Of a stretch of 28,917 bases of DNA, positions 1 through 28,917 are shown piece by piece. The DNA is from Thermoleophilaceae bacterium (GTDB lineage Bacteria > Actinomycetota > Thermoleophilia > Solirubrobacterales > Thermoleophilaceae). Position 1 is the first letter of the stretch, and each line of letters begins with the position of its first letter. Where the stretch lies: contig JBJMLJ010000270.1 in the NCBI GenBank assembly GCA_045805365.1, positions 1 through 28,917 on the forward strand. The letters are read 5' to 3'. The notes below the pieces were generated by a model, which made no database searches, had not been told where the DNA came from, and saw only the letters and a program-made list of their open reading frames with translations. Both the position numbers and the translations under genes were made by a program.

Positions 1-103
1 GAAGCCGGCGACGGCTAGGAATGCTGCGGTGCTCGCCGGGCCAACGCCCCGGCTGCGCTCCTCGCTTGCGCCCCATTACTCCGGTGTGAGAGATTCGCGC
101 GCC

Positions 104-1036
104 GTGAGCGGCGATTCGAAGACCGCGTTCCTCCTGCCCGGCCAGGGCTCCCAGAAGGTCGGGATGGCGGCCAAGCTGCGTGAGACCGACGCCGACCTGG
201 TCGACGGCTACCTGAAGCGCGCGGACGAGGCCTCGGGCCTCGACGTGAGCCAGTTCGTCGACGAGGGCCCGATGGAGATGCTCACCCGGACCGACGTCGC
301 CCAGCCGGCGCTCTTCTCGATCTCGATGGCGGTCGTGGAGGTGGCCCGCGAGCGAGGGCTGCGCGCCGACTTCGTCGCCGGCCACAGCCTCGGCGAGTAC
401 ACGGCGGCCGCCGTCTCGGGAGCGCTGGACGTCGACGACGCCTTGCCGCTCGTCTGCGAGCGCGGCCGGCTGATGGCGGCGATCCAGTCGGAGCGGCCTG
501 GCGCGATGGCGGCGATCATCGGGCTGGGCCGCGAGCAGGTCGAGGAGCTCTGCTCGCGGGCGTCGGAGGCCGGGTTGGTCGCCCCCGCGAACATCAACTC
601 CGACAGCCAGATCGTCGCTTCGGGCGAGGAGGGCGGGATCGAGAGGCTGATCGAGCTCGCCGAGGAGGCCGGCGCGAAGCGGGCGCTGCGGCTCCAGGTT
701 GGAGCCGCCTTCCACAGCGAGCTGATGAAGCCGGTCCAGGAGAAGCTCGCCGCGAGGATGGAGGGCCTCACCTGGCGGGACCCCGAGCCCCCGCTCGTGG
801 CCAACTGCTCGGGCGAGGTCGTCAGCACCGGCGACGGCGTCCGTGAGGCGCTCATCACCCAGATCGCCAGCCCGGTCCTCTGGGTCGACTGCGTGCGGAC
901 CCTGCGCCAGGCGGGCGTGAATACCTTCGTCGAGCTCGGCCCTGGCCGGGTGCTGACCGGCCTGGTGCGCCAGATCGACCCCGAGGCCGAGCTGGTGAAC
1001 GCGGACTCGCGGGAAGCCCTGGCTCCCAGCGCCTAG
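104..1036 (+). CDS. fabD: Malonyl-CoA:ACP transacylase (FabD/MCAT)
   Basis: Motifs LLPGQGSQ, TDVAQPAL, catalytic GHSLGEY, AFHS and ELGPG. Start moved from 29 to the in-frame GTG at 104 (VSGDSKTAFLLPGQG), matching the usual FabD N-terminus. Confidence 0.95.
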   Translation: MSGDSKTAFLLPGQGSQKVGMAAKLRETDADLVDGYLKRADEASGLDVSQFVDEGPMEMLTRTDVAQPALFSISMAVVEVARERGLRADFVAGHSLGEYTAAAVSGALDVDDALPLVCERGRLMAAIQSERPGAMAAIIGLGREQVEELCSRASEAGLVAPANINSDSQIVASGEEGGIERLIELAEEAGAKRALRLQVGAAFHSELMKPVQEKLAARMEGLTWRDPEPPLVANCSGEVVSTGDGVREALITQIASPVLWVDCVRTLRQAGVNTFVELGPGRVLTGLVRQIDPEAELVNADSREALAPSA

Positions 1037-1977
1037 CTCCCGAGTACCCAGCGGCCGTCCTCCTGCCGCAGGGTGACCCGGTCGCCGCCCTCGTCCAGCT
1101 CGATCGTCGCCTCGCCTGCATCCACGTCGATCTGCACGCGCAGGGAGACGGGCGTCCGCGGCTCGGGCTCTGGTTCCGGCTCGGGCTCTGGTTCCGGCGC
1201 GGCCTCGGGCGCGGCCTCGGGCTCCGGCACCTCGGTGTCCTGGACCCGGGGCGCCTCCTCGACCGGCGTCGGCGCCGGCGTGACCGTGTCCTGGGGCGGT
1301 CCCGAGGGCGGAGGCAAGTCCGCGGGCTCCGGCTCGTTCGGCGGCGGGGCCGGCGGGACGGGCGCCGGCGTCACGGTTTCCTGGGGCGGACCCGACGGCG
1401 GCGGCAGGTCGGTGGGCGCCTCGGGGCCGGGCTGAGCCGCGGCGGGGGGCGGCCCTGGGGGTCCCGGCGGCGGCGGCGGGGGCGCGTGCGGTCCGGCCGG
1501 CGGCGGCGCGCCTGGGTCCGCCGGGGGCATCTCCGCCGTGGGCTCGGGCTGGGGCACGAACGTGTCCGGGGTCGGCGAAGGCCCTTCGGCAGGCGGCTCG
1601 GGGACCGAGTCGGGGACGCTGGCGATCCGCGTCGCACCCAGACCCTCCGGCGGCCCGGATGCCTCCGGCTCGGGCGAGGGGGGCGGCGCCGACAGCTGAG
1701 TGACCATGCGCGTGCCGCCAACCTCGATCTGGTCACCATCGGAGAGCCGGTGCGGAGCGGCGAGCCTGTTGCCGTTCACGAACGTGCCGTTCATCGAGCC
1801 CAGGTCCTCGATGACCCAGGCGTCGCCCTGGCGTATGAAGCGCGCGTGCTGACGTGACAGCTCCGGATCGTCGGCGAGGCGGCCGTCCTCGGAGCCGGTC
1901 CTGCCGATGATCAACTCGTCGTCGACCGGGATCTGCTGGCCCGACGCGTTCCCCTCGATAACCATCAGCTTCAACAT
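1033..1977 (-). CDS. FHA-domain protein with long Pro/Glu-rich linker and small C-terminal domain
   Basis: N-terminal FHA signature IIGR...LSRQHARF...DLGSMNGTFVNG, then about 180 aa of Pro-rich low-complexity sequence and a roughly 40 aa tail. Starts 2 nt after the cyclase stop. Confidence 0.9.
   Translation of the reverse strand: MLKLMVIEGNASGQQIPVDDELIIGRTGSEDGRLADDPELSRQHARFIRQGDAWVIEDLGSMNGTFVNGNRLAAPHRLSDGDQIEVGGTRMVTQLSAPPPSPEPEASGPPEGLGATRIASVPDSVPEPPAEGPSPTPDTFVPQPEPTAEMPPADPGAPPPAGPHAPPPPPPGPPGPPPAAAQPGPEAPTDLPPPSGPPQETVTPAPVPPAPPPNEPEPADLPPPSGPPQDTVTPAPTPVEEAPRVQDTEVPEPEAAPEAAPEPEPEPEPEPEPRTPVSLRVQIDVDAGEATIELDEGGDRVTLRQEDGRWVLGS
1160..1198. repeat. Perfect 18-nt tandem repeat (ggctcgggctctggttcc x2) encoding a (PE)n tract of the FHA linker
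   Basis: Units at 1160-1177 and 1178-1195 are identical. Confidence 0.9.
1271..1410. repeat. Degenerate ~50-nt duplication, 90-nt period, encoding DLPPPSGPPQ(E/D)TVTPAP twice
   Basis: 1271-1320 and 1361-1410 encode near-identical peptides with synonymous differences. Confidence 0.85.
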
Positions 1978-1979
1978 GC

Positions 1980-2327
1980 TCAGCCCTCAGAGTCGGATGC
2001 GTCCCAACTGTAGAACTCACGCGCTTGGGCGTCCTTCGGGGACTTCCACGTCTCGGGGTTGTACGGCGTGATGTACGCGTCGAGCTTGCGGCTGATCTCC
2101 TGGAACAGGGGGTGATTGCGTACCTCGTCGACCGTCTCGCCGAACTCGGTGTCCATTTCCACGTAGTGGACGTAGATGTCATCCAGCACGAAGAGGCTCC
2201 GGTGCCGCACCTTGGCGAGCCCCGGGAGGTCGCTCTCGTCCGATTGCTCGAACAGCTTGGCGACCTCGTCCTCCGAGCCCGGCTTGATGCGGGCGATGAT
2301 GCAGCCTCGCTGGACGCCGTCAGCCAT
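1980..2327 (-). CDS. Polyketide cyclase, TcmI / WhiE-ORFVII family
   Basis: IIARIKPGSEDEVAKLFEQSD...RHRSLF...YITPYNPETWKSPKDAQAREFYSW follows the TcmI-family pattern as I recall it. Confidence 0.92.
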   Translation of the reverse strand: MADGVQRGCIIARIKPGSEDEVAKLFEQSDESDLPGLAKVRHRSLFVLDDIYVHYVEMDTEFGETVDEVRNHPLFQEISRKLDAYITPYNPETWKSPKDAQAREFYSWDASDSEG

Positions 2328-2784
2328 TCTTCGCGGCCTCCTCCAGGCGCTCCTTGATGACGCCCATCTGCTCCTTGGTGCTCTTGTTCATGTACTCCTC
2401 GGCGGTCGCATCGTCCGCGGGGGCGTCCGGCTTCATCGAGAAGTCCTGGACCCAGCGCATCTTGGTGGAGCCGTCCTCCTCCTCGAAGTACCACTCGATG
2501 TTCATGTACTCGAAGGGGCCGGTCTCGATCCGGCGTGACTTCGACTGGTAGTTCGCCGGGTCGGCCTCGCGCTCGGACACCCAGCTCCAGACCTGGCCGT
2601 CGTACTCCGGGTCCGGGTGGGTGGTCAGCCGGAACTTGACCTTGTTTTCGCCCTCCTCTTCGATCACCTCCGCCTTCGCGTACTCGCTGAAGAGGTTGGG
2701 CCAGCTCTCGATGTCCATCATCCGCTCCCACACGAAGTCGCGCGGGGCTTCGATGACCACCTCGTTGTCGGTGTGCGCGGCCAT
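2320..2784 (-). CDS. Aromatase/cyclase, SRPBCC fold, TcmN-N / WhiE-ORFVI family
   Basis: MAAHTDNEVVI..WPNLFSEY..VWSWVSER..ETGPFEYMNI.W..RWVQDF closely follows the recalled WhiE-ORFVI/TcmN aromatase sequence. Confidence 0.95.
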   Translation of the reverse strand: MAAHTDNEVVIEAPRDFVWERMMDIESWPNLFSEYAKAEVIEEEGENKVKFRLTTHPDPEYDGQVWSWVSEREADPANYQSKSRRIETGPFEYMNIEWYFEEEDGSTKMRWVQDFSMKPDAPADDATAEEYMNKSTKEQMGVIKERLEEAAKNG

Positions 2785-2787
2785 TGG

Positions 2788-3048
2788 CTACTCCTTCTCC
2801 GCCAGCCGGCGGTTGGTGTACTCGATCGCCTGTCCCACGGTCGTGATCTCCGAGGCGTCCTCGTCCGGGATCTCGAAGCCGTAGTCCTGCTGCATGGCGA
2901 GCTGGATCTCGACGAACGCCAGCGAGTCGAGGCCCATATCCTCGAAGCTGGCTTCGGGGTCGTTCGTCACGCTGTCCTCCGGGAGCCCGACGCGCTCCAC
3001 CAGGATCCGCTTGAGATCATCGAAGGTGAACTGCCGGTCCACTGACAT
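2788..3048 (-). CDS. Acyl carrier protein of the type II PKS
   Basis: 86 aa, acidic, GLDSL phosphopantetheine site; GGAGG RBS at 3056-3060 on the minus strand. Confidence 0.95.
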   Translation of the reverse strand: MSVDRQFTFDDLKRILVERVGLPEDSVTNDPEASFEDMGLDSLAFVEIQLAMQQDYGFEIPDEDASEITTVGQAIEYTNRRLAEKE

Positions 3049-3060
3049 AGGCGTGCCTCC

Positions 3061-4833
3061 TTAGGTTGGGACTCCGGTTTGGTGTTGCGGCTTGGCCAGG
3101 GCCTTCAAAGTCGGTAGCTGCTCCTCGATCGCCTCCCGGCCGGCCGCCAGGAAGAGGTCGGCGAGGTGGAAGTCGCGCCAGCTCCCAGGGCCGAAGCGGG
3201 GGTGGAGCACGACGTCCGCAAGCTCCGCGTGCCTGATGCTGCCGTCCTGCGCGGAGAGGTCGTTGACCTCGAGGATCGTCTCGAGCATGCGCGTGCCCTG
3301 CTTCTTCTCCTCCTGGGGCGGAGGCGGCTCCAGCCCCGGCCAGGCGGGCAGGCTCTCGCGCGGCATCAGGTTCATGGAGACGACCACGTCGGCGCCCGCC
3401 TCGTAGGCCGCTCCGCTCGGCACCGGGACGAGCGCCAGCCCATCCACGAGCCGATGGCCCTCCATCTCGTACGGGGGGGCCATGCCGGCCAGCGCAGTGG
3501 CCGCCATCAGCGCCTCCCACAGGGGGCCGTCGCTGATCGGCGATGGGCGCCGCTCGGTCAGGTCGACCGCCATCGCCACCAGCGGGATCACGAGGTCGTC
3601 GAAGGTGCCGTTGTTGGTGGTGTCGCGGAACACCTGCTCGATCGTCTCCAGGCCCTTTGACGCACCCGCGAGGGTGAGCGTGAACAGCTCAGCCACGTTG
3701 TCGGGGTTGAACGCCTCGCGCAGGGTGCGGTCGACCTCTGACGAGTCCATGCCCATCGCCAGGTAGGCGCCGGCGATCGCGCCGATGCTGCTGCCGGCCA
3801 CGTAGTCGACTACGTAGCCCTCGCGCTCGAGACCCTGCAGCAAGCCCACGTGCGCGTAGCCCTTCGCCCCGCCCGCGCCGAGCGCCAGACCCAGCTTCGT
3901 GCGGGCCAGATGGCGGCCGAGCCAGGCCACGTCCTCCGGCGGGAGCGACCCGTTGTCCCTGCCGATCGAGCGGATCACCGGCAGGCCGGCGACCATGCGG
4001 CCGCGCTCGCGACCGCGCTGCTCCTCGACGAGCACGAGCTCGACGCGCCGACCCTCGAGCTCCTCCATTTGCGCGACGCTGGCGGCGTCCGGCTCGCCGT
4101 CGGCCAGAACGACGATCCGGTCGGTGTGCTCCCCGAGCTGCTGAGCGGAGCGGCCCTCGGCCCGCGCCGCCACCACGACCGTGCCGTGCCTCTCCAGCAT
4201 CTGGTCGATCCGCGCGACGGCCTCGTGGAAGCCCGTGCGCGTGTCGAGCCAGTCGACCTTGCGCGGGCTGGCCTTGCCGGCGGCCTCCACGACCTGCGGG
4301 ACGAGGTCGGCCAGGGAGCTGCTGAAGATCAGCCCGACGGCCTCGCCGCTCGACTCCTCCTCGGTCGCGCCCTGGTACGCGCGCAGCAGGCGACGCCGCA
4401 TGATCTTCGTGAAGTTGACGACGATCCCCGGGTGCTCCTCCATGAGCCGCTCGAAGTCCTTGCGCGACATCTCGAGCGCGCTCACATAGGAGCTGGCCAC
4501 CACCGTGACCGTGTGCCGGTCGCCCGTGACGAGCGACGTCGCCCCGATCACGTCGCCACGGCGCTGCTTGGACACCACGCGCTGGTCACCGGTCCCCGGC
4601 ATCGCCTGCGCCACTCCCTCGACGATCAGGAACATCGTCTCCCCGCGCTTGCCGGCACGCGAGATCTCGGCGCCGGGCGGGAAGCTGACCGGCTGCATCC
4701 GCTCCGAGATCCGGGCGAGCGCGTCGGTGTCCAGGCCGTCGAAGAGGGTGCACTGCTCGAGCGCGGCGAACGGCGACAGCGCGCCCGCCATCGACATCGA
4801 GGACATCAGCCGGTCGGTGGGGATCTCAGGCAT
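3061..4833 (-). CDS. cNMP-binding domain + patatin-like serine hydrolase (NTE-like architecture)
   Basis: N-terminal CAP-type fold (FPPGAEISRAG...MFLIVEG...GDVIG); C-terminal patatin motifs GAGGAKG, GSSIG and DGL. Start moved from 5070 to the ATG at 4833, which overlaps the ligase stop by 8 nt. Confidence 0.9.
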   Translation of the reverse strand: MPEIPTDRLMSSMSMAGALSPFAALEQCTLFDGLDTDALARISERMQPVSFPPGAEISRAGKRGETMFLIVEGVAQAMPGTGDQRVVSKQRRGDVIGATSLVTGDRHTVTVVASSYVSALEMSRKDFERLMEEHPGIVVNFTKIMRRRLLRAYQGATEEESSGEAVGLIFSSSLADLVPQVVEAAGKASPRKVDWLDTRTGFHEAVARIDQMLERHGTVVVAARAEGRSAQQLGEHTDRIVVLADGEPDAASVAQMEELEGRRVELVLVEEQRGRERGRMVAGLPVIRSIGRDNGSLPPEDVAWLGRHLARTKLGLALGAGGAKGYAHVGLLQGLEREGYVVDYVAGSSIGAIAGAYLAMGMDSSEVDRTLREAFNPDNVAELFTLTLAGASKGLETIEQVFRDTTNNGTFDDLVIPLVAMAVDLTERRPSPISDGPLWEALMAATALAGMAPPYEMEGHRLVDGLALVPVPSGAAYEAGADVVVSMNLMPRESLPAWPGLEPPPPQEEKKQGTRMLETILEVNDLSAQDGSIRHAELADVVLHPRFGPGSWRDFHLADLFLAAGREAIEEQLPTLKALAKPQHQTGVPT

Positions 4834-6136
4834 GGAGGGCGGCGCGGTCGGGCTTGCCCGAGGCCAGCAGCGGCAGCTCGGGCACGATTTCGATCTCGTA
4901 GGGCAGCTTGTAGCCGGCGATCCGCTCGCGGGCGAAGTGCAACAGGTCGGCCGGCGCCAGGTCGGCCTCGGTGACGACGAAGGCCTTGAGCGCCTCGCCC
5001 ATGCGCTCGTTGGGAACGGCGACGACGGCCGCCTGGCGGACGTCTGGATGCGTGAGCAGGCAGCCCTCAACCTCGGCCGGGAAGACGTTGAAGCCGCCGA
5101 CGTGCGCGACCTCCTTGGCCCGCCCGGAGATGTGGACGTTGCCGTCCTCGTCGATCGAGCCGAGGTCGCCGGTCCGGAACCAGTCGCCGTCGAAGGCCTC
5201 GGCGGTCAGCTCGGGCTTGCGGAAGTAGCCGGGGGTGACGCCCGGGCCGCGCACCTGGATCTCCTCGCGCTCTACGCGGAACTCGAAGCCGGGCAGCGGG
5301 CGGCCCACCGAGCCGTGGCGCACCTCCGGCGGGTCGTCGGGCCGGCAGCTGGCCGCGGCGCCCAGCTCGGTCATCCCGAAGAGGTTGAGGATCCTGGCGC
5401 CGGCGTCGTCCAGGCGCCCGAGCAGCTCGGCGGGGCAGACCGCCCCGGCGACGAAGCCGCCGCGCAGCCGGGGCGGGAGCGCCCGCAGCAGGCCAGCGAA
5501 GAGCGTGGGGGAGCCGTGGACGATCGTCGCCTCGGGGTCGATGCCGTCGAGGGCGAGGCCCGGCTCGAGCATCTGGACGCGCGCACCCGCGTGAAGCCCG
5601 GCGAGCAGCGCGGCGAGGCCGAAGGCATGGGAGGCGGGCACGGGAAGGGCGATCACGTCGTCCTCGCTCAGCTCGAGGACGCCGGCCAGCACCTCCGCCT
5701 GGTCGGCCAGCGCCGCCCGCGTGACCAGCGCGCCCTTGGGCTCGCCGGTCGTGCCGGAGGTGTAGAGGATCGCGCCGACGTCCGGATCACACGGCTCTGT
5801 GTCCTCTGCCACCTGTCCTATGCCGTCCTGGCCGAGCACGAGCCACGGCAGCTCGCTTCCCCTCGCGAACTCGGCGAACGAGTAGCCCCGATGCTCCGCG
5901 ACCGACAGGACGAGCGCCGGGTCGGCGTCCGTGAGTATTCGGCCGAGGTCGTACTCGCGCAGCCGCGCGCTCAGGGGAACGGGGACCGCGCCCGCCCTCC
6001 AGGCGGCGAGCAGCGCCGTTCGGAGCAGCGGTTCGTTGGGCGCGACGATCGCCACGCGGGCGCCGTGGCCGGGGAGCCTGGCCGCCAGCTCTTCGACTGC
6101 GGCGGAGTCCTGGCCGAGGTCCGCGAGGTCCAGCAT
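4826..6136 (-). CDS. AMP-dependent acyl-CoA/acyl-ACP ligase (ANL superfamily)
   Basis: YTSGTTGEPKG, FGMTE, FRTGDLG, GRAKE and YKLP motifs; short N-terminus (436 aa). Confidence 0.92.
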   Translation of the reverse strand: MLDLADLGQDSAAVEELAARLPGHGARVAIVAPNEPLLRTALLAAWRAGAVPVPLSARLREYDLGRILTDADPALVLSVAEHRGYSFAEFARGSELPWLVLGQDGIGQVAEDTEPCDPDVGAILYTSGTTGEPKGALVTRAALADQAEVLAGVLELSEDDVIALPVPASHAFGLAALLAGLHAGARVQMLEPGLALDGIDPEATIVHGSPTLFAGLLRALPPRLRGGFVAGAVCPAELLGRLDDAGARILNLFGMTELGAAASCRPDDPPEVRHGSVGRPLPGFEFRVEREEIQVRGPGVTPGYFRKPELTAEAFDGDWFRTGDLGSIDEDGNVHISGRAKEVAHVGGFNVFPAEVEGCLLTHPDVRQAAVVAVPNERMGEALKAFVVTEADLAPADLLHFARERIAGYKLPYEIEIVPELPLLASGKPDRAALHA

Positions 6137-6143
6137 CAGGGCC

Positions 6144-7418
6144 TCAGCCCGCGCGCCGAAGGACCAGCGCGCTGTTGAAACCGCCGTACCCGCGAGCGTT
6201 CACGAGCACGGTCCCGATCGCGGCCTTGCGGGCAGAGCCCGTGATGAAGTCGAGGCCGTCGCAGCCCTCCGCCGGCTCGTCGAGGTTGATCGTCGGCGGG
6301 ATCACGCCGTCGCGCATGGACAGCATCGCGGCGGCCACGTCGAGCGACGCCCCGCCGGCGTAGAGCCGGCCGGTCATCGACTTGGGCGCCGTAACCGGGG
6401 TGTCTGATGCACCCTTGCCGAAGACCTTCTTTATCGCCTGCGCCTCGAGCTTGTCCCACTCGGGGATGCCGGCGCCGTCGGCGAAGATCGCATCCACGTC
6501 GCCGGGGCCGATGCCGGCGTCGTCCAGCGCGATCTGCATCGCGCTCGCGAGACGACGGCCGTCCGGCGCCGGCTCGCCCCAGTGGTAGCCGTCGCTCGTG
6601 GCGCCGTAGCCGAGGACCTCGGCGTAAACCTGCGGCGCCCCGCGCTCTTTGGCGGTCGACTCGTTCTCGGCGATCACGATGGCGCCGCCCTCGCCCGGCA
6701 CGTAGCCATTGGCGGCGCTGTCGAAGGGCCGGAACGCCTGATCGGGATCGGTCTCGGTGCTCAGGTAGCCGTTCTCGAGCTGGCAGGTCAGGGCGTAGGG
6801 GCCGATCGGCGCCTCGAGCCCACCGCTGACGACGAAGTCGACGCCGCGCCGGATCGTGCGCCGGGAGTGTTGGACGGCCTCGAGGCCGCCGGCGCCCTCG
6901 GCGAGCACGACGCCGCACGGGCCCTTCATGTTGTGCTTGATCGAGATCTGGCCGGTGGTGGCGGCGTAGAACCAGGCGATCGACTGGTAGGCGCCGACGA
7001 AGCCCGGCCCCTTGCCCCAGAGGTTCTGGATCTCCTTCTGGCCGAAGTCGTTGCCGCCGGACGAGCTGGCCGTGATGACACTCATCGAGTAGGGGTCGTG
7101 GTCCTCGGGGTTGAAGTCGGCGTCCTCCAGCGCCATCTGCGTGGCGCCGAGGGCCATCCAGGTCCAGCGATCGGTCTGGACCATGAGCCGCTTGTCGATG
7201 TACTGCTCGGGGTCGAAGCCGTTGACCTCGCCGGCGAGCTGGGCCTCGTAGCGGGACGGGTCGAACTTGGTGATCCGCCCGATCGCGTTCTTGCCCTCGC
7301 ACGCCGCCTTCCACCAGGCCTCCGTGCCGATGCCGCCCGGCGCCACCACGCCGAGGCCGGTCAGGACCATCTTGCGGTCCCGCGAGGGGAGGCTCGTGCG
7401 CGGCGCCGAGGCCTCCAT
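6144..7418 (-). CDS. Type II PKS chain-length factor (KS-beta), WhiE-like
   Basis: VLTGLGVVAPGG, QTDRWT, FGQKEIQNLW, YQSIAWFYAATTGQISI and GPCGVV motifs; no active-site Cys. True start is the ATG at 7418, coupled to KS-alpha by a TGATG overlap. Confidence 0.95.
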   Translation of the reverse strand: MEASAPRTSLPSRDRKMVLTGLGVVAPGGIGTEAWWKAACEGKNAIGRITKFDPSRYEAQLAGEVNGFDPEQYIDKRLMVQTDRWTWMALGATQMALEDADFNPEDHDPYSMSVITASSSGGNDFGQKEIQNLWGKGPGFVGAYQSIAWFYAATTGQISIKHNMKGPCGVVLAEGAGGLEAVQHSRRTIRRGVDFVVSGGLEAPIGPYALTCQLENGYLSTETDPDQAFRPFDSAANGYVPGEGGAIVIAENESTAKERGAPQVYAEVLGYGATSDGYHWGEPAPDGRRLASAMQIALDDAGIGPGDVDAIFADGAGIPEWDKLEAQAIKKVFGKGASDTPVTAPKSMTGRLYAGGASLDVAAAMLSMRDGVIPPTINLDEPAEGCDGLDFITGSARKAAIGTVLVNARGYGGFNSALVLRRAG

Positions 7419-8779
7419 CAGGCGCTGACCTCCATCAGCTCGGGCGGGCGGGCGAGGATCATGGCCGACTGGAAGCCCCCGAACCCGCTGGCGGTCGACA
7501 GCGCGCAGTCGATCTGGCCCCGGCGCGCCTCGTTCGGCGTGTAGTCGAGGTCGCACTCGGGGTCGCGGTTCTCCCAGTTCGCGGTGGGCGGCACGATCCC
7601 GCGGTCGATGGCCAGCGCGCAGGTGGCCATCTCAATCGCCCCGATCGCACCGAGCGAGTGGCCGATCATCGACTTGATCGAGCTGATCGGGACGTTGTAG
7701 GCGTGGTCGCCTAGCGAGTTCTTGTAGGCGGCGGTCTCGTGCCGGTCGTTCTGCTTGGTGCCCGAGCCGTGGGCGTTGATGTAGTGGATGTCATCGGGCT
7801 GCGTGCCGCCCTGGCGCATGGCGTCCTCGATCGCGTCCGTCATCTCCGTCGCGTCCGGCTTCAGGCCGGTCATGTGGTAGGCGTTGCCGCGGCTGGCGAA
7901 GCCCGTGACCTCGCAGTAGATGTGCGCGCCGCGATCCAGGGCGCGGTCGAGGTCCTCCAGTATCAGCACCGCGCCGCCCTCGCCCATCACGAAGCCGTCG
8001 CGATCGCGGTCAAAGGGGCGCGAGGCGTGCCCCGGGTCGTCGTTGCGCCGGGAGGTCGCCTTGATCGGGTCGAAGCAGGCCATCGAGATCGGCGAGACCG
8101 GGGATTCCGCCGCGCCGGAGATGACGATGTCGGCCTCGCCGTCCTGAATCAGCTGGTGGCCGTACCCGATGGCGTCGATGCCCGACGTGCAGCCGGTCGA
8201 GATCACCGTGGCGGGTCCGTGAGCGCCGAACTTGACCGCCACCTCGCTGGCCAGGCTGCTCGGGATCAGGCCGGCGTAGAGGAAGGGCACGGCGTAGTCG
8301 GGATCCACGAGCCAATCGCGGCCGCGGTCGCTGGTGGCGATGTAGCCGTCCTCCAGGACCATTGTGCCGCCCACCGCCGAGCCGAGCGTGACGCCCATCC
8401 GGTCGCGGTCGATGTCCTCGAGCACGAGGGTGAGCGACTGCTCGCGGGCAACGGGGATCATCCGCGACGCCGTCCGATCCTCCTCCTCGATCAGGAGGGC
8501 GGCGTCGTTCATCGCCTCCATAGCGGCCACGGCGGCGAACTGGATGTACCGGTCCATCCGCCGTGTCTCCTGCTCGGTGAGGCCCGAGGCGATCGGGTCG
8601 AAGTCGGCCTCGGCGGCGATCTGAGAGCGGAAGCCGGCGGGGTCGAAGAAGGTGATCTGCCGGGTCGATGTCTTCCCGGCGGTGATCGTGTCCCAGAACT
8701 CGTCGCGGGTCACTCCACCCGGGGCGACCACGCCGACGCCGGTGACGGCCGTCCGCCTAAGACCTGCGTCGTTCCCCAC
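7418..8779 (-). CDS. Type II PKS ketosynthase alpha
   Basis: STGCTSGIDAIG (catalytic Cys), YINAHGSGTKQND, KSMIGHSLGAIG and FGGFQSA motifs; GTG start. Confidence 0.97.
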   Translation of the reverse strand: MGNDAGLRRTAVTGVGVVAPGGVTRDEFWDTITAGKTSTRQITFFDPAGFRSQIAAEADFDPIASGLTEQETRRMDRYIQFAAVAAMEAMNDAALLIEEEDRTASRMIPVAREQSLTLVLEDIDRDRMGVTLGSAVGGTMVLEDGYIATSDRGRDWLVDPDYAVPFLYAGLIPSSLASEVAVKFGAHGPATVISTGCTSGIDAIGYGHQLIQDGEADIVISGAAESPVSPISMACFDPIKATSRRNDDPGHASRPFDRDRDGFVMGEGGAVLILEDLDRALDRGAHIYCEVTGFASRGNAYHMTGLKPDATEMTDAIEDAMRQGGTQPDDIHYINAHGSGTKQNDRHETAAYKNSLGDHAYNVPISSIKSMIGHSLGAIGAIEMATCALAIDRGIVPPTANWENRDPECDLDYTPNEARRGQIDCALSTASGFGGFQSAMILARPPELMEVSA

Positions 8780-8782
8780 GCG

Positions 8783-9187
8783 CTATTCGGTGTCCACGTG
8801 CCCCAGCGGGGGCTCCGGGGCGAGCGGACTGAGATGGAAGACGATGAAGGCCTCCTCATCGCCCTCGTTGCGGAGGCGGTGTCTCATGTTCATCGGGACC
8901 ATCATGCCGCTGCTCTCCTTGACCTCGTGCGGCTCGTCGTCGAGGTCGGCGGTGATCGTGCCCCGGACGCAGTAGATGAACTCCTCCGAGTAGGGGTGGT
9001 AGTGCTCGGAGATCCGGTCGCCCGGCGCGATCGTCGCCACCCCCATGAAGCCGGAGGTCGAGCCGACCGTCTTGGGGCTCAGCAGGGTCTGGACCACCCC
9101 GCCACGGCGGGTGTCCTCGGCCGCCTCCTCCCTGGAGAAAAAGCCGGCGTCGCGTTCTGCCTTGGGGTGCTCGGTCTGCTCTGGCAT
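8783..9187 (-). CDS. Cupin-fold polyketide cyclase, TcmJ / WhiE-ORFII / CurC family
   Basis: RRGG...[17 protein letters not shown]...[15 protein letters not shown] is the family signature; first gene of the PKS operon. Confidence 0.93.
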
Positions 9188-9271
9188 GGGGCGCGCTCCT
9201 CGTCGCTGCGCGGACGTTCCGAACCTACATGCGGCACGCGGCGGCTGTCAACGAGGGGTTAGGGTTGGCCC

Positions 9272-9568
9272 GTGCCCGCCCGCTTCGTCCTCGAGTTCCA
9301 GGCCCAGCCCGGCAAGGAGGAGGACGTGCTGCGCGCCTACTCCGCGCTGCGCGAGCGGCTGGCCCAGGGCGTGCCCGGACTTCTGGGACACCAGCTCTGC
9401 CAGAACGTCGACGATCCCGACCGCTGGATCATCACCAGCGAGTGGGAGGACCTGGAGAGCTCGGCGGGCTGGGACCGCTCGGAGGAGCACAACAAGCTGG
9501 TCGGCCCCCTGCGGGAATGCTTCGCGAGCGCCGGCTCGACGAAGTTCACCGTGCGGAACGGGATCTGA
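9272..9568 (+). CDS. Antibiotic biosynthesis monooxygenase (ABM) domain protein
   Basis: GLLGHQLCQNVDDPDRWIITSEWE...SEEH resembles the N-terminal ABM domain of WhiE-ORFI/SchA/CurD. Confidence 0.85.
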   Translation: MPARFVLEFQAQPGKEEDVLRAYSALRERLAQGVPGLLGHQLCQNVDDPDRWIITSEWEDLESSAGWDRSEEHNKLVGPLRECFASAGSTKFTVRNGI

Positions 9569-9569
9569 G

Positions 9570-10085
9570 CTACTCGCCGGCGTGAAGCAGCCGGTACTGC
9601 CCGGCGTGGAAGAGCAGAGGCTCGACCTCGGGGTCCGCTCCCAGGGCCACGACCTCGCCGATGAAGATCAGGTGGTCGCCGGCCTCGTGCTCGGCGTGCA
9701 GCAGGCAGTCCAGGAAGCCGGCCGCGCCGTCGAGGATCGGCGAGCCGGTGACCTCCTTGCGGTGAGGGACGCCCCGGAAGGCGTCGCGGCCCTTGGGCCG
9801 GTCCTTCGAGGCGAAGAAGCGCGAAACGGGCTCCTGCTCGGAGCCCAGGATGTTCACCGCGAAGCAACCGTTGCGGCGCAGGATGTCGGCGCCCGTCGCC
9901 GTGCTGCCGATGCAGATCAGGATCAGTGGCGGGTCGAGCGAGACGGAGGTGAACGCGTTGGCCGTCATCCCGTAGGCGTGGTCCTCGCCTCGGGTCGTAA
10001 TGACGTTGATGCCGGTCGCGAAGCCGCCCACGGCGTCGCGGAAGTCCCGGCCGGTGAAGGTCTGGGAGTCGCCTCTTTCAGCCAC
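9570..10085 (-). CDS. Flavin reductase, HpaC-like
   Basis: FRDAVGGFATGINVITT, GMTANAFTSVSLDPPL and AGDHLIFIGEV motifs. Confidence 0.93.
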   Translation of the reverse strand: MAERGDSQTFTGRDFRDAVGGFATGINVITTRGEDHAYGMTANAFTSVSLDPPLILICIGSTATGADILRRNGCFAVNILGSEQEPVSRFFASKDRPKGRDAFRGVPHRKEVTGSPILDGAAGFLDCLLHAEHEAGDHLIFIGEVVALGADPEVEPLLFHAGQYRLLHAGE

Positions 10086-10091
10086 GTGTGG

Positions 10092-10952
10092 CTATTCGGT
10101 CTGGCCGAGCCGCTCGAGCCGGGCGCGCACCACCTGGTCGAAGTCCCCGGTGGTGCCGAGCGAGCCGGCCACGACGTCGCGGAAGGTGTCTCGCTCCATG
10201 GCGAGCAGCTTGGTGGGCTCAGCCGCCCTGAGCGTCGAGTTACGAGGCGTATCGCGCATGATCGAGATCTCGCCGTGGAGCTCGCCCGGCCCGAGTGAGC
10301 CGACCTGCTCGTCGTCCCGCAGGACGTCGACCTTGCCCTCGACCACGATGAAGAACTTGTCGGCGGGGGCTCCCTCGCGGACGATCACCTCGCCCGCGTC
10401 GGCCTCCATGCTCTGGAGCTCGCCGCTGATCGTCTCCTCGACGTCCTCCGGCAGCTCGTCGTAGACGTTGAGGACGGTCTCACGGTCGTAGTCGACCCCG
10501 AACTCCTCGCTCGACTTCTCGCCGCTGCCCCTGGAGTTGTCGATGAACTCGAGCTGGGTGGGGACGATCTTCATGAAGTAGATGCCCACGGTGGAGCGGC
10601 CGGCCGCAAGGGTCGGGAACTTGCCGCCGAACAGGAAGGCGGCGCGCGCGATCTCCTCGCCGTCGAGGACGACCCCGCATTCCCCGTTGGCCTGGATCCC
10701 CTTCGTCTGGCGCCAGTCCTCGGAGTACTCGTCGATCGCCAGCGAGACGAACGGGTTCTGCTGGACGTGCTTGGCGGTGATCGTCTCCGGCCGCACCCAG
10801 AGGTACATCGTGGGGCCGCGGTTGACGTAGAGGAAGGTCGCGGCACGCGGAACGCCGCCCGCGGAGGCGGTCGCGAGCGTCAGGGTCTGCTGCTGCTCCA
10901 GGTAGTCGAGCACGTGCTGTGGCAGCTCCAGGGCTGCCTTGTCTTCAGCCAT
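10092..10952 (-). CDS. PNPOx-like split-barrel domain fused to a cNMP-binding domain
   Basis: N-terminal TLTLATASAGGVPRAA...KHVQQNPFVSLAID; C-terminal GEVIVREGAPADKFFIVVEG...GELHGE...PRNSTLRA. Start moved to the ATG at 10952, which follows a GGAGAGGAGG RBS. Confidence 0.85.
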   Translation of the reverse strand: MAEDKAALELPQHVLDYLEQQQTLTLATASAGGVPRAATFLYVNRGPTMYLWVRPETITAKHVQQNPFVSLAIDEYSEDWRQTKGIQANGECGVVLDGEEIARAAFLFGGKFPTLAAGRSTVGIYFMKIVPTQLEFIDNSRGSGEKSSEEFGVDYDRETVLNVYDELPEDVEETISGELQSMEADAGEVIVREGAPADKFFIVVEGKVDVLRDDEQVGSLGPGELHGEISIMRDTPRNSTLRAAEPTKLLAMERDTFRDVVAGSLGTTGDFDQVVRARLERLGQTE

Positions 10953-11061
10953 TCGCGTGCCTCCTCTCCTTCTCGATCGAAGGCGCACGCTATCGCAGGT
11001 TGCGGCCCCCGGCAGGACGCGAATAGTCTCGCCCGACTGTCGACCTGGGATGGAGTGAACC

Positions 11062-11799
11062 TTGGATTTGGGACTGAGCGGCAAGAGGGCGGTTGTGACC
11101 GGCGGCTCGCGGGGGATCGGCCGCGCGATCGTGCTCGGGCTGGCGGAGGGCGGGGCGTCGGTTGCCGCCTGCTTCAACCGCGAGTCCGACGACGTCAAGC
11201 AGCTGCGCGGCGAGCTCGAGCAGATCGAGGGCGAGAGCTACCTGACCCAGGCGGATGTGTCCGACCCGGATTCGGCGACGGGGTTCGTCGGCGAGGCAGC
11301 GGGCAAGTTCGGCGGACTCGACATCCTCGTCAACAACGCCGGGGTCGTCAGCCATCAGATGATCCAGGACCTCTCGCTCGAGGAGTGGCACCGCGTCATC
11401 GACGTCAACCTCACCGCGATCTTCCTGATCTCGAAGGCCGCGCTGCCTCACATGGGCGAGGGCGGCTCGATCGTGAACATCACCTCAGCGGTAGCGATGC
11501 GCGGCATGCCGGCCCGGACGCACTACATCTCGTCCAAGGCCGGGCTGATCGGGTTCACGCGCGCCCTGTGCAAGGAGGTCGGCAAGGACGGCATCCGCGT
11601 GAACGCGCTGGCCCCCGGGATCATCGAGACCGACCAGACGGCCGGCCTGGACGAGGCCGGCCGCGCCCGCTACTCGGGCCTGGCCGCCCTGAACCGGCTC
11701 GGGCAGTCGGAGGAGATCGCCACCGTGGCGTTGTTCCTGGCCAGCGACCTGGCGAGCTTCGTCTCGGGCGTGACCCTGAACGTGGACGGCGGGATCTAG
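11062..11799 (+). CDS. SDR ketoreductase, resembling BenL/PdmG/FdmO-type polyketide KRs
   Basis: TGGSRGIG, NNAG, YxxxK (HYISSK) and VDGG motifs. MDLGLSGKRAVV start, VSH and RTHY resemble pentangular-polyketide KRs from memory. Confidence 0.88.
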   Translation: MDLGLSGKRAVVTGGSRGIGRAIVLGLAEGGASVAACFNRESDDVKQLRGELEQIEGESYLTQADVSDPDSATGFVGEAAGKFGGLDILVNNAGVVSHQMIQDLSLEEWHRVIDVNLTAIFLISKAALPHMGEGGSIVNITSAVAMRGMPARTHYISSKAGLIGFTRALCKEVGKDGIRVNALAPGIIETDQTAGLDEAGRARYSGLAALNRLGQSEEIATVALFLASDLASFVSGVTLNVDGGI

Positions 11800-11804
11800 G
11801 CGGC

Positions 11805-12158
11805 TTACGCCTCCGCCACCCTCTTCCCGGTCTCGTCGATCGAGTAGGTCTCCGTGAACACCGGGCCGGTGAACATGTGCATCGTGTAGTTCTCGGGCTC
11901 GTGGGCGTTCTCGAAGAACTCGCCGAAGCGCTCTACGGCCTTCTTGTGGTATTCGGCCTCCGTGCTCGCGAGCAGGTCCTCCTCGCCCTCCCAGAGGGTG
12001 ATCGAGAGGGCCTTGCCGGAGTCGAAGTCGACCATCGAGACGGCGCCCATGAAGCCCTCGCGGGACTTCGTGATCGGGAGGATGTTCTCGTACCAGAGGT
12101 TGAGGCCCTCCTGGACCTTTCCCTCTGGGGCCTGAACGTGGGTAACACGGCAGAACAT
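11805..12158 (-). CDS. ABM-like dimeric alpha+beta barrel protein
   Basis: 117 aa; GFMGAVSMVD...ALSITLWE pattern; AAAGGAG RBS upstream. Confidence 0.7.
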   Translation of the reverse strand: MFCRVTHVQAPEGKVQEGLNLWYENILPITKSREGFMGAVSMVDFDSGKALSITLWEGEEDLLASTEAEYHKKAVERFGEFFENAHEPENYTMHMFTGPVFTETYSIDETGKRVAEA

Positions 12159-12283
12159 GTAAGGCGTCTCCTTTGTGGCGGGGTGCGTCGAGTCCCTGGT
12201 CGAGCGATCCTAAACCGCGATCGGGGCCCTGTGAAGCTCTCTTGCGGCAGCCCGGCATACGGGTTAGGTTCGCGCCGGTCCCC

Positions 12284-12589
12284 ATGGTTCGCGCAAGTCT
12301 CTACATGAAGGTGAAGGAAGGCCGCGGCGCCGAGTTCGAGGAGGCCTGGAACCAGATCGCGCAGGAGGTCAGGAAGGCACCGGGCAACCTCCGCCAGGCC
12401 CTGACACGGGATCCGGACGACCACGACAGTTTCGTCGTGACGAGCGACTGGGAGGACCGTGAGACCTTCGGGAAGTTCGAGACGAGCCCGGAGCAGGACG
12501 ACCTCACCGCGCCGCTGCGCGACCTGCGCGAGTCCGCCCGTATGACCGTCCACGAGCTCGTGACCCACATCGAACGAGGAGATGATTGA
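12284..12589 (+). CDS. ABM domain protein
   Basis: MKVKEGRGAEFEEAW...PGNLRQAL...FVVTSDWEDRETF. Start moved from 12173 to the ATG at 12284. Confidence 0.85.
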   Translation: MVRASLYMKVKEGRGAEFEEAWNQIAQEVRKAPGNLRQALTRDPDDHDSFVVTSDWEDRETFGKFETSPEQDDLTAPLRDLRESARMTVHELVTHIERGDD

Positions 12590-12915
12590 TGCCCGCACGG
12601 GTGATGGTGTTCGCAAAGATCAACCGGGGCGACGAGGAGGCCTTCGAGGAGGCGTACGCCCAGGTCACGGCGAACGTCAAGGGCACCGAGGGCCACATCG
12701 CCGACGAGCTGCTCCGCCGCAACGAGCCGCCCGACGACGAGGACGAGCCTCGCAGCTACGTCCTCCTCAGCGAGTGGGAGAGCAAGGATGCCTTCCTCGC
12801 CTGGGAGAACGCCCCTGTCCACACCGAGAAGCGCAACCCGATGACGCCCTACTGGACCGGGAAGGTCGAGCGCATCATCTGGGACGTGGCGCACACCATC
12901 AAGCAGGGGGCCTGA
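12586..12915 (+). CDS. ABM domain protein
   Basis: EEAFEEAY...GHIADELLR...YVLLSEWESKDAFLAWE...H; overlaps the upstream gene. Confidence 0.85.
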   Translation: MMPARVMVFAKINRGDEEAFEEAYAQVTANVKGTEGHIADELLRRNEPPDDEDEPRSYVLLSEWESKDAFLAWENAPVHTEKRNPMTPYWTGKVERIIWDVAHTIKQGA

Positions 12916-12916
12916 G

Positions 12917-13225
12917 ATGGCGCTCTACGCCCGCATCAACGAGACCAAGTGGAACCCGGAGCGGGTCGACGAGGGGATCAAGCTCACCGAGGACACGATC
13001 ATCCCGGCCTACCAGGAGCATCCCGGCTTCAAGGGCTACATCCTGCTCACGGACCCGGGGGGCGACGGCGCGATCGCGATCACGATGTGGGACAGCGAGG
13101 AGAACAGGGAGTCGAGTGCCGGGATCGCGAGGGCGATGATCGGCGAGCTCAAGGGCATCCTCCGCGCCCCGCCCGACACGAGGAACTTCGAGGTCATGTT
13201 CAACGTCCAGCCGGAAGGAGACTGA
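12917..13225 (+). CDS. ABM-like barrel protein
   Basis: IIPAYQEHPGFKGYILLTD...AITMWDSEE; same pattern as 11805-12158; 1-nt spacing to both neighbours. Confidence 0.75.
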   Translation: MALYARINETKWNPERVDEGIKLTEDTIIPAYQEHPGFKGYILLTDPGGDGAIAITMWDSEENRESSAGIARAMIGELKGILRAPPDTRNFEVMFNVQPEGD

Positions 13226-13226
13226 G

Positions 13227-13598
13227 ATGTCCCAGTGGGTGGCGCTCATGTGGGGCATCAAGCCCGAGAGCCGCGACGCGGTCCGCGAGCTGTTCCACAA
13301 CTACGGCCGGCCGGATCACACGATCAAGGACGAGGACGGCAACGAGGTCGGCACCCTGCTCCAGACCCTCGTCTTCATGAAGGACAACGACGTCATCCGG
13401 GTCGTCGAGACGACCGACGGCGTCGACCTGCCGACGCTCGCCAAGCACATGGGCCGGCAGCAGGCGATCCGCGACCTCGAGGACCAGCTCGACCCGCACA
13501 TCGCGGAGACGCGCGACATGTCGACGCCGGACGGCGCCCGCGAGTTCTTCGTCAAGAGCCTCATGGAGCTGCTCGTGACAAGGCGGCACGACGAGTGA
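13227..13598 (+). CDS. Standalone SchA/CurD-like domain protein
   Basis: VFMKDNDVIRVVE...KHMGRQQAIRDLEDQLDPHIAETRDMSTPDGAREFF matches the recalled SchA/CurD repeat of WhiE-ORFI. Confidence 0.82.
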   Translation: MSQWVALMWGIKPESRDAVRELFHNYGRPDHTIKDEDGNEVGTLLQTLVFMKDNDVIRVVETTDGVDLPTLAKHMGRQQAIRDLEDQLDPHIAETRDMSTPDGAREFFVKSLMELLVTRRHDE

Positions 13599-14470
13599 GC
13601 GCCGGGGGACCGCCCGGCGGCGGACCTCCCGGAGGCGGCCCCCCCGGCGGCGGGCCGCCGACGCCGACGATCGAGATCGACGAGCAGAGGGTCACCGATT
13701 TCGACTCGCTGTTCCGGCTCGACGGCAGGAGAGCGATCCTCGTCGGTGGCTATGGCGGCATCGGCGAGATCACGAGCCGCCTCCTGGCGGACCACGGCGC
13801 CGAGGTGGCGATCGCGGGTCGCAACGAGGACAAGGCCAGGGCACTGGCCGAGGAGATCTCGGGCGATGGCGGCAGGGCGATCGGGTTGCGCGTCGACATC
13901 GCCGATCGCGATAGCGCGCAGGCGCTGGTCAAGAGCACCGTGGACGAGCTGGGCGGGGTCGACGTGCTCGTCAACTTCGCCGGCATCGACAACGAGGCGC
14001 CGGCCGAGGACTTCGACGAGGACGAGTTCCGCCAGGTGATCGAGATCAACCTGAACGGCGCCTTCTGGCTCTCCCAGGCGGCCGGCCAGGTGATGATCGA
14101 CCAGGGCCGCGGCGGCCGGATCATCCACTACTCGACGACCCGCGCGATGGCGGGCGGGCGCAAGGGCTTCGCCGCCTACGCTTCGAGCAAGGCGGGCCTC
14201 AACGGGCTGATCCGCCAGCTCGCCACCGAGTGGGGCAAGTACCGGATCGCGGTGACCGGCGTGGCCCCGGGCTTCGTCCCCACCGAGCTGGTGGCCGGGG
14301 CGATGCAGCAGGAGTGGTTCGTGAACATGATGCTCAACCGGATCCCCTTCGGCCGCTTCGGCGAGCCGATCGAGCTGGCCGGGGCCACCCTGTTCCTGGC
14401 CTCGCCGGCGGCGAGCTTCATCACCGGCCAGGTCATCTATGTCGACGGAGGGGTGGTGGCGAGCTCGTAA
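13595..14470 (+). CDS. SDR oxidoreductase (gluconate-5-dehydrogenase-like) with N-terminal (GGGPP)4 extension
   Basis: GGYGGIG, NFAG, YASSK and VDGG motifs. True start is most plausibly the GTG at 13595 (GTGA overlap with the upstream stop). Confidence 0.88.
   Translation: MSAGGPPGGGPPGGGPPGGGPPTPTIEIDEQRVTDFDSLFRLDGRRAILVGGYGGIGEITSRLLADHGAEVAIAGRNEDKARALAEEISGDGGRAIGLRVDIADRDSAQALVKSTVDELGGVDVLVNFAGIDNEAPAEDFDEDEFRQVIEINLNGAFWLSQAAGQVMIDQGRGGRIIHYSTTRAMAGGRKGFAAYASSKAGLNGLIRQLATEWGKYRIAVTGVAPGFVPTELVAGAMQQEWFVNMMLNRIPFGRFGEPIELAGATLFLASPAASFITGQVIYVDGGVVASS
13604..13660 (+). repeat. Coding repeat GGPP-GGGPP-GGGPP-GGGPP
   Basis: Pro-pair codons differ between units (ccg ccc / cct ccc / ccc ccc / ccg ccg). 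Confidence 0.9.
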
Positions 14471-15384
14471 TGGCCGACAAGGACCAGCGGATCGCATATA
14501 TCGGCCTCGGAGTGATGGGGGCCGGAATGGCCGCCCGCCTGGCGGAATCCGGCTATGACGTGAGCGTCTACAACCGAACCCGGTCGAAGGCGGAGGAGGT
14601 AGCGGACGACGTCGAGGTCACGGTGGCCGACTCTCCCGCGGACGCGGCCCGCGAGGCCGACGTGGTGATGATGAGCCTCGCCGACCAGAACGTGGTCGAG
14701 AAGATCGTCTTCGGCGACGACGGCGTCGCGAGCTCGCTCGCGAGCGGGGCCTATCTCGTCGACATGAGCACGGTACCACCGGCGTATGCGCGCGACCTGG
14801 CCGAGCGCAGCTCGGCCGCCGGGCACAAGGCGCTCGACGCCTGCGTGCTGGGAGCGCCCTTCCACGCCCGCTCCGGCGACCTGCGCGTGATGGTCGGCGC
14901 CCAGGAGGACGACTTCAAGGCGCTCGAGGGGATCTTCGAGACGATGGGCAAGGACGTCACCTATCTGGGCGGCAATGGTATGGGCGCGACCATGAAGCTC
15001 GTCCTCAACATGCTCATGGGCGTCCAGATGCCGGCGCTCGCGGAGGCCGTCGTGTTCGGCGAGCGCGCGGGCCTGCCGCGGGACAAGATCCTCGAGATGA
15101 TCGCCCAGAGCGGCTACAGCTCGCCGGTTATGGCTTTCCGCTGCATGCTGATGAAGGAGCGGAAGTTCGAGGACCCCTCGTTCAAGCTCGCGCTCATGCG
15201 CAAGGACATGATGCTCGTGCTGGACGTGTGCAAGGAGCTCGACGTGCCGCTGCCGGTCTCGGAGACGGCCTACTCGATGCTCACGGCGGCCAAGCAGCAG
15301 GGCCTCGGGGACCTCGACGTCGCCGCGATCCTCGCCTTCCAGGAGCGGATGGCGGGGCTGGAGGGCTATCCGTGGCCGGAGTAG
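14470..15384 (+). CDS. NAD(P)-dependent beta-hydroxyacid dehydrogenase (3-hydroxyisobutyrate DH family)
   Basis: YIGLGVMG, YNRT, VDMST, LDACVLG and catalytic-Lys motif MKLVLN. Start is the ATG at 14470 (TAATG coupling). Confidence 0.9.
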   Translation: MADKDQRIAYIGLGVMGAGMAARLAESGYDVSVYNRTRSKAEEVADDVEVTVADSPADAAREADVVMMSLADQNVVEKIVFGDDGVASSLASGAYLVDMSTVPPAYARDLAERSSAAGHKALDACVLGAPFHARSGDLRVMVGAQEDDFKALEGIFETMGKDVTYLGGNGMGATMKLVLNMLMGVQMPALAEAVVFGERAGLPRDKILEMIAQSGYSSPVMAFRCMLMKERKFEDPSFKLALMRKDMMLVLDVCKELDVPLPVSETAYSMLTAAKQQGLGDLDVAAILAFQERMAGLEGYPWPE

Positions 15385-16370
15385 TCGACGCCCACGGCCA
15401 CATCACCCACCCCGAGCTCCTCAAGCGCTACCCGATGCCGCCGGTGCTGGGCGACATCGAGGGAATGCTCGACCGAAAGTCCGCCGCCGGCATCGACGTG
15501 ACCGTCGTGGGCAGCCCGGTGGGGTTCGGGACCATGAGCAAGCGCGGGCACGACAACTACGCCCAGCCGTTCGACGAGCTCAAGGAGTTCCACGACTGGC
15601 TGGCCGAGACCGTCCGGAAGTACTCGCCGCGCCTGGCCGCCTACGCCTACACCAATCCGTTCGGCGGCGACGAGCTGCTCGAGTACACGGCTCAGACGGT
15701 CCGCGACGGCGGGTTCGTCGGGCTGATCGTCAACACGAGCGTCAAGGGCGAGTACCTCGACTCGGAGAAGGCGGACCCGTTCTTCGAGATGGCGGCCGAG
15801 CTCGGCAAGCCGGTCTTCCTGCATCCACCCGCGGAGCCCGTCGGCAGCGACAGCCTCGGCGACTTCCGGCTGGTAGAGCAGGTCGGCCGCTTCATGGACG
15901 TCACGGTGGGGCTGGCCGCCCTGGTCTTCGGCGGTCGATCGGAGCAGTACCCGGAGCTGCCGTTCGTGGCCGCGACCGCCGGCGGGGCGATCTCGCTGCT
16001 CGCCGGGCGGCTCGACTCGGCCTATCAGCCGCGTCACTGGAAGGGCGGTGGACCGCCCGGCGGCGGGCCCCCGGGCGGCGGCCCCCCGATGGCGCAGTAT
16101 GAGAACAAGATCACCGAGCCGCCCAGCAAGTTCCTCGCGAACATCTACGTGGACACGGCCAACTCCAGCATCCCCAACCACCTGGCGAACCTGGAGCTGA
16201 TGGGAACCGGCCACATCCTCTTCGGAAGTGACAGCCCGCCGCTGTCGACGCCGCTCGACGAGGCGATCGCCATGGTCGAGAAGCTGCCCATCTCCGAGGA
16301 CGAGAGGCAGCAGATCCTCTCAGGCAACGCGCGCCGCCTGTTCGGGCTGAACGGCGACGGCGCGGGCTGA
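15372..16370 (+). CDS. Amidohydrolase_2 family protein (ACMSD/aromatic-acid decarboxylase-like)
   Basis: DAHGH, FLHP, GRLD and LFGSDSP metal-site motifs; ILSGNARRLF C-terminus. Start is the GTG at 15372, overlapping the upstream stop. Confidence 0.88.
   Translation: MAGVVDAHGHITHPELLKRYPMPPVLGDIEGMLDRKSAAGIDVTVVGSPVGFGTMSKRGHDNYAQPFDELKEFHDWLAETVRKYSPRLAAYAYTNPFGGDELLEYTAQTVRDGGFVGLIVNTSVKGEYLDSEKADPFFEMAAELGKPVFLHPPAEPVGSDSLGDFRLVEQVGRFMDVTVGLAALVFGGRSEQYPELPFVAATAGGAISLLAGRLDSAYQPRHWKGGGPPGGGPPGGGPPMAQYENKITEPPSKFLANIYVDTANSSIPNHLANLELMGTGHILFGSDSPPLSTPLDEAIAMVEKLPISEDERQQILSGNARRLFGLNGDGAG
16044..16088 (+). repeat. Coding repeat (GGGPP)3 inside the amidohydrolase
   Basis: ggc ggt gga ccg ccc / ggc ggc ggg ccc ccg / ggc ggc ggc ccc ccg. 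Confidence 0.9.
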
Positions 16371-16405
16371 TCGGACATGTCGGACCCTGCTGACCGGGCA
16401 CCAGC

Positions 16406-17095
16406 GTGATACTGCCGATCGCCTCGGTCTTCGATGTGGCCGCCGGCGTCGGCTATCCGCTGATATTCCTCTTTGTCTTCCTCGAGACCGGTTGCGGCAT
16501 CCCCTTCGCTCCCGGGGACCTCGCCCTGGTCTCGGGCGCGATCGCGGCCGCCGACGGAAAGCTCCAGATCGGCTGGGTGATCGTCGTGGCCGCGGGAGGC
16601 GCGATCGTCGGCGACAACGTCGGCTATGTGATCGGCCGCCTCGGCGGACGCAAACTCCTCGAGCGGCCAGGGCTCTTCGCCAAGCAGCGCAACGCCGTGC
16701 TCGTCATGGCCGACCCGTACTTCGAACGGCACGGGCCCAAGACCGTCTTCATAGGCCGCTGGCTGCCGGTGCTGCGGGTGTACGCGTCCTGGCTGGCCGG
16801 CGCCAGCAGGATGCAGTGGTCGACCTTCTTGTTCTGGAACGCCTCCGGCGGCATCTTCTGGGCCTGCGCCGTGGGCGTCGGCGCCTACTTCGGAGGATCC
16901 GCGGCGAAGGGTGTCATCAGTAGCCTCGGCAAGTTCGGCGTCCTCTTCGTCGTGATCGTGGCGGTCAGCATCTTCCTCTTCTTCCGCCGGCAGCAGCACC
17001 GCGCTGCGGACCGGGTGCGCACCGAGAGCCAGCAGCTCCGAGCCCTCGATCAGGCCGGCACGACGCGCCCGGCGGCCGCCGAGCCCCAGGCCTAG
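16406..17095 (+). CDS. DedA family membrane protein
   Basis: FLETG...PGD, GAIVGDNVGYVIGR and VFIGRWLPVLR motifs; several hydrophobic segments. Confidence 0.92.
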   Translation: MILPIASVFDVAAGVGYPLIFLFVFLETGCGIPFAPGDLALVSGAIAAADGKLQIGWVIVVAAGGAIVGDNVGYVIGRLGGRKLLERPGLFAKQRNAVLVMADPYFERHGPKTVFIGRWLPVLRVYASWLAGASRMQWSTFLFWNASGGIFWACAVGVGAYFGGSAAKGVISSLGKFGVLFVVIVAVSIFLFFRRQQHRAADRVRTESQQLRALDQAGTTRPAAAEPQA

Positions 17096-17227
17096 CGTGC
17101 TATGCGCGGGGCGGCGGGACTTCACGGCCGGCCCAGGAATAATCGTTACACGTAGGAATAACCGGGACTTGACGGGCCTCGTCGGCTGCGGGAGAGTCGT
17201 CTGATCGACTCGCTTAGGAGGCTCACG

Positions 17228-18895
17228 ATGACGCGTCTTCCCGCCCGTGCAGGGCTGCTGGCACTGTTCGTGATTGTTGGGCTCGTAGCCGCCGCTCCGG
17301 CTGGTGCGGCCAACTTCACGGTCAACAGCACCGCCGACACGCACGACGCCAACCTCGCGGACCCGGCCTGTGCCACCGCGGCCGGCACCTGCACACTGCG
17401 GGCGGCTGTTGACCAGGCGAACCTCACGCCAGCTCCCGACGTGATCGTGCTCCGGGGCGGCACCTACACCCTCACGGGCGCCGCCGGTAACAACGACAAC
17501 TCCTCGGGCGACCTCGACATCAGGCATGCGACGACGATCAGCGGCGCAGGAGCCCGGAGGACGAAGATCGTCGGGACCGGGAGCGACCGCGTGATAGACC
17601 TCGACGTCGAGCCCGGCGCGCTCCTGAAGATCTCCGGCGTCACCATCACCGGAGGAGGCGGCCAAGCTTCGGGCGGGGGCATCCACCAGTCGAATGGATT
17701 CCTGATGCTGTCGGACTCGAGCGTCGTCCGGAATCGGGTGGAGTCAGCGACCGGCACGTCGAACCAGGGCGGGGGGCTGTTCGTCAGCGCGCATTTCCAC
17801 CTGGAGAACGTGACGATCGCGAAGAACGTCGCCACCCGCGGTGCATCGAGCAGCTTCGGGCCACAGGGTGGCGGCCTATACGACAACGGCGCCACGCTGC
17901 CCGCGTCCATCGAGAACGTGACGTTCGCAGGCAACCGGGCGAATGGTGCCGGCGCTCAGGGCGGAGGCGAGTTCGACAACGCGACTGATGGGGCCGAGGG
18001 CTGGACGAACGTGACGATGACCGGCAACTCGGTCAGCGGCTCCGGTGCCCAGGCCGGCGGGATCTTCGTCAACGACCACATCACGATCAGGAACTCGATC
18101 GTGGCGCGGAACCGCTCCGGCAGCGCGAAGAGCAACTGCTTCCTGAACGACTCCGTCCACTCCGTGGGCAACAACCTCGAGGAAGGCACGGACTGTGCCT
18201 TCACACTGGCGGGTGACCTGCGCAACACCAACCCGCTGCTGGCACCGCTCGCCAACTACGGCGGGCAGGTCGACACCCAGGCGCTCCTGAGCGGCAGCCC
18301 CGCGATCGACTCCGGCACCGCCGAAGGCTGCCCGAAGACCGACGCCCGCGGGGTCGCGCGGCCGCAGGGCCCGGAGTGTGACATCGGTGCCTTCGAGGCG
18401 GGGTGTCTGACCACGAGGGGCAAGCTGCATGGCAAGAGCCTTGGGGGGGCCAAGCTGGGGCGGTCGCAGAAGGCGCAGAGGCGCAAGTTCCAGGGCCTGA
18501 GGCTGAAGACGCGCAAGGGCCTCGACCGCTACTGCGCGGCCGGTGGCGGCAGCTTCCAGGTCGGTTATCCGACGAAGCGGCTGCTGCGCACCCTGAAGCG
18601 CAACGTGCGCAGGAAGCTCAAGAAGCGGGTGGTGATCGTCGTGACCTCGAGCAAGCACTTCTCGCTCAAGGGTCTCCGCCGCGGCGACTCGCGGAAGAAG
18701 GCCCGCCGCAAGCTACCCGGCGCGCGCAGGCTCAGGGTCGGCAACAAGCGCTGGCTCGTGGTTCCGGGCCGCAGGGTGACGCTGCTGGTGCGGATCCACG
18801 CCGGCAAGGTCCAGGAGATCGGCATCGCGGACGGCCGCCTGAGCAACGGCACGAAGGGGACGAAGCGCTTGCTCCGCGCGTGGCGGATCAGCTAG
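17228..18895 (+). CDS. Secreted CSLREA / choice-of-anchor-Q beta-helix protein with Lys/Arg-rich C-terminal domain
   Basis: Signal peptide ending APAGA; FTVNSTAD...CTLRAA; GGG-L and NVT repeats; PLLAPLANYGG...ALLSGSPAID; AGGAGG RBS. Confidence 0.85.
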   Translation: MTRLPARAGLLALFVIVGLVAAAPAGAANFTVNSTADTHDANLADPACATAAGTCTLRAAVDQANLTPAPDVIVLRGGTYTLTGAAGNNDNSSGDLDIRHATTISGAGARRTKIVGTGSDRVIDLDVEPGALLKISGVTITGGGGQASGGGIHQSNGFLMLSDSSVVRNRVESATGTSNQGGGLFVSAHFHLENVTIAKNVATRGASSSFGPQGGGLYDNGATLPASIENVTFAGNRANGAGAQGGGEFDNATDGAEGWTNVTMTGNSVSGSGAQAGGIFVNDHITIRNSIVARNRSGSAKSNCFLNDSVHSVGNNLEEGTDCAFTLAGDLRNTNPLLAPLANYGGQVDTQALLSGSPAIDSGTAEGCPKTDARGVARPQGPECDIGAFEAGCLTTRGKLHGKSLGGAKLGRSQKAQRRKFQGLRLKTRKGLDRYCAAGGGSFQVGYPTKRLLRTLKRNVRRKLKKRVVIVVTSSKHFSLKGLRRGDSRKKARRKLPGARRLRVGNKRWLVVPGRRVTLLVRIHAGKVQEIGIADGRLSNGTKGTKRLLRAWRIS

Positions 18896-19380
18896 GAGGA
18901 CCAGACGGCGAGGATCTGCTCGCCGAGCTGACCGCCGGAACCCCAGCCGACGATCTGACCCTGCTCGTTGATCGCGACGGCGACGGCTTCTTCGTCGACG
19001 CTCACGCCGTACTGATCGATGACCTCGCCTGACCAGTCGATGAGCATGAGAATGTCCTGCGCGGGATCCGGGCCGGCGGTCGGTAGCGCTGCCGCCTGTC
19101 CCACCGCTTCCTCGTACTGCTTCTTGAGCTTGCCCTTCACGACCCTCCGAGCCGGGCGTGGCGCCTGCCGAAGATCCGACACGGTAATGACCGTCACCTG
19201 ATCCGGGCCGTAGCGGCCGCGAATCGTCATGAGTCCGTCCTTTAGCTGCGCGGCGCTGCGCGTCCCGCCGAACACGACCACTACCCACCTGCCCCGGTAG
19301 TCGCTCAGGGACACGTGGTGCCCGAGCACATGCTCCAGGGTGAAGTCGGGTGCCTGCTCGGGGAGCTGCTGAGAAGCCAC
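18892..19380 (-). CDS. Thioredoxin-fold (AhpC/TSA redoxin-like) protein without cysteine
   Basis: APDFTL...VSLSDYRGRWVVVVF start is typical of redoxins; no Cys in the translation. Confidence 0.7.
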   Translation of the reverse strand: MASQQLPEQAPDFTLEHVLGHHVSLSDYRGRWVVVVFGGTRSAAQLKDGLMTIRGRYGPDQVTVITVSDLRQAPRPARRVVKGKLKKQYEEAVGQAAALPTAGPDPAQDILMLIDWSGEVIDQYGVSVDEEAVAVAINEQGQIVGWGSGGQLGEQILAVWSS

Positions 19381-19685
19381 GTGCTTACCTCCAGTTCAAC
19401 TTCGGTCGGACCGGGGGCGCGCCGTGCCGCGTGCTCAGCACGCCGGGTGAATCGGCCCCCGTCGCCAGGCGCCGAGTCTTCCACGACGCGCTCGCCGGTG
19501 TCAAGCGGCGCGCCATGGCAGGGTCATTAGAGGCGCCAGGCCGCCTCGCTGCGTCCTTGACGCGAGCCGCGAGCTGCCGCTAGGATCGCGCCGCCTAATC
19601 CAGCGGCTCGTCAGCGTAGACCGAATCGGGTGTCGAAGGTTAGCCTCCGCTGAGTAGTCAGGGCGACGGACGCTATCAACCTGAA

Positions 19686-19730
19686 TTTTTAATAACGGGC
19701 GCGATCGCGACGTGTTAAAAGTCAAACTTT
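19686..19730. promoter_or_regulatory. AT-rich intergenic tract with imperfect dyad symmetry, probable promoter/operator
   Basis: tttttaataacg..cgcgatcgcg..cgtgttaaaa; central palindrome at 19700-19709; about 70 nt upstream of the permease start. Confidence 0.4.
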
Positions 19731-19797
19731 GGCGATCGAGAACACGTACAGTGAGTGTCGGCGCAGTGGCTGAGATGTCCGACCACGACACTGACGC

Positions 19798-20577
19798 GTG
19801 AGCCCGTCGCTCGGCACACAGGCTCGGATAGTCGCGCGGCGGTCGATCTCACGAACGCTCAGGCAGCCCGCCGTGGTCATCCCGAACGTGATCTTCCCGC
19901 TGTTCATGCTCGCGGTTCTCTCGAAGGCCGGTGATCAAGCCACGAAGATCCCGCACTTCCCGACTAAGTCCTATCTCACGTTTGTCCTCGGGGCCACGAT
20001 GGTCCAGGGCGCCACGAGCGCCGCGACACTCGCGGGGGGCATGCTCGCCGAGGATATGGAGGGGGGCTTCATGGGCCGGCTGCTGCTGACTCCGGTCCGC
20101 CAGGCGGTGCTGATCATTGCGCAACTGGCCGGCGTGACAATCGTCGGCTTCGTCCAGTCGAGCATTTTCCTCGGCGTCGGCCTTGCATTCGGCGCCGACG
20201 TCAAGGCGGGTGTCGGGGGAGCGCTAGTGCTGCTCGCGGTGGCGGTGCTGCTCGTTCTGACGTTCGGTGCGATCGGCTTGATGGTCGGGGCGATGGCGGG
20301 CTCGACCGCCCAGGTCCAGGCGCTCACCGGCCTATTCGTGGCCTTGATGTTCATGTCATCGATGCTGATGCCGCGAAACCTGATCGCGCACGACTGGTTC
20401 AAGACGATCGCGACCTACAACCCGATCTCCTACCTGGTCGAAGCGACCCGCAGCCTGCTGATCGAGGGCTGGGATGGGGAGGCTCTTGCGCTTGGCTGCG
20501 GCTTCGCCGCGATCGGGCTGGTCCTTGCCCTGACGGTCGCGACGCTCAGCCTTCGTCGCACATTGGAGCGGACATGA
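19798..20577 (+). CDS. ABC-2 type exporter permease (DrrB-like)
   Basis: About six hydrophobic segments; GFMGRLLLTPV; FMSSMLMP...YNPISYLVEATRSL. Confidence 0.9.
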   Translation: MSPSLGTQARIVARRSISRTLRQPAVVIPNVIFPLFMLAVLSKAGDQATKIPHFPTKSYLTFVLGATMVQGATSAATLAGGMLAEDMEGGFMGRLLLTPVRQAVLIIAQLAGVTIVGFVQSSIFLGVGLAFGADVKAGVGGALVLLAVAVLLVLTFGAIGLMVGAMAGSTAQVQALTGLFVALMFMSSMLMPRNLIAHDWFKTIATYNPISYLVEATRSLLIEGWDGEALALGCGFAAIGLVLALTVATLSLRRTLERT

Positions 20578-21374
20578 GCCGTTCGGGCTTGGTCACGCAG
20601 GCGGTCGCGCGGCGCAGCGCCAGCAAGCTTCTCAAGAACCCAGGGCCCGGCCTGCCGCCGCTGCTCATTCCGTTGTTCATGTTCGCGGCCGTGGCAGGTG
20701 CGATGTCGAGCATCGATATCGGTTACTACAACTACACGGCCTTCACCTTCGTGTTTGTGGTGTACATGGGCGCCATGTTCGTCGGAGTGTTCACCGGGAT
20801 CGAGATCGCCGGCGACTTCGGAACGGGCATCGGGGCACGGCTGATGCTGGCGGTGCCCCGCCGGCTGGCGATCATCGGCGGCTACCTGGTGACGTCGTTC
20901 GTGCGCGGGCTGATCGCGGTCGTCGTCATAGGAGGGATCGCCGTGGCCACCGGAATGCCGATCCGTGGCGGGGTCCTCGACATCCTCGGACTTGTCGCCC
21001 TGGCGCTGCTCCTCAACGTCGCAACGACGTTGTACGGCGCTGGCGTGGCGCTCCGTGTCCAGTCGGCTGGCGGGGGGGTATTGATCTTCATTCCCGTGTT
21101 CATGTTCATGTTGCTGACGCCGGCGTTCGTGCCGCGCAACCTCCTCAGCGGCTGGCTGAACACCGCCGCAGATATCAATCCGCTGACGCCGGCGATGGAG
21201 GCAGGCAGGAATTTCATGGCCAACACATCGGCCAACTTGGGCCTCGCCTTCGGAGCGACCGCCGGACTGGTGGTGGTCTTTCTTCTGTGGGCGATCACGG
21301 GGATGCACAAGGCTGAGCGGGGCCCGAGCGAGCCCCGCCGACGTCGCAGACGTCCCGGGCCTCAGACCTCGTAG
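20574..21374 (+). CDS. ABC-2 type exporter permease, second subunit
   Basis: Same topology; GARLMLAVP; PAFVP...INPLTPAMEAGR; ATGA overlap with the first permease. Confidence 0.88.
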   Translation: MSRSGLVTQAVARRSASKLLKNPGPGLPPLLIPLFMFAAVAGAMSSIDIGYYNYTAFTFVFVVYMGAMFVGVFTGIEIAGDFGTGIGARLMLAVPRRLAIIGGYLVTSFVRGLIAVVVIGGIAVATGMPIRGGVLDILGLVALALLLNVATTLYGAGVALRVQSAGGGVLIFIPVFMFMLLTPAFVPRNLLSGWLNTAADINPLTPAMEAGRNFMANTSANLGLAFGATAGLVVVFLLWAITGMHKAERGPSEPRRRRRRPGPQTS

Positions 21375-22543
21375 TCGATGCTCGACGCGAGCATCGAGTG
21401 CCGCGCCGAGGCGGGAATGCAACGCATCCCGGCGTTGCGGACGGCGCGGAGCTCTCGATTGCGCCAGAAGAGCACCTTGCCGCGACGCCTCGAGGACAGG
21501 ACCACCTTGGCGCACCGATCCATGCGCGCTTGCTCGTAGGCCTCTAACGCATGCGCCAGCATCCGCTGGTCTCGCAGGCCATCGGTCAGCGCCAGCTCCT
21601 TGGAGAGACGGACTCCGTCCTCCATCGAGATCCCGGCGCCCTGGCCGACAAAGGGGGTCGTCATGTGGGCCGCGTCACCAAGCAGAGCCACGCGACCCTT
21701 GACCCACGTCTCCTCTGGATCGCGATCGTAGATGTCGGTCCTGATGATCTCTGGCTCGGGAGTTGCGGTGACGACCTGGTGCGCCATTTCCGGAAACTCG
21801 CGCAGGTGATCATGGAGGAGCTGATGCAGTCCCTGCGTCGGGTTGGTTCCGCCCTCGGGCTCGCGCTTGCCGATCCCCCAATAGATTCGCTGCCTACCGA
21901 CAGGAAACATCACGAAGGTCTGACCGGTGCCGAGATAGCCCCTCGCGGTGTCGTCGGGGAGGACGCCGTCCAGCTGGACGACCGAGCGCCAGATCGTGAC
22001 TCCCGAATACCGTGGCGGCCGGTCGGCGTCACCGTACACATGCTTGCGAACCACCGAGCGGCCGCCATCGGCACCGATCAGGACCGCTCCGCGCTCAGTG
22101 CGCCCGTCGGCGAAGTGCGCGGTCACGCCATCCGGGTCCTGCTCGACCCTGATGCATTCGGCGCCCATCTGGAGCACGCCGTCGTCGAGTGCGCCGACCA
22201 ACGCGAGCTGCACGTCGGCCCGCAGCAAGCTGATCGCCGGCGTTCCGAACGCGTCGGCGACCTCGCCCTGCGGAAGCTGGAGGAGCAGGCGCCCTCCCGA
22301 GTCGTAGATCTCCTGGTTTCTGAGCTCGGTGCCGGCGTCCATCAGCCGATCGCCGACGCCGATCTTCATGAGCGCGCGCAGGGCATTGCTCTGCACGCCG
22401 AGCCCGGCACCGACCTGGCCCAGCTCCGGGGCGCGCTCGAAGAGCAATGTCTCGATGCCCACCCGGCTCAAGGCGATCGCAGCTGTGAGGCCGCCGGGCC
22501 CGGCGCCGATGATCAGTGCTCGCCTTGGTGTGTCGGCCACCAC
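21362..22543 (-). CDS. FAD-dependent aromatic monooxygenase, paralog 1
   Basis: IIGAGPGG, LIGADG and LLGDAAHMTTPFVGQG fingerprints of class A flavoprotein hydroxylases. Confidence 0.93.
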   Translation of the reverse strand: MVADTPRRALIIGAGPGGLTAAIALSRVGIETLLFERAPELGQVGAGLGVQSNALRALMKIGVGDRLMDAGTELRNQEIYDSGGRLLLQLPQGEVADAFGTPAISLLRADVQLALVGALDDGVLQMGAECIRVEQDPDGVTAHFADGRTERGAVLIGADGGRSVVRKHVYGDADRPPRYSGVTIWRSVVQLDGVLPDDTARGYLGTGQTFVMFPVGRQRIYWGIGKREPEGGTNPTQGLHQLLHDHLREFPEMAHQVVTATPEPEIIRTDIYDRDPEETWVKGRVALLGDAAHMTTPFVGQGAGISMEDGVRLSKELALTDGLRDQRMLAHALEAYEQARMDRCAKVVLSSRRRGKVLFWRNRELRAVRNAGMRCIPASARHSMLASSIDYEV

Positions 22544-22728
22544 AGTTGACCCGTCGCGCCCATCATATAGCGCAGATTTCGACCTCGGCAGCCGCTGTGC
22601 GCCGGGTGTTCGAGACCGCGTCTGGCATGAGGTCCCGGGCGTTGCACGGCGCGCGCGCGAAACGGTAGGCTCGGCGACATGGTGCCGAGCACCCCCAGGC
22701 CAGCCCTCCGCTCGATCCGGTCTGCTTG

Positions 22729-24039
22729 ATGCCAGAAAAGCTTCCTCCGGGACCGAGCGGACCCCGGCTCGCGCAGGCCGCCCGGTGGATGCTCAAGCCC
22801 ACCGAATTCATGGCCGCTGCACAGGAGCAGTACGGCGATGTGTGGAGGCTAAAGCTGGTTGGCGATCGTGATCAATTCTGTGTAACTGATCCGAAGCTGA
22901 TCGACGAGGTATTCAAGGCTGGTCCCGAGCTGATGCACGGCGGCGAGTCGAACATCACCGCCACGGCGGTTCTCGGGGCGACTTCGGTCCTGGTGCTCGA
23001 CGGGGACGAGCACACGGAACAGCGCAACTTGCTGCGGTTGCCATTTCAGGGCGATCGCATGGAGCAATACAGCGAGCTGATGTCCTCGATCTGCAACGAC
23101 GAAATCGACAGCTGGCCGCTCAACGAGCCCTTCGAGCTGCTTCCGCGAATGGAGTCGATCACGCTCGAGATGATCATGCACGTGATCTTCGGCGTACGGG
23201 AGGCTGCACGCCAGGACCTTCTACGCGCGCGGATCGACGATCTGCTCGAGTGGGGGGCCGGCAAGCTGGTGATGCCGAGGCTGAAGCTGACGGTCGCGCG
23301 TGGCAAGCCTCCGCCGAAGTCGTTCCTGGCCGCTCGCGAACCGCTCGACGAGCTGTTGTTCGAGGAGATCGACCTCGCCCGCCGCGACCCGCGCCTCGAT
23401 GAACGCGATGACGGCCTCGCGATTCTGATCCGAGCCCGGCACGAAGACGGCAGCCCGATGACCGATACCGAGCTGCGGGACGCCCTCATGACGCTGTTGC
23501 TCCAGGGTCACTCGTCGACTGGAGCGGCGCTGTCGTGGGCGCTCGAGCGGTTGATGCGCCATCCGGACGTCTTCGACCGGTTCCGTGCGGAGGCGCAGGC
23601 CGACAATGACGAGTACCTCGATGCCGTCATCACCGAGACGATGCGCGTACGTCCGCCGGTAACGCAGGTGTCGCGCCACCCGCAAGCGCCGTTCCGGCTC
23701 GGTCAATACGAGGCCCCGCCGGGCTCGCCCATCGGGATCCTGATCTGGCAGGTCCATCGACGGCCTGAGCTCTACCACGACCCCGAGCGCTTCCACCCAG
23801 AGCGTATGCTCGAGCAGCCGGCGAAAAGCCCGGGGTGGTGTCCGTTTGGTGGCGGCGATCGCCATTGCATCGGAAGGACCTTCGCGACGACCGAGATGAG
23901 GGCGGTTCTGAAGACGATCGCGCGGCGCACGCGGCTCGAGCCCGTCGACATCGCCGACGAGAAGCCCTCGCGCCGCAGGGTGTTGTTCGTTCCCGGCAAG
24001 GGCGCCCGGGCCACCCTGAGAGAGCGGATCCCGGCATGA
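22729..24039 (+). CDS. Cytochrome P450
   Basis: ETMR (ExxR), PERF and heme motif PFGGGDRHCIG; atypical I-helix QGHSST. Confidence 0.95.
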   Translation: MPEKLPPGPSGPRLAQAARWMLKPTEFMAAAQEQYGDVWRLKLVGDRDQFCVTDPKLIDEVFKAGPELMHGGESNITATAVLGATSVLVLDGDEHTEQRNLLRLPFQGDRMEQYSELMSSICNDEIDSWPLNEPFELLPRMESITLEMIMHVIFGVREAARQDLLRARIDDLLEWGAGKLVMPRLKLTVARGKPPPKSFLAAREPLDELLFEEIDLARRDPRLDERDDGLAILIRARHEDGSPMTDTELRDALMTLLLQGHSSTGAALSWALERLMRHPDVFDRFRAEAQADNDEYLDAVITETMRVRPPVTQVSRHPQAPFRLGQYEAPPGSPIGILIWQVHRRPELYHDPERFHPERMLEQPAKSPGWCPFGGGDRHCIGRTFATTEMRAVLKTIARRTRLEPVDIADEKPSRRRVLFVPGKGARATLRERIPA

Positions 24040-24077
24040 AGCGCCCCTCTCGCTTCCGCTAGGCGAAAGTCGCTGCC

Positions 24078-25262
24078 TCAGGCCTGGTAATCGACGGACT
24101 GCTTCAGCATCGCGTACGTAGCCTTCTTAGGCAGGCTACGAAGGACCCTGTTGCGCATCGCGATCACCACCGGATTTGTCCACTTGTACATCTGACCGCG
24201 GCGCCGAGACTCGAGCACGACCTTTGAGCAGCGCGGGATGCGCTCCCGTTCGTAGGCCCCGAGGGCGTGGGGAAGCATGCGCTGATCCCGCAGGCCGTCG
24301 GTCAGGGCCAGCTGCTTGGAAAGCACGATCGAGTCCTCCATCGAAATGCCCGCTCCCTGGCCGATGAACGGGGTGGTCATGTGGGCGGCGTCGCCGAGCA
24401 GCACGACGCGATCTTTCACCCAGGTCTCCTCAGGATCGCGATCGTAGATGTCAGTTCGATCGATCGCTTCCTCCGGCGTCGCCTCCACCAGATTTTGTAT
24501 CGCCGACGGAAATCTACTCACATGCTCGCGCAGGGTTTTGTGAGCACCCCCTGGCGGGTCCTGTCCGCCCGCGGGCTCCACATTGAGCACACCCCAGTAG
24601 GTCCGGTCGCCGCCGGGGGGAAACATCACGACCTGCTTGGCCGGACCGAGGAAGCCCCTGATTGTGTCCTCTGGCAGAACCCCACCATTGAGTTGCACGA
24701 CGGCGCGCCAAGTAGTGAACCCCGAGTACTTCATCGGCCCATCTGCGTCTCCGTAGACGTGCTTGCGTACGATCGACCGGCCGCCATCGGCACCGATCAG
24801 TACCGCACCGCGCTCGGCACGGCCGTCGGCGAAATGCGCGGTGACGCCGTCCGGATCCTGCTCAACACCGGTGCACTCGGCACCGAGGCGCAGCACGCCC
24901 TCGTCCAGCGCGTCGACCAGGGCAAGCTGGAGCTCTGACCTCAAGACGCAGATCGATGGTGTTCCATAAGCATCGGAGACCTCCCCCTGCGGGAGCCGGA
25001 AGAGCAACTCACCAGAATCGTCATAGAACTCCTGCGCTCGGATTTCGGGTCCCGCGCCCATCAGCCGGTCACCGAGCCCCAGCCTCATCAACGCGCGGAG
25101 AGCATTGCCTTGCACGCCGAGCGCGCCGCCGACCGCGCCGAGCGCCGGCGCCCGCTCGAACAGCGCCGCCTCGACGCCCACCCTCCTCAGTGCAATCGCA
25201 GCGGTGAGGCCGCCGGGGCCAGCGCCGATGATCAGTGCTCTATTTGGTGTCTCCGCTGCCAT
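24078..25262 (-). CDS. FAD-dependent aromatic monooxygenase, paralog 2
   Basis: IIGAGPGG, LIGADG and LLGDAAHMTTPFIGQG. Confidence 0.93.
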   Translation of the reverse strand: MAAETPNRALIIGAGPGGLTAAIALRRVGVEAALFERAPALGAVGGALGVQGNALRALMRLGLGDRLMGAGPEIRAQEFYDDSGELLFRLPQGEVSDAYGTPSICVLRSELQLALVDALDEGVLRLGAECTGVEQDPDGVTAHFADGRAERGAVLIGADGGRSIVRKHVYGDADGPMKYSGFTTWRAVVQLNGGVLPEDTIRGFLGPAKQVVMFPPGGDRTYWGVLNVEPAGGQDPPGGAHKTLREHVSRFPSAIQNLVEATPEEAIDRTDIYDRDPEETWVKDRVVLLGDAAHMTTPFIGQGAGISMEDSIVLSKQLALTDGLRDQRMLPHALGAYERERIPRCSKVVLESRRRGQMYKWTNPVVIAMRNRVLRSLPKKATYAMLKQSVDYQA

Positions 25263-25276
25263 GCGCTCATCTCACC

Positions 25277-26461
25277 TCAGACTTCGTCGCGGTAGCTGCG
25301 CTCGATCATCGCCCGTCTCACGGCGACCGGCAGGCGGCTCATCACCGCGTCGCGGACTCGGTTCAGCACGGGATTCGTCGAGAGATAGATCCGGCCGAGG
25401 CGCCTGGATGCCAGCACGATGTCGCTGCAGCGCGGCTGGCGTACGCGCTGATAGGACTCGAGGGCAGTGTCCAGCATCTGTTGATCCGTCAAACCGTGCG
25501 TCAATGAGAGCTCTTTAGCAAGTACGACCGCGTCTTCCATTGTGATGCTCGCCCCCTCCCCGACGAACGGAGTGGTGAGGTGGGCGGCGTCGCCCAGCAG
25601 CGCAACACGGCCCTTCACCCAAGTCTCCTCCGGATCGCGATCGTAGACGTCGGTCCTGATGATTCCGGCTTCTGGGGTCGCCTCGACTACCTCGCGGGTT
25701 ATCGCCGGAAAGTCCTTCAGCAGGTCGCAAAGAATCTGGCCGACGCCGTCGGGCGGATCCTTGCCGCCCTCCGGTTCAGTATTGACAAATCCCCAAAAAG
25801 CTCGCTGACCGCCAATCGCCGCCAGGGTGAACTGCCGGGCAGCGCCATAGTAGAACCTGATCGCGCCCACTGGCAGCAGATCTGCTTTCAGGTTAACGAC
25901 CGACCGCCAGGCTGTAACACCGGAATAGCGCCTCGGCGCGTCTCGGTCTTCGTAGACATGCTTGCGGACCACCGAGCGGCCACCGTCGGCTCCGACGAGC
26001 ACGACGCCTCGCTCGGTGCGACCGTCCGCGAAATGCGCCGTCACCCCGTCAGCGTCCTGCTCGACTCCCGTGCACTCGGAGCCGAGTTGGATGTGACCAT
26101 TGTCAACCGCCTCACTCAGAGCGACCTGCAAGTCGCCCCTGGAGACCGCAAGCGTCGGCGCGCCGCGCGCGTCTGTGACGTCTCCTACCGGGAGCTGGAG
26201 GATCATCTTGCCGCGGCTGTTGTAGATCTCCGTCGACCTGAGCGCCGTCCCCACACGGGTGATGAGGTCATCAATGCCCAGCCTCATCAGGGCGCGCAGG
26301 GCGTTGCTCTGGACCGCAAGCCCGCCCGGGGCCCGACCGAGCTCGGGAGCTCGCTCGAACACCGTCGCGTCGATGCCCACGCGGCTCAGTGCGACCGCCG
26401 CCGTCAGCCCCCCCGGGCCGGCGCCGATGATGAGGGCGCGCGTTGGTGTCTCGGCTGCCAC
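25277..26461 (-). CDS. FAD-dependent aromatic monooxygenase, paralog 3
   Basis: IIGAGPGG, LVGADG and LLGDAAHLTTPFVGEG; 14 nt upstream of paralog 2. Confidence 0.93.
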   Translation of the reverse strand: MAAETPTRALIIGAGPGGLTAAVALSRVGIDATVFERAPELGRAPGGLAVQSNALRALMRLGIDDLITRVGTALRSTEIYNSRGKMILQLPVGDVTDARGAPTLAVSRGDLQVALSEAVDNGHIQLGSECTGVEQDADGVTAHFADGRTERGVVLVGADGGRSVVRKHVYEDRDAPRRYSGVTAWRSVVNLKADLLPVGAIRFYYGAARQFTLAAIGGQRAFWGFVNTEPEGGKDPPDGVGQILCDLLKDFPAITREVVEATPEAGIIRTDVYDRDPEETWVKGRVALLGDAAHLTTPFVGEGASITMEDAVVLAKELSLTHGLTDQQMLDTALESYQRVRQPRCSDIVLASRRLGRIYLSTNPVLNRVRDAVMSRLPVAVRRAMIERSYRDEV

Positions 26462-26720
26462 TTCCCGACCCTAACGATCGACTCGACCCACAGCAACTCG
26501 AGGAATAGATCGCTCTGCCGCGCTCCTCCGATGCCCGGCCGCGCGGCGCACCGATGCCATTTTTGCCGCCGGGGGTAGCTTCTTGTGGTCGAAGGCTCAT
26601 ATGATGGGCCCGGTTTGCGCTCCGCGGACTTGAGGTTCTGGCTGAAGGACGGGGAGTGCGTTTGGACGGGTCCGTGTTTGAGATGCTCGCGAGCGAGATC
26701 GAGGGGAGAACTGAGTAGCC

Positions 26721-28511
26721 ATGAGTAGCGATCGAAGCAAGTCCATCGTCGAGATGGGGGCGGTTCGGGCGCCCGGCGACCGCTACGACGTGGCGATCTT
26801 GGGCGGTGGGCTAGCCGGCCTGACGCTCGCGATTCAGCTCAAGCAGGCGCGGCCGGATACAAGCGTGTTGGTGCTCGAGAAGCGCGAGGGTCCTGCTCCG
26901 CTCGCCGCGTTCAAGGTGGGCGAATCGACGGTCCCGAGCGGCGCCCATTACTTCGCGGACGTCGTCGGCATGAGCGATCACCTCCACAACGAACAATTGA
27001 TCAAGTGCGGCCTGCGCTACTTCCCTCCGGGCGACGGCAACCGCGACATCACCAAGCGACCCGAGATGGGTCCCCCAGGATTCCCGCCACACGACAACTA
27101 CCAGATAGACCGTGGGCTGTTTGAGAACAAGCTCGCCGCTCGCGCCCGCGCGCTAGGTGTGGAAGTGGCGCAGGGCTCACGCGTCGGCGAGGTGACCTTC
27201 GGGGATGACGTCCATAGCATTGCGTTCCAACACTTCGGCGATGATGCGACGACATCCGCGCGGTGGGTGGTAGACGCGACTGGTCGTGCCTCATTGCTAA
27301 AGCGCAAGCTGGGGCTCGAGAGGGATTGCGGACACCACATCAACTCGTCTTGGTTCCGCCTCGCCGGCGGCCTCGACATCGAGGACTGGGGCCGCGAAGA
27401 CGACGAGTGGATGGGCGCGGTAAGCCAACCGGGGATTCGCAAATTCAGCACCAATCACCTTCTCGGCGAGGGCTACTGGATCTGGATGATCCCTCTCTCA
27501 TCGGGGCCGATCAGCATCGGCGTGTGCGCCGATCCGCGGTTTCACCCGTTCGAGCGGATCGACACATTCGACGGCCTGCTCGACTGGCTTCGCGAGCACG
27601 AACCGCCGCTGGCCGAGTCGGTCGAGGGTCGCGTCGAAGACATCGAGGACTTTCTGCGTGTGGAGGACTTCGCCTACGGCGTCGAGCGGATCCTCTCGCC
27701 GGAGCGGTGGGCTCTGGTCGGCGAGGCGGGGGCGTTTACGGACCCGTTTTACTCGCCGGGCTCGGACTTCATCTGCTACAGCAACACATTCACCAGCGAG
27801 GTGATCAAGCGAGACCTCGACGGAGAGGACATCAGCGACCGTCTGACTTACTACGACGACCTCTACCAGCGCGCGTTCGAGCACACGATTTCGAGGTACC
27901 AAGACAGTTACACGATCTTCGGTAATGCATGGGTTGCATGCGGGCTGCTTGTCTGGGACTTCTACGCGAACCACTGTGGACTCGTTCTATGCACGGTTAA
28001 GAACAAGCTGACGGATTTCGAGTTCATGAAGAGCGTCGACTCGGAGCTCGATTCCCTGTTCCGGCTGAACATCAACATGCACAAGCTCTTCCGCGAGTGG
28101 CACGAGCTCGAGAACAAGGAGCGCCCGCCCGCATTCATCAAGCCATTCCCAATCCTGGTCGGCGGCTTGCTCGGCTTGACCAAGGACTATCCCGACGACG
28201 ACGCCATCCGTGAGGAGCTGCGCACGCAGGTTCGCAATTCAGAGGCGTTGGCGGTGGCGATGTTCCATCGGGCCGCGAGCGCTCTGCCGGAGCCACCGTC
28301 CCCGGACAAGGCGGTGAACCCGTACGCGGTCGGCTTGGATCCTGACAAGTGGGACGCGGACGGACTATTCGAAGCGCCCGGCCTGACGCTTGCGGAGGCG
28401 AAGGAGATCGCCGCCGGGGTCGACGCCATCTGGGATGACTCGGTCAACCCGTTCGCAGGTGCCGCGCCCCCCGGCGGCGGACCGCCTGCCGGCGTCGGAC
28501 CGCCCGCTTAG
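26721..28511 (+). CDS. Flavin-dependent halogenase
   Basis: GGGLAG, KVGEST, candidate catalytic Lys in QLIKCG, WIWMIP (WxWxIP) and FTDPFYSPG; C-terminal PPGGGPPAGVGPPA tail. Confidence 0.85.
   Translation: MSSDRSKSIVEMGAVRAPGDRYDVAILGGGLAGLTLAIQLKQARPDTSVLVLEKREGPAPLAAFKVGESTVPSGAHYFADVVGMSDHLHNEQLIKCGLRYFPPGDGNRDITKRPEMGPPGFPPHDNYQIDRGLFENKLAARARALGVEVAQGSRVGEVTFGDDVHSIAFQHFGDDATTSARWVVDATGRASLLKRKLGLERDCGHHINSSWFRLAGGLDIEDWGREDDEWMGAVSQPGIRKFSTNHLLGEGYWIWMIPLSSGPISIGVCADPRFHPFERIDTFDGLLDWLREHEPPLAESVEGRVEDIEDFLRVEDFAYGVERILSPERWALVGEAGAFTDPFYSPGSDFICYSNTFTSEVIKRDLDGEDISDRLTYYDDLYQRAFEHTISRYQDSYTIFGNAWVACGLLVWDFYANHCGLVLCTVKNKLTDFEFMKSVDSELDSLFRLNINMHKLFREWHELENKERPPAFIKPFPILVGGLLGLTKDYPDDDAIREELRTQVRNSEALAVAMFHRAASALPEPPSPDKAVNPYAVGLDPDKWDADGLFEAPGLTLAEAKEIAAGVDAIWDDSVNPFAGAAPPGGGPPAGVGPPA
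28467..28505 (+). repeat. Coding PPGGGPPAGVGPP tail of the halogenase
   Basis: ccc ccc ggc ggc gga ccg cct gcc ggc gtc gga ccg ccc, one codon before the stop. Confidence 0.8.
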
Positions 28512-28575
28512 TCGGCTGCACTCGAAGCTGCTTGCGGGTCTTCCCTCGGCGCCAGCCGTCGATTAGGATCGCCGG

Positions 28576-28917
28576 GTGCCGCAGCCCACTCTGGCCATTG
28601 TGCAGGGCACCGACGCAGGGCGCGAATTCTTATTGACGGGTACGACCGTGGTTGGCCGTGATCCCGGCGCCGACGTCGTCATCGCGGATTCCGAGATCTC
28701 CACCAAGCACGCCGCATTCGATCTCGTCGACAGTGGCATCGCCGTGCAGGATCTCGGCTCGACCAACGGCACGTTTGTAAACGGCCAGCGCGTGACGGGT
28801 TCGCAACCGCTCCAGCCGGGAGACCGGATCCAGCTCGGAACGACCGTGGTGGAGGTGCAGTGGCCGGTCCAGACCACCGCTGAACAAGTGGGCAGTCCCC
28901 CCAATCTTCAGGCCACC
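28576..28917 (+). CDS. FHA-domain protein, 5' part only (runs off the window; absent from the ORF track)
   Basis: Hand translation from GTG 28576: ...TTVVGRDPGADVVIADSEISTKHAAF...QDLGSTNGTFVNGQRV...PGDRIQLG; open to the window end. Confidence 0.9.
   Translation, partial: MPQPTLAIVQGTDAGREFLLTGTTVVGRDPGADVVIADSEISTKHAAFDLVDSGIAVQDLGSTNGTFVNGQRVTGSQPLQPGDRIQLGTTVVEVQWPVQTTAEQVGSPPNLQAT

Follow-up and report, generated by a model that had tools for sequence, protein, structure and literature searches.

The window analysed here is one whole contig of 28,917 nucleotides, and the cluster ends at either side may be cut. It contains a minus-strand operon of nine genes, which encode a cupin, KS-alpha, CLF, an ANL ligase (LIG), a cNMP-patatin protein (PAT), an ACP, a WhiE/TcmN-type cyclase, a TcmI-type cyclase, and an FHA-domain protein. 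A FabD gene is convergent with this PKS operon. The features are listed below.

2–1036, plus strand: FabD-type malonyl-CoA:ACP transacylase (Pfam Acyl_transf_1, 1.7e-44), open at its 5' end, where the contig begins
1033–1977, minus strand: FHA-domain protein, last gene of the operon (Pfam FHA, 5.4e-19)
1980–2327, minus strand: TcmI-type polyketide cyclase (Pfam Cyclase_polyket, 4.3e-37)
2320–2784, minus strand: monodomain ARO/CYC of WhiE/TcmN type (Pfam Polyketide_cyc and PDB search)
2788–3048, minus strand: ACP (Pfam PP-binding, 9.9e-14; LDSL motif with the DSL serine)
3061–4833, minus strand: PAT (Pfam cNMP_binding and Patatin)
4826–6136, minus strand: LIG, short ANL adenylate-forming ligase of 436 aa (Pfam AMP-binding and AMP-binding_C)
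6144–7418, minus strand: CLF (KS-beta; Pfam; 408 bits to act KS-beta, 1TQY_B)
7418–8779, minus strand: KS-alpha (Pfam; 499 bits to act KS-alpha, 1TQY_A)
8783–9187, minus strand: TcmJ/WhiE-ORFII-type cupin, which opens the operon (Pfam Cupin_2, 1.1e-16)
9272–16370: tailoring block (Pfam: four ABM genes, flavin reductase, PNPOx-cNMP fusion, two SDR ketoreductases, SchA/CurD, small gene unk1, HIBADH-like reductase, amidohydrolase)
19798–21374, plus strand: two ABC-2 permease genes (Pfam ABC2_membrane)
21362–22543, 24078–25262, and 25277–26461, minus strand: three FAD monooxygenases (Pfam)
22726–24039, plus strand: P450 (Pfam)
26721–28511, plus strand: flavin-dependent halogenase (GxGxxG at residue 28, WIWMIP at residue 253)

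All genes named in a first-pass annotation of this DNA (KS-alpha, CLF, ACP, the TcmN-, TcmI-, and TcmJ-type cyclases, and FabD) are present by Pfam. The tight coupling it described is evident from the ORF coordinates, which give junctions of +3, -1, +7, -8, +12, +3, -8, and +2 nt from the cupin to the FHA gene. The ligase and cNMP-patatin genes that it placed between CLF and ACP, a stretch of about 3 kb, are real, and the distance from the CLF stop to the ACP start is 3,095 nt. The ACP gene, found as a single copy in the window, begins 12 nt after the PAT stop and has the ribosome-binding site AAGGAGG. The FHA gene does close the operon, and its product consists of an FHA domain (residues 1–92) followed by a Pro-rich low-complexity tail. 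An FHA gene likewise follows the TcmI gene in a genome of the same genus (G622), and FHA genes lie at most 10 kb away in 24 of the 49 loci of the family described below. The FabD protein scores above the cut-off of NCBIfam TIGR00128 fabD (290 bits versus 260.9). Because a second FabD is present elsewhere in the genome, on contig C296, the cluster FabD is an extra copy; a FabF fragment is also found elsewhere in the genome.

The order of whiE ORFII–VII is cupin, KS-alpha, CLF, ACP, ARO/CYC, and TcmI-like cyclase. The earlier assignment of a WhiE-type cluster agrees with this order and with the ARO/CYC, which scores 181 bits against 3tl1, 3tvr, and 2kf2, which we take to be the Streptomyces coelicolor WhiE ARO/CYC, compared with 150 bits for TcmN and 48 bits for ZhuI. 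The TcmI-type cyclase matches 8is2 and TcmI (1tuw) at about 1e-22. The cupin gene precedes KS-alpha in 42 of the 49 family loci.

The tailoring-block genes recur in three other loci (L012, L071, and L097), and homologues of the ABC-2 permeases flank the cluster in locus L002, together with an FHA-ABC ATPase. FAD monooxygenase and P450 homologues are present in related clusters. The best PDB matches of the halogenase are all halogenases (PltA, CmlS, ChlB4, tetracycline 7-halogenase, and CndH), and copies with 60–69% identity occur in 18 family loci. The span first proposed for the cluster, 104–16370, holds for its core elements, but the end at 16370 is arbitrary, as the conserved monooxygenase, P450, and halogenase genes run to at least 28511. 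This is a complete and probably functional whiE-like type II polyketide cluster. The host is an uncultured soil actinobacterium of the Thermoleophilia, with a RecA that shows 87–90% identity to RecA of metagenome-assembled genomes labelled Thermoleophilaceae, which bears out the suggestion that it might not be a streptomycete.

Ketosynthase pair, PAT, and LIG

The active-site Cys-197 of KS-alpha is intact (STGCTSG). A 23-residue insertion at approximately residues 96–118 is common only to locus L062 and, partly, L025. The match of both subunits to their act counterparts indicates that KS-alpha and CLF are a true pair. At the Cys/Gln site, Gly-175 of the CLF aligns with the Gln of the act (actinorhodin) CLF, and this Gln is linked to decarboxylative priming. 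All CLFs of the family contain the motif EG(A/T)G(G/A/S), with Gly at the equivalent position, and other CLF lineages also lack the Gln and have Glu, Ser, Ala, Gly, or Arg instead. The idea that this Gly marks a ligase-supplied starter was rejected, because it occurs both with and without LIG.

PAT (590 aa) consists of a cNMP-binding domain, a middle domain similar to ParA/MinD in which the Walker A motif is absent, and a patatin Ser-Asp hydrolase domain. The AF2 model has a pLDDT of 80, and the nearest folds are the phospholipases PlpD and CapE/CapV, the latter being CBASS effectors. With such neighbours a lipid substrate is conceivable, counter to the reading we prefer below. All 80 relatives compared share an identical oxyanion motif, GAGGAKG, and none of them has lost the GxSxG serine or the D-G/A motif Asp, which indicates selection on catalysis. 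The cNMP domain shows weak matches to the NCBIfam Pat model and to CRP/PKA-R domains. In the window PAT the phosphate-binding cassette reads GATSLVTGDRHTVTV, with the canonical Glu and Arg replaced, so that the pocket is degenerate and nucleotide gating may be lost here. Because of this degeneracy, control of the window PAT by cAMP or cGMP is doubtful. The genome encodes 18 class III nucleotide cyclase domains, and a nucleotide cyclase gene directly adjoins the cluster in L002.

The nearest PDB entries for LIG are feruloyl-CoA synthetase, MatB malonyl-CoA synthetase, oxalate-CoA ligase, and FadD. None of the NCBIfam models reaches its cut-off with LIG, and the best rows, every one below cut-off, are FadD-type fatty-acid ligases. 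LIG is short, and a FAAL-type insertion was not seen in its sequence. One explanation for the two genes is extender supply, with LIG as a MatB-like malonyl-CoA synthetase and PAT as an acyltransferase that helps to charge the ACP; patatin and FabD belong to a common fold superfamily. MatB structures are among the best solved relatives of LIG (4fuq, 5.6e-47; 3nyq, 8e-42), and the NCBIfam malonyl-CoA synthase subfamily model gives 216 bits. However, this score is far under the model cut-off of 558 bits, feruloyl-CoA and oxalate-CoA ligases match LIG as well as MatB does, and the cluster has its own FabD, so we regard extender supply as improbable. The MatB kin among the nearest structures suit extender supply as well as they suit priming.

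Conservation of the layout

A PAT relative is encoded in 421 species genomes, and locus layouts were counted on the best 80 of these PAT loci. In 49 of them the PAT gene separates CLF from ACP, together with LIG in 41 and without it in eight, and in all 49 it is immediately upstream of the ACP gene. Where LIG is missing from these loci, PAT comes straight after CLF with a gap of at most 75 nt. The 49 loci, in which PAT is translationally coupled, cover at least four phyla, with representatives in Solirubrobacterales, Gaiellales, Thermoleophilaceae, Planctomycetota, and Acidobacteriota and a PAT identity of 42–61%. The KS-CLF phylogeny first proposed as a check was run as a CLF tree, in which the PAT-adjacent CLFs group as a single clade (SH-aLRT 93); every one of them has Gly in place of the Gln. 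On this tree the layout has a single origin, and CLF-(LIG)-PAT-ACP is the conserved, ancestral order of the whole family. The four nearest outside CLF representatives belong to cupin-KS-CLF clusters without PAT.

The first-pass annotation had read the operon as rearranged, which would make it a one-off local change to a whiE cluster on this contig. KS, CLF, and ACP genes are normally adjacent in whiE-type clusters, and L093 and L094, half of the four outside clusters examined, have the ACP gene right after CLF. Against this stands the same order in the 49 loci of a single CLF clade, and its spread over the groups named above refutes a one-off event, to which we assign next to no probability. 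Nor is the 3-kb stretch a single inserted unit, since PAT is kept where LIG is missing. A literature search for a characterized cluster with the order CLF-LIG-PAT-ACP found none, and the PAT-embedded layout, shared by dozens of uncultured species among those examined, marks a conserved, uncharacterized family that has not previously been described.

The presence of LIG has changed, by loss or gain, at least three times in the family. In G622 it is absent and PAT directly follows CLF, yet the tailoring genes ABM4, unk1, SchA, and SDR2 are still 92–96% identical to those of the window. LIG is therefore dispensable for the scaffold; PAT is the constant part of the family and LIG the variable one. 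A clade of 28 rows in the PAT tree, rooted at its midpoint, has support 100 and is found in a KS-free cluster, which shows that a PAT subclade was recruited into a second pathway. This cluster encodes a ligase and an 89-aa carrier protein, along with an acyl-CoA dehydrogenase, two halogenases, and Trp-pathway genes. What both contexts offer PAT as a partner is thus a carrier protein (with a ligase) rather than a ketosynthase.

These contexts bear on whether PAT takes part in the pathway at all. It might be co-expressed without touching the intermediates, as a signal-controlled phospholipase that serves, for instance, membrane remodelling during pigment deposition or export, or as a regulator; its cNMP-patatin architecture resembles NTE/RssA-type lipases (JGI names), and its nearest folds are phospholipases. 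We consider such a role quite unlikely, because 49 loci spread over at least four phyla keep PAT in the same coupled place between CLF and ACP, PAT is inherited together with a single CLF clade, and its second context again has a ligase and a carrier protein.

A candidate step in loading or unloading of the synthase

The reading that we prefer, and to which we give about an even chance, is that PAT is a hydrolase or transferase acting on ACP-bound acyl groups, LIG an accessory ACP/starter loader, and the product a halogenated aromatic compound. A release step is normally absent from type II PKSs. PAT would act on the ACP thioester, either freeing the completed or cyclised chain by hydrolysis (release) or removing wrongly primed acyl groups in the manner of ZhuC or EncL (editing). 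Where present, LIG would act like EncN, adenylating a carboxylic acid and charging the same ACP with this alternative starter. In relatives whose pocket is canonical, the N-terminal nucleotide-binding domain could put the PAT step under signal control. An unreduced long chain (>C16) would then be folded by the WhiE-type, TcmI-type, and cupin cyclases and decorated by the ABM and FAD oxygenases, the P450, the ketoreductases, and the halogenase, which would work with the flavin reductase as a two-component system, before export by the ABC-2 permeases. Because of these cyclases and tailoring enzymes, the most likely product is a polycyclic aromatic compound that is halogenated and heavily oxygenated. 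The PAT layout implies a candidate extra step in the loading or unloading of the synthase, in which PAT might serve loading, editing, or release.

A lipid-derived starter is also conceivable: PAT would free a membrane fatty acid, and a FadD-like LIG would activate it and load it on the ACP, giving an alkyl-primed aromatic polyketide of the kind exemplified by hexanoate-primed benastatin. The phospholipase folds nearest to PAT, the FadD-type ligases at the top of the sub-cut-off rows for LIG, a CLF without the Gln tied to decarboxylative priming, and the lack of a FabH-like priming KS by Pfam in the window are consistent with this, and a patatin gene without an assigned role adjoins the FAAL-primed puwainaphycin cluster (PMC4219810). 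However, PAT is kept without LIG in eight loci and in G622, the short LIG lacks the FAAL-type insertion, and the KS-free pathway with its Trp genes, to which one PAT clade belongs, offers no obvious place for a fatty-acid starter. On balance a lipid starter seems unlikely, if somewhat less so than extender supply or a PAT outside the pathway.

The cluster resembles whiE of S. coelicolor (ORFI–VIII) and its sch/cur relatives in the ORFII–VII order, in having the WhiE ARO/CYC as its nearest solved relative, and in the SchA/CurD (ORFI-type) gene and a FAD halogenase/hydroxylase-type gene. It differs in that LIG and PAT separate CLF from ACP, that the CLF has Gly as its Cys/Gln-site residue, that ORFI-type domains are spread over small separate genes, that tailoring genes are far more numerous, and that the host belongs to the Thermoleophilia, a class that is not known to form pigmented spores. 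With pentangular polyphenol clusters of the benastatin, fredericamycin, and pradimicin type it shares the TcmN/TcmI/cupin cyclase trio and an SDR ketoreductase beside ABM genes, and the nearest outside CLF (L093) is from a pentangular-looking cluster with Asn synthase, glycosyltransferase, KR, and ABMs. In contrast to that type, the window has neither a FabH-like priming KS nor an amidotransferase, and PAT is absent from the four outside clusters examined.

Like NTE/RssA-type cNMP-patatins, CBASS CapV/CapE, and the mycobacterial cAMP-activated acetyltransferase Pat, PAT joins its patatin core to a nucleotide sensor; those proteins act on membrane lipids or proteins outside biosynthetic operons, and the window PAT lacks the canonical Glu and Arg of the cassette. 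Non-acetate-primed type II PKSs use the EncN ligase as a loader together with EncL, or the AT-like ZhuC, as an editing thioesterase, and an EncN-like ANL ligase can load an ACP directly (review PMC12664062, section 6). The same logic of a ligase and an ACP-policing hydrolase is seen in enterocin EncN (benzoate:ACP ligase) and EncL and in the R1128 acyl-ACP thioesterase ZhuC (PMC12664062). PAT differs from EncL and ZhuC as a patatin Ser-Asp hydrolase with nucleotide-binding and ParA-like domains, neither an alpha/beta-hydrolase type II thioesterase nor a FabD homologue, and, unlike the EncN/EncL pair, it lies inside the minimal PKS operon and is retained even without the ligase.

Gene content of the contig

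The window is a whole contig (C270, 28,917 bp, GC ~68%) of a source MAG of 3.44 Mb with a completeness of 93.5%. Genes were called from codon-position GC and inspection of start sites, and they were annotated with Pfam. The core gene set claimed in the first-pass annotation is present. It consists of nine genes on the minus strand, running from a cupin to an FHA protein, together with a FabD gene that is convergent with them.

Genes of the core operon, with FabD and the halogenase (window coordinates, strand where assigned)
9187-8783, minus: cupin of the TcmJ/WhiE-ORFII type
8779-7418, minus: ketosynthase (KS-alpha)
7418-6144, minus: chain length factor (CLF, KS-beta)
6136-4826, minus: ANL ligase, 436 aa (LIG)
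4833-3061, minus: cNMP-domain/patatin protein, 590 aa (PAT)
3048-2788, minus: acyl carrier protein (ACP)
2784-2320, minus: aromatase/cyclase (ARO/CYC) of the TcmN/WhiE type
2327-1980, minus: TcmI-type cyclase
1977-1033, minus: FHA protein
2-1036, plus: FabD, above the NCBIfam fabD cut-off
26721-28511: flavin-dependent halogenase, with GxGxxG and WxWxIP motifs

The operon junctions, in gene order, are +3, -1, +7, -8, +12, +3, -8 and +2 nt. Another FabD and a FabF fragment are encoded elsewhere in the genome, so the FabD at 2-1036 is an extra, cluster-linked copy, and its assignment as a housekeeping gene was ruled out. The FHA protein of the operon has a long Pro-rich tail in which Q(E/D)TVTPAP units are duplicated.

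By Pfam, the remainder of the contig encodes four ABM monooxygenase-like genes, a flavin reductase, a PNPOx-cNMP fusion, two SDRs and a HIBADH-like reductase. There are also three FAD monooxygenases, a P450 and the flavin-dependent halogenase, as well as a SchA/CurD gene, an amidohydrolase, a DedA protein, an AhpC-like protein and two ABC-2 permeases. Cluster genes continue beyond 16370, where the cluster had been thought to end. A second FHA gene is truncated, and a secreted protein of 555 aa without a Pfam match (17228-18895, plus strand) carries a signal peptide, Gly/Asn-rich beta-helix-like repeats and a C-terminal third that is very rich in Lys and Arg. An open reading frame of 332 aa at 21551-22549 (plus) was rejected as spurious, being an antisense frame of the third FAD monooxygenase (21362-22543, minus).

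The KS-alpha matches the actinorhodin (act) KS-alpha (1TQY chain A) with 499 bits and keeps the active-site Cys in the sequence STGCTSG. The CLF matches the act KS-beta (1TQY chain B) with 408 bits, and in its AEGAGG motif Gly-175 is aligned to the act Gln. The ACP is discrete and carries the phosphopantetheine Ser in LDSL. A Cys-bearing KS-alpha, an adjoining Cys-less CLF and a discrete ACP are thus all present, as in a type II (aromatic) minimal PKS. The best PDB matches of the ARO/CYC are 3tl1, 3tvr and 2kf2 (181 bits), which we take to be the WhiE cyclase, followed by TcmN (150) and ZhuI (48). By these matches it is a WhiE-type ARO/CYC, monodomain and of the C9-C14 class. In the PDB, TcmI is matched by the TcmI-type cyclase.

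The RecA of the genome, encoded on contig C408, shares 87-90% identity with the RecA proteins of MAGs labelled Thermoleophilaceae by NCBI, and genome G430 belongs to the same GTDB family. These data make the host an uncultured member of the Thermoleophilia and not a streptomycete, which bears out an earlier suspicion.

Distribution of the CLF-PAT-ACP arrangement

Among more than 1,000 full-length metagenomic homologues of PAT, the best 120 show 46-88% identity, and every one of them has the cNMP plus patatin architecture. In a set with one genome per species, a PAT relative is encoded in 421 genomes. The window's proteins were mapped onto the best 80 loci of these genomes, and in 49 of the 80 PAT is situated directly upstream of ACP and a TcmN-type cyclase. 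The ligase lies between CLF and PAT in 41 of these 49 loci. The other eight contain no ligase, and there PAT follows CLF within 75 nt. The order CLF-(LIG)-PAT-ACP, described in the first-pass annotation as rearranged, is therefore a family trait and no rearrangement. Carriers are mostly labelled Solirubrobacterales, Thermoleophilaceae or Gaiellales, but labels of Planctomycetota (loci L008, L009 and L011), Acidobacteriota (L026 and L046) and others also occur.

The CLFs of the family form one clade (SH-aLRT 93), and all have Gly at the site equivalent to Cys/Gln, within the motif EG(A/T)G(G/A/S). CLF cluster representatives outside the family have Q, E, S, A, G or R at this site. Four of the nearest outside representatives were examined, and they belong to cupin-KS-CLF clusters with TcmN- and TcmI-type cyclases. 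No patatin was found in these four clusters, and in two of them (L093 and L094) the ACP directly follows the CLF. The window's KS-alpha contains an insertion of 23 residues at about positions 96-118 (window 8420-8495) that is common only to locus L062. The KS-alpha of L025 has a different insert of 19 residues at the same site, and more than 40 other KS-alphas of the family have no insertion.

The distribution of the family is patchy. As lower bounds, since thresholded searches can miss broken copies such as those of genome G017 (broken KS, CLF and LIG matches), a sample of 400 other genomes from the host's order yielded KS-alpha in 3, each of them a member of the host's own family, and a sample of 400 genomes from the host's class yielded PAT in 1. 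The G017 locus (L097, G017:C1:382000-401999), from a genome of the same order, has the full cluster, with the KS-alpha match split in two and partial CLF and LIG matches; these represent either pseudogenes or long-read frameshifts. The trees are at odds on the direction of transfer between phyla: members from outside the actinobacteria take nested positions in the PAT tree, which is midpoint-rooted, but branch at the base of the CLF tree, which is rooted with an outgroup.

In a genome of the same genus, G622, the tailoring genes ABM4, unk1, SchA and SDR2 (L095, G622:C50:1-20000) are 92-96% identical to window 9272-14470. The core operon of this locus is far more divergent (PAT 44%, CLF 68%, KS 74%) and is without a ligase. 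The combination of near-identical tailoring genes with a divergent core indicates that the cluster is a mosaic, in which the core was swapped by recombination. In L002, from a Thermoleophilaceae MAG, a gene for a class III nucleotide cyclase (14155-14739) abuts the cluster, which also adjoins rpmF-plsX-acpP. The window's own genome encodes 18 class III nucleotide cyclase domains.

A second context of PAT is seen in about 23 of the best 80 loci, which contain no KS. In L020 (2172-18619), the neighbours of the PAT paralogue are two halogenases, a PRPP synthetase and TrpF-, TrpC-, TrpD- and TrpA-like genes, along with a 515-aa ANL ligase, an 89-aa carrier protein, an ectoine-synthase-like cupin and an acyl-CoA dehydrogenase. 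About 22 loci resemble L020 (for example L013, L029, L047 and L060), and this uncharacterised cluster is conserved in Solirubrobacterales MAGs. The PATs of the KS-free context form one clade with a support of 100, nested among the PKS-context PATs in the midpoint-rooted tree. In two unrelated pathways, PAT thus occurs together with a carrier protein and a ligase. By analogy, we infer that the ligase, carrier protein, acyl-CoA dehydrogenase and halogenase of L020 recall the carrier-bound halogenated-pyrrole module of pyoluteorin-type pathways, and a module of that kind has to be unloaded. The PNPOx-cNMP fusion and flavin reductase (window 9570-11198) accompany PAT in both the PKS and the halogenase/Trp contexts (L003, L018, L052, L070, L071, L078 and L080), and the flavin reductase of this pair probably feeds the halogenase.

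Architecture and putative role of PAT

The AlphaFold model of PAT (pLDDT 80) consists of three domains. The cNMP-binding domain covers about residues 20-150 (Pfam 1.2e-14). Its phosphate-binding cassette reads GATSLVTGDRHTVTV, in which the conserved Glu and Arg of a functional cNMP sensor (GE...PR[ST]A) are replaced by Ala and His. The canonical cassette GE(M/L)..PR(S/T)ATV is kept in about 20 PKS-context relatives, so that the label "cNMP-gated" is plausible for the family but doubtful for the window's PAT. The L015 and L011 proteins are examples of relatives with the canonical form, GE..PRSATV. The middle alpha/beta domain (residues 163-295) resembles ParA/MinD-type NTPases in weak matches, and no Walker A motif was found in it. 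The patatin domain (residues 300-580) is nearest to PlpD (TM 0.83-0.85, normalised to the target) and to the CBASS lipases CapE and CapV. It has the Gly-rich oxyanion motif, the GxSxG nucleophile and the D-G/A Asp of a patatin-like hydrolase. All 80 PAT sequences compared share one and the same oxyanion motif, GAGGAKG. Every one of them also retains the GxSxG serine, as GSSIG in 75, and the catalytic Asp, as VDGLAL in 45. An apparent PAT-ACP fusion, P0074 (L001:10001-12049), was rejected; it is probably an assembly artefact, as frame breaks occur throughout the contig and the C terminus of PAT is out of register.

PAT is constantly partnered by the ACP, but not by the KS or by the ligase, which is absent from eight PKS-context loci and was gained or lost at least three times on the PAT tree. 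On this sequence evidence, PAT is best read as a putative acyl-ACP hydrolase or transacylase; that it is a pathway-independent lipase is a less probable rival reading. In one role, PAT would release the finished chain from the ACP. In another, it would edit the ACP in the manner of ZhuC, an AT-like thioesterase, and EncL, a type II thioesterase. With either role, LIG would be an accessory loader of the EncN kind. ZhuC and EncL edit the ACP in type II PKSs that are not primed with acetate (PMC12664062).

A strict starter-unit reading is weakened by several observations. Gly-175 of the CLF was considered as proof of a non-acetate starter and rejected, because every CLF of the family has this Gly, whether LIG is present or absent, and because E, S, A, G or R occurs at the site in other CLF lineages. 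G622 lacks LIG, yet its tailoring genes are nearly those of the window. Among the nearest solved relatives of LIG are malonyl-CoA synthetases, alongside ligases of aryl and fatty acids. Extender supply and a lipid-derived starter route are rival readings of lower probability.

Type II PKSs make tetracyclines, anthracyclines and many pigments. To our knowledge, their minimal machinery (KS, CLF and ACP) is treated as fixed, with no dedicated release enzyme, and we know of no dedicated enzyme for ACP off-loading or proofreading in these systems. A literature search for a link between patatins and type II PKSs or aromatic polyketides found nothing relevant. No study characterising a type II PKS of Thermoleophilia was found either, the only related item being an antiSMASH count in one 2026 preprint. 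The window represents a whiE-like lineage of type II PKSs to which a conserved core component of putative role has been added. In this one CLF lineage, from many uncultured soil Thermoleophilia and some Planctomycetota and Acidobacteriota, a patatin hydrolase with intact catalytic motifs is always situated between CLF and ACP.

If PAT loads, edits or unloads the ACP, it would be a new core component of type II PKSs, and any action on the ACP could make it a tool to get such synthases working in heterologous hosts. If the sensor domain is functional, the assembly line would be under the direct control of a signal, which is rare. A wider proposal, to which we assign a low probability, holds that in this lineage the minimal PKS has PAT as an obligatory fourth subunit, dedicated to ACP off-loading or proofreading. 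Members with an intact pocket would then put aromatic polyketide output under direct post-translational control by a second messenger, and the module would later have been reused to unload the carrier protein in an unrelated halogenated indole/pyrrole-type pathway.

Predicted product and comparison with known systems

The presence of WhiE-type, TcmI-type and cupin cyclases implies that the chain is long and unreduced and does not follow the logic of an early C9 ketoreductase. Residues Asn-123, Gly-126 and Ile-130 of the CLF align where the act gate has F/T/F, with the published act numbering (F109/T112/F116) mapped onto the chain by an assumed offset of eight residues. The N/G/I combination would fit a chain longer than C16, without specifying its exact length. 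The eleven best PDB matches of the halogenase are halogenases or their homologues, a partner Flavin_Reduct gene is present in the cluster (9570-10085), and 18 loci of the family contain copies of it with 60-69% identity. The halogenase ends in the tail PPGGGPPAGVGPPA (window 28467-28505). On these features, the product is likely a halogenated, heavily oxygenated polycyclic aromatic. The family is an untapped source of probably halogenated aromatics, in a class with almost no cultured producers.

Once LIG and PAT are set aside, the order of the operon is that of whiE ORFII-VII. In whiE clusters KS, CLF and ACP adjoin one another, whereas in the window the order cupin-KS-CLF-ACP-ARO/CYC-TcmI-like is kept but LIG and PAT (3,095 nt) part the CLF from the ACP. 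Pentangular polyphenol PKSs are characterised by a chain of C24 or longer, a C19-type ketoreductase and fifth-ring cyclases of the ABM type; in the window an SDR adjoins ABM genes, and the product may be either pentangular or like a spore pigment. In the EncN/EncL-type module a ligase puts the starter directly on the ACP and the editing hydrolase is an alpha/beta-hydrolase or an AT-like thioesterase, whereas the window has a ligase and a patatin, which belongs to another family. The ligase and hydrolase of the window may work like EncN and EncL, as a likeness and not as membership of that module.

What the first reader, a model, noticed from the sequence alone, without database searches (positions are those of the whole stretch)
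4826..7418. CLF lacks the Gln/Glu at the KS-Cys-equivalent site and is followed by a ligase: non-acetate starter predicted
Seen: the motif reads GPCGVVLAEGAGGLEA, with Gly at codon 6894-6896. Established: act-type CLFs read EQAGG, and this Gln is implicated in decarboxylating malonyl-ACP to the acetyl primer; as I recall, WhiE-type CLFs read DEAGG. The next gene is an ANL ligase; EncN (enterocin) and AuaE (aurachin) are precedents for ligase-primed type II PKSs. Inference: priming is delegated to the ligase. An alternative role is OxyH/SsfL2-like ATP-dependent ring closure.
Basis: partly seen in the sequence, partly recalled or inferred. Interest (0 to 1): 0.72.

Follow-up and report, generated by a model that had tools for sequence, protein, structure and literature searches.

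The report
Glycine-type CLF with dedicated ligase
An uncultured soil actinobacterium's aromatic-polyketide synthase has glycine where textbook chain-length factors have glutamine and carries an acid-activating ligase inside its core operon, but the glycine is an old trait shared by many ligase-free clusters, so it does not by itself predict an unusual starter unit.

Summary
CLF residue 175 (codon 6894-6896, GGC) is Gly and aligns without gaps to actinorhodin CLF Gln161 and to the FabF cysteine. The next gene is an intact ANL ligase.

The inference is not supported as argued. Gly, Ala or Ser at this column is the inherited state of several large CLF clades. All 80 related genome loci lack Gln, and about half have no ligase. 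Within the window's own all-Gly clade, three basal loci have neither ligase nor patatin, and four loci have lost only the ligase; the two of those four genomes that were searched whole hold no orthologue elsewhere. The Gly-type CLF of Streptomyces roseosporus belongs to a knockout-proven pigment PKS with no ligase, KSIII or acyltransferase within 10 kb.

What is unusual is a 3-kb ligase plus cNMP-patatin insertion between CLF and ACP. It is conserved in more than 30 genomes while the tailoring genes vary, and ligase relatives down to 50% identity occur only in this context.

My best reading is a dedicated acyl-activation unit serving the ACP, most likely a starter module (about 0.35). Activation of the polyketide's own carboxylate is nearly as likely. 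The function is untested.

This scan found the same insertion earlier on other DNA (e1-5246005).

The parts
8783..9187 (-). TcmJ/WhiE-ORFII-type cupin, first gene of the core operon
   Evidence: Pfam Cupin_2 E 1.1e-16. Conserved directly upstream of KS in nearly all 80 related loci.
7418..8779 (-). KS-alpha, catalytically complete (Cys within GCTSG, which starts at residue 196; AHGSGT; GHSLG), with a 23-aa insertion at about residues 97-120
   Evidence: Pfam ketoacyl-synt and Ketoacyl-synt_C. Motifs located. The insertion occurs only in the window, L010 and L021.
6144..7418 (-). Chain-length factor (KS-beta), Gly-type
   Evidence: 1tqy_B act CLF E 4e-121. No Cys, and D/R at the two catalytic His columns.
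6894..6896 (-). Codon GGC = Gly175, at the KS-Cys / act-CLF Gln161 column
   Evidence: Invariant in the 41-member clade.
4826..6136 (-). Dedicated ANL (acyl-CoA-ligase-type) adenylating enzyme, 436 aa, short N-terminus
   Evidence: Pfam AMP-binding plus AMP-binding_C. Motifs YTSGTTGEPKG (125), GMTE (254), TGDLG (322), GRAKE (338) and SGK (426-428) are present, and their key residues are invariant in 21 orthologues. AF2 model pLDDT 85. Homologues down to 50% identity always lie between CLF and patatin.
3061..4833 (-). cNMP-binding domain fused to a patatin-like Ser-Asp acyl hydrolase/transferase; its start overlaps the ligase stop by 8 nt (ATGCCTGA)
   Evidence: Pfam cNMP_binding and Patatin. 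GSSIG starts at 347 and DGL at 464. Best PDB match is PlpD patatin 5fqu, E 6e-19. Retained in loci that lost the ligase.
2788..3060 (-). The single ACP of the cluster (probable start ATG at 3048), DSL serine motif
   Evidence: Pfam PP-binding E 1.1e-13. GLDSLAF is invariant in 18 orthologues.
2320..2784 (-). TcmN/WhiE-ORFVI-type SRPBCC aromatase/cyclase
   Evidence: Pfam Polyketide_cyc and Polyketide_cyc2. Follows the ACP in all clade-A loci.
1980..2327 (-). TcmI/WhiE-ORFVII-type cyclase
   Evidence: Pfam Cyclase_polyket E 4.3e-37.
2..1036 (+). Cluster-encoded malonyl-CoA:ACP transacylase (FabD), 5' end outside the window
   Evidence: NCBIfam TIGR00128 fabD scores 290 bits against a cut-off of 261. 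Orthologues lie in many related loci.

Best explanation
The window holds the core of a whiE/pentangular-style type II polyketide synthase from an uncultured Thermoleophilia-type actinobacterium. Its gene order is cupin-KS-CLF-ligase-(cNMP)patatin-ACP-aromatase-TcmI cyclase. Gly175 of the CLF is an inherited, clade-wide state of a vestigial site. It carries no information on the starter unit, because Gly-type KS/CLF pairs evidently work without any ligase. The ligase is a separate, later addition. It is a catalytically intact acyl-CoA-ligase-type ANL enzyme of a subfamily found only in this context. It arrived together with, or just after, a cNMP-binding patatin, as a 3-kb insertion between CLF and ACP in one subclade, and some lineages lost it again. 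Inferred mechanism: the ligase adenylates a carboxylic acid and passes it on as a CoA (or ACP) thioester to the adjacent ACP/KS, most likely as a non-acetate starter. The patatin Ser-Asp enzyme then transfers acyl groups to the ACP or hydrolytically edits or releases them, under cyclic-nucleotide control. Shown here: residue identity, motif integrity, synteny, phylogenetic distribution and losses. Inferred: substrate, acceptor, and the priming role itself.
For: Gly is not diagnostic:
- All 80 genome loci related to this CLF lack Gln. They read E/D followed by G/A/S.
- The tree puts the window in an all-Gly clade of 41. Its basal members (L041, L046, L047) have CLF directly followed by ACP.
- A sister assemblage of 31 (Geodermatophilus, Microbacterium, Kineococcus, Amycolatopsis and others) is Gly/Ala/Ser with no adjacent ligase.
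- No KSIII lies within 10 kb in any of the 80 loci.
- Four loci (L021, L023, L028, L035) run CLF then patatin with no ligase. The whole genomes of L021 and L023 hold no orthologue.
- S. roseosporus/filamentosus CLF P0465 reads VAEGAGGLDA. It lies in a cluster with no ANL, KSIII or AT within 10 kb. The gene order matches Orf3259-3267, whose KS+CLF deletion abolishes the red pigment (PMC9058172).

The ligase is a dedicated core component:
- The order CLF-LIG-PAT-ACP-ARO holds in 31 loci, while tailoring genes differ between them.
- Ligase homologues down to 50% identity (Blastocatellia L120, metagenome L121) sit in the same context.
- Intergenic gaps are tight or overlapping.
- Catalytic motifs are invariant in 21 orthologues.
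- The ligase tree is broadly congruent with the CLF tree, which fits one gain followed by losses.
- The nearest characterised enzymes are all CoA ligases: FadD3, MenE, FadK, FadD13 and feruloyl-CoA synthase.
- Precedents for ligase-fed type II PKSs are EncN with the editing enzyme EncL, and AuaEII with AuaE (PMC12664062).
Against: - No experiment exists, and no gene for making a special starter acid is in the conserved core.
- Natural ligase-less variants keep the patatin and the Gly-CLF, so the PKS does not strictly need the ligase.
- There is only one ACP and no KSIII or editing AT homologue.
- The cluster AT passes the fabD equivalog cut-off, so it looks like a plain malonyl transferase.
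- The closest enzymes activate ring-bearing alkanoic acids (HIP, o-succinylbenzoate, ferulate). That fits a released polyketide acid as well as it fits a starter.
- Ligase and patatin evolve much faster than KS, CLF and ACP: window versus L010 is 55% and 62% against 85%, 79% and 81%.
- In Photorhabdus an in-cluster CoA ligase accompanies an acetyl-primed PKS (PMC6638757).
Confidence: 0.38

Rival explanations
1. First reader's causal reading. Loss of Gln abolishes CLF-catalysed malonyl-ACP decarboxylation, so this PKS cannot self-prime and depends on the ligase for a non-acetate starter. On this reading the Gly is diagnostic.
For: Gly does occupy the Gln161 column, and the ligase is adjacent and intact. 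Gln is the commonest state in a phylum-wide sample of Streptomyces-type CLFs, at 11 of 21.
Against: Gly/Ala/Ser is clade-wide and predates the ligase. Seven loci of the same clade lack the ligase yet keep Gly, and two of those genomes have no orthologue. A Gly-CLF pigment PKS functions without a ligase in S. roseosporus (PMC9058172). AntE has Asp and is acetyl-primed (PMC6638757). WhiE-type CLFs have Glu. Both act CLF and this CLF lack the catalytic His pair. From memory, unchecked: known non-acetate-primed PKSs keep Gln, and Q161A act CLF still supports synthesis (Dreier and Khosla 2000).
Confidence: 0.08
2. Post-assembly role. The patatin hydrolyses the (partly cyclised) chain off the ACP. 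The ligase then re-activates the polyketide's terminal carboxylate as adenylate or CoA thioester for a final ring closure, or for ester or amide formation (OxyH/SsfL2/MtmL-like, or McbA-like amide synthetase).
For: The patatin is retained where the ligase is lost, so it has a ligase-independent job such as release. The nearest characterised ANLs act on bulky ring-bearing alkanoates (FadD3/HIP, MenE/OSB, feruloyl-CoA synthase), and the amide synthetase McbA is among the structural neighbours. There are no starter-acid genes in the conserved core. The ligase is dispensable in some lineages, as expected of a tailoring step.
Against: The ligase stays fixed inside the minimal-PKS operon while tailoring sets vary, which is unusual for tailoring genes. 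From memory, unchecked, oxyH, ssfL2 and mtmL are not placed between CLF and ACP. WhiE/Tcm-type fourth-ring closure uses the TcmI-type cyclase that is present here, and needs no ATP. No sequence comparison with OxyH, SsfL2 or MtmL was possible with these tools.
Confidence: 0.28
3. ACP-service role like Photorhabdus AntG. The ligase helps to make or charge holo-ACP (acyl-ACP synthetase or PPTase partner) for an otherwise acetate-primed PKS.
For: The ant cluster combines a non-Gln CLF (Asp), an acetyl-primed octaketide and a CoA ligase whose omission lowers product 13-fold (PMC6638757). The ligase gene here lies close to the ACP gene.
Against: No PPTase gene is in the window. A dedicated FabD is present for malonyl loading. 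The sequence relation to AntG was not testable.
Confidence: 0.12
4. Extender supply. The ligase is a MatB-like malonyl-CoA synthetase that feeds the cluster FabD.
For: MatB structures are among the best PDB matches (E about 1e-47 to 1e-49, 31% identity). A cluster FabD is present.
Against: The NCBIfam malonyl-CoA synthase model scores 216 bits against a cut-off of 558. FadD3-type and long-chain models score higher. Feruloyl-CoA synthetase is the top PDB hit.
Confidence: 0.05

Closest known systems
Enterocin initiation module EncN (benzoate:ACP ligase) with EncL (AT-like editing thioesterase)
   Same: An ANL enzyme inside a type II PKS cluster, paired with a serine acyl-hydrolase/transferase-type protein acting on a single ACP. 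No KSIII is present (PMC12664062).
   Different: The partner here is a cNMP-binding patatin, not an AT homologue. There are no starter-acid biosynthesis genes. The ligase's nearest relatives are CoA ligases for alkanoates, not benzoate ligases. The ligase is naturally lost in some clusters. From memory, EncB keeps Gln. Nothing has been tested biochemically.
Photorhabdus anthraquinone PKS AntDE with CoA ligase AntG
   Same: The CLF has a non-Gln residue at the Cys/Gln column, together with an in-cluster ANL ligase that boosts minimal-PKS output (PMC6638757).
   Different: AntE has Asp, not Gly. AntG works alongside a cluster PPTase (AntB), and no PPTase is found here. The ant system is Gram-negative, makes an octaketide and is acetyl-primed. 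Gene order differs.
WhiE spore-pigment PKS of Streptomyces and the S. roseosporus red-pigment whiE-like PKS
   Same: The same gene set: cupin, KS, CLF, ACP, TcmN-type and TcmI-type cyclases, ABM/SchA proteins. The S. roseosporus CLF is also Gly-type and 51% identical.
   Different: True whiE CLFs read DEAGG, with Glu. Neither system has a ligase or patatin between CLF and ACP.
OxyH / SsfL2 / MtmL acyl-CoA-ligase homologues of tetracycline and aureolic-acid pathways
   Same: ANL enzymes in type II PKS clusters with a proposed ATP-dependent role in late ring closure.
   Different: Those pathways use different cyclase sets and Gln-type CLFs, and their ligase genes are not embedded between CLF and ACP (from memory).

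Membership tests
Type II PKS chain-length factor (KS-beta) | KS-fold protein encoded immediately after, and paired with, a Cys-His-His KS-alpha | tested here: met
   1tqy_B E 4e-121. The KS-alpha gene shares one base with the CLF start. KS motifs GCTSG, AHGSGT and GHSLG are present.
Type II PKS chain-length factor (KS-beta) | Active-site Cys and catalytic His pair absent | tested here: met
   G175 at the Cys column. D and R at the FabF His columns, the same as act CLF.
Gln-type ('KSQ-like') CLF as in act/tcm | Gln at the Cys-equivalent position (act Q161) | tested here: not met
   Gly175. The whole 41-member clade reads E-G.
ANL adenylate-forming superfamily (acyl-CoA-ligase type) | AMP-binding N-domain plus C-domain with core motifs A3, A5, A7, A8 and the A10 lysine | tested here: met
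   Pfam hits above cut-offs. Motifs located. T126-S127-G128, E257, D324, R339 and K428 are invariant in 21 orthologues. Fold TM 0.8-0.87 to MenE, FadD3 and FscC.
EncN-type starter acid:ACP ligase module | Direct ATP-dependent loading of the starter acid on the PKS ACP | not testable with these tools
   Needs an enzyme assay.
EncN-type starter acid:ACP ligase module | Cluster also encodes the route to the starter acid and an AT-like editing enzyme | tested here: not met
   No such genes in the conserved core. The only AT passes the fabD equivalog cut-off. The neighbouring hydrolase is a patatin, not an AT homologue.
MatB malonyl-CoA synthetase | Score above the NCBIfam NF005702 cut-off | tested here: not met
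   216 bits against a cut-off of 558.
FadD3-family HIP-CoA ligase | Score above the NCBIfam NF005801 cut-off | tested here: not met
   266 bits against a cut-off of 657. Identity to Swiss-Prot FadD3 proteins is 29-31%.
OxyH/SsfL2/MtmL ring-closure ligases | Orthology to these proteins and co-occurrence with their partner cyclases | not tested
KSIII-based initiation module (ZhuH/DpsC type) | FabH-like priming KS in the cluster | tested here: not met
   tblastn with the genome's own FabH found no hit at E < 1e-4 in any of the 80 related loci (+/-10 kb). No such Pfam domain was found among the window ORFs scanned.

The most novel reading that the evidence does not exclude
The ligase and the cNMP-binding patatin together form a new kind of type II PKS initiation module. 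The ligase makes an acyl-adenylate or acyl-CoA from a free acid. The patatin moves it onto the ACP or edits mis-primed ACP; it shares the FabD/lysophospholipase-like fold (recalled from SCOP, not tested here) and uses a Ser-Asp dyad. Cyclic nucleotide binding gates starter choice or chain release. This would be second-messenger control acting directly on a polyketide synthase.
Probability: 0.15. Interest if true: 0.75.

Novelty: new variant of a known kind. Interest (0 to 1): 0.42.

Why it matters
The result has two uses. First, it corrects a tempting genome-mining rule. A missing Gln in a CLF is not a marker for non-acetate priming. Small residues at that site characterise whole CLF clades, including a genetically proven pigment PKS. 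This also bears on the old question of what the CLF Gln actually does. Second, it points to an undescribed, widely conserved accessory pair, a dedicated ANL ligase plus a cNMP-patatin, wired into the minimal-PKS operon of soil Thermoleophilia and found in MAGs of other phyla. If the pair loads starters or releases chains under cyclic-nucleotide control, it would be a new handle for engineering aromatic polyketides. If it is a tailoring pair, it is a modest addition.

Tried and rejected
- Complex prediction, ligase (alignment A1) with ACP (A2): score 0.01, below the mark, so no verdict either way.
- Literature searches for Q161A/Gln161 and for the peptide motifs themselves returned nothing relevant. 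A search for patatin in type II PKS papers found no paper that holds both terms. The type II PKS catalogue PMC10132072 does not mention Gln, ligases or Thermoleophilia.
- A sample of 401 GTDB genomes of the same class held almost no CLF. Only G017 had one, and that copy looks degraded.
- The last protein search, seeded with the Actinomadura macra CLF to look for named pentangular CLFs (PdmB, FdmG, GrhB and others), returned only generic names. I therefore could not place any chemically characterised, labelling-proven acetate-primed pentangular CLF at this column.
- Fold searches of the ligase model gave only generic ANL neighbours and no specificity call.
- I considered that the KS-alpha 23-aa insertion might dock the ligase. 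This is rejected: it occurs only in the window, L010 and L021, and L021 has no ligase.
- I considered that the short ligase N-terminus marks a pseudogene. This is rejected: it is shared by relatives at 73-98% identity, and the start has a GAGG 7 nt upstream.
- TLN-05220, pradimicin and fredericamycin amide formation uses Asn-synthetase homologues, not ANLs, so they offer no precedent there.
Full report
**What is in the window**

The window has 65-74% G+C. It is contig C270 of a 3.4-Mb, 697-contig MAG. On the minus strand lies a tightly packed operon:
- cupin, 8783-9187
- KS-alpha, 7418-8779
- CLF, 6144-7418
- ANL ligase, 4826-6136
- cNMP-binding/patatin fusion, 3061-4833
- ACP, 2788-3060
- TcmN-type cyclase, 2320-2784
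- TcmI-type cyclase, 1980-2327
- an FHA protein, 1033-1977

A FabD that passes the NCBIfam equivalog cut-off lies on the plus strand at 2-1036. Downstream are ABM proteins, a flavin reductase, a PNPOx-cNMP fusion, SDRs, a SchA/CurD protein, an amidohydrolase_2 protein, a P450 and FAD monooxygenases. This is a whiE/pentangular-style aromatic polyketide cluster. The nearest database proteins come from Thermoleophilaceae, Solirubrobacterales and Gaiellales MAGs.

**The observation**

The CLF motif GPCGVVLAEGAGGLEA is present, and Gly175 is codon 6894-6896 (GGC). HMMER aligns this stretch without gaps to act CLF (1tqy_B, E 4e-121). E174 pairs with E160 and G175 pairs with Q161. In the FabF alignments G175 pairs with the catalytic Cys.

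The two catalytic His columns read D and R, as in act CLF. KS-alpha keeps Cys-His-His. The neighbouring gene is a complete ANL enzyme: it has both Pfam domains and motifs A3, A5, A7, A8 and the A10 lysine. Its start lies 7 nt after the CLF stop, behind a GAGG.

**How common is Gly at this column, and does it travel with a ligase?**

Among the 120 nearest CLFs in the 5.8-billion-protein collection (68-99% identity), a motif match finds E-G in 97.

A scan of one genome per prokaryotic species returned 80 loci with up to 10-kb flanks. None has Gln. They read E/D followed by G, A or S.

A phylum-wide sample gives the contrast. It yielded 21 CLFs from 12 mostly Streptomyces-type genomes: 11 Gln, 5 Glu (DEAGG), 1 Gly, 1 Ala and 3 others.

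Among 50%-identity cluster representatives of non-Cys KS-like proteins the column reads Q 18, R 17, G 16, A 7, S 6, E 5, T 4. A further clade, sampled from an Actinomadura seed, reads DG 46, DA 36, EG 17, DS 10, DT 7, with no Gln.

**The CLF tree**

A CLF tree of 100 sequences rooted on KS-alpha puts the window in an all-Gly clade of 41 (support 97).
- Its basal members L041, L046 and L047 have CLF followed directly by ACP, with neither ligase nor patatin.
- The remainder mostly have CLF-ligase-patatin-ACP-ARO (31 loci).
- A separate clade of 31 (support 100: Geodermatophilus, Microbacterium, Kineococcus, Amycolatopsis, Micromonospora and others) is Gly/Ala/Ser-type and never has the ligase.
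- Four loci inside the window's clade run CLF then patatin within 41-59 nt and have no ligase: L021, which groups with the window and L010 (support 99), plus L023, L028 and L035.
- The whole genomes of L021 and L023 have no match to the ligase at E <= 1e-40. That of L035 has only generic ANLs at 39% identity.
- No KSIII homologue lies within 10 kb of any of the 80 CLFs.

Gly therefore long predates the ligase and persists where the ligase is lost.

**A working Gly-type PKS without a ligase**

P0465, annotated as a Streptomyces filamentosus CLF, reads VAEGAGGLDA and is 51% identical to the window CLF. Its locus in GCA_000156695.2 reads FAD monooxygenase, SchA/CurD, KR, ABM, ACP, ARO-cupin, KS, CLF, then five unrelated genes, then a TcmI-type cyclase. 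There is no ANL, KSIII or AT within 10 kb.

This gene order matches Orf3267 (WhiE II), Orf3266 (KS), Orf3265 (CLF) and Orf3259 (WhiE VII) of S. roseosporus. Deleting Orf3265 and Orf3266 removed the red pigment (PMC9058172). The starter of that pigment is unknown, so this shows function without a ligase, not acetate priming.

Published precedents point the same way. Photorhabdus AntE has Asp at this column, its PKS makes acetyl-primed octaketides, and the cluster still contains a CoA ligase (AntG) whose omission lowers yield 13-fold (PMC6638757). A 2025 review ascribes acetate priming to malonyl decarboxylation after transfer to the KS cysteine (PMC12664062). From memory, unchecked here: Q161A act CLF retains activity (Dreier and Khosla 2000), and the classic non-acetate-primed PKSs keep Gln.

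**What the ligase is**

It has no orthologue among curated families. The best NCBIfam models are FadD3 (266 bits against a 657 cut-off), long-chain ligase, and malonyl-CoA synthase (216 against 558). The best PDB sequence hits are feruloyl-CoA synthetase, MatB, oxalate-CoA ligase, FadD5/13 and MenE.

An AlphaFold2 model (pLDDT 85) is nearest to FadD3 HIP-CoA ligases (29-31% identity), MenE, FadK, FadD13 and feruloyl-CoA synthase in Swiss-Prot. In the PDB it is nearest to MatB, MenE, the aryl-acid enzymes FscC and CahJ, and the amide synthetase McbA. All of these are generic ANLs of the CoA-ligase type.

The 436-aa short N-terminus is shared by relatives at 73-98% identity, so it is a lineage feature and not a truncation. 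Catalytic residues are invariant across 21 orthologues.

Ligase homologues down to about 50% identity, including ones from a Blastocatellia MAG and a JGI metagenome, all lie in the same context, cupin-KS-CLF-LIG-patatin(-ACP-ARO). This is a subfamily dedicated to this PKS. The ligase tree is broadly congruent with the CLF tree, which fits one acquisition with later losses.

The seven-gene core is conserved while tailoring genes differ between loci. Ligase and patatin diverge faster than KS, CLF and ACP: window versus L010 is 55% and 62% against 85%, 79% and 81%.

The patatin has GSSIG (starting at 347) and DGL (starting at 464). It best matches PlpD.

**Mechanism**

The position inside the minimal-PKS operon, the tight coupling to the patatin and ACP genes, and independence from the tailoring set all argue for a role at the level of the ACP-bound chain. 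My preferred reading, at about 0.35-0.4, is that the ligase activates a carboxylic acid as a starter and the patatin transfers or edits it. This is functionally like EncN/EncL.

Three facts keep a nearly equal rival alive, at about 0.28: the ligase has been lost naturally, no starter-acid genes are present, and its nearest relatives act on ring-bearing alkanoates. In that rival the patatin releases the chain and the ligase re-activates its carboxylate for ring closure or conjugation.

An AntG-like ACP-service role (about 0.12) and MatB-like malonate activation (about 0.05) are less likely.

**Novelty**

I found no paper that describes a patatin in a type II PKS. This scan had already flagged the same ligase plus cNMP-patatin insertion in another genome (e1-5246005).

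The finding as written (Gly, therefore ligase priming) is not supported. The residual novelty is a new variant of a known kind: a conserved accessory pair of unknown function in an otherwise ordinary whiE-like PKS, together with the demonstration that small residues at the CLF Gln site are widespread.

Noticed in passing
window 8420-8495 (KS-alpha residues about 97-120): The 23-aa insertion in KS-alpha occurs only in the window, L010 and L021 among about 100 KS-alpha sequences compared. L021 lacks the ligase, so the insertion is not tied to it.
   Followed up: partly
window 4826-6136: The ligase and its four closest relatives (73-98% identity) lack about 25-60 N-terminal residues that more distant orthologues (about 500 aa) have. 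The window's ligase is much more diverged from L010's (55%) than are the flanking CLF (79%) and KS (85%).
   Followed up: partly
L114/L115 (G674:C36, about 6.4-8.9 kb and 20-22.2 kb): One Streptomyces-type contig carries two KS/CLF pairs about 12 kb apart. One has a Gln-type CLF (SEQAGGIDT) and the other a Gly-type CLF (SEGAGGLDA) followed by ACP and KR.
   Followed up: no
L116 (G694:C1:1183000-1203000): An Ala-type CLF (AEAAGGLDS) cluster in ARO-cupin-KS-CLF order is followed by a distant ANL (28% identity to the window ligase) and two extra KS-like genes. This may be a different kind of accessory module.
   Followed up: no
L117 (G017:C1:385000-405000), same order as the window's genome: This related cluster has the ligase-patatin layout and many of the same tailoring genes. 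The CLF and ligase matches cover only 61% and 50% of the queries, and no KS-alpha match was found. It may be a decaying copy or an assembly problem.
   Followed up: no
L023, L025, L032, L034, L035, L037, L120: Clusters of the window's CLF clade, most with the ligase and/or patatin layout (L025 and L037 are too short to tell), occur in MAGs labelled Acidobacteriota/Blastocatellia, Gemmataceae, Thermoguttaceae, Planctomycetaceae, delta proteobacterium and Chloroflexota, at 62-67% CLF identity. This means either horizontal transfer across phyla or mis-binning.
   Followed up: no
L121:10009-12104: In a metagenomic relative the core operon is followed by a stand-alone cNMP-binding protein and two metallophosphoesterases, which are possible cyclic-nucleotide phosphodiesterases. 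This adds to the cyclic-nucleotide theme (the window also has a PNPOx-cNMP fusion at 10092-11198).
   Followed up: no
window 26721-28511 and 28576-28917: A 596-aa FAD protein with weak Trp_halogenase/FAD_binding_3 hits is a possible halogenase or monooxygenase. A second FHA-domain gene runs off the window's end.
   Followed up: no
proteins P0261, P0268, P0270, P0271 and others: Seventeen 50%-identity representatives of non-Cys KS-like proteins read D-R-A-S/G-G at the Cys column. This looks like a separate Arg-type CLF-like family that I did not identify.
   Followed up: no

Follow-up and report, generated by a model that had tools for sequence, protein, structure and literature searches.

An NTE-family patatin gene placed directly ahead of the acyl carrier protein gene in a clade of whiE-like type II polyketide synthase clusters

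The window (i.e., the whole stretch of 28,917 nucleotides analysed here) carries a type II polyketide synthase (PKS) operon of nine genes, in the order cupin, KSalpha, chain length factor (CLF), ligase, patatin, acyl carrier protein (ACP), ARO/CYC, TcmI cyclase and FHA (Table 1). Intergenic gaps do not exceed a few nucleotides throughout the operon, and the CLF ATG at 7418 overlaps the KSalpha stop by one base. The signatures of a type II PKS core are present: (i) the KSalpha Cys; (ii) a Cys-less CLF, in which Gly (codon 6894-6896) occupies the position of the KS Cys; (iii) an ACP with DSL (GLDS42L). A TcmJ-type cupin, a TcmN-type ARO/CYC and a TcmI-type cyclase are all present (Pfam Cupin_2, Polyketide_cyc and Cyclase_polyket, respectively). 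KSalpha, CLF and ACP genes are not contiguous: the ligase and the patatin separate CLF from ACP.

The ORF check places the patatin gene from its ATG (4831-4833) to its TAA (3061-3063) on the minus strand. The ligase stop and the patatin ATG overlap in ATGCCTGA, and the TAA is followed by 12 nt with GGAGG, then by the ACP ATG at 3048. The original prediction described an intact gene that overlaps the ligase stop and ends 12 nt ahead of the ACP gene, and both junctions are confirmed in the sequence. From this arrangement the patatin gene is predicted to be co-transcribed and translationally coupled within the nine-gene operon. It must be noted that homologues of the FHA-domain protein are repeatedly found close to related clusters, and that homologues of the FabD-type malonyl-CoA:ACP transacylase (MAT), with 56-66% identity, lie at 10 kb or less from many of them.

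Table 1. Features of the window (codon and residue numbers of the motifs refer to the proteins encoded).
Feature	Position	Strand	Basis or remark
FabD-type malonyl-CoA:ACP transacylase, cluster edge	29..1036	+	Pfam
FHA-domain protein, Pro-rich tail	1033..1977	-	operon's last gene; Pfam
TcmI-like polyketide cyclase	1980..2327	-	Pfam
Monodomain ARO/CYC (SRPBCC polyketide cyclase)	2320..2784	-	Pfam
Acyl carrier protein, PP-binding, 86 aa, GLDS42L (Ser codon 2923-2925)	2788..3048	-	Pfam, codon check
NTE-family protein gene (cNMP-binding-like + NTE P-loop-like + patatin)	3061..4833 incl. stop	-	intact ORF, 590 aa
Patatin catalytic domain + C-terminal helices, residues ~313-580	3094..3897	-	PF01734, Foldseek
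Catalytic Asp464 codon, D464-G-L	3442..3444	-	alignment, codon check
Nucleophile Ser349 codon, G-S-S349-I-G (347-351)	3787..3789	-	alignment, codon check
Oxyanion-hole motif G319-A-G-G-A-K324-G (319-325)	3859..3879	-	invariant in 79/79 relatives; codon check
Middle alpha/beta domain, residues ~164-291, NTE P-loop-like	3961..4344	-	model strand-helix pattern
cNMP-binding-like domain, residues ~20-155	4369..4776	-	Pfam PF00027, PKA RI-alpha/CRP alignment, model
Degenerate phosphate-binding cassette, residues 97-110	4504..4545	-	alignment, codon check
ANL (AMP-binding) ligase, 436 aa	4826..6136	-	Pfam; in most, not all, related clusters
Chain length factor (KS-beta), EGAGG	6144..7418	-	Pfam, codon check
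KS-alpha, Cys197 in GCTSG	7418..8779	-	Pfam, codon check
TcmJ-like cupin	8783..9187	-	operon's first gene; Pfam
Flavin reductase (9570-10085) + PNPOx-like/cNMP-binding fusion (10092-11198)	9570..11198	-	
Flavin-dependent-halogenase-family protein, 596 aa, WxWxIP motif	26721..28511	+	

The patatin domain is matched by Pfam PF01734 at residues 316-470 (E 5e-24, far over the gathering score). The GAGGAKG motif, the GSS349IG serine and D464G are invariant in 79/79 aligned relatives, so that the catalytic elements predicted at the outset (GAGGAKG, GSSIG, DGL) are intact, their codons having been checked. The AF2 model of the 590-aa protein (pLDDT 89, pTM 0.83) has the predicted alpha/beta fold of patatins, the closest solved structure being PlpD of Pseudomonas aeruginosa (5fya; Foldseek E 8e-17, TM by target 0.84). 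The middle domain is predicted to adopt a ParA/MinD-like fold that has no Walker A motif; its clustering in the Atlas with PF24179 NTE_Ploop and its ParA/MinD structural neighbours are to be read as a lead only. Sensor, P-loop-like and patatin domains follow one another in a single polypeptide, i.e., the domain order of the NTE family (Pfam, model, and alignment with Rv2565 and PNPLA6/7). The 590-aa protein has no Pfam match to Acyl_transf_1 or to thioesterase families, and its Ser-Asp dyad is neither the Ser-His apparatus of FabD type nor the Ser-His-Asp of alpha/beta-hydrolases. Neither a membrane anchor nor a signal sequence is seen in the AF2 model. The encoded protein is predicted to be a soluble three-domain bacterial NTE-family enzyme.

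The N-terminal domain is a different matter. Pfam PF00027 (cNMP_binding) matches residues 49-134 (E 9e-15, far over the gathering score), and the beta-barrel CNB fold is found through matches to PKA, CRP and HCN, in sequence and in fold. The canonical cassette is G-E-x-x-L...P-R-[ST]-A, where Glu contacts the ribose 2'-OH and Arg contacts the phosphate. The window copy departs from it: G97-A98 stands in place of the G-E of PKA and CRP, and H107 in place of their R, which makes the cassette degenerate. Since Ala98 and His107 replace both contact residues, cyclic-nucleotide gating is doubtful for this copy. What stands of the initial description as «cyclic-nucleotide-gated» is the domain assignment; the gating itself, and with it the second-messenger control that had been proposed, does not follow. 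Among the best 80 of at least 379 relatives, the canonical Glu is found in 20/47 PKS-embedded and 2/32 stand-alone orthologues, and the canonical Arg in 36/47 and 32/32, respectively. Nearly all PKS-embedded orthologues with Glu (about 20/47) have Arg also; the orthologues of loci L012 and L013 are examples with a canonical cassette.

The kind of protein is already known, since the same architecture is found in Mycobacterium tuberculosis Rv2565 and in the C-terminal half of eukaryotic NTE. Rv2565 (P9WIY7, 583 aa) has the length, the three-domain order and the Ser-Asp dyad of the window protein, and the model-based Foldseek alignment brings residues 22-576 onto Rv2565 16-582 (E 3e-38), although identity is only 21%. 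No functional study of Rv2565 was found in the literature, and we know of no PKS context for it. In PNPLA6/NTE, PNPLA7, Drosophila SWS and yeast Nte1, the last cNMP domain, the P-loop-like linker and the patatin domain superpose on residues ~35-590 (E ~1e-30, TM by query 0.60-0.66). These eukaryotic NTEs are ER membrane proteins of 1300-1900 aa that hydrolyse (lyso)phosphatidylcholine and have no known polyketide link; unlike the window protein, they carry additional cNMP domains and are anchored by a transmembrane segment. PlpD (5fya, 5fqu) is the closest solved structure by sequence also (E 6e-19), but it is a lipase exported as the passenger in type Vd secretion and has no sensor or P-loop-like domains.

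The gene set and order shared with the spore-pigment-type whiE, sch and cur clusters of Streptomyces comprise the TcmJ-like cupin, KSalpha, CLF, ACP, ARO/CYC and the TcmI-like cyclase; SchA/CurD and ABM genes are also common to these clusters and that of the window. KSalpha identity to the Streptomyces whiE-like loci is only 52-61%. In the sampled Streptomyces whiE-like loci, the order is cupin, KS, CLF, an ACP-sized gap, ARO/CYC and TcmI. Patatin is absent from these and from the other Streptomyces-like clusters sampled, which have no room for the gene, the ACP or cyclase coming directly after CLF. Two unpublished genomes, G821 and G593, support none of the claims made here. In comparison with whiE, the insertion between CLF and ACP thus amounts to ~3 kb (ligase and patatin) or ~1.7 kb (patatin alone). 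As the original prediction had held that no such component was known in a type II PKS core, it is worth stating that the literature search found nothing linking patatin to type II PKS, to a chain length factor or to a ketosynthase/ACP gene cluster. The literature found on type II PKS of Solirubrobacter and Thermoleophilia gives counts of biosynthetic gene clusters only. The novelty is one of genomic context, i.e., a patatin within a type II PKS, and not one of protein architecture.

Two samples describe how far this context is conserved. The first contains the best 80 of at least 379 genomic relatives retrieved with the patatin, of which the alignment took in 79 relatives. The second, independent one contains loci retrieved by KSalpha alone, 30 of which are informative. 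The order cupin-KSalpha-CLF-[ligase]-patatin-ACP-cyclase is found in 48/80 patatin-retrieved loci (best 80 of at least 379), and the patatin lies between CLF or ligase and ACP in 29/30 informative KSalpha-retrieved loci. ACP is the next gene after the patatin in 48/48 loci, the median distance between the two genes being 12 nt. The arrangement extends to a remoter member with 42% identity, and the MAGs that hold the 29/30 clusters bear the labels Thermoleophilia, Acidimicrobiia, Planctomycetota and Acidobacteriota. More than 100 clusters of this type are now on record. The absence of the patatin from homologous clusters had been named beforehand as grounds for abandoning a role in the pathway; the gene is there, in the same position, in both samples. 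This placement is the hallmark of an entire clade of whiE-like type II PKS clusters. Two distant relatives (P0136 and P0151) lie on contigs too short for gene context, and an apparent patatin-ACP fusion (P0071, 682 aa) is read as an assembly artefact and not as a natural fusion, since frameshifted gene fragments abound in its locus (L009) and the patatin and ACP matches are separate.

Pairwise divergences are correlated (Spearman 0.66 for patatin-KSalpha, 0.68 for patatin-CLF and 0.74 for KSalpha-CLF; Mantel p ~0.001). The divergence of the patatin has run parallel to that of KSalpha and CLF. Mean pairwise identity is lower for patatin (0.59) than for KSalpha (0.81) or CLF (0.72). Genomes carrying the embedded patatin have no second copy. 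Its near-universal retention in related clusters of uncultured soil bacteria suggests that the patatin is probably a working part of the polyketide pathway.

In 30 genomes that form a derived, nested clade, the patatin is kept with its catalytic residues intact, but there is neither a KSalpha orthologue nor an ACP gene beside it. The enzyme must thus possess, or have acquired, a PKS-independent substrate, and a purely ACP-directed role is not forced. The pair formed by the flavin reductase and the PNPOx-like/cNMP-binding fusion is also found near patatin genes in PKS-less loci. Paralogues of the halogenase-family protein flank 27/31 PKS-less patatin loci.

As to the chemistry, the most likely role, which we favour tentatively and at somewhat under even confidence, is that the patatin works on chains bound to the ACP, as an acyl hydrolase or a transacylase. 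Ser349 would accept the acyl group from the thioester on the cluster's ACP. The acyl-Ser349 would then be either (i) hydrolysed, so that a finished chain is released or a mis-primed or stalled ACP is edited; or (ii) handed on, i.e., transacylation or priming. The patatin would in this way fill the role of dedicated thioesterase or editing acyltransferase that is usually lacking in type II PKSs. Patatins make acyl-Ser intermediates, with thioesterase or transacylase activity in some of them, and they belong with malonyl-CoA:ACP transacylases to a common FabD/lysophospholipase-like fold class. The release or editing of ACP-bound chains, as first proposed, is plausible. Against it, all characterised patatin/NTE enzymes known to us act mainly on lipid O-esters. 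Adjacency of the patatin and ACP genes does not demonstrate a physical interaction. A prediction of the patatin-ACP complex, run without controls, scored 0.00 where the mark is 0.32; it counts neither way.

The N-terminal sensor domain might modulate this activity, in response to cAMP or cGMP where the binding cassette of the orthologue is intact. The sensor of the window copy, having lost the Glu and Arg contacts, is probably nucleotide-independent or responsive to another ligand. The complete proposal, in which the NTE-family patatin of a widespread PKS clade is a dedicated release, editing or priming enzyme that works directly on the ACP-bound chain, with cAMP as its switch in the cassette-intact orthologues, is doubtful as a whole. 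In non-acetate-primed type II PKSs, editing or priming acyltransferase homologues such as ZhuC (R1128) use a serine to take acyl groups off ACPs or to transfer them, as do the trans-acting acyl hydrolases of PedC type in trans-AT PKSs; their genes adjoin starter-unit genes, and they belong to the broad FabD/lysophospholipase-like fold class. They have a Ser-His of FabD type and no sensor domain, whereas the window protein has the patatin Ser-Asp. The comparison possibly holds as a functional analogy only, and no membership is claimed.

A role on lipids is possible, though we regard it as rather unlikely. The patatin would act on membrane glycerolipids, either freeing an acid for activation as a non-acetate starter, a step that would fall to the ligase in clusters that have one, or transferring the polyketide to, or removing it from, a lipid; a pigment-type polyketide would then be linked to the envelope. 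Over its full length, the protein indeed has the fold and the domain order of the NTE-family (lyso)phospholipases (Rv2565, Nte1, PNPLA6/7 and SWS), the closest solved structure is a lipase (PlpD), and persistence of the gene in PKS-less genomes is compatible with a lipid substrate. The ligase precedes the patatin in 41/48 patatin-retrieved (best 80 of at least 379) and 19/29 KSalpha-retrieved clusters, which also speaks for this role. However, about a quarter of the clusters, i.e., 7/48 (best 80 of at least 379) and 10/29, keep the patatin and lack the ligase, and no other ligase was found near most of them. The supply of fatty acids to the ligase, as suggested in the original prediction, therefore fails as a general role. 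Moreover, the closest solved relatives of the ligase are feruloyl-, malonyl-, oxalyl- and succinylbenzoyl-CoA ligases; they give no sign of a fatty acyl-AMP ligase, an assignment that is thus unsupported. The model, which has neither membrane anchor nor signal sequence, also argues against action on lipids.

The CLF bears on the same question. Gly replaces Gln in 44/44 clusters, and the Gln is implicated in decarboxylative priming, which speaks for the lipid role. However, residues other than Gln occur also in Streptomyces-like CLFs of patatin-free clusters: Glu stands in three whiE-like loci, and Ala and Gly in one locus each. The idea that the missing Gln makes the patatin obligatory for priming was discarded, since Gly is universal with or without the ligase and non-Gln CLFs occur without patatin. 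Many clusters have a FabD-type MAT, within the cluster or close by, which makes it unlikely that the patatin substitutes for FabD.

It is improbable that the patatin is a passenger with no chemistry in the biosynthesis. In this reading an NTE-type lysophospholipase that helps in membrane homeostasis or in self-protection would be co-expressed with the polyketide and perhaps controlled by cAMP. Such a protein would explain why the gene survives with all its catalytic residues in a clade that lost the PKS, why a second cNMP-domain protein (the PNPOx-cNMP fusion, with its flavin reductase) accompanies it inside and outside PKS clusters, and why the patatin evolves faster (identity 0.59) than KSalpha (0.81) and CLF (0.72). 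A further point in its favour is the number of class III cyclase domains in the genome, at least 18; none of them lies on the window's contig. On the contrary, one exact and translationally coupled slot in 29/30 KSalpha-selected clusters is not expected of a passenger, nor is the sole copy in these genomes.

CBASS CapV and CapE (patatin fold) and Pycsar effectors (cNMP domain) also join second-messenger control to a domain common with the window protein, but CapV and CapE have no CNB domain and Pycsar effectors have no patatin domain, and the window patatin has no cyclase partner and lies outside a defence locus. A cyclic-nucleotide-activated phospholipase of this anti-phage type, in the cluster by chance, is extremely improbable and was rejected on context: the structural matches include CapE and CapV, and PADLOC gives weak domain-level matches to Pycsar cNMP domains and CBASS phospholipases (E 1e-9 to 1e-4), but these cover single domains only, no CD-NTase or cyclase gene lies on the contig or in the window, the gene is fixed in a biosynthetic operon in dozens of species, and the cNMP cassette of the window copy is degenerate.

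To our knowledge, type II PKSs are generally without a dedicated off-loading or editing enzyme, and the priming and release of whiE-type poly-beta-ketone chains are still poorly understood. If the patatin acts on the carrier protein as we favour, this would (i) bring a further class of enzyme, new to type II PKSs, into their toolbox, with a possible second-messenger switch over polyketide output; (ii) be the first patatin shown to act on a carrier protein; (iii) give the bacterial NTE family and the NTE sensor domains a first defined biochemical role and a tractable assay. If it is a lipase passenger, it would be a curiosity of cluster architecture. In either case the bacterial NTE family, including Rv2565, gains a defined genetic context for functional testing; PNPLA6, a eukaryotic relative of this family, is a disease gene.

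The NTE-type serine hydrolase is fixed directly ahead of the ACP gene in one clade of clusters, found among uncultured Actinomycetota of soils and in members of a few other phyla. In the taxa sampled, the cluster has a rare and patchy distribution: the patatin is found in 2/301 genomes of an even sample of the window's own class, and the KSalpha orthologue in 2/201 genomes of an even sample of the order holding locus L037.

The patatin gene, which encodes a 590-residue protein of the NTE family, is read on the minus strand from an ATG at 4831-4833 to a TAA at 3061-3063. The original prediction located it between a ligase and an ACP gene, with an overlap on one side and a 12-nt gap on the other, and the ORF coordinates bear out both junctions: the ATG overlaps the stop codon of the upstream AMP-binding ligase (ATGCCTGA), and the TAA is followed by 12 nt, including GGAGG, and then by the ATG (3048) of the ACP. 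All the predicted motifs are found, i.e., GAGGAKG (319-325), GSSIG with Ser349 and D464-G-L. This observation is confirmed, far beyond chance, and the protein is predicted from these elements to be an intact Ser-Asp acyl hydrolase. Nine minus-strand genes lie head to tail, with neighbours overlapping by up to 8 nt or separated by up to 12 nt, in DNA of about 70% G+C. The remainder of the window is composed of tailoring genes: five ABM genes, SchA/CurD, two SDRs, a flavin reductase and a PNPOx-cNMP fusion; an amidohydrolase, ABC-2 permeases, a P450 and three FAD enzymes (one of the flavin-dependent halogenase family) are also present. The cluster is of the whiE/pentangular type of aromatic polyketide clusters. 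FHA-domain genes are repeatedly found no more than a few kb from related clusters, in many cases several at a time (e.g., loci L030, L059, L165).

Genes of the window discussed in the text, with positions on the forward strand
Gene	Position	Strand	Remark
FabD-type MAT	29-1036		convergent to the operon
FHA protein	1033-1977	-	operon gene 9
TcmI-like cyclase	1980-2327	-	operon gene 8
ARO/CYC	2320-2784	-	operon gene 7
ACP, 86 aa	2788-3048	-	operon gene 6; GLDS42L
Patatin, 590 aa	3061-4833	-	operon gene 5
AMP-binding ligase, 436 aa	4826-6136	-	operon gene 4
CLF	6144-7418	-	operon gene 3; start codon overlaps the KSalpha stop by one base
KSalpha	7418-8779	-	operon gene 2; GCTSG
TcmJ-like cupin	8783-9187	-	operon gene 1
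PNPOx-cNMP fusion, then flavin reductase	9570-11198	-	
Halogenase-family gene	26721-28511		WxWxIP motif; PltA/CmlS-like

A word-indexed search gives more than 1000 relatives of the patatin, the best 120 of which all associate a cNMP and a patatin domain (46-99% identity) and come mostly from Thermoleophilia-type MAGs; in an exhaustive search, the relatives with E <=1e-30 fall into 455 clusters at 50% identity. The best 80 of at least 379 genomic relatives were taken with 10-kb flanks, and the proteins of the window were used to scan them. The order cupin-KSalpha-CLF-ligase-patatin-ACP-ARO/CYC is found in 41 of these 80 loci and the same order without ligase in 7, while 32 have no PKS genes. 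The ACP always comes next after the patatin in PKS-embedded loci (48/48; median gap estimated at 12 nt), and a relative of only 42% identity also displays the order CLF-patatin-ACP-ARO/CYC. An independent sample consists of 80 metagenome contigs picked by KSalpha alone (67-87% KSalpha identity), 30 of them long enough to judge: 19 have CLF-ligase-patatin, 10 CLF-patatin and one CLF-ACP; ten further contigs stop within the ligase. Homologous clusters devoid of the patatin would have refuted the original prediction; the gene is retained in 29 of the 30 judgeable contigs, and the prediction is not refuted on this count. The exception, L195:4276-7977 (68% KSalpha identity), is the sole such KSalpha relative with the classical order cupin-KS-CLF-ACP-ARO/CYC and is the natural comparator for the contribution of the patatin. 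Unlike the window cluster, Streptomyces-like CLF loci sampled across the phylum have the ACP or a cyclase directly after the CLF. With even sampling of the window's own class, the cluster occurs in 2 of 301 genomes.

The divergence of the patatin follows that of KSalpha and CLF (Spearman 0.66 and 0.68, respectively, vs. 0.74 for KSalpha-CLF; Mantel p ~0.001), which is compatible with its co-inheritance with the cluster. The patatin is fixed in this slot throughout a clade of type II PKS clusters and, judging from gene order, appears translationally coupled to the ACP gene. Neither the protein family nor the PKS type is novel in itself; what appears new is their combination, since no report of a type II PKS clade whose core operon almost universally includes an NTE-family patatin was found in the literature searched. 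This is surprising for a PKS specialist and directly testable, and it provides a functional handle on the uncharacterised bacterial NTE family. The cluster with its patatin is also seen in MAGs labelled Planctomycetota, Acidobacteriota, 'delta/alpha proteobacterium' and Iamiaceae (loci L015, L016, L020, L029, L031, L051, L067, L089), i.e., either whole-cluster horizontal transfer or mislabelled bins. An apparent cNMP-patatin-ACP fusion (protein P0071, 682 aa, L009:10001-12049) lies among fragmented KS, CLF and cyclase genes and is probably a frameshift artefact of long-read assembly.

In Pfam, residues 49-134 match cNMP_binding (E 9e-15) and residues 316-470 match Patatin (E 5e-24). The AF2 model, built with 81 homologues, is confident (pLDDT 89, pTM 0.83) and presents three packed domains: a CNB beta-barrel (~20-155), an alpha/beta domain (~164-291) and the patatin domain with long C-terminal helices. 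In the ESM Atlas, the clusters closest to the middle domain are annotated with Pfam PF24179 (NTE P-loop-like), and the neighbours of this domain in structure are ParA/MinD proteins; the assignment as a whole is a lead only. The closest solved structure is PlpD lipase (sequence E 6e-19; Foldseek E 8e-17, TM by target 0.84). In AlphaFold/Swiss-Prot, residues 22-576, i.e., the whole chain, match M. tuberculosis Rv2565 (E 3e-38), named 'uncharacterized NTE family protein', followed by the C-terminal halves of Nte1, PNPLA6/7 and SWS; the modelled architecture is therefore that of the known NTE family and not a novel fusion. No functional study of Rv2565 was found in the literature searched.

The protein was also predicted to be cyclic-nucleotide-gated. 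The domain itself is present; on alignment to PKA RI-alpha, the window copy reads G-A98-T-S-L...R-H107-T-V-T against the cassette G-E-L-A-L...P-R-A-A-T, so that both canonical contacts, Glu (ribose 2'-OH) and Arg (phosphate), are substituted by A98 and H107. Among 79 relatives, Glu is kept in 20/47 PKS-embedded and 2/32 stand-alone copies, and Arg in 36/47 and 32/32, respectively. Gaiellales-type orthologues have a fully canonical cassette (IGEMSLVTGEPR[ST]ATV). For the family as a whole, gating thus seems plausible; for the window copy and its closest relatives it is doubtful. In the window's own genome (a 3.4-Mb MAG), class III nucleotidyl cyclase domains number at least 18 (e.g., C458:2006-2515, C345:2685-3188), four of them on the single contig C345, a large cyclic-nucleotide signalling capacity relative to genome size. 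The PNPOx-like/cNMP-binding fusion, followed by the flavin reductase, accompanies the patatin in PKS clusters and PKS-less loci (L010, L023, L057, L074, L082, L084, L087), and thus brings a second cNMP-domain protein into the neighbourhood.

Of the 32 PKS-less copies, 30 group with strong support into a single clade of the patatin tree, beside a Solirubrobacterales PKS-embedded clade. With a distant cNMP-patatin outgroup, ligase-less PKS-embedded copies branch earliest and the stand-alone clade is deeply nested, basal supports being weak (66, 81, 33). No second patatin copy was detected in five genomes with an embedded copy, and five genomes with a stand-alone copy yielded only FabF-level KS matches (42-44% identity) and no KSalpha orthologue. 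Stand-alone genes retain every catalytic residue and have no ACP gene beside them. Two to five paralogues of the window halogenase-family gene (59% identical in L026) flank the patatin in 27 of 31 stand-alone loci, and five or six loci also have the pair of PNPOx-cNMP fusion and flavin reductase nearby. Other neighbours vary, e.g., UbiD/UbiX (L026) or Trp-pathway-like genes with a ligase (L025). These islands may be decayed or different biosynthetic ones. We infer that this lineage lost the PKS core and retained the patatin with some tailoring-type genes, and therefore that the patatin has, or has gained, a PKS-independent substrate. Stand-alone loci (range L019-L088; e.g., L026:1411-17483, L025:3933-18619) further contain lactonase-like beta-propeller genes and a divergent AhpC-TSA_2 gene; in L025, a TrpF/TrpC/ligase/TrpD/TrpA-like set comes next.

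As the most likely reading, it is tentatively proposed that the patatin acts on acyl or polyketidyl thioesters of the cluster ACP: the group would be transferred to Ser349, and the acyl-enzyme could lead to release, editing or priming. ZhuC-type and PedC-type enzymes would be functional analogues of a different fold family. Patatins have a known lipid specificity, which, together with the stand-alone clade, weighs against this proposal. A role directed to lipids, i.e., starter supply or the attachment of product to lipid or its removal, is somewhat less likely; the strict slot beside the ACP and the clusters without ligase weigh against it. The same two observations oppose an NTE-type lysophospholipase that is co-regulated and takes no chemical share in the pathway, which seems unlikely. 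A defence effector is very unlikely and is rejected because of the genomic context.

At the KS-Cys/act-Gln position (window codon 6894-6896), Gly is found in the CLFs of 44/44 clusters (loci L010-L081 and L091-L101), ligase present or not. Streptomyces-like CLFs sampled from loci without patatin have Gln (5), Glu (3, whiE-like ADEAGG), Ala (1) or Gly (1) at this position; as Gly and other non-Gln residues also occur there, this residue does not set patatin clusters apart. The ligase is unusually short and resembles feruloyl-, malonyl-, oxalyl- and succinylbenzoyl-CoA ligases: it is closest to feruloyl-CoA synthetase, malonyl-CoA synthetases, oxalate-CoA ligase and MenE (E 1e-51 to 1e-40), reaches no NCBIfam model cut-off and bears no sign of a fatty acyl-AMP ligase. 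The early position of the ligase-less branch in the outgroup-rooted tree, weakly supported, hints that the ligase was inserted later into the clusters.
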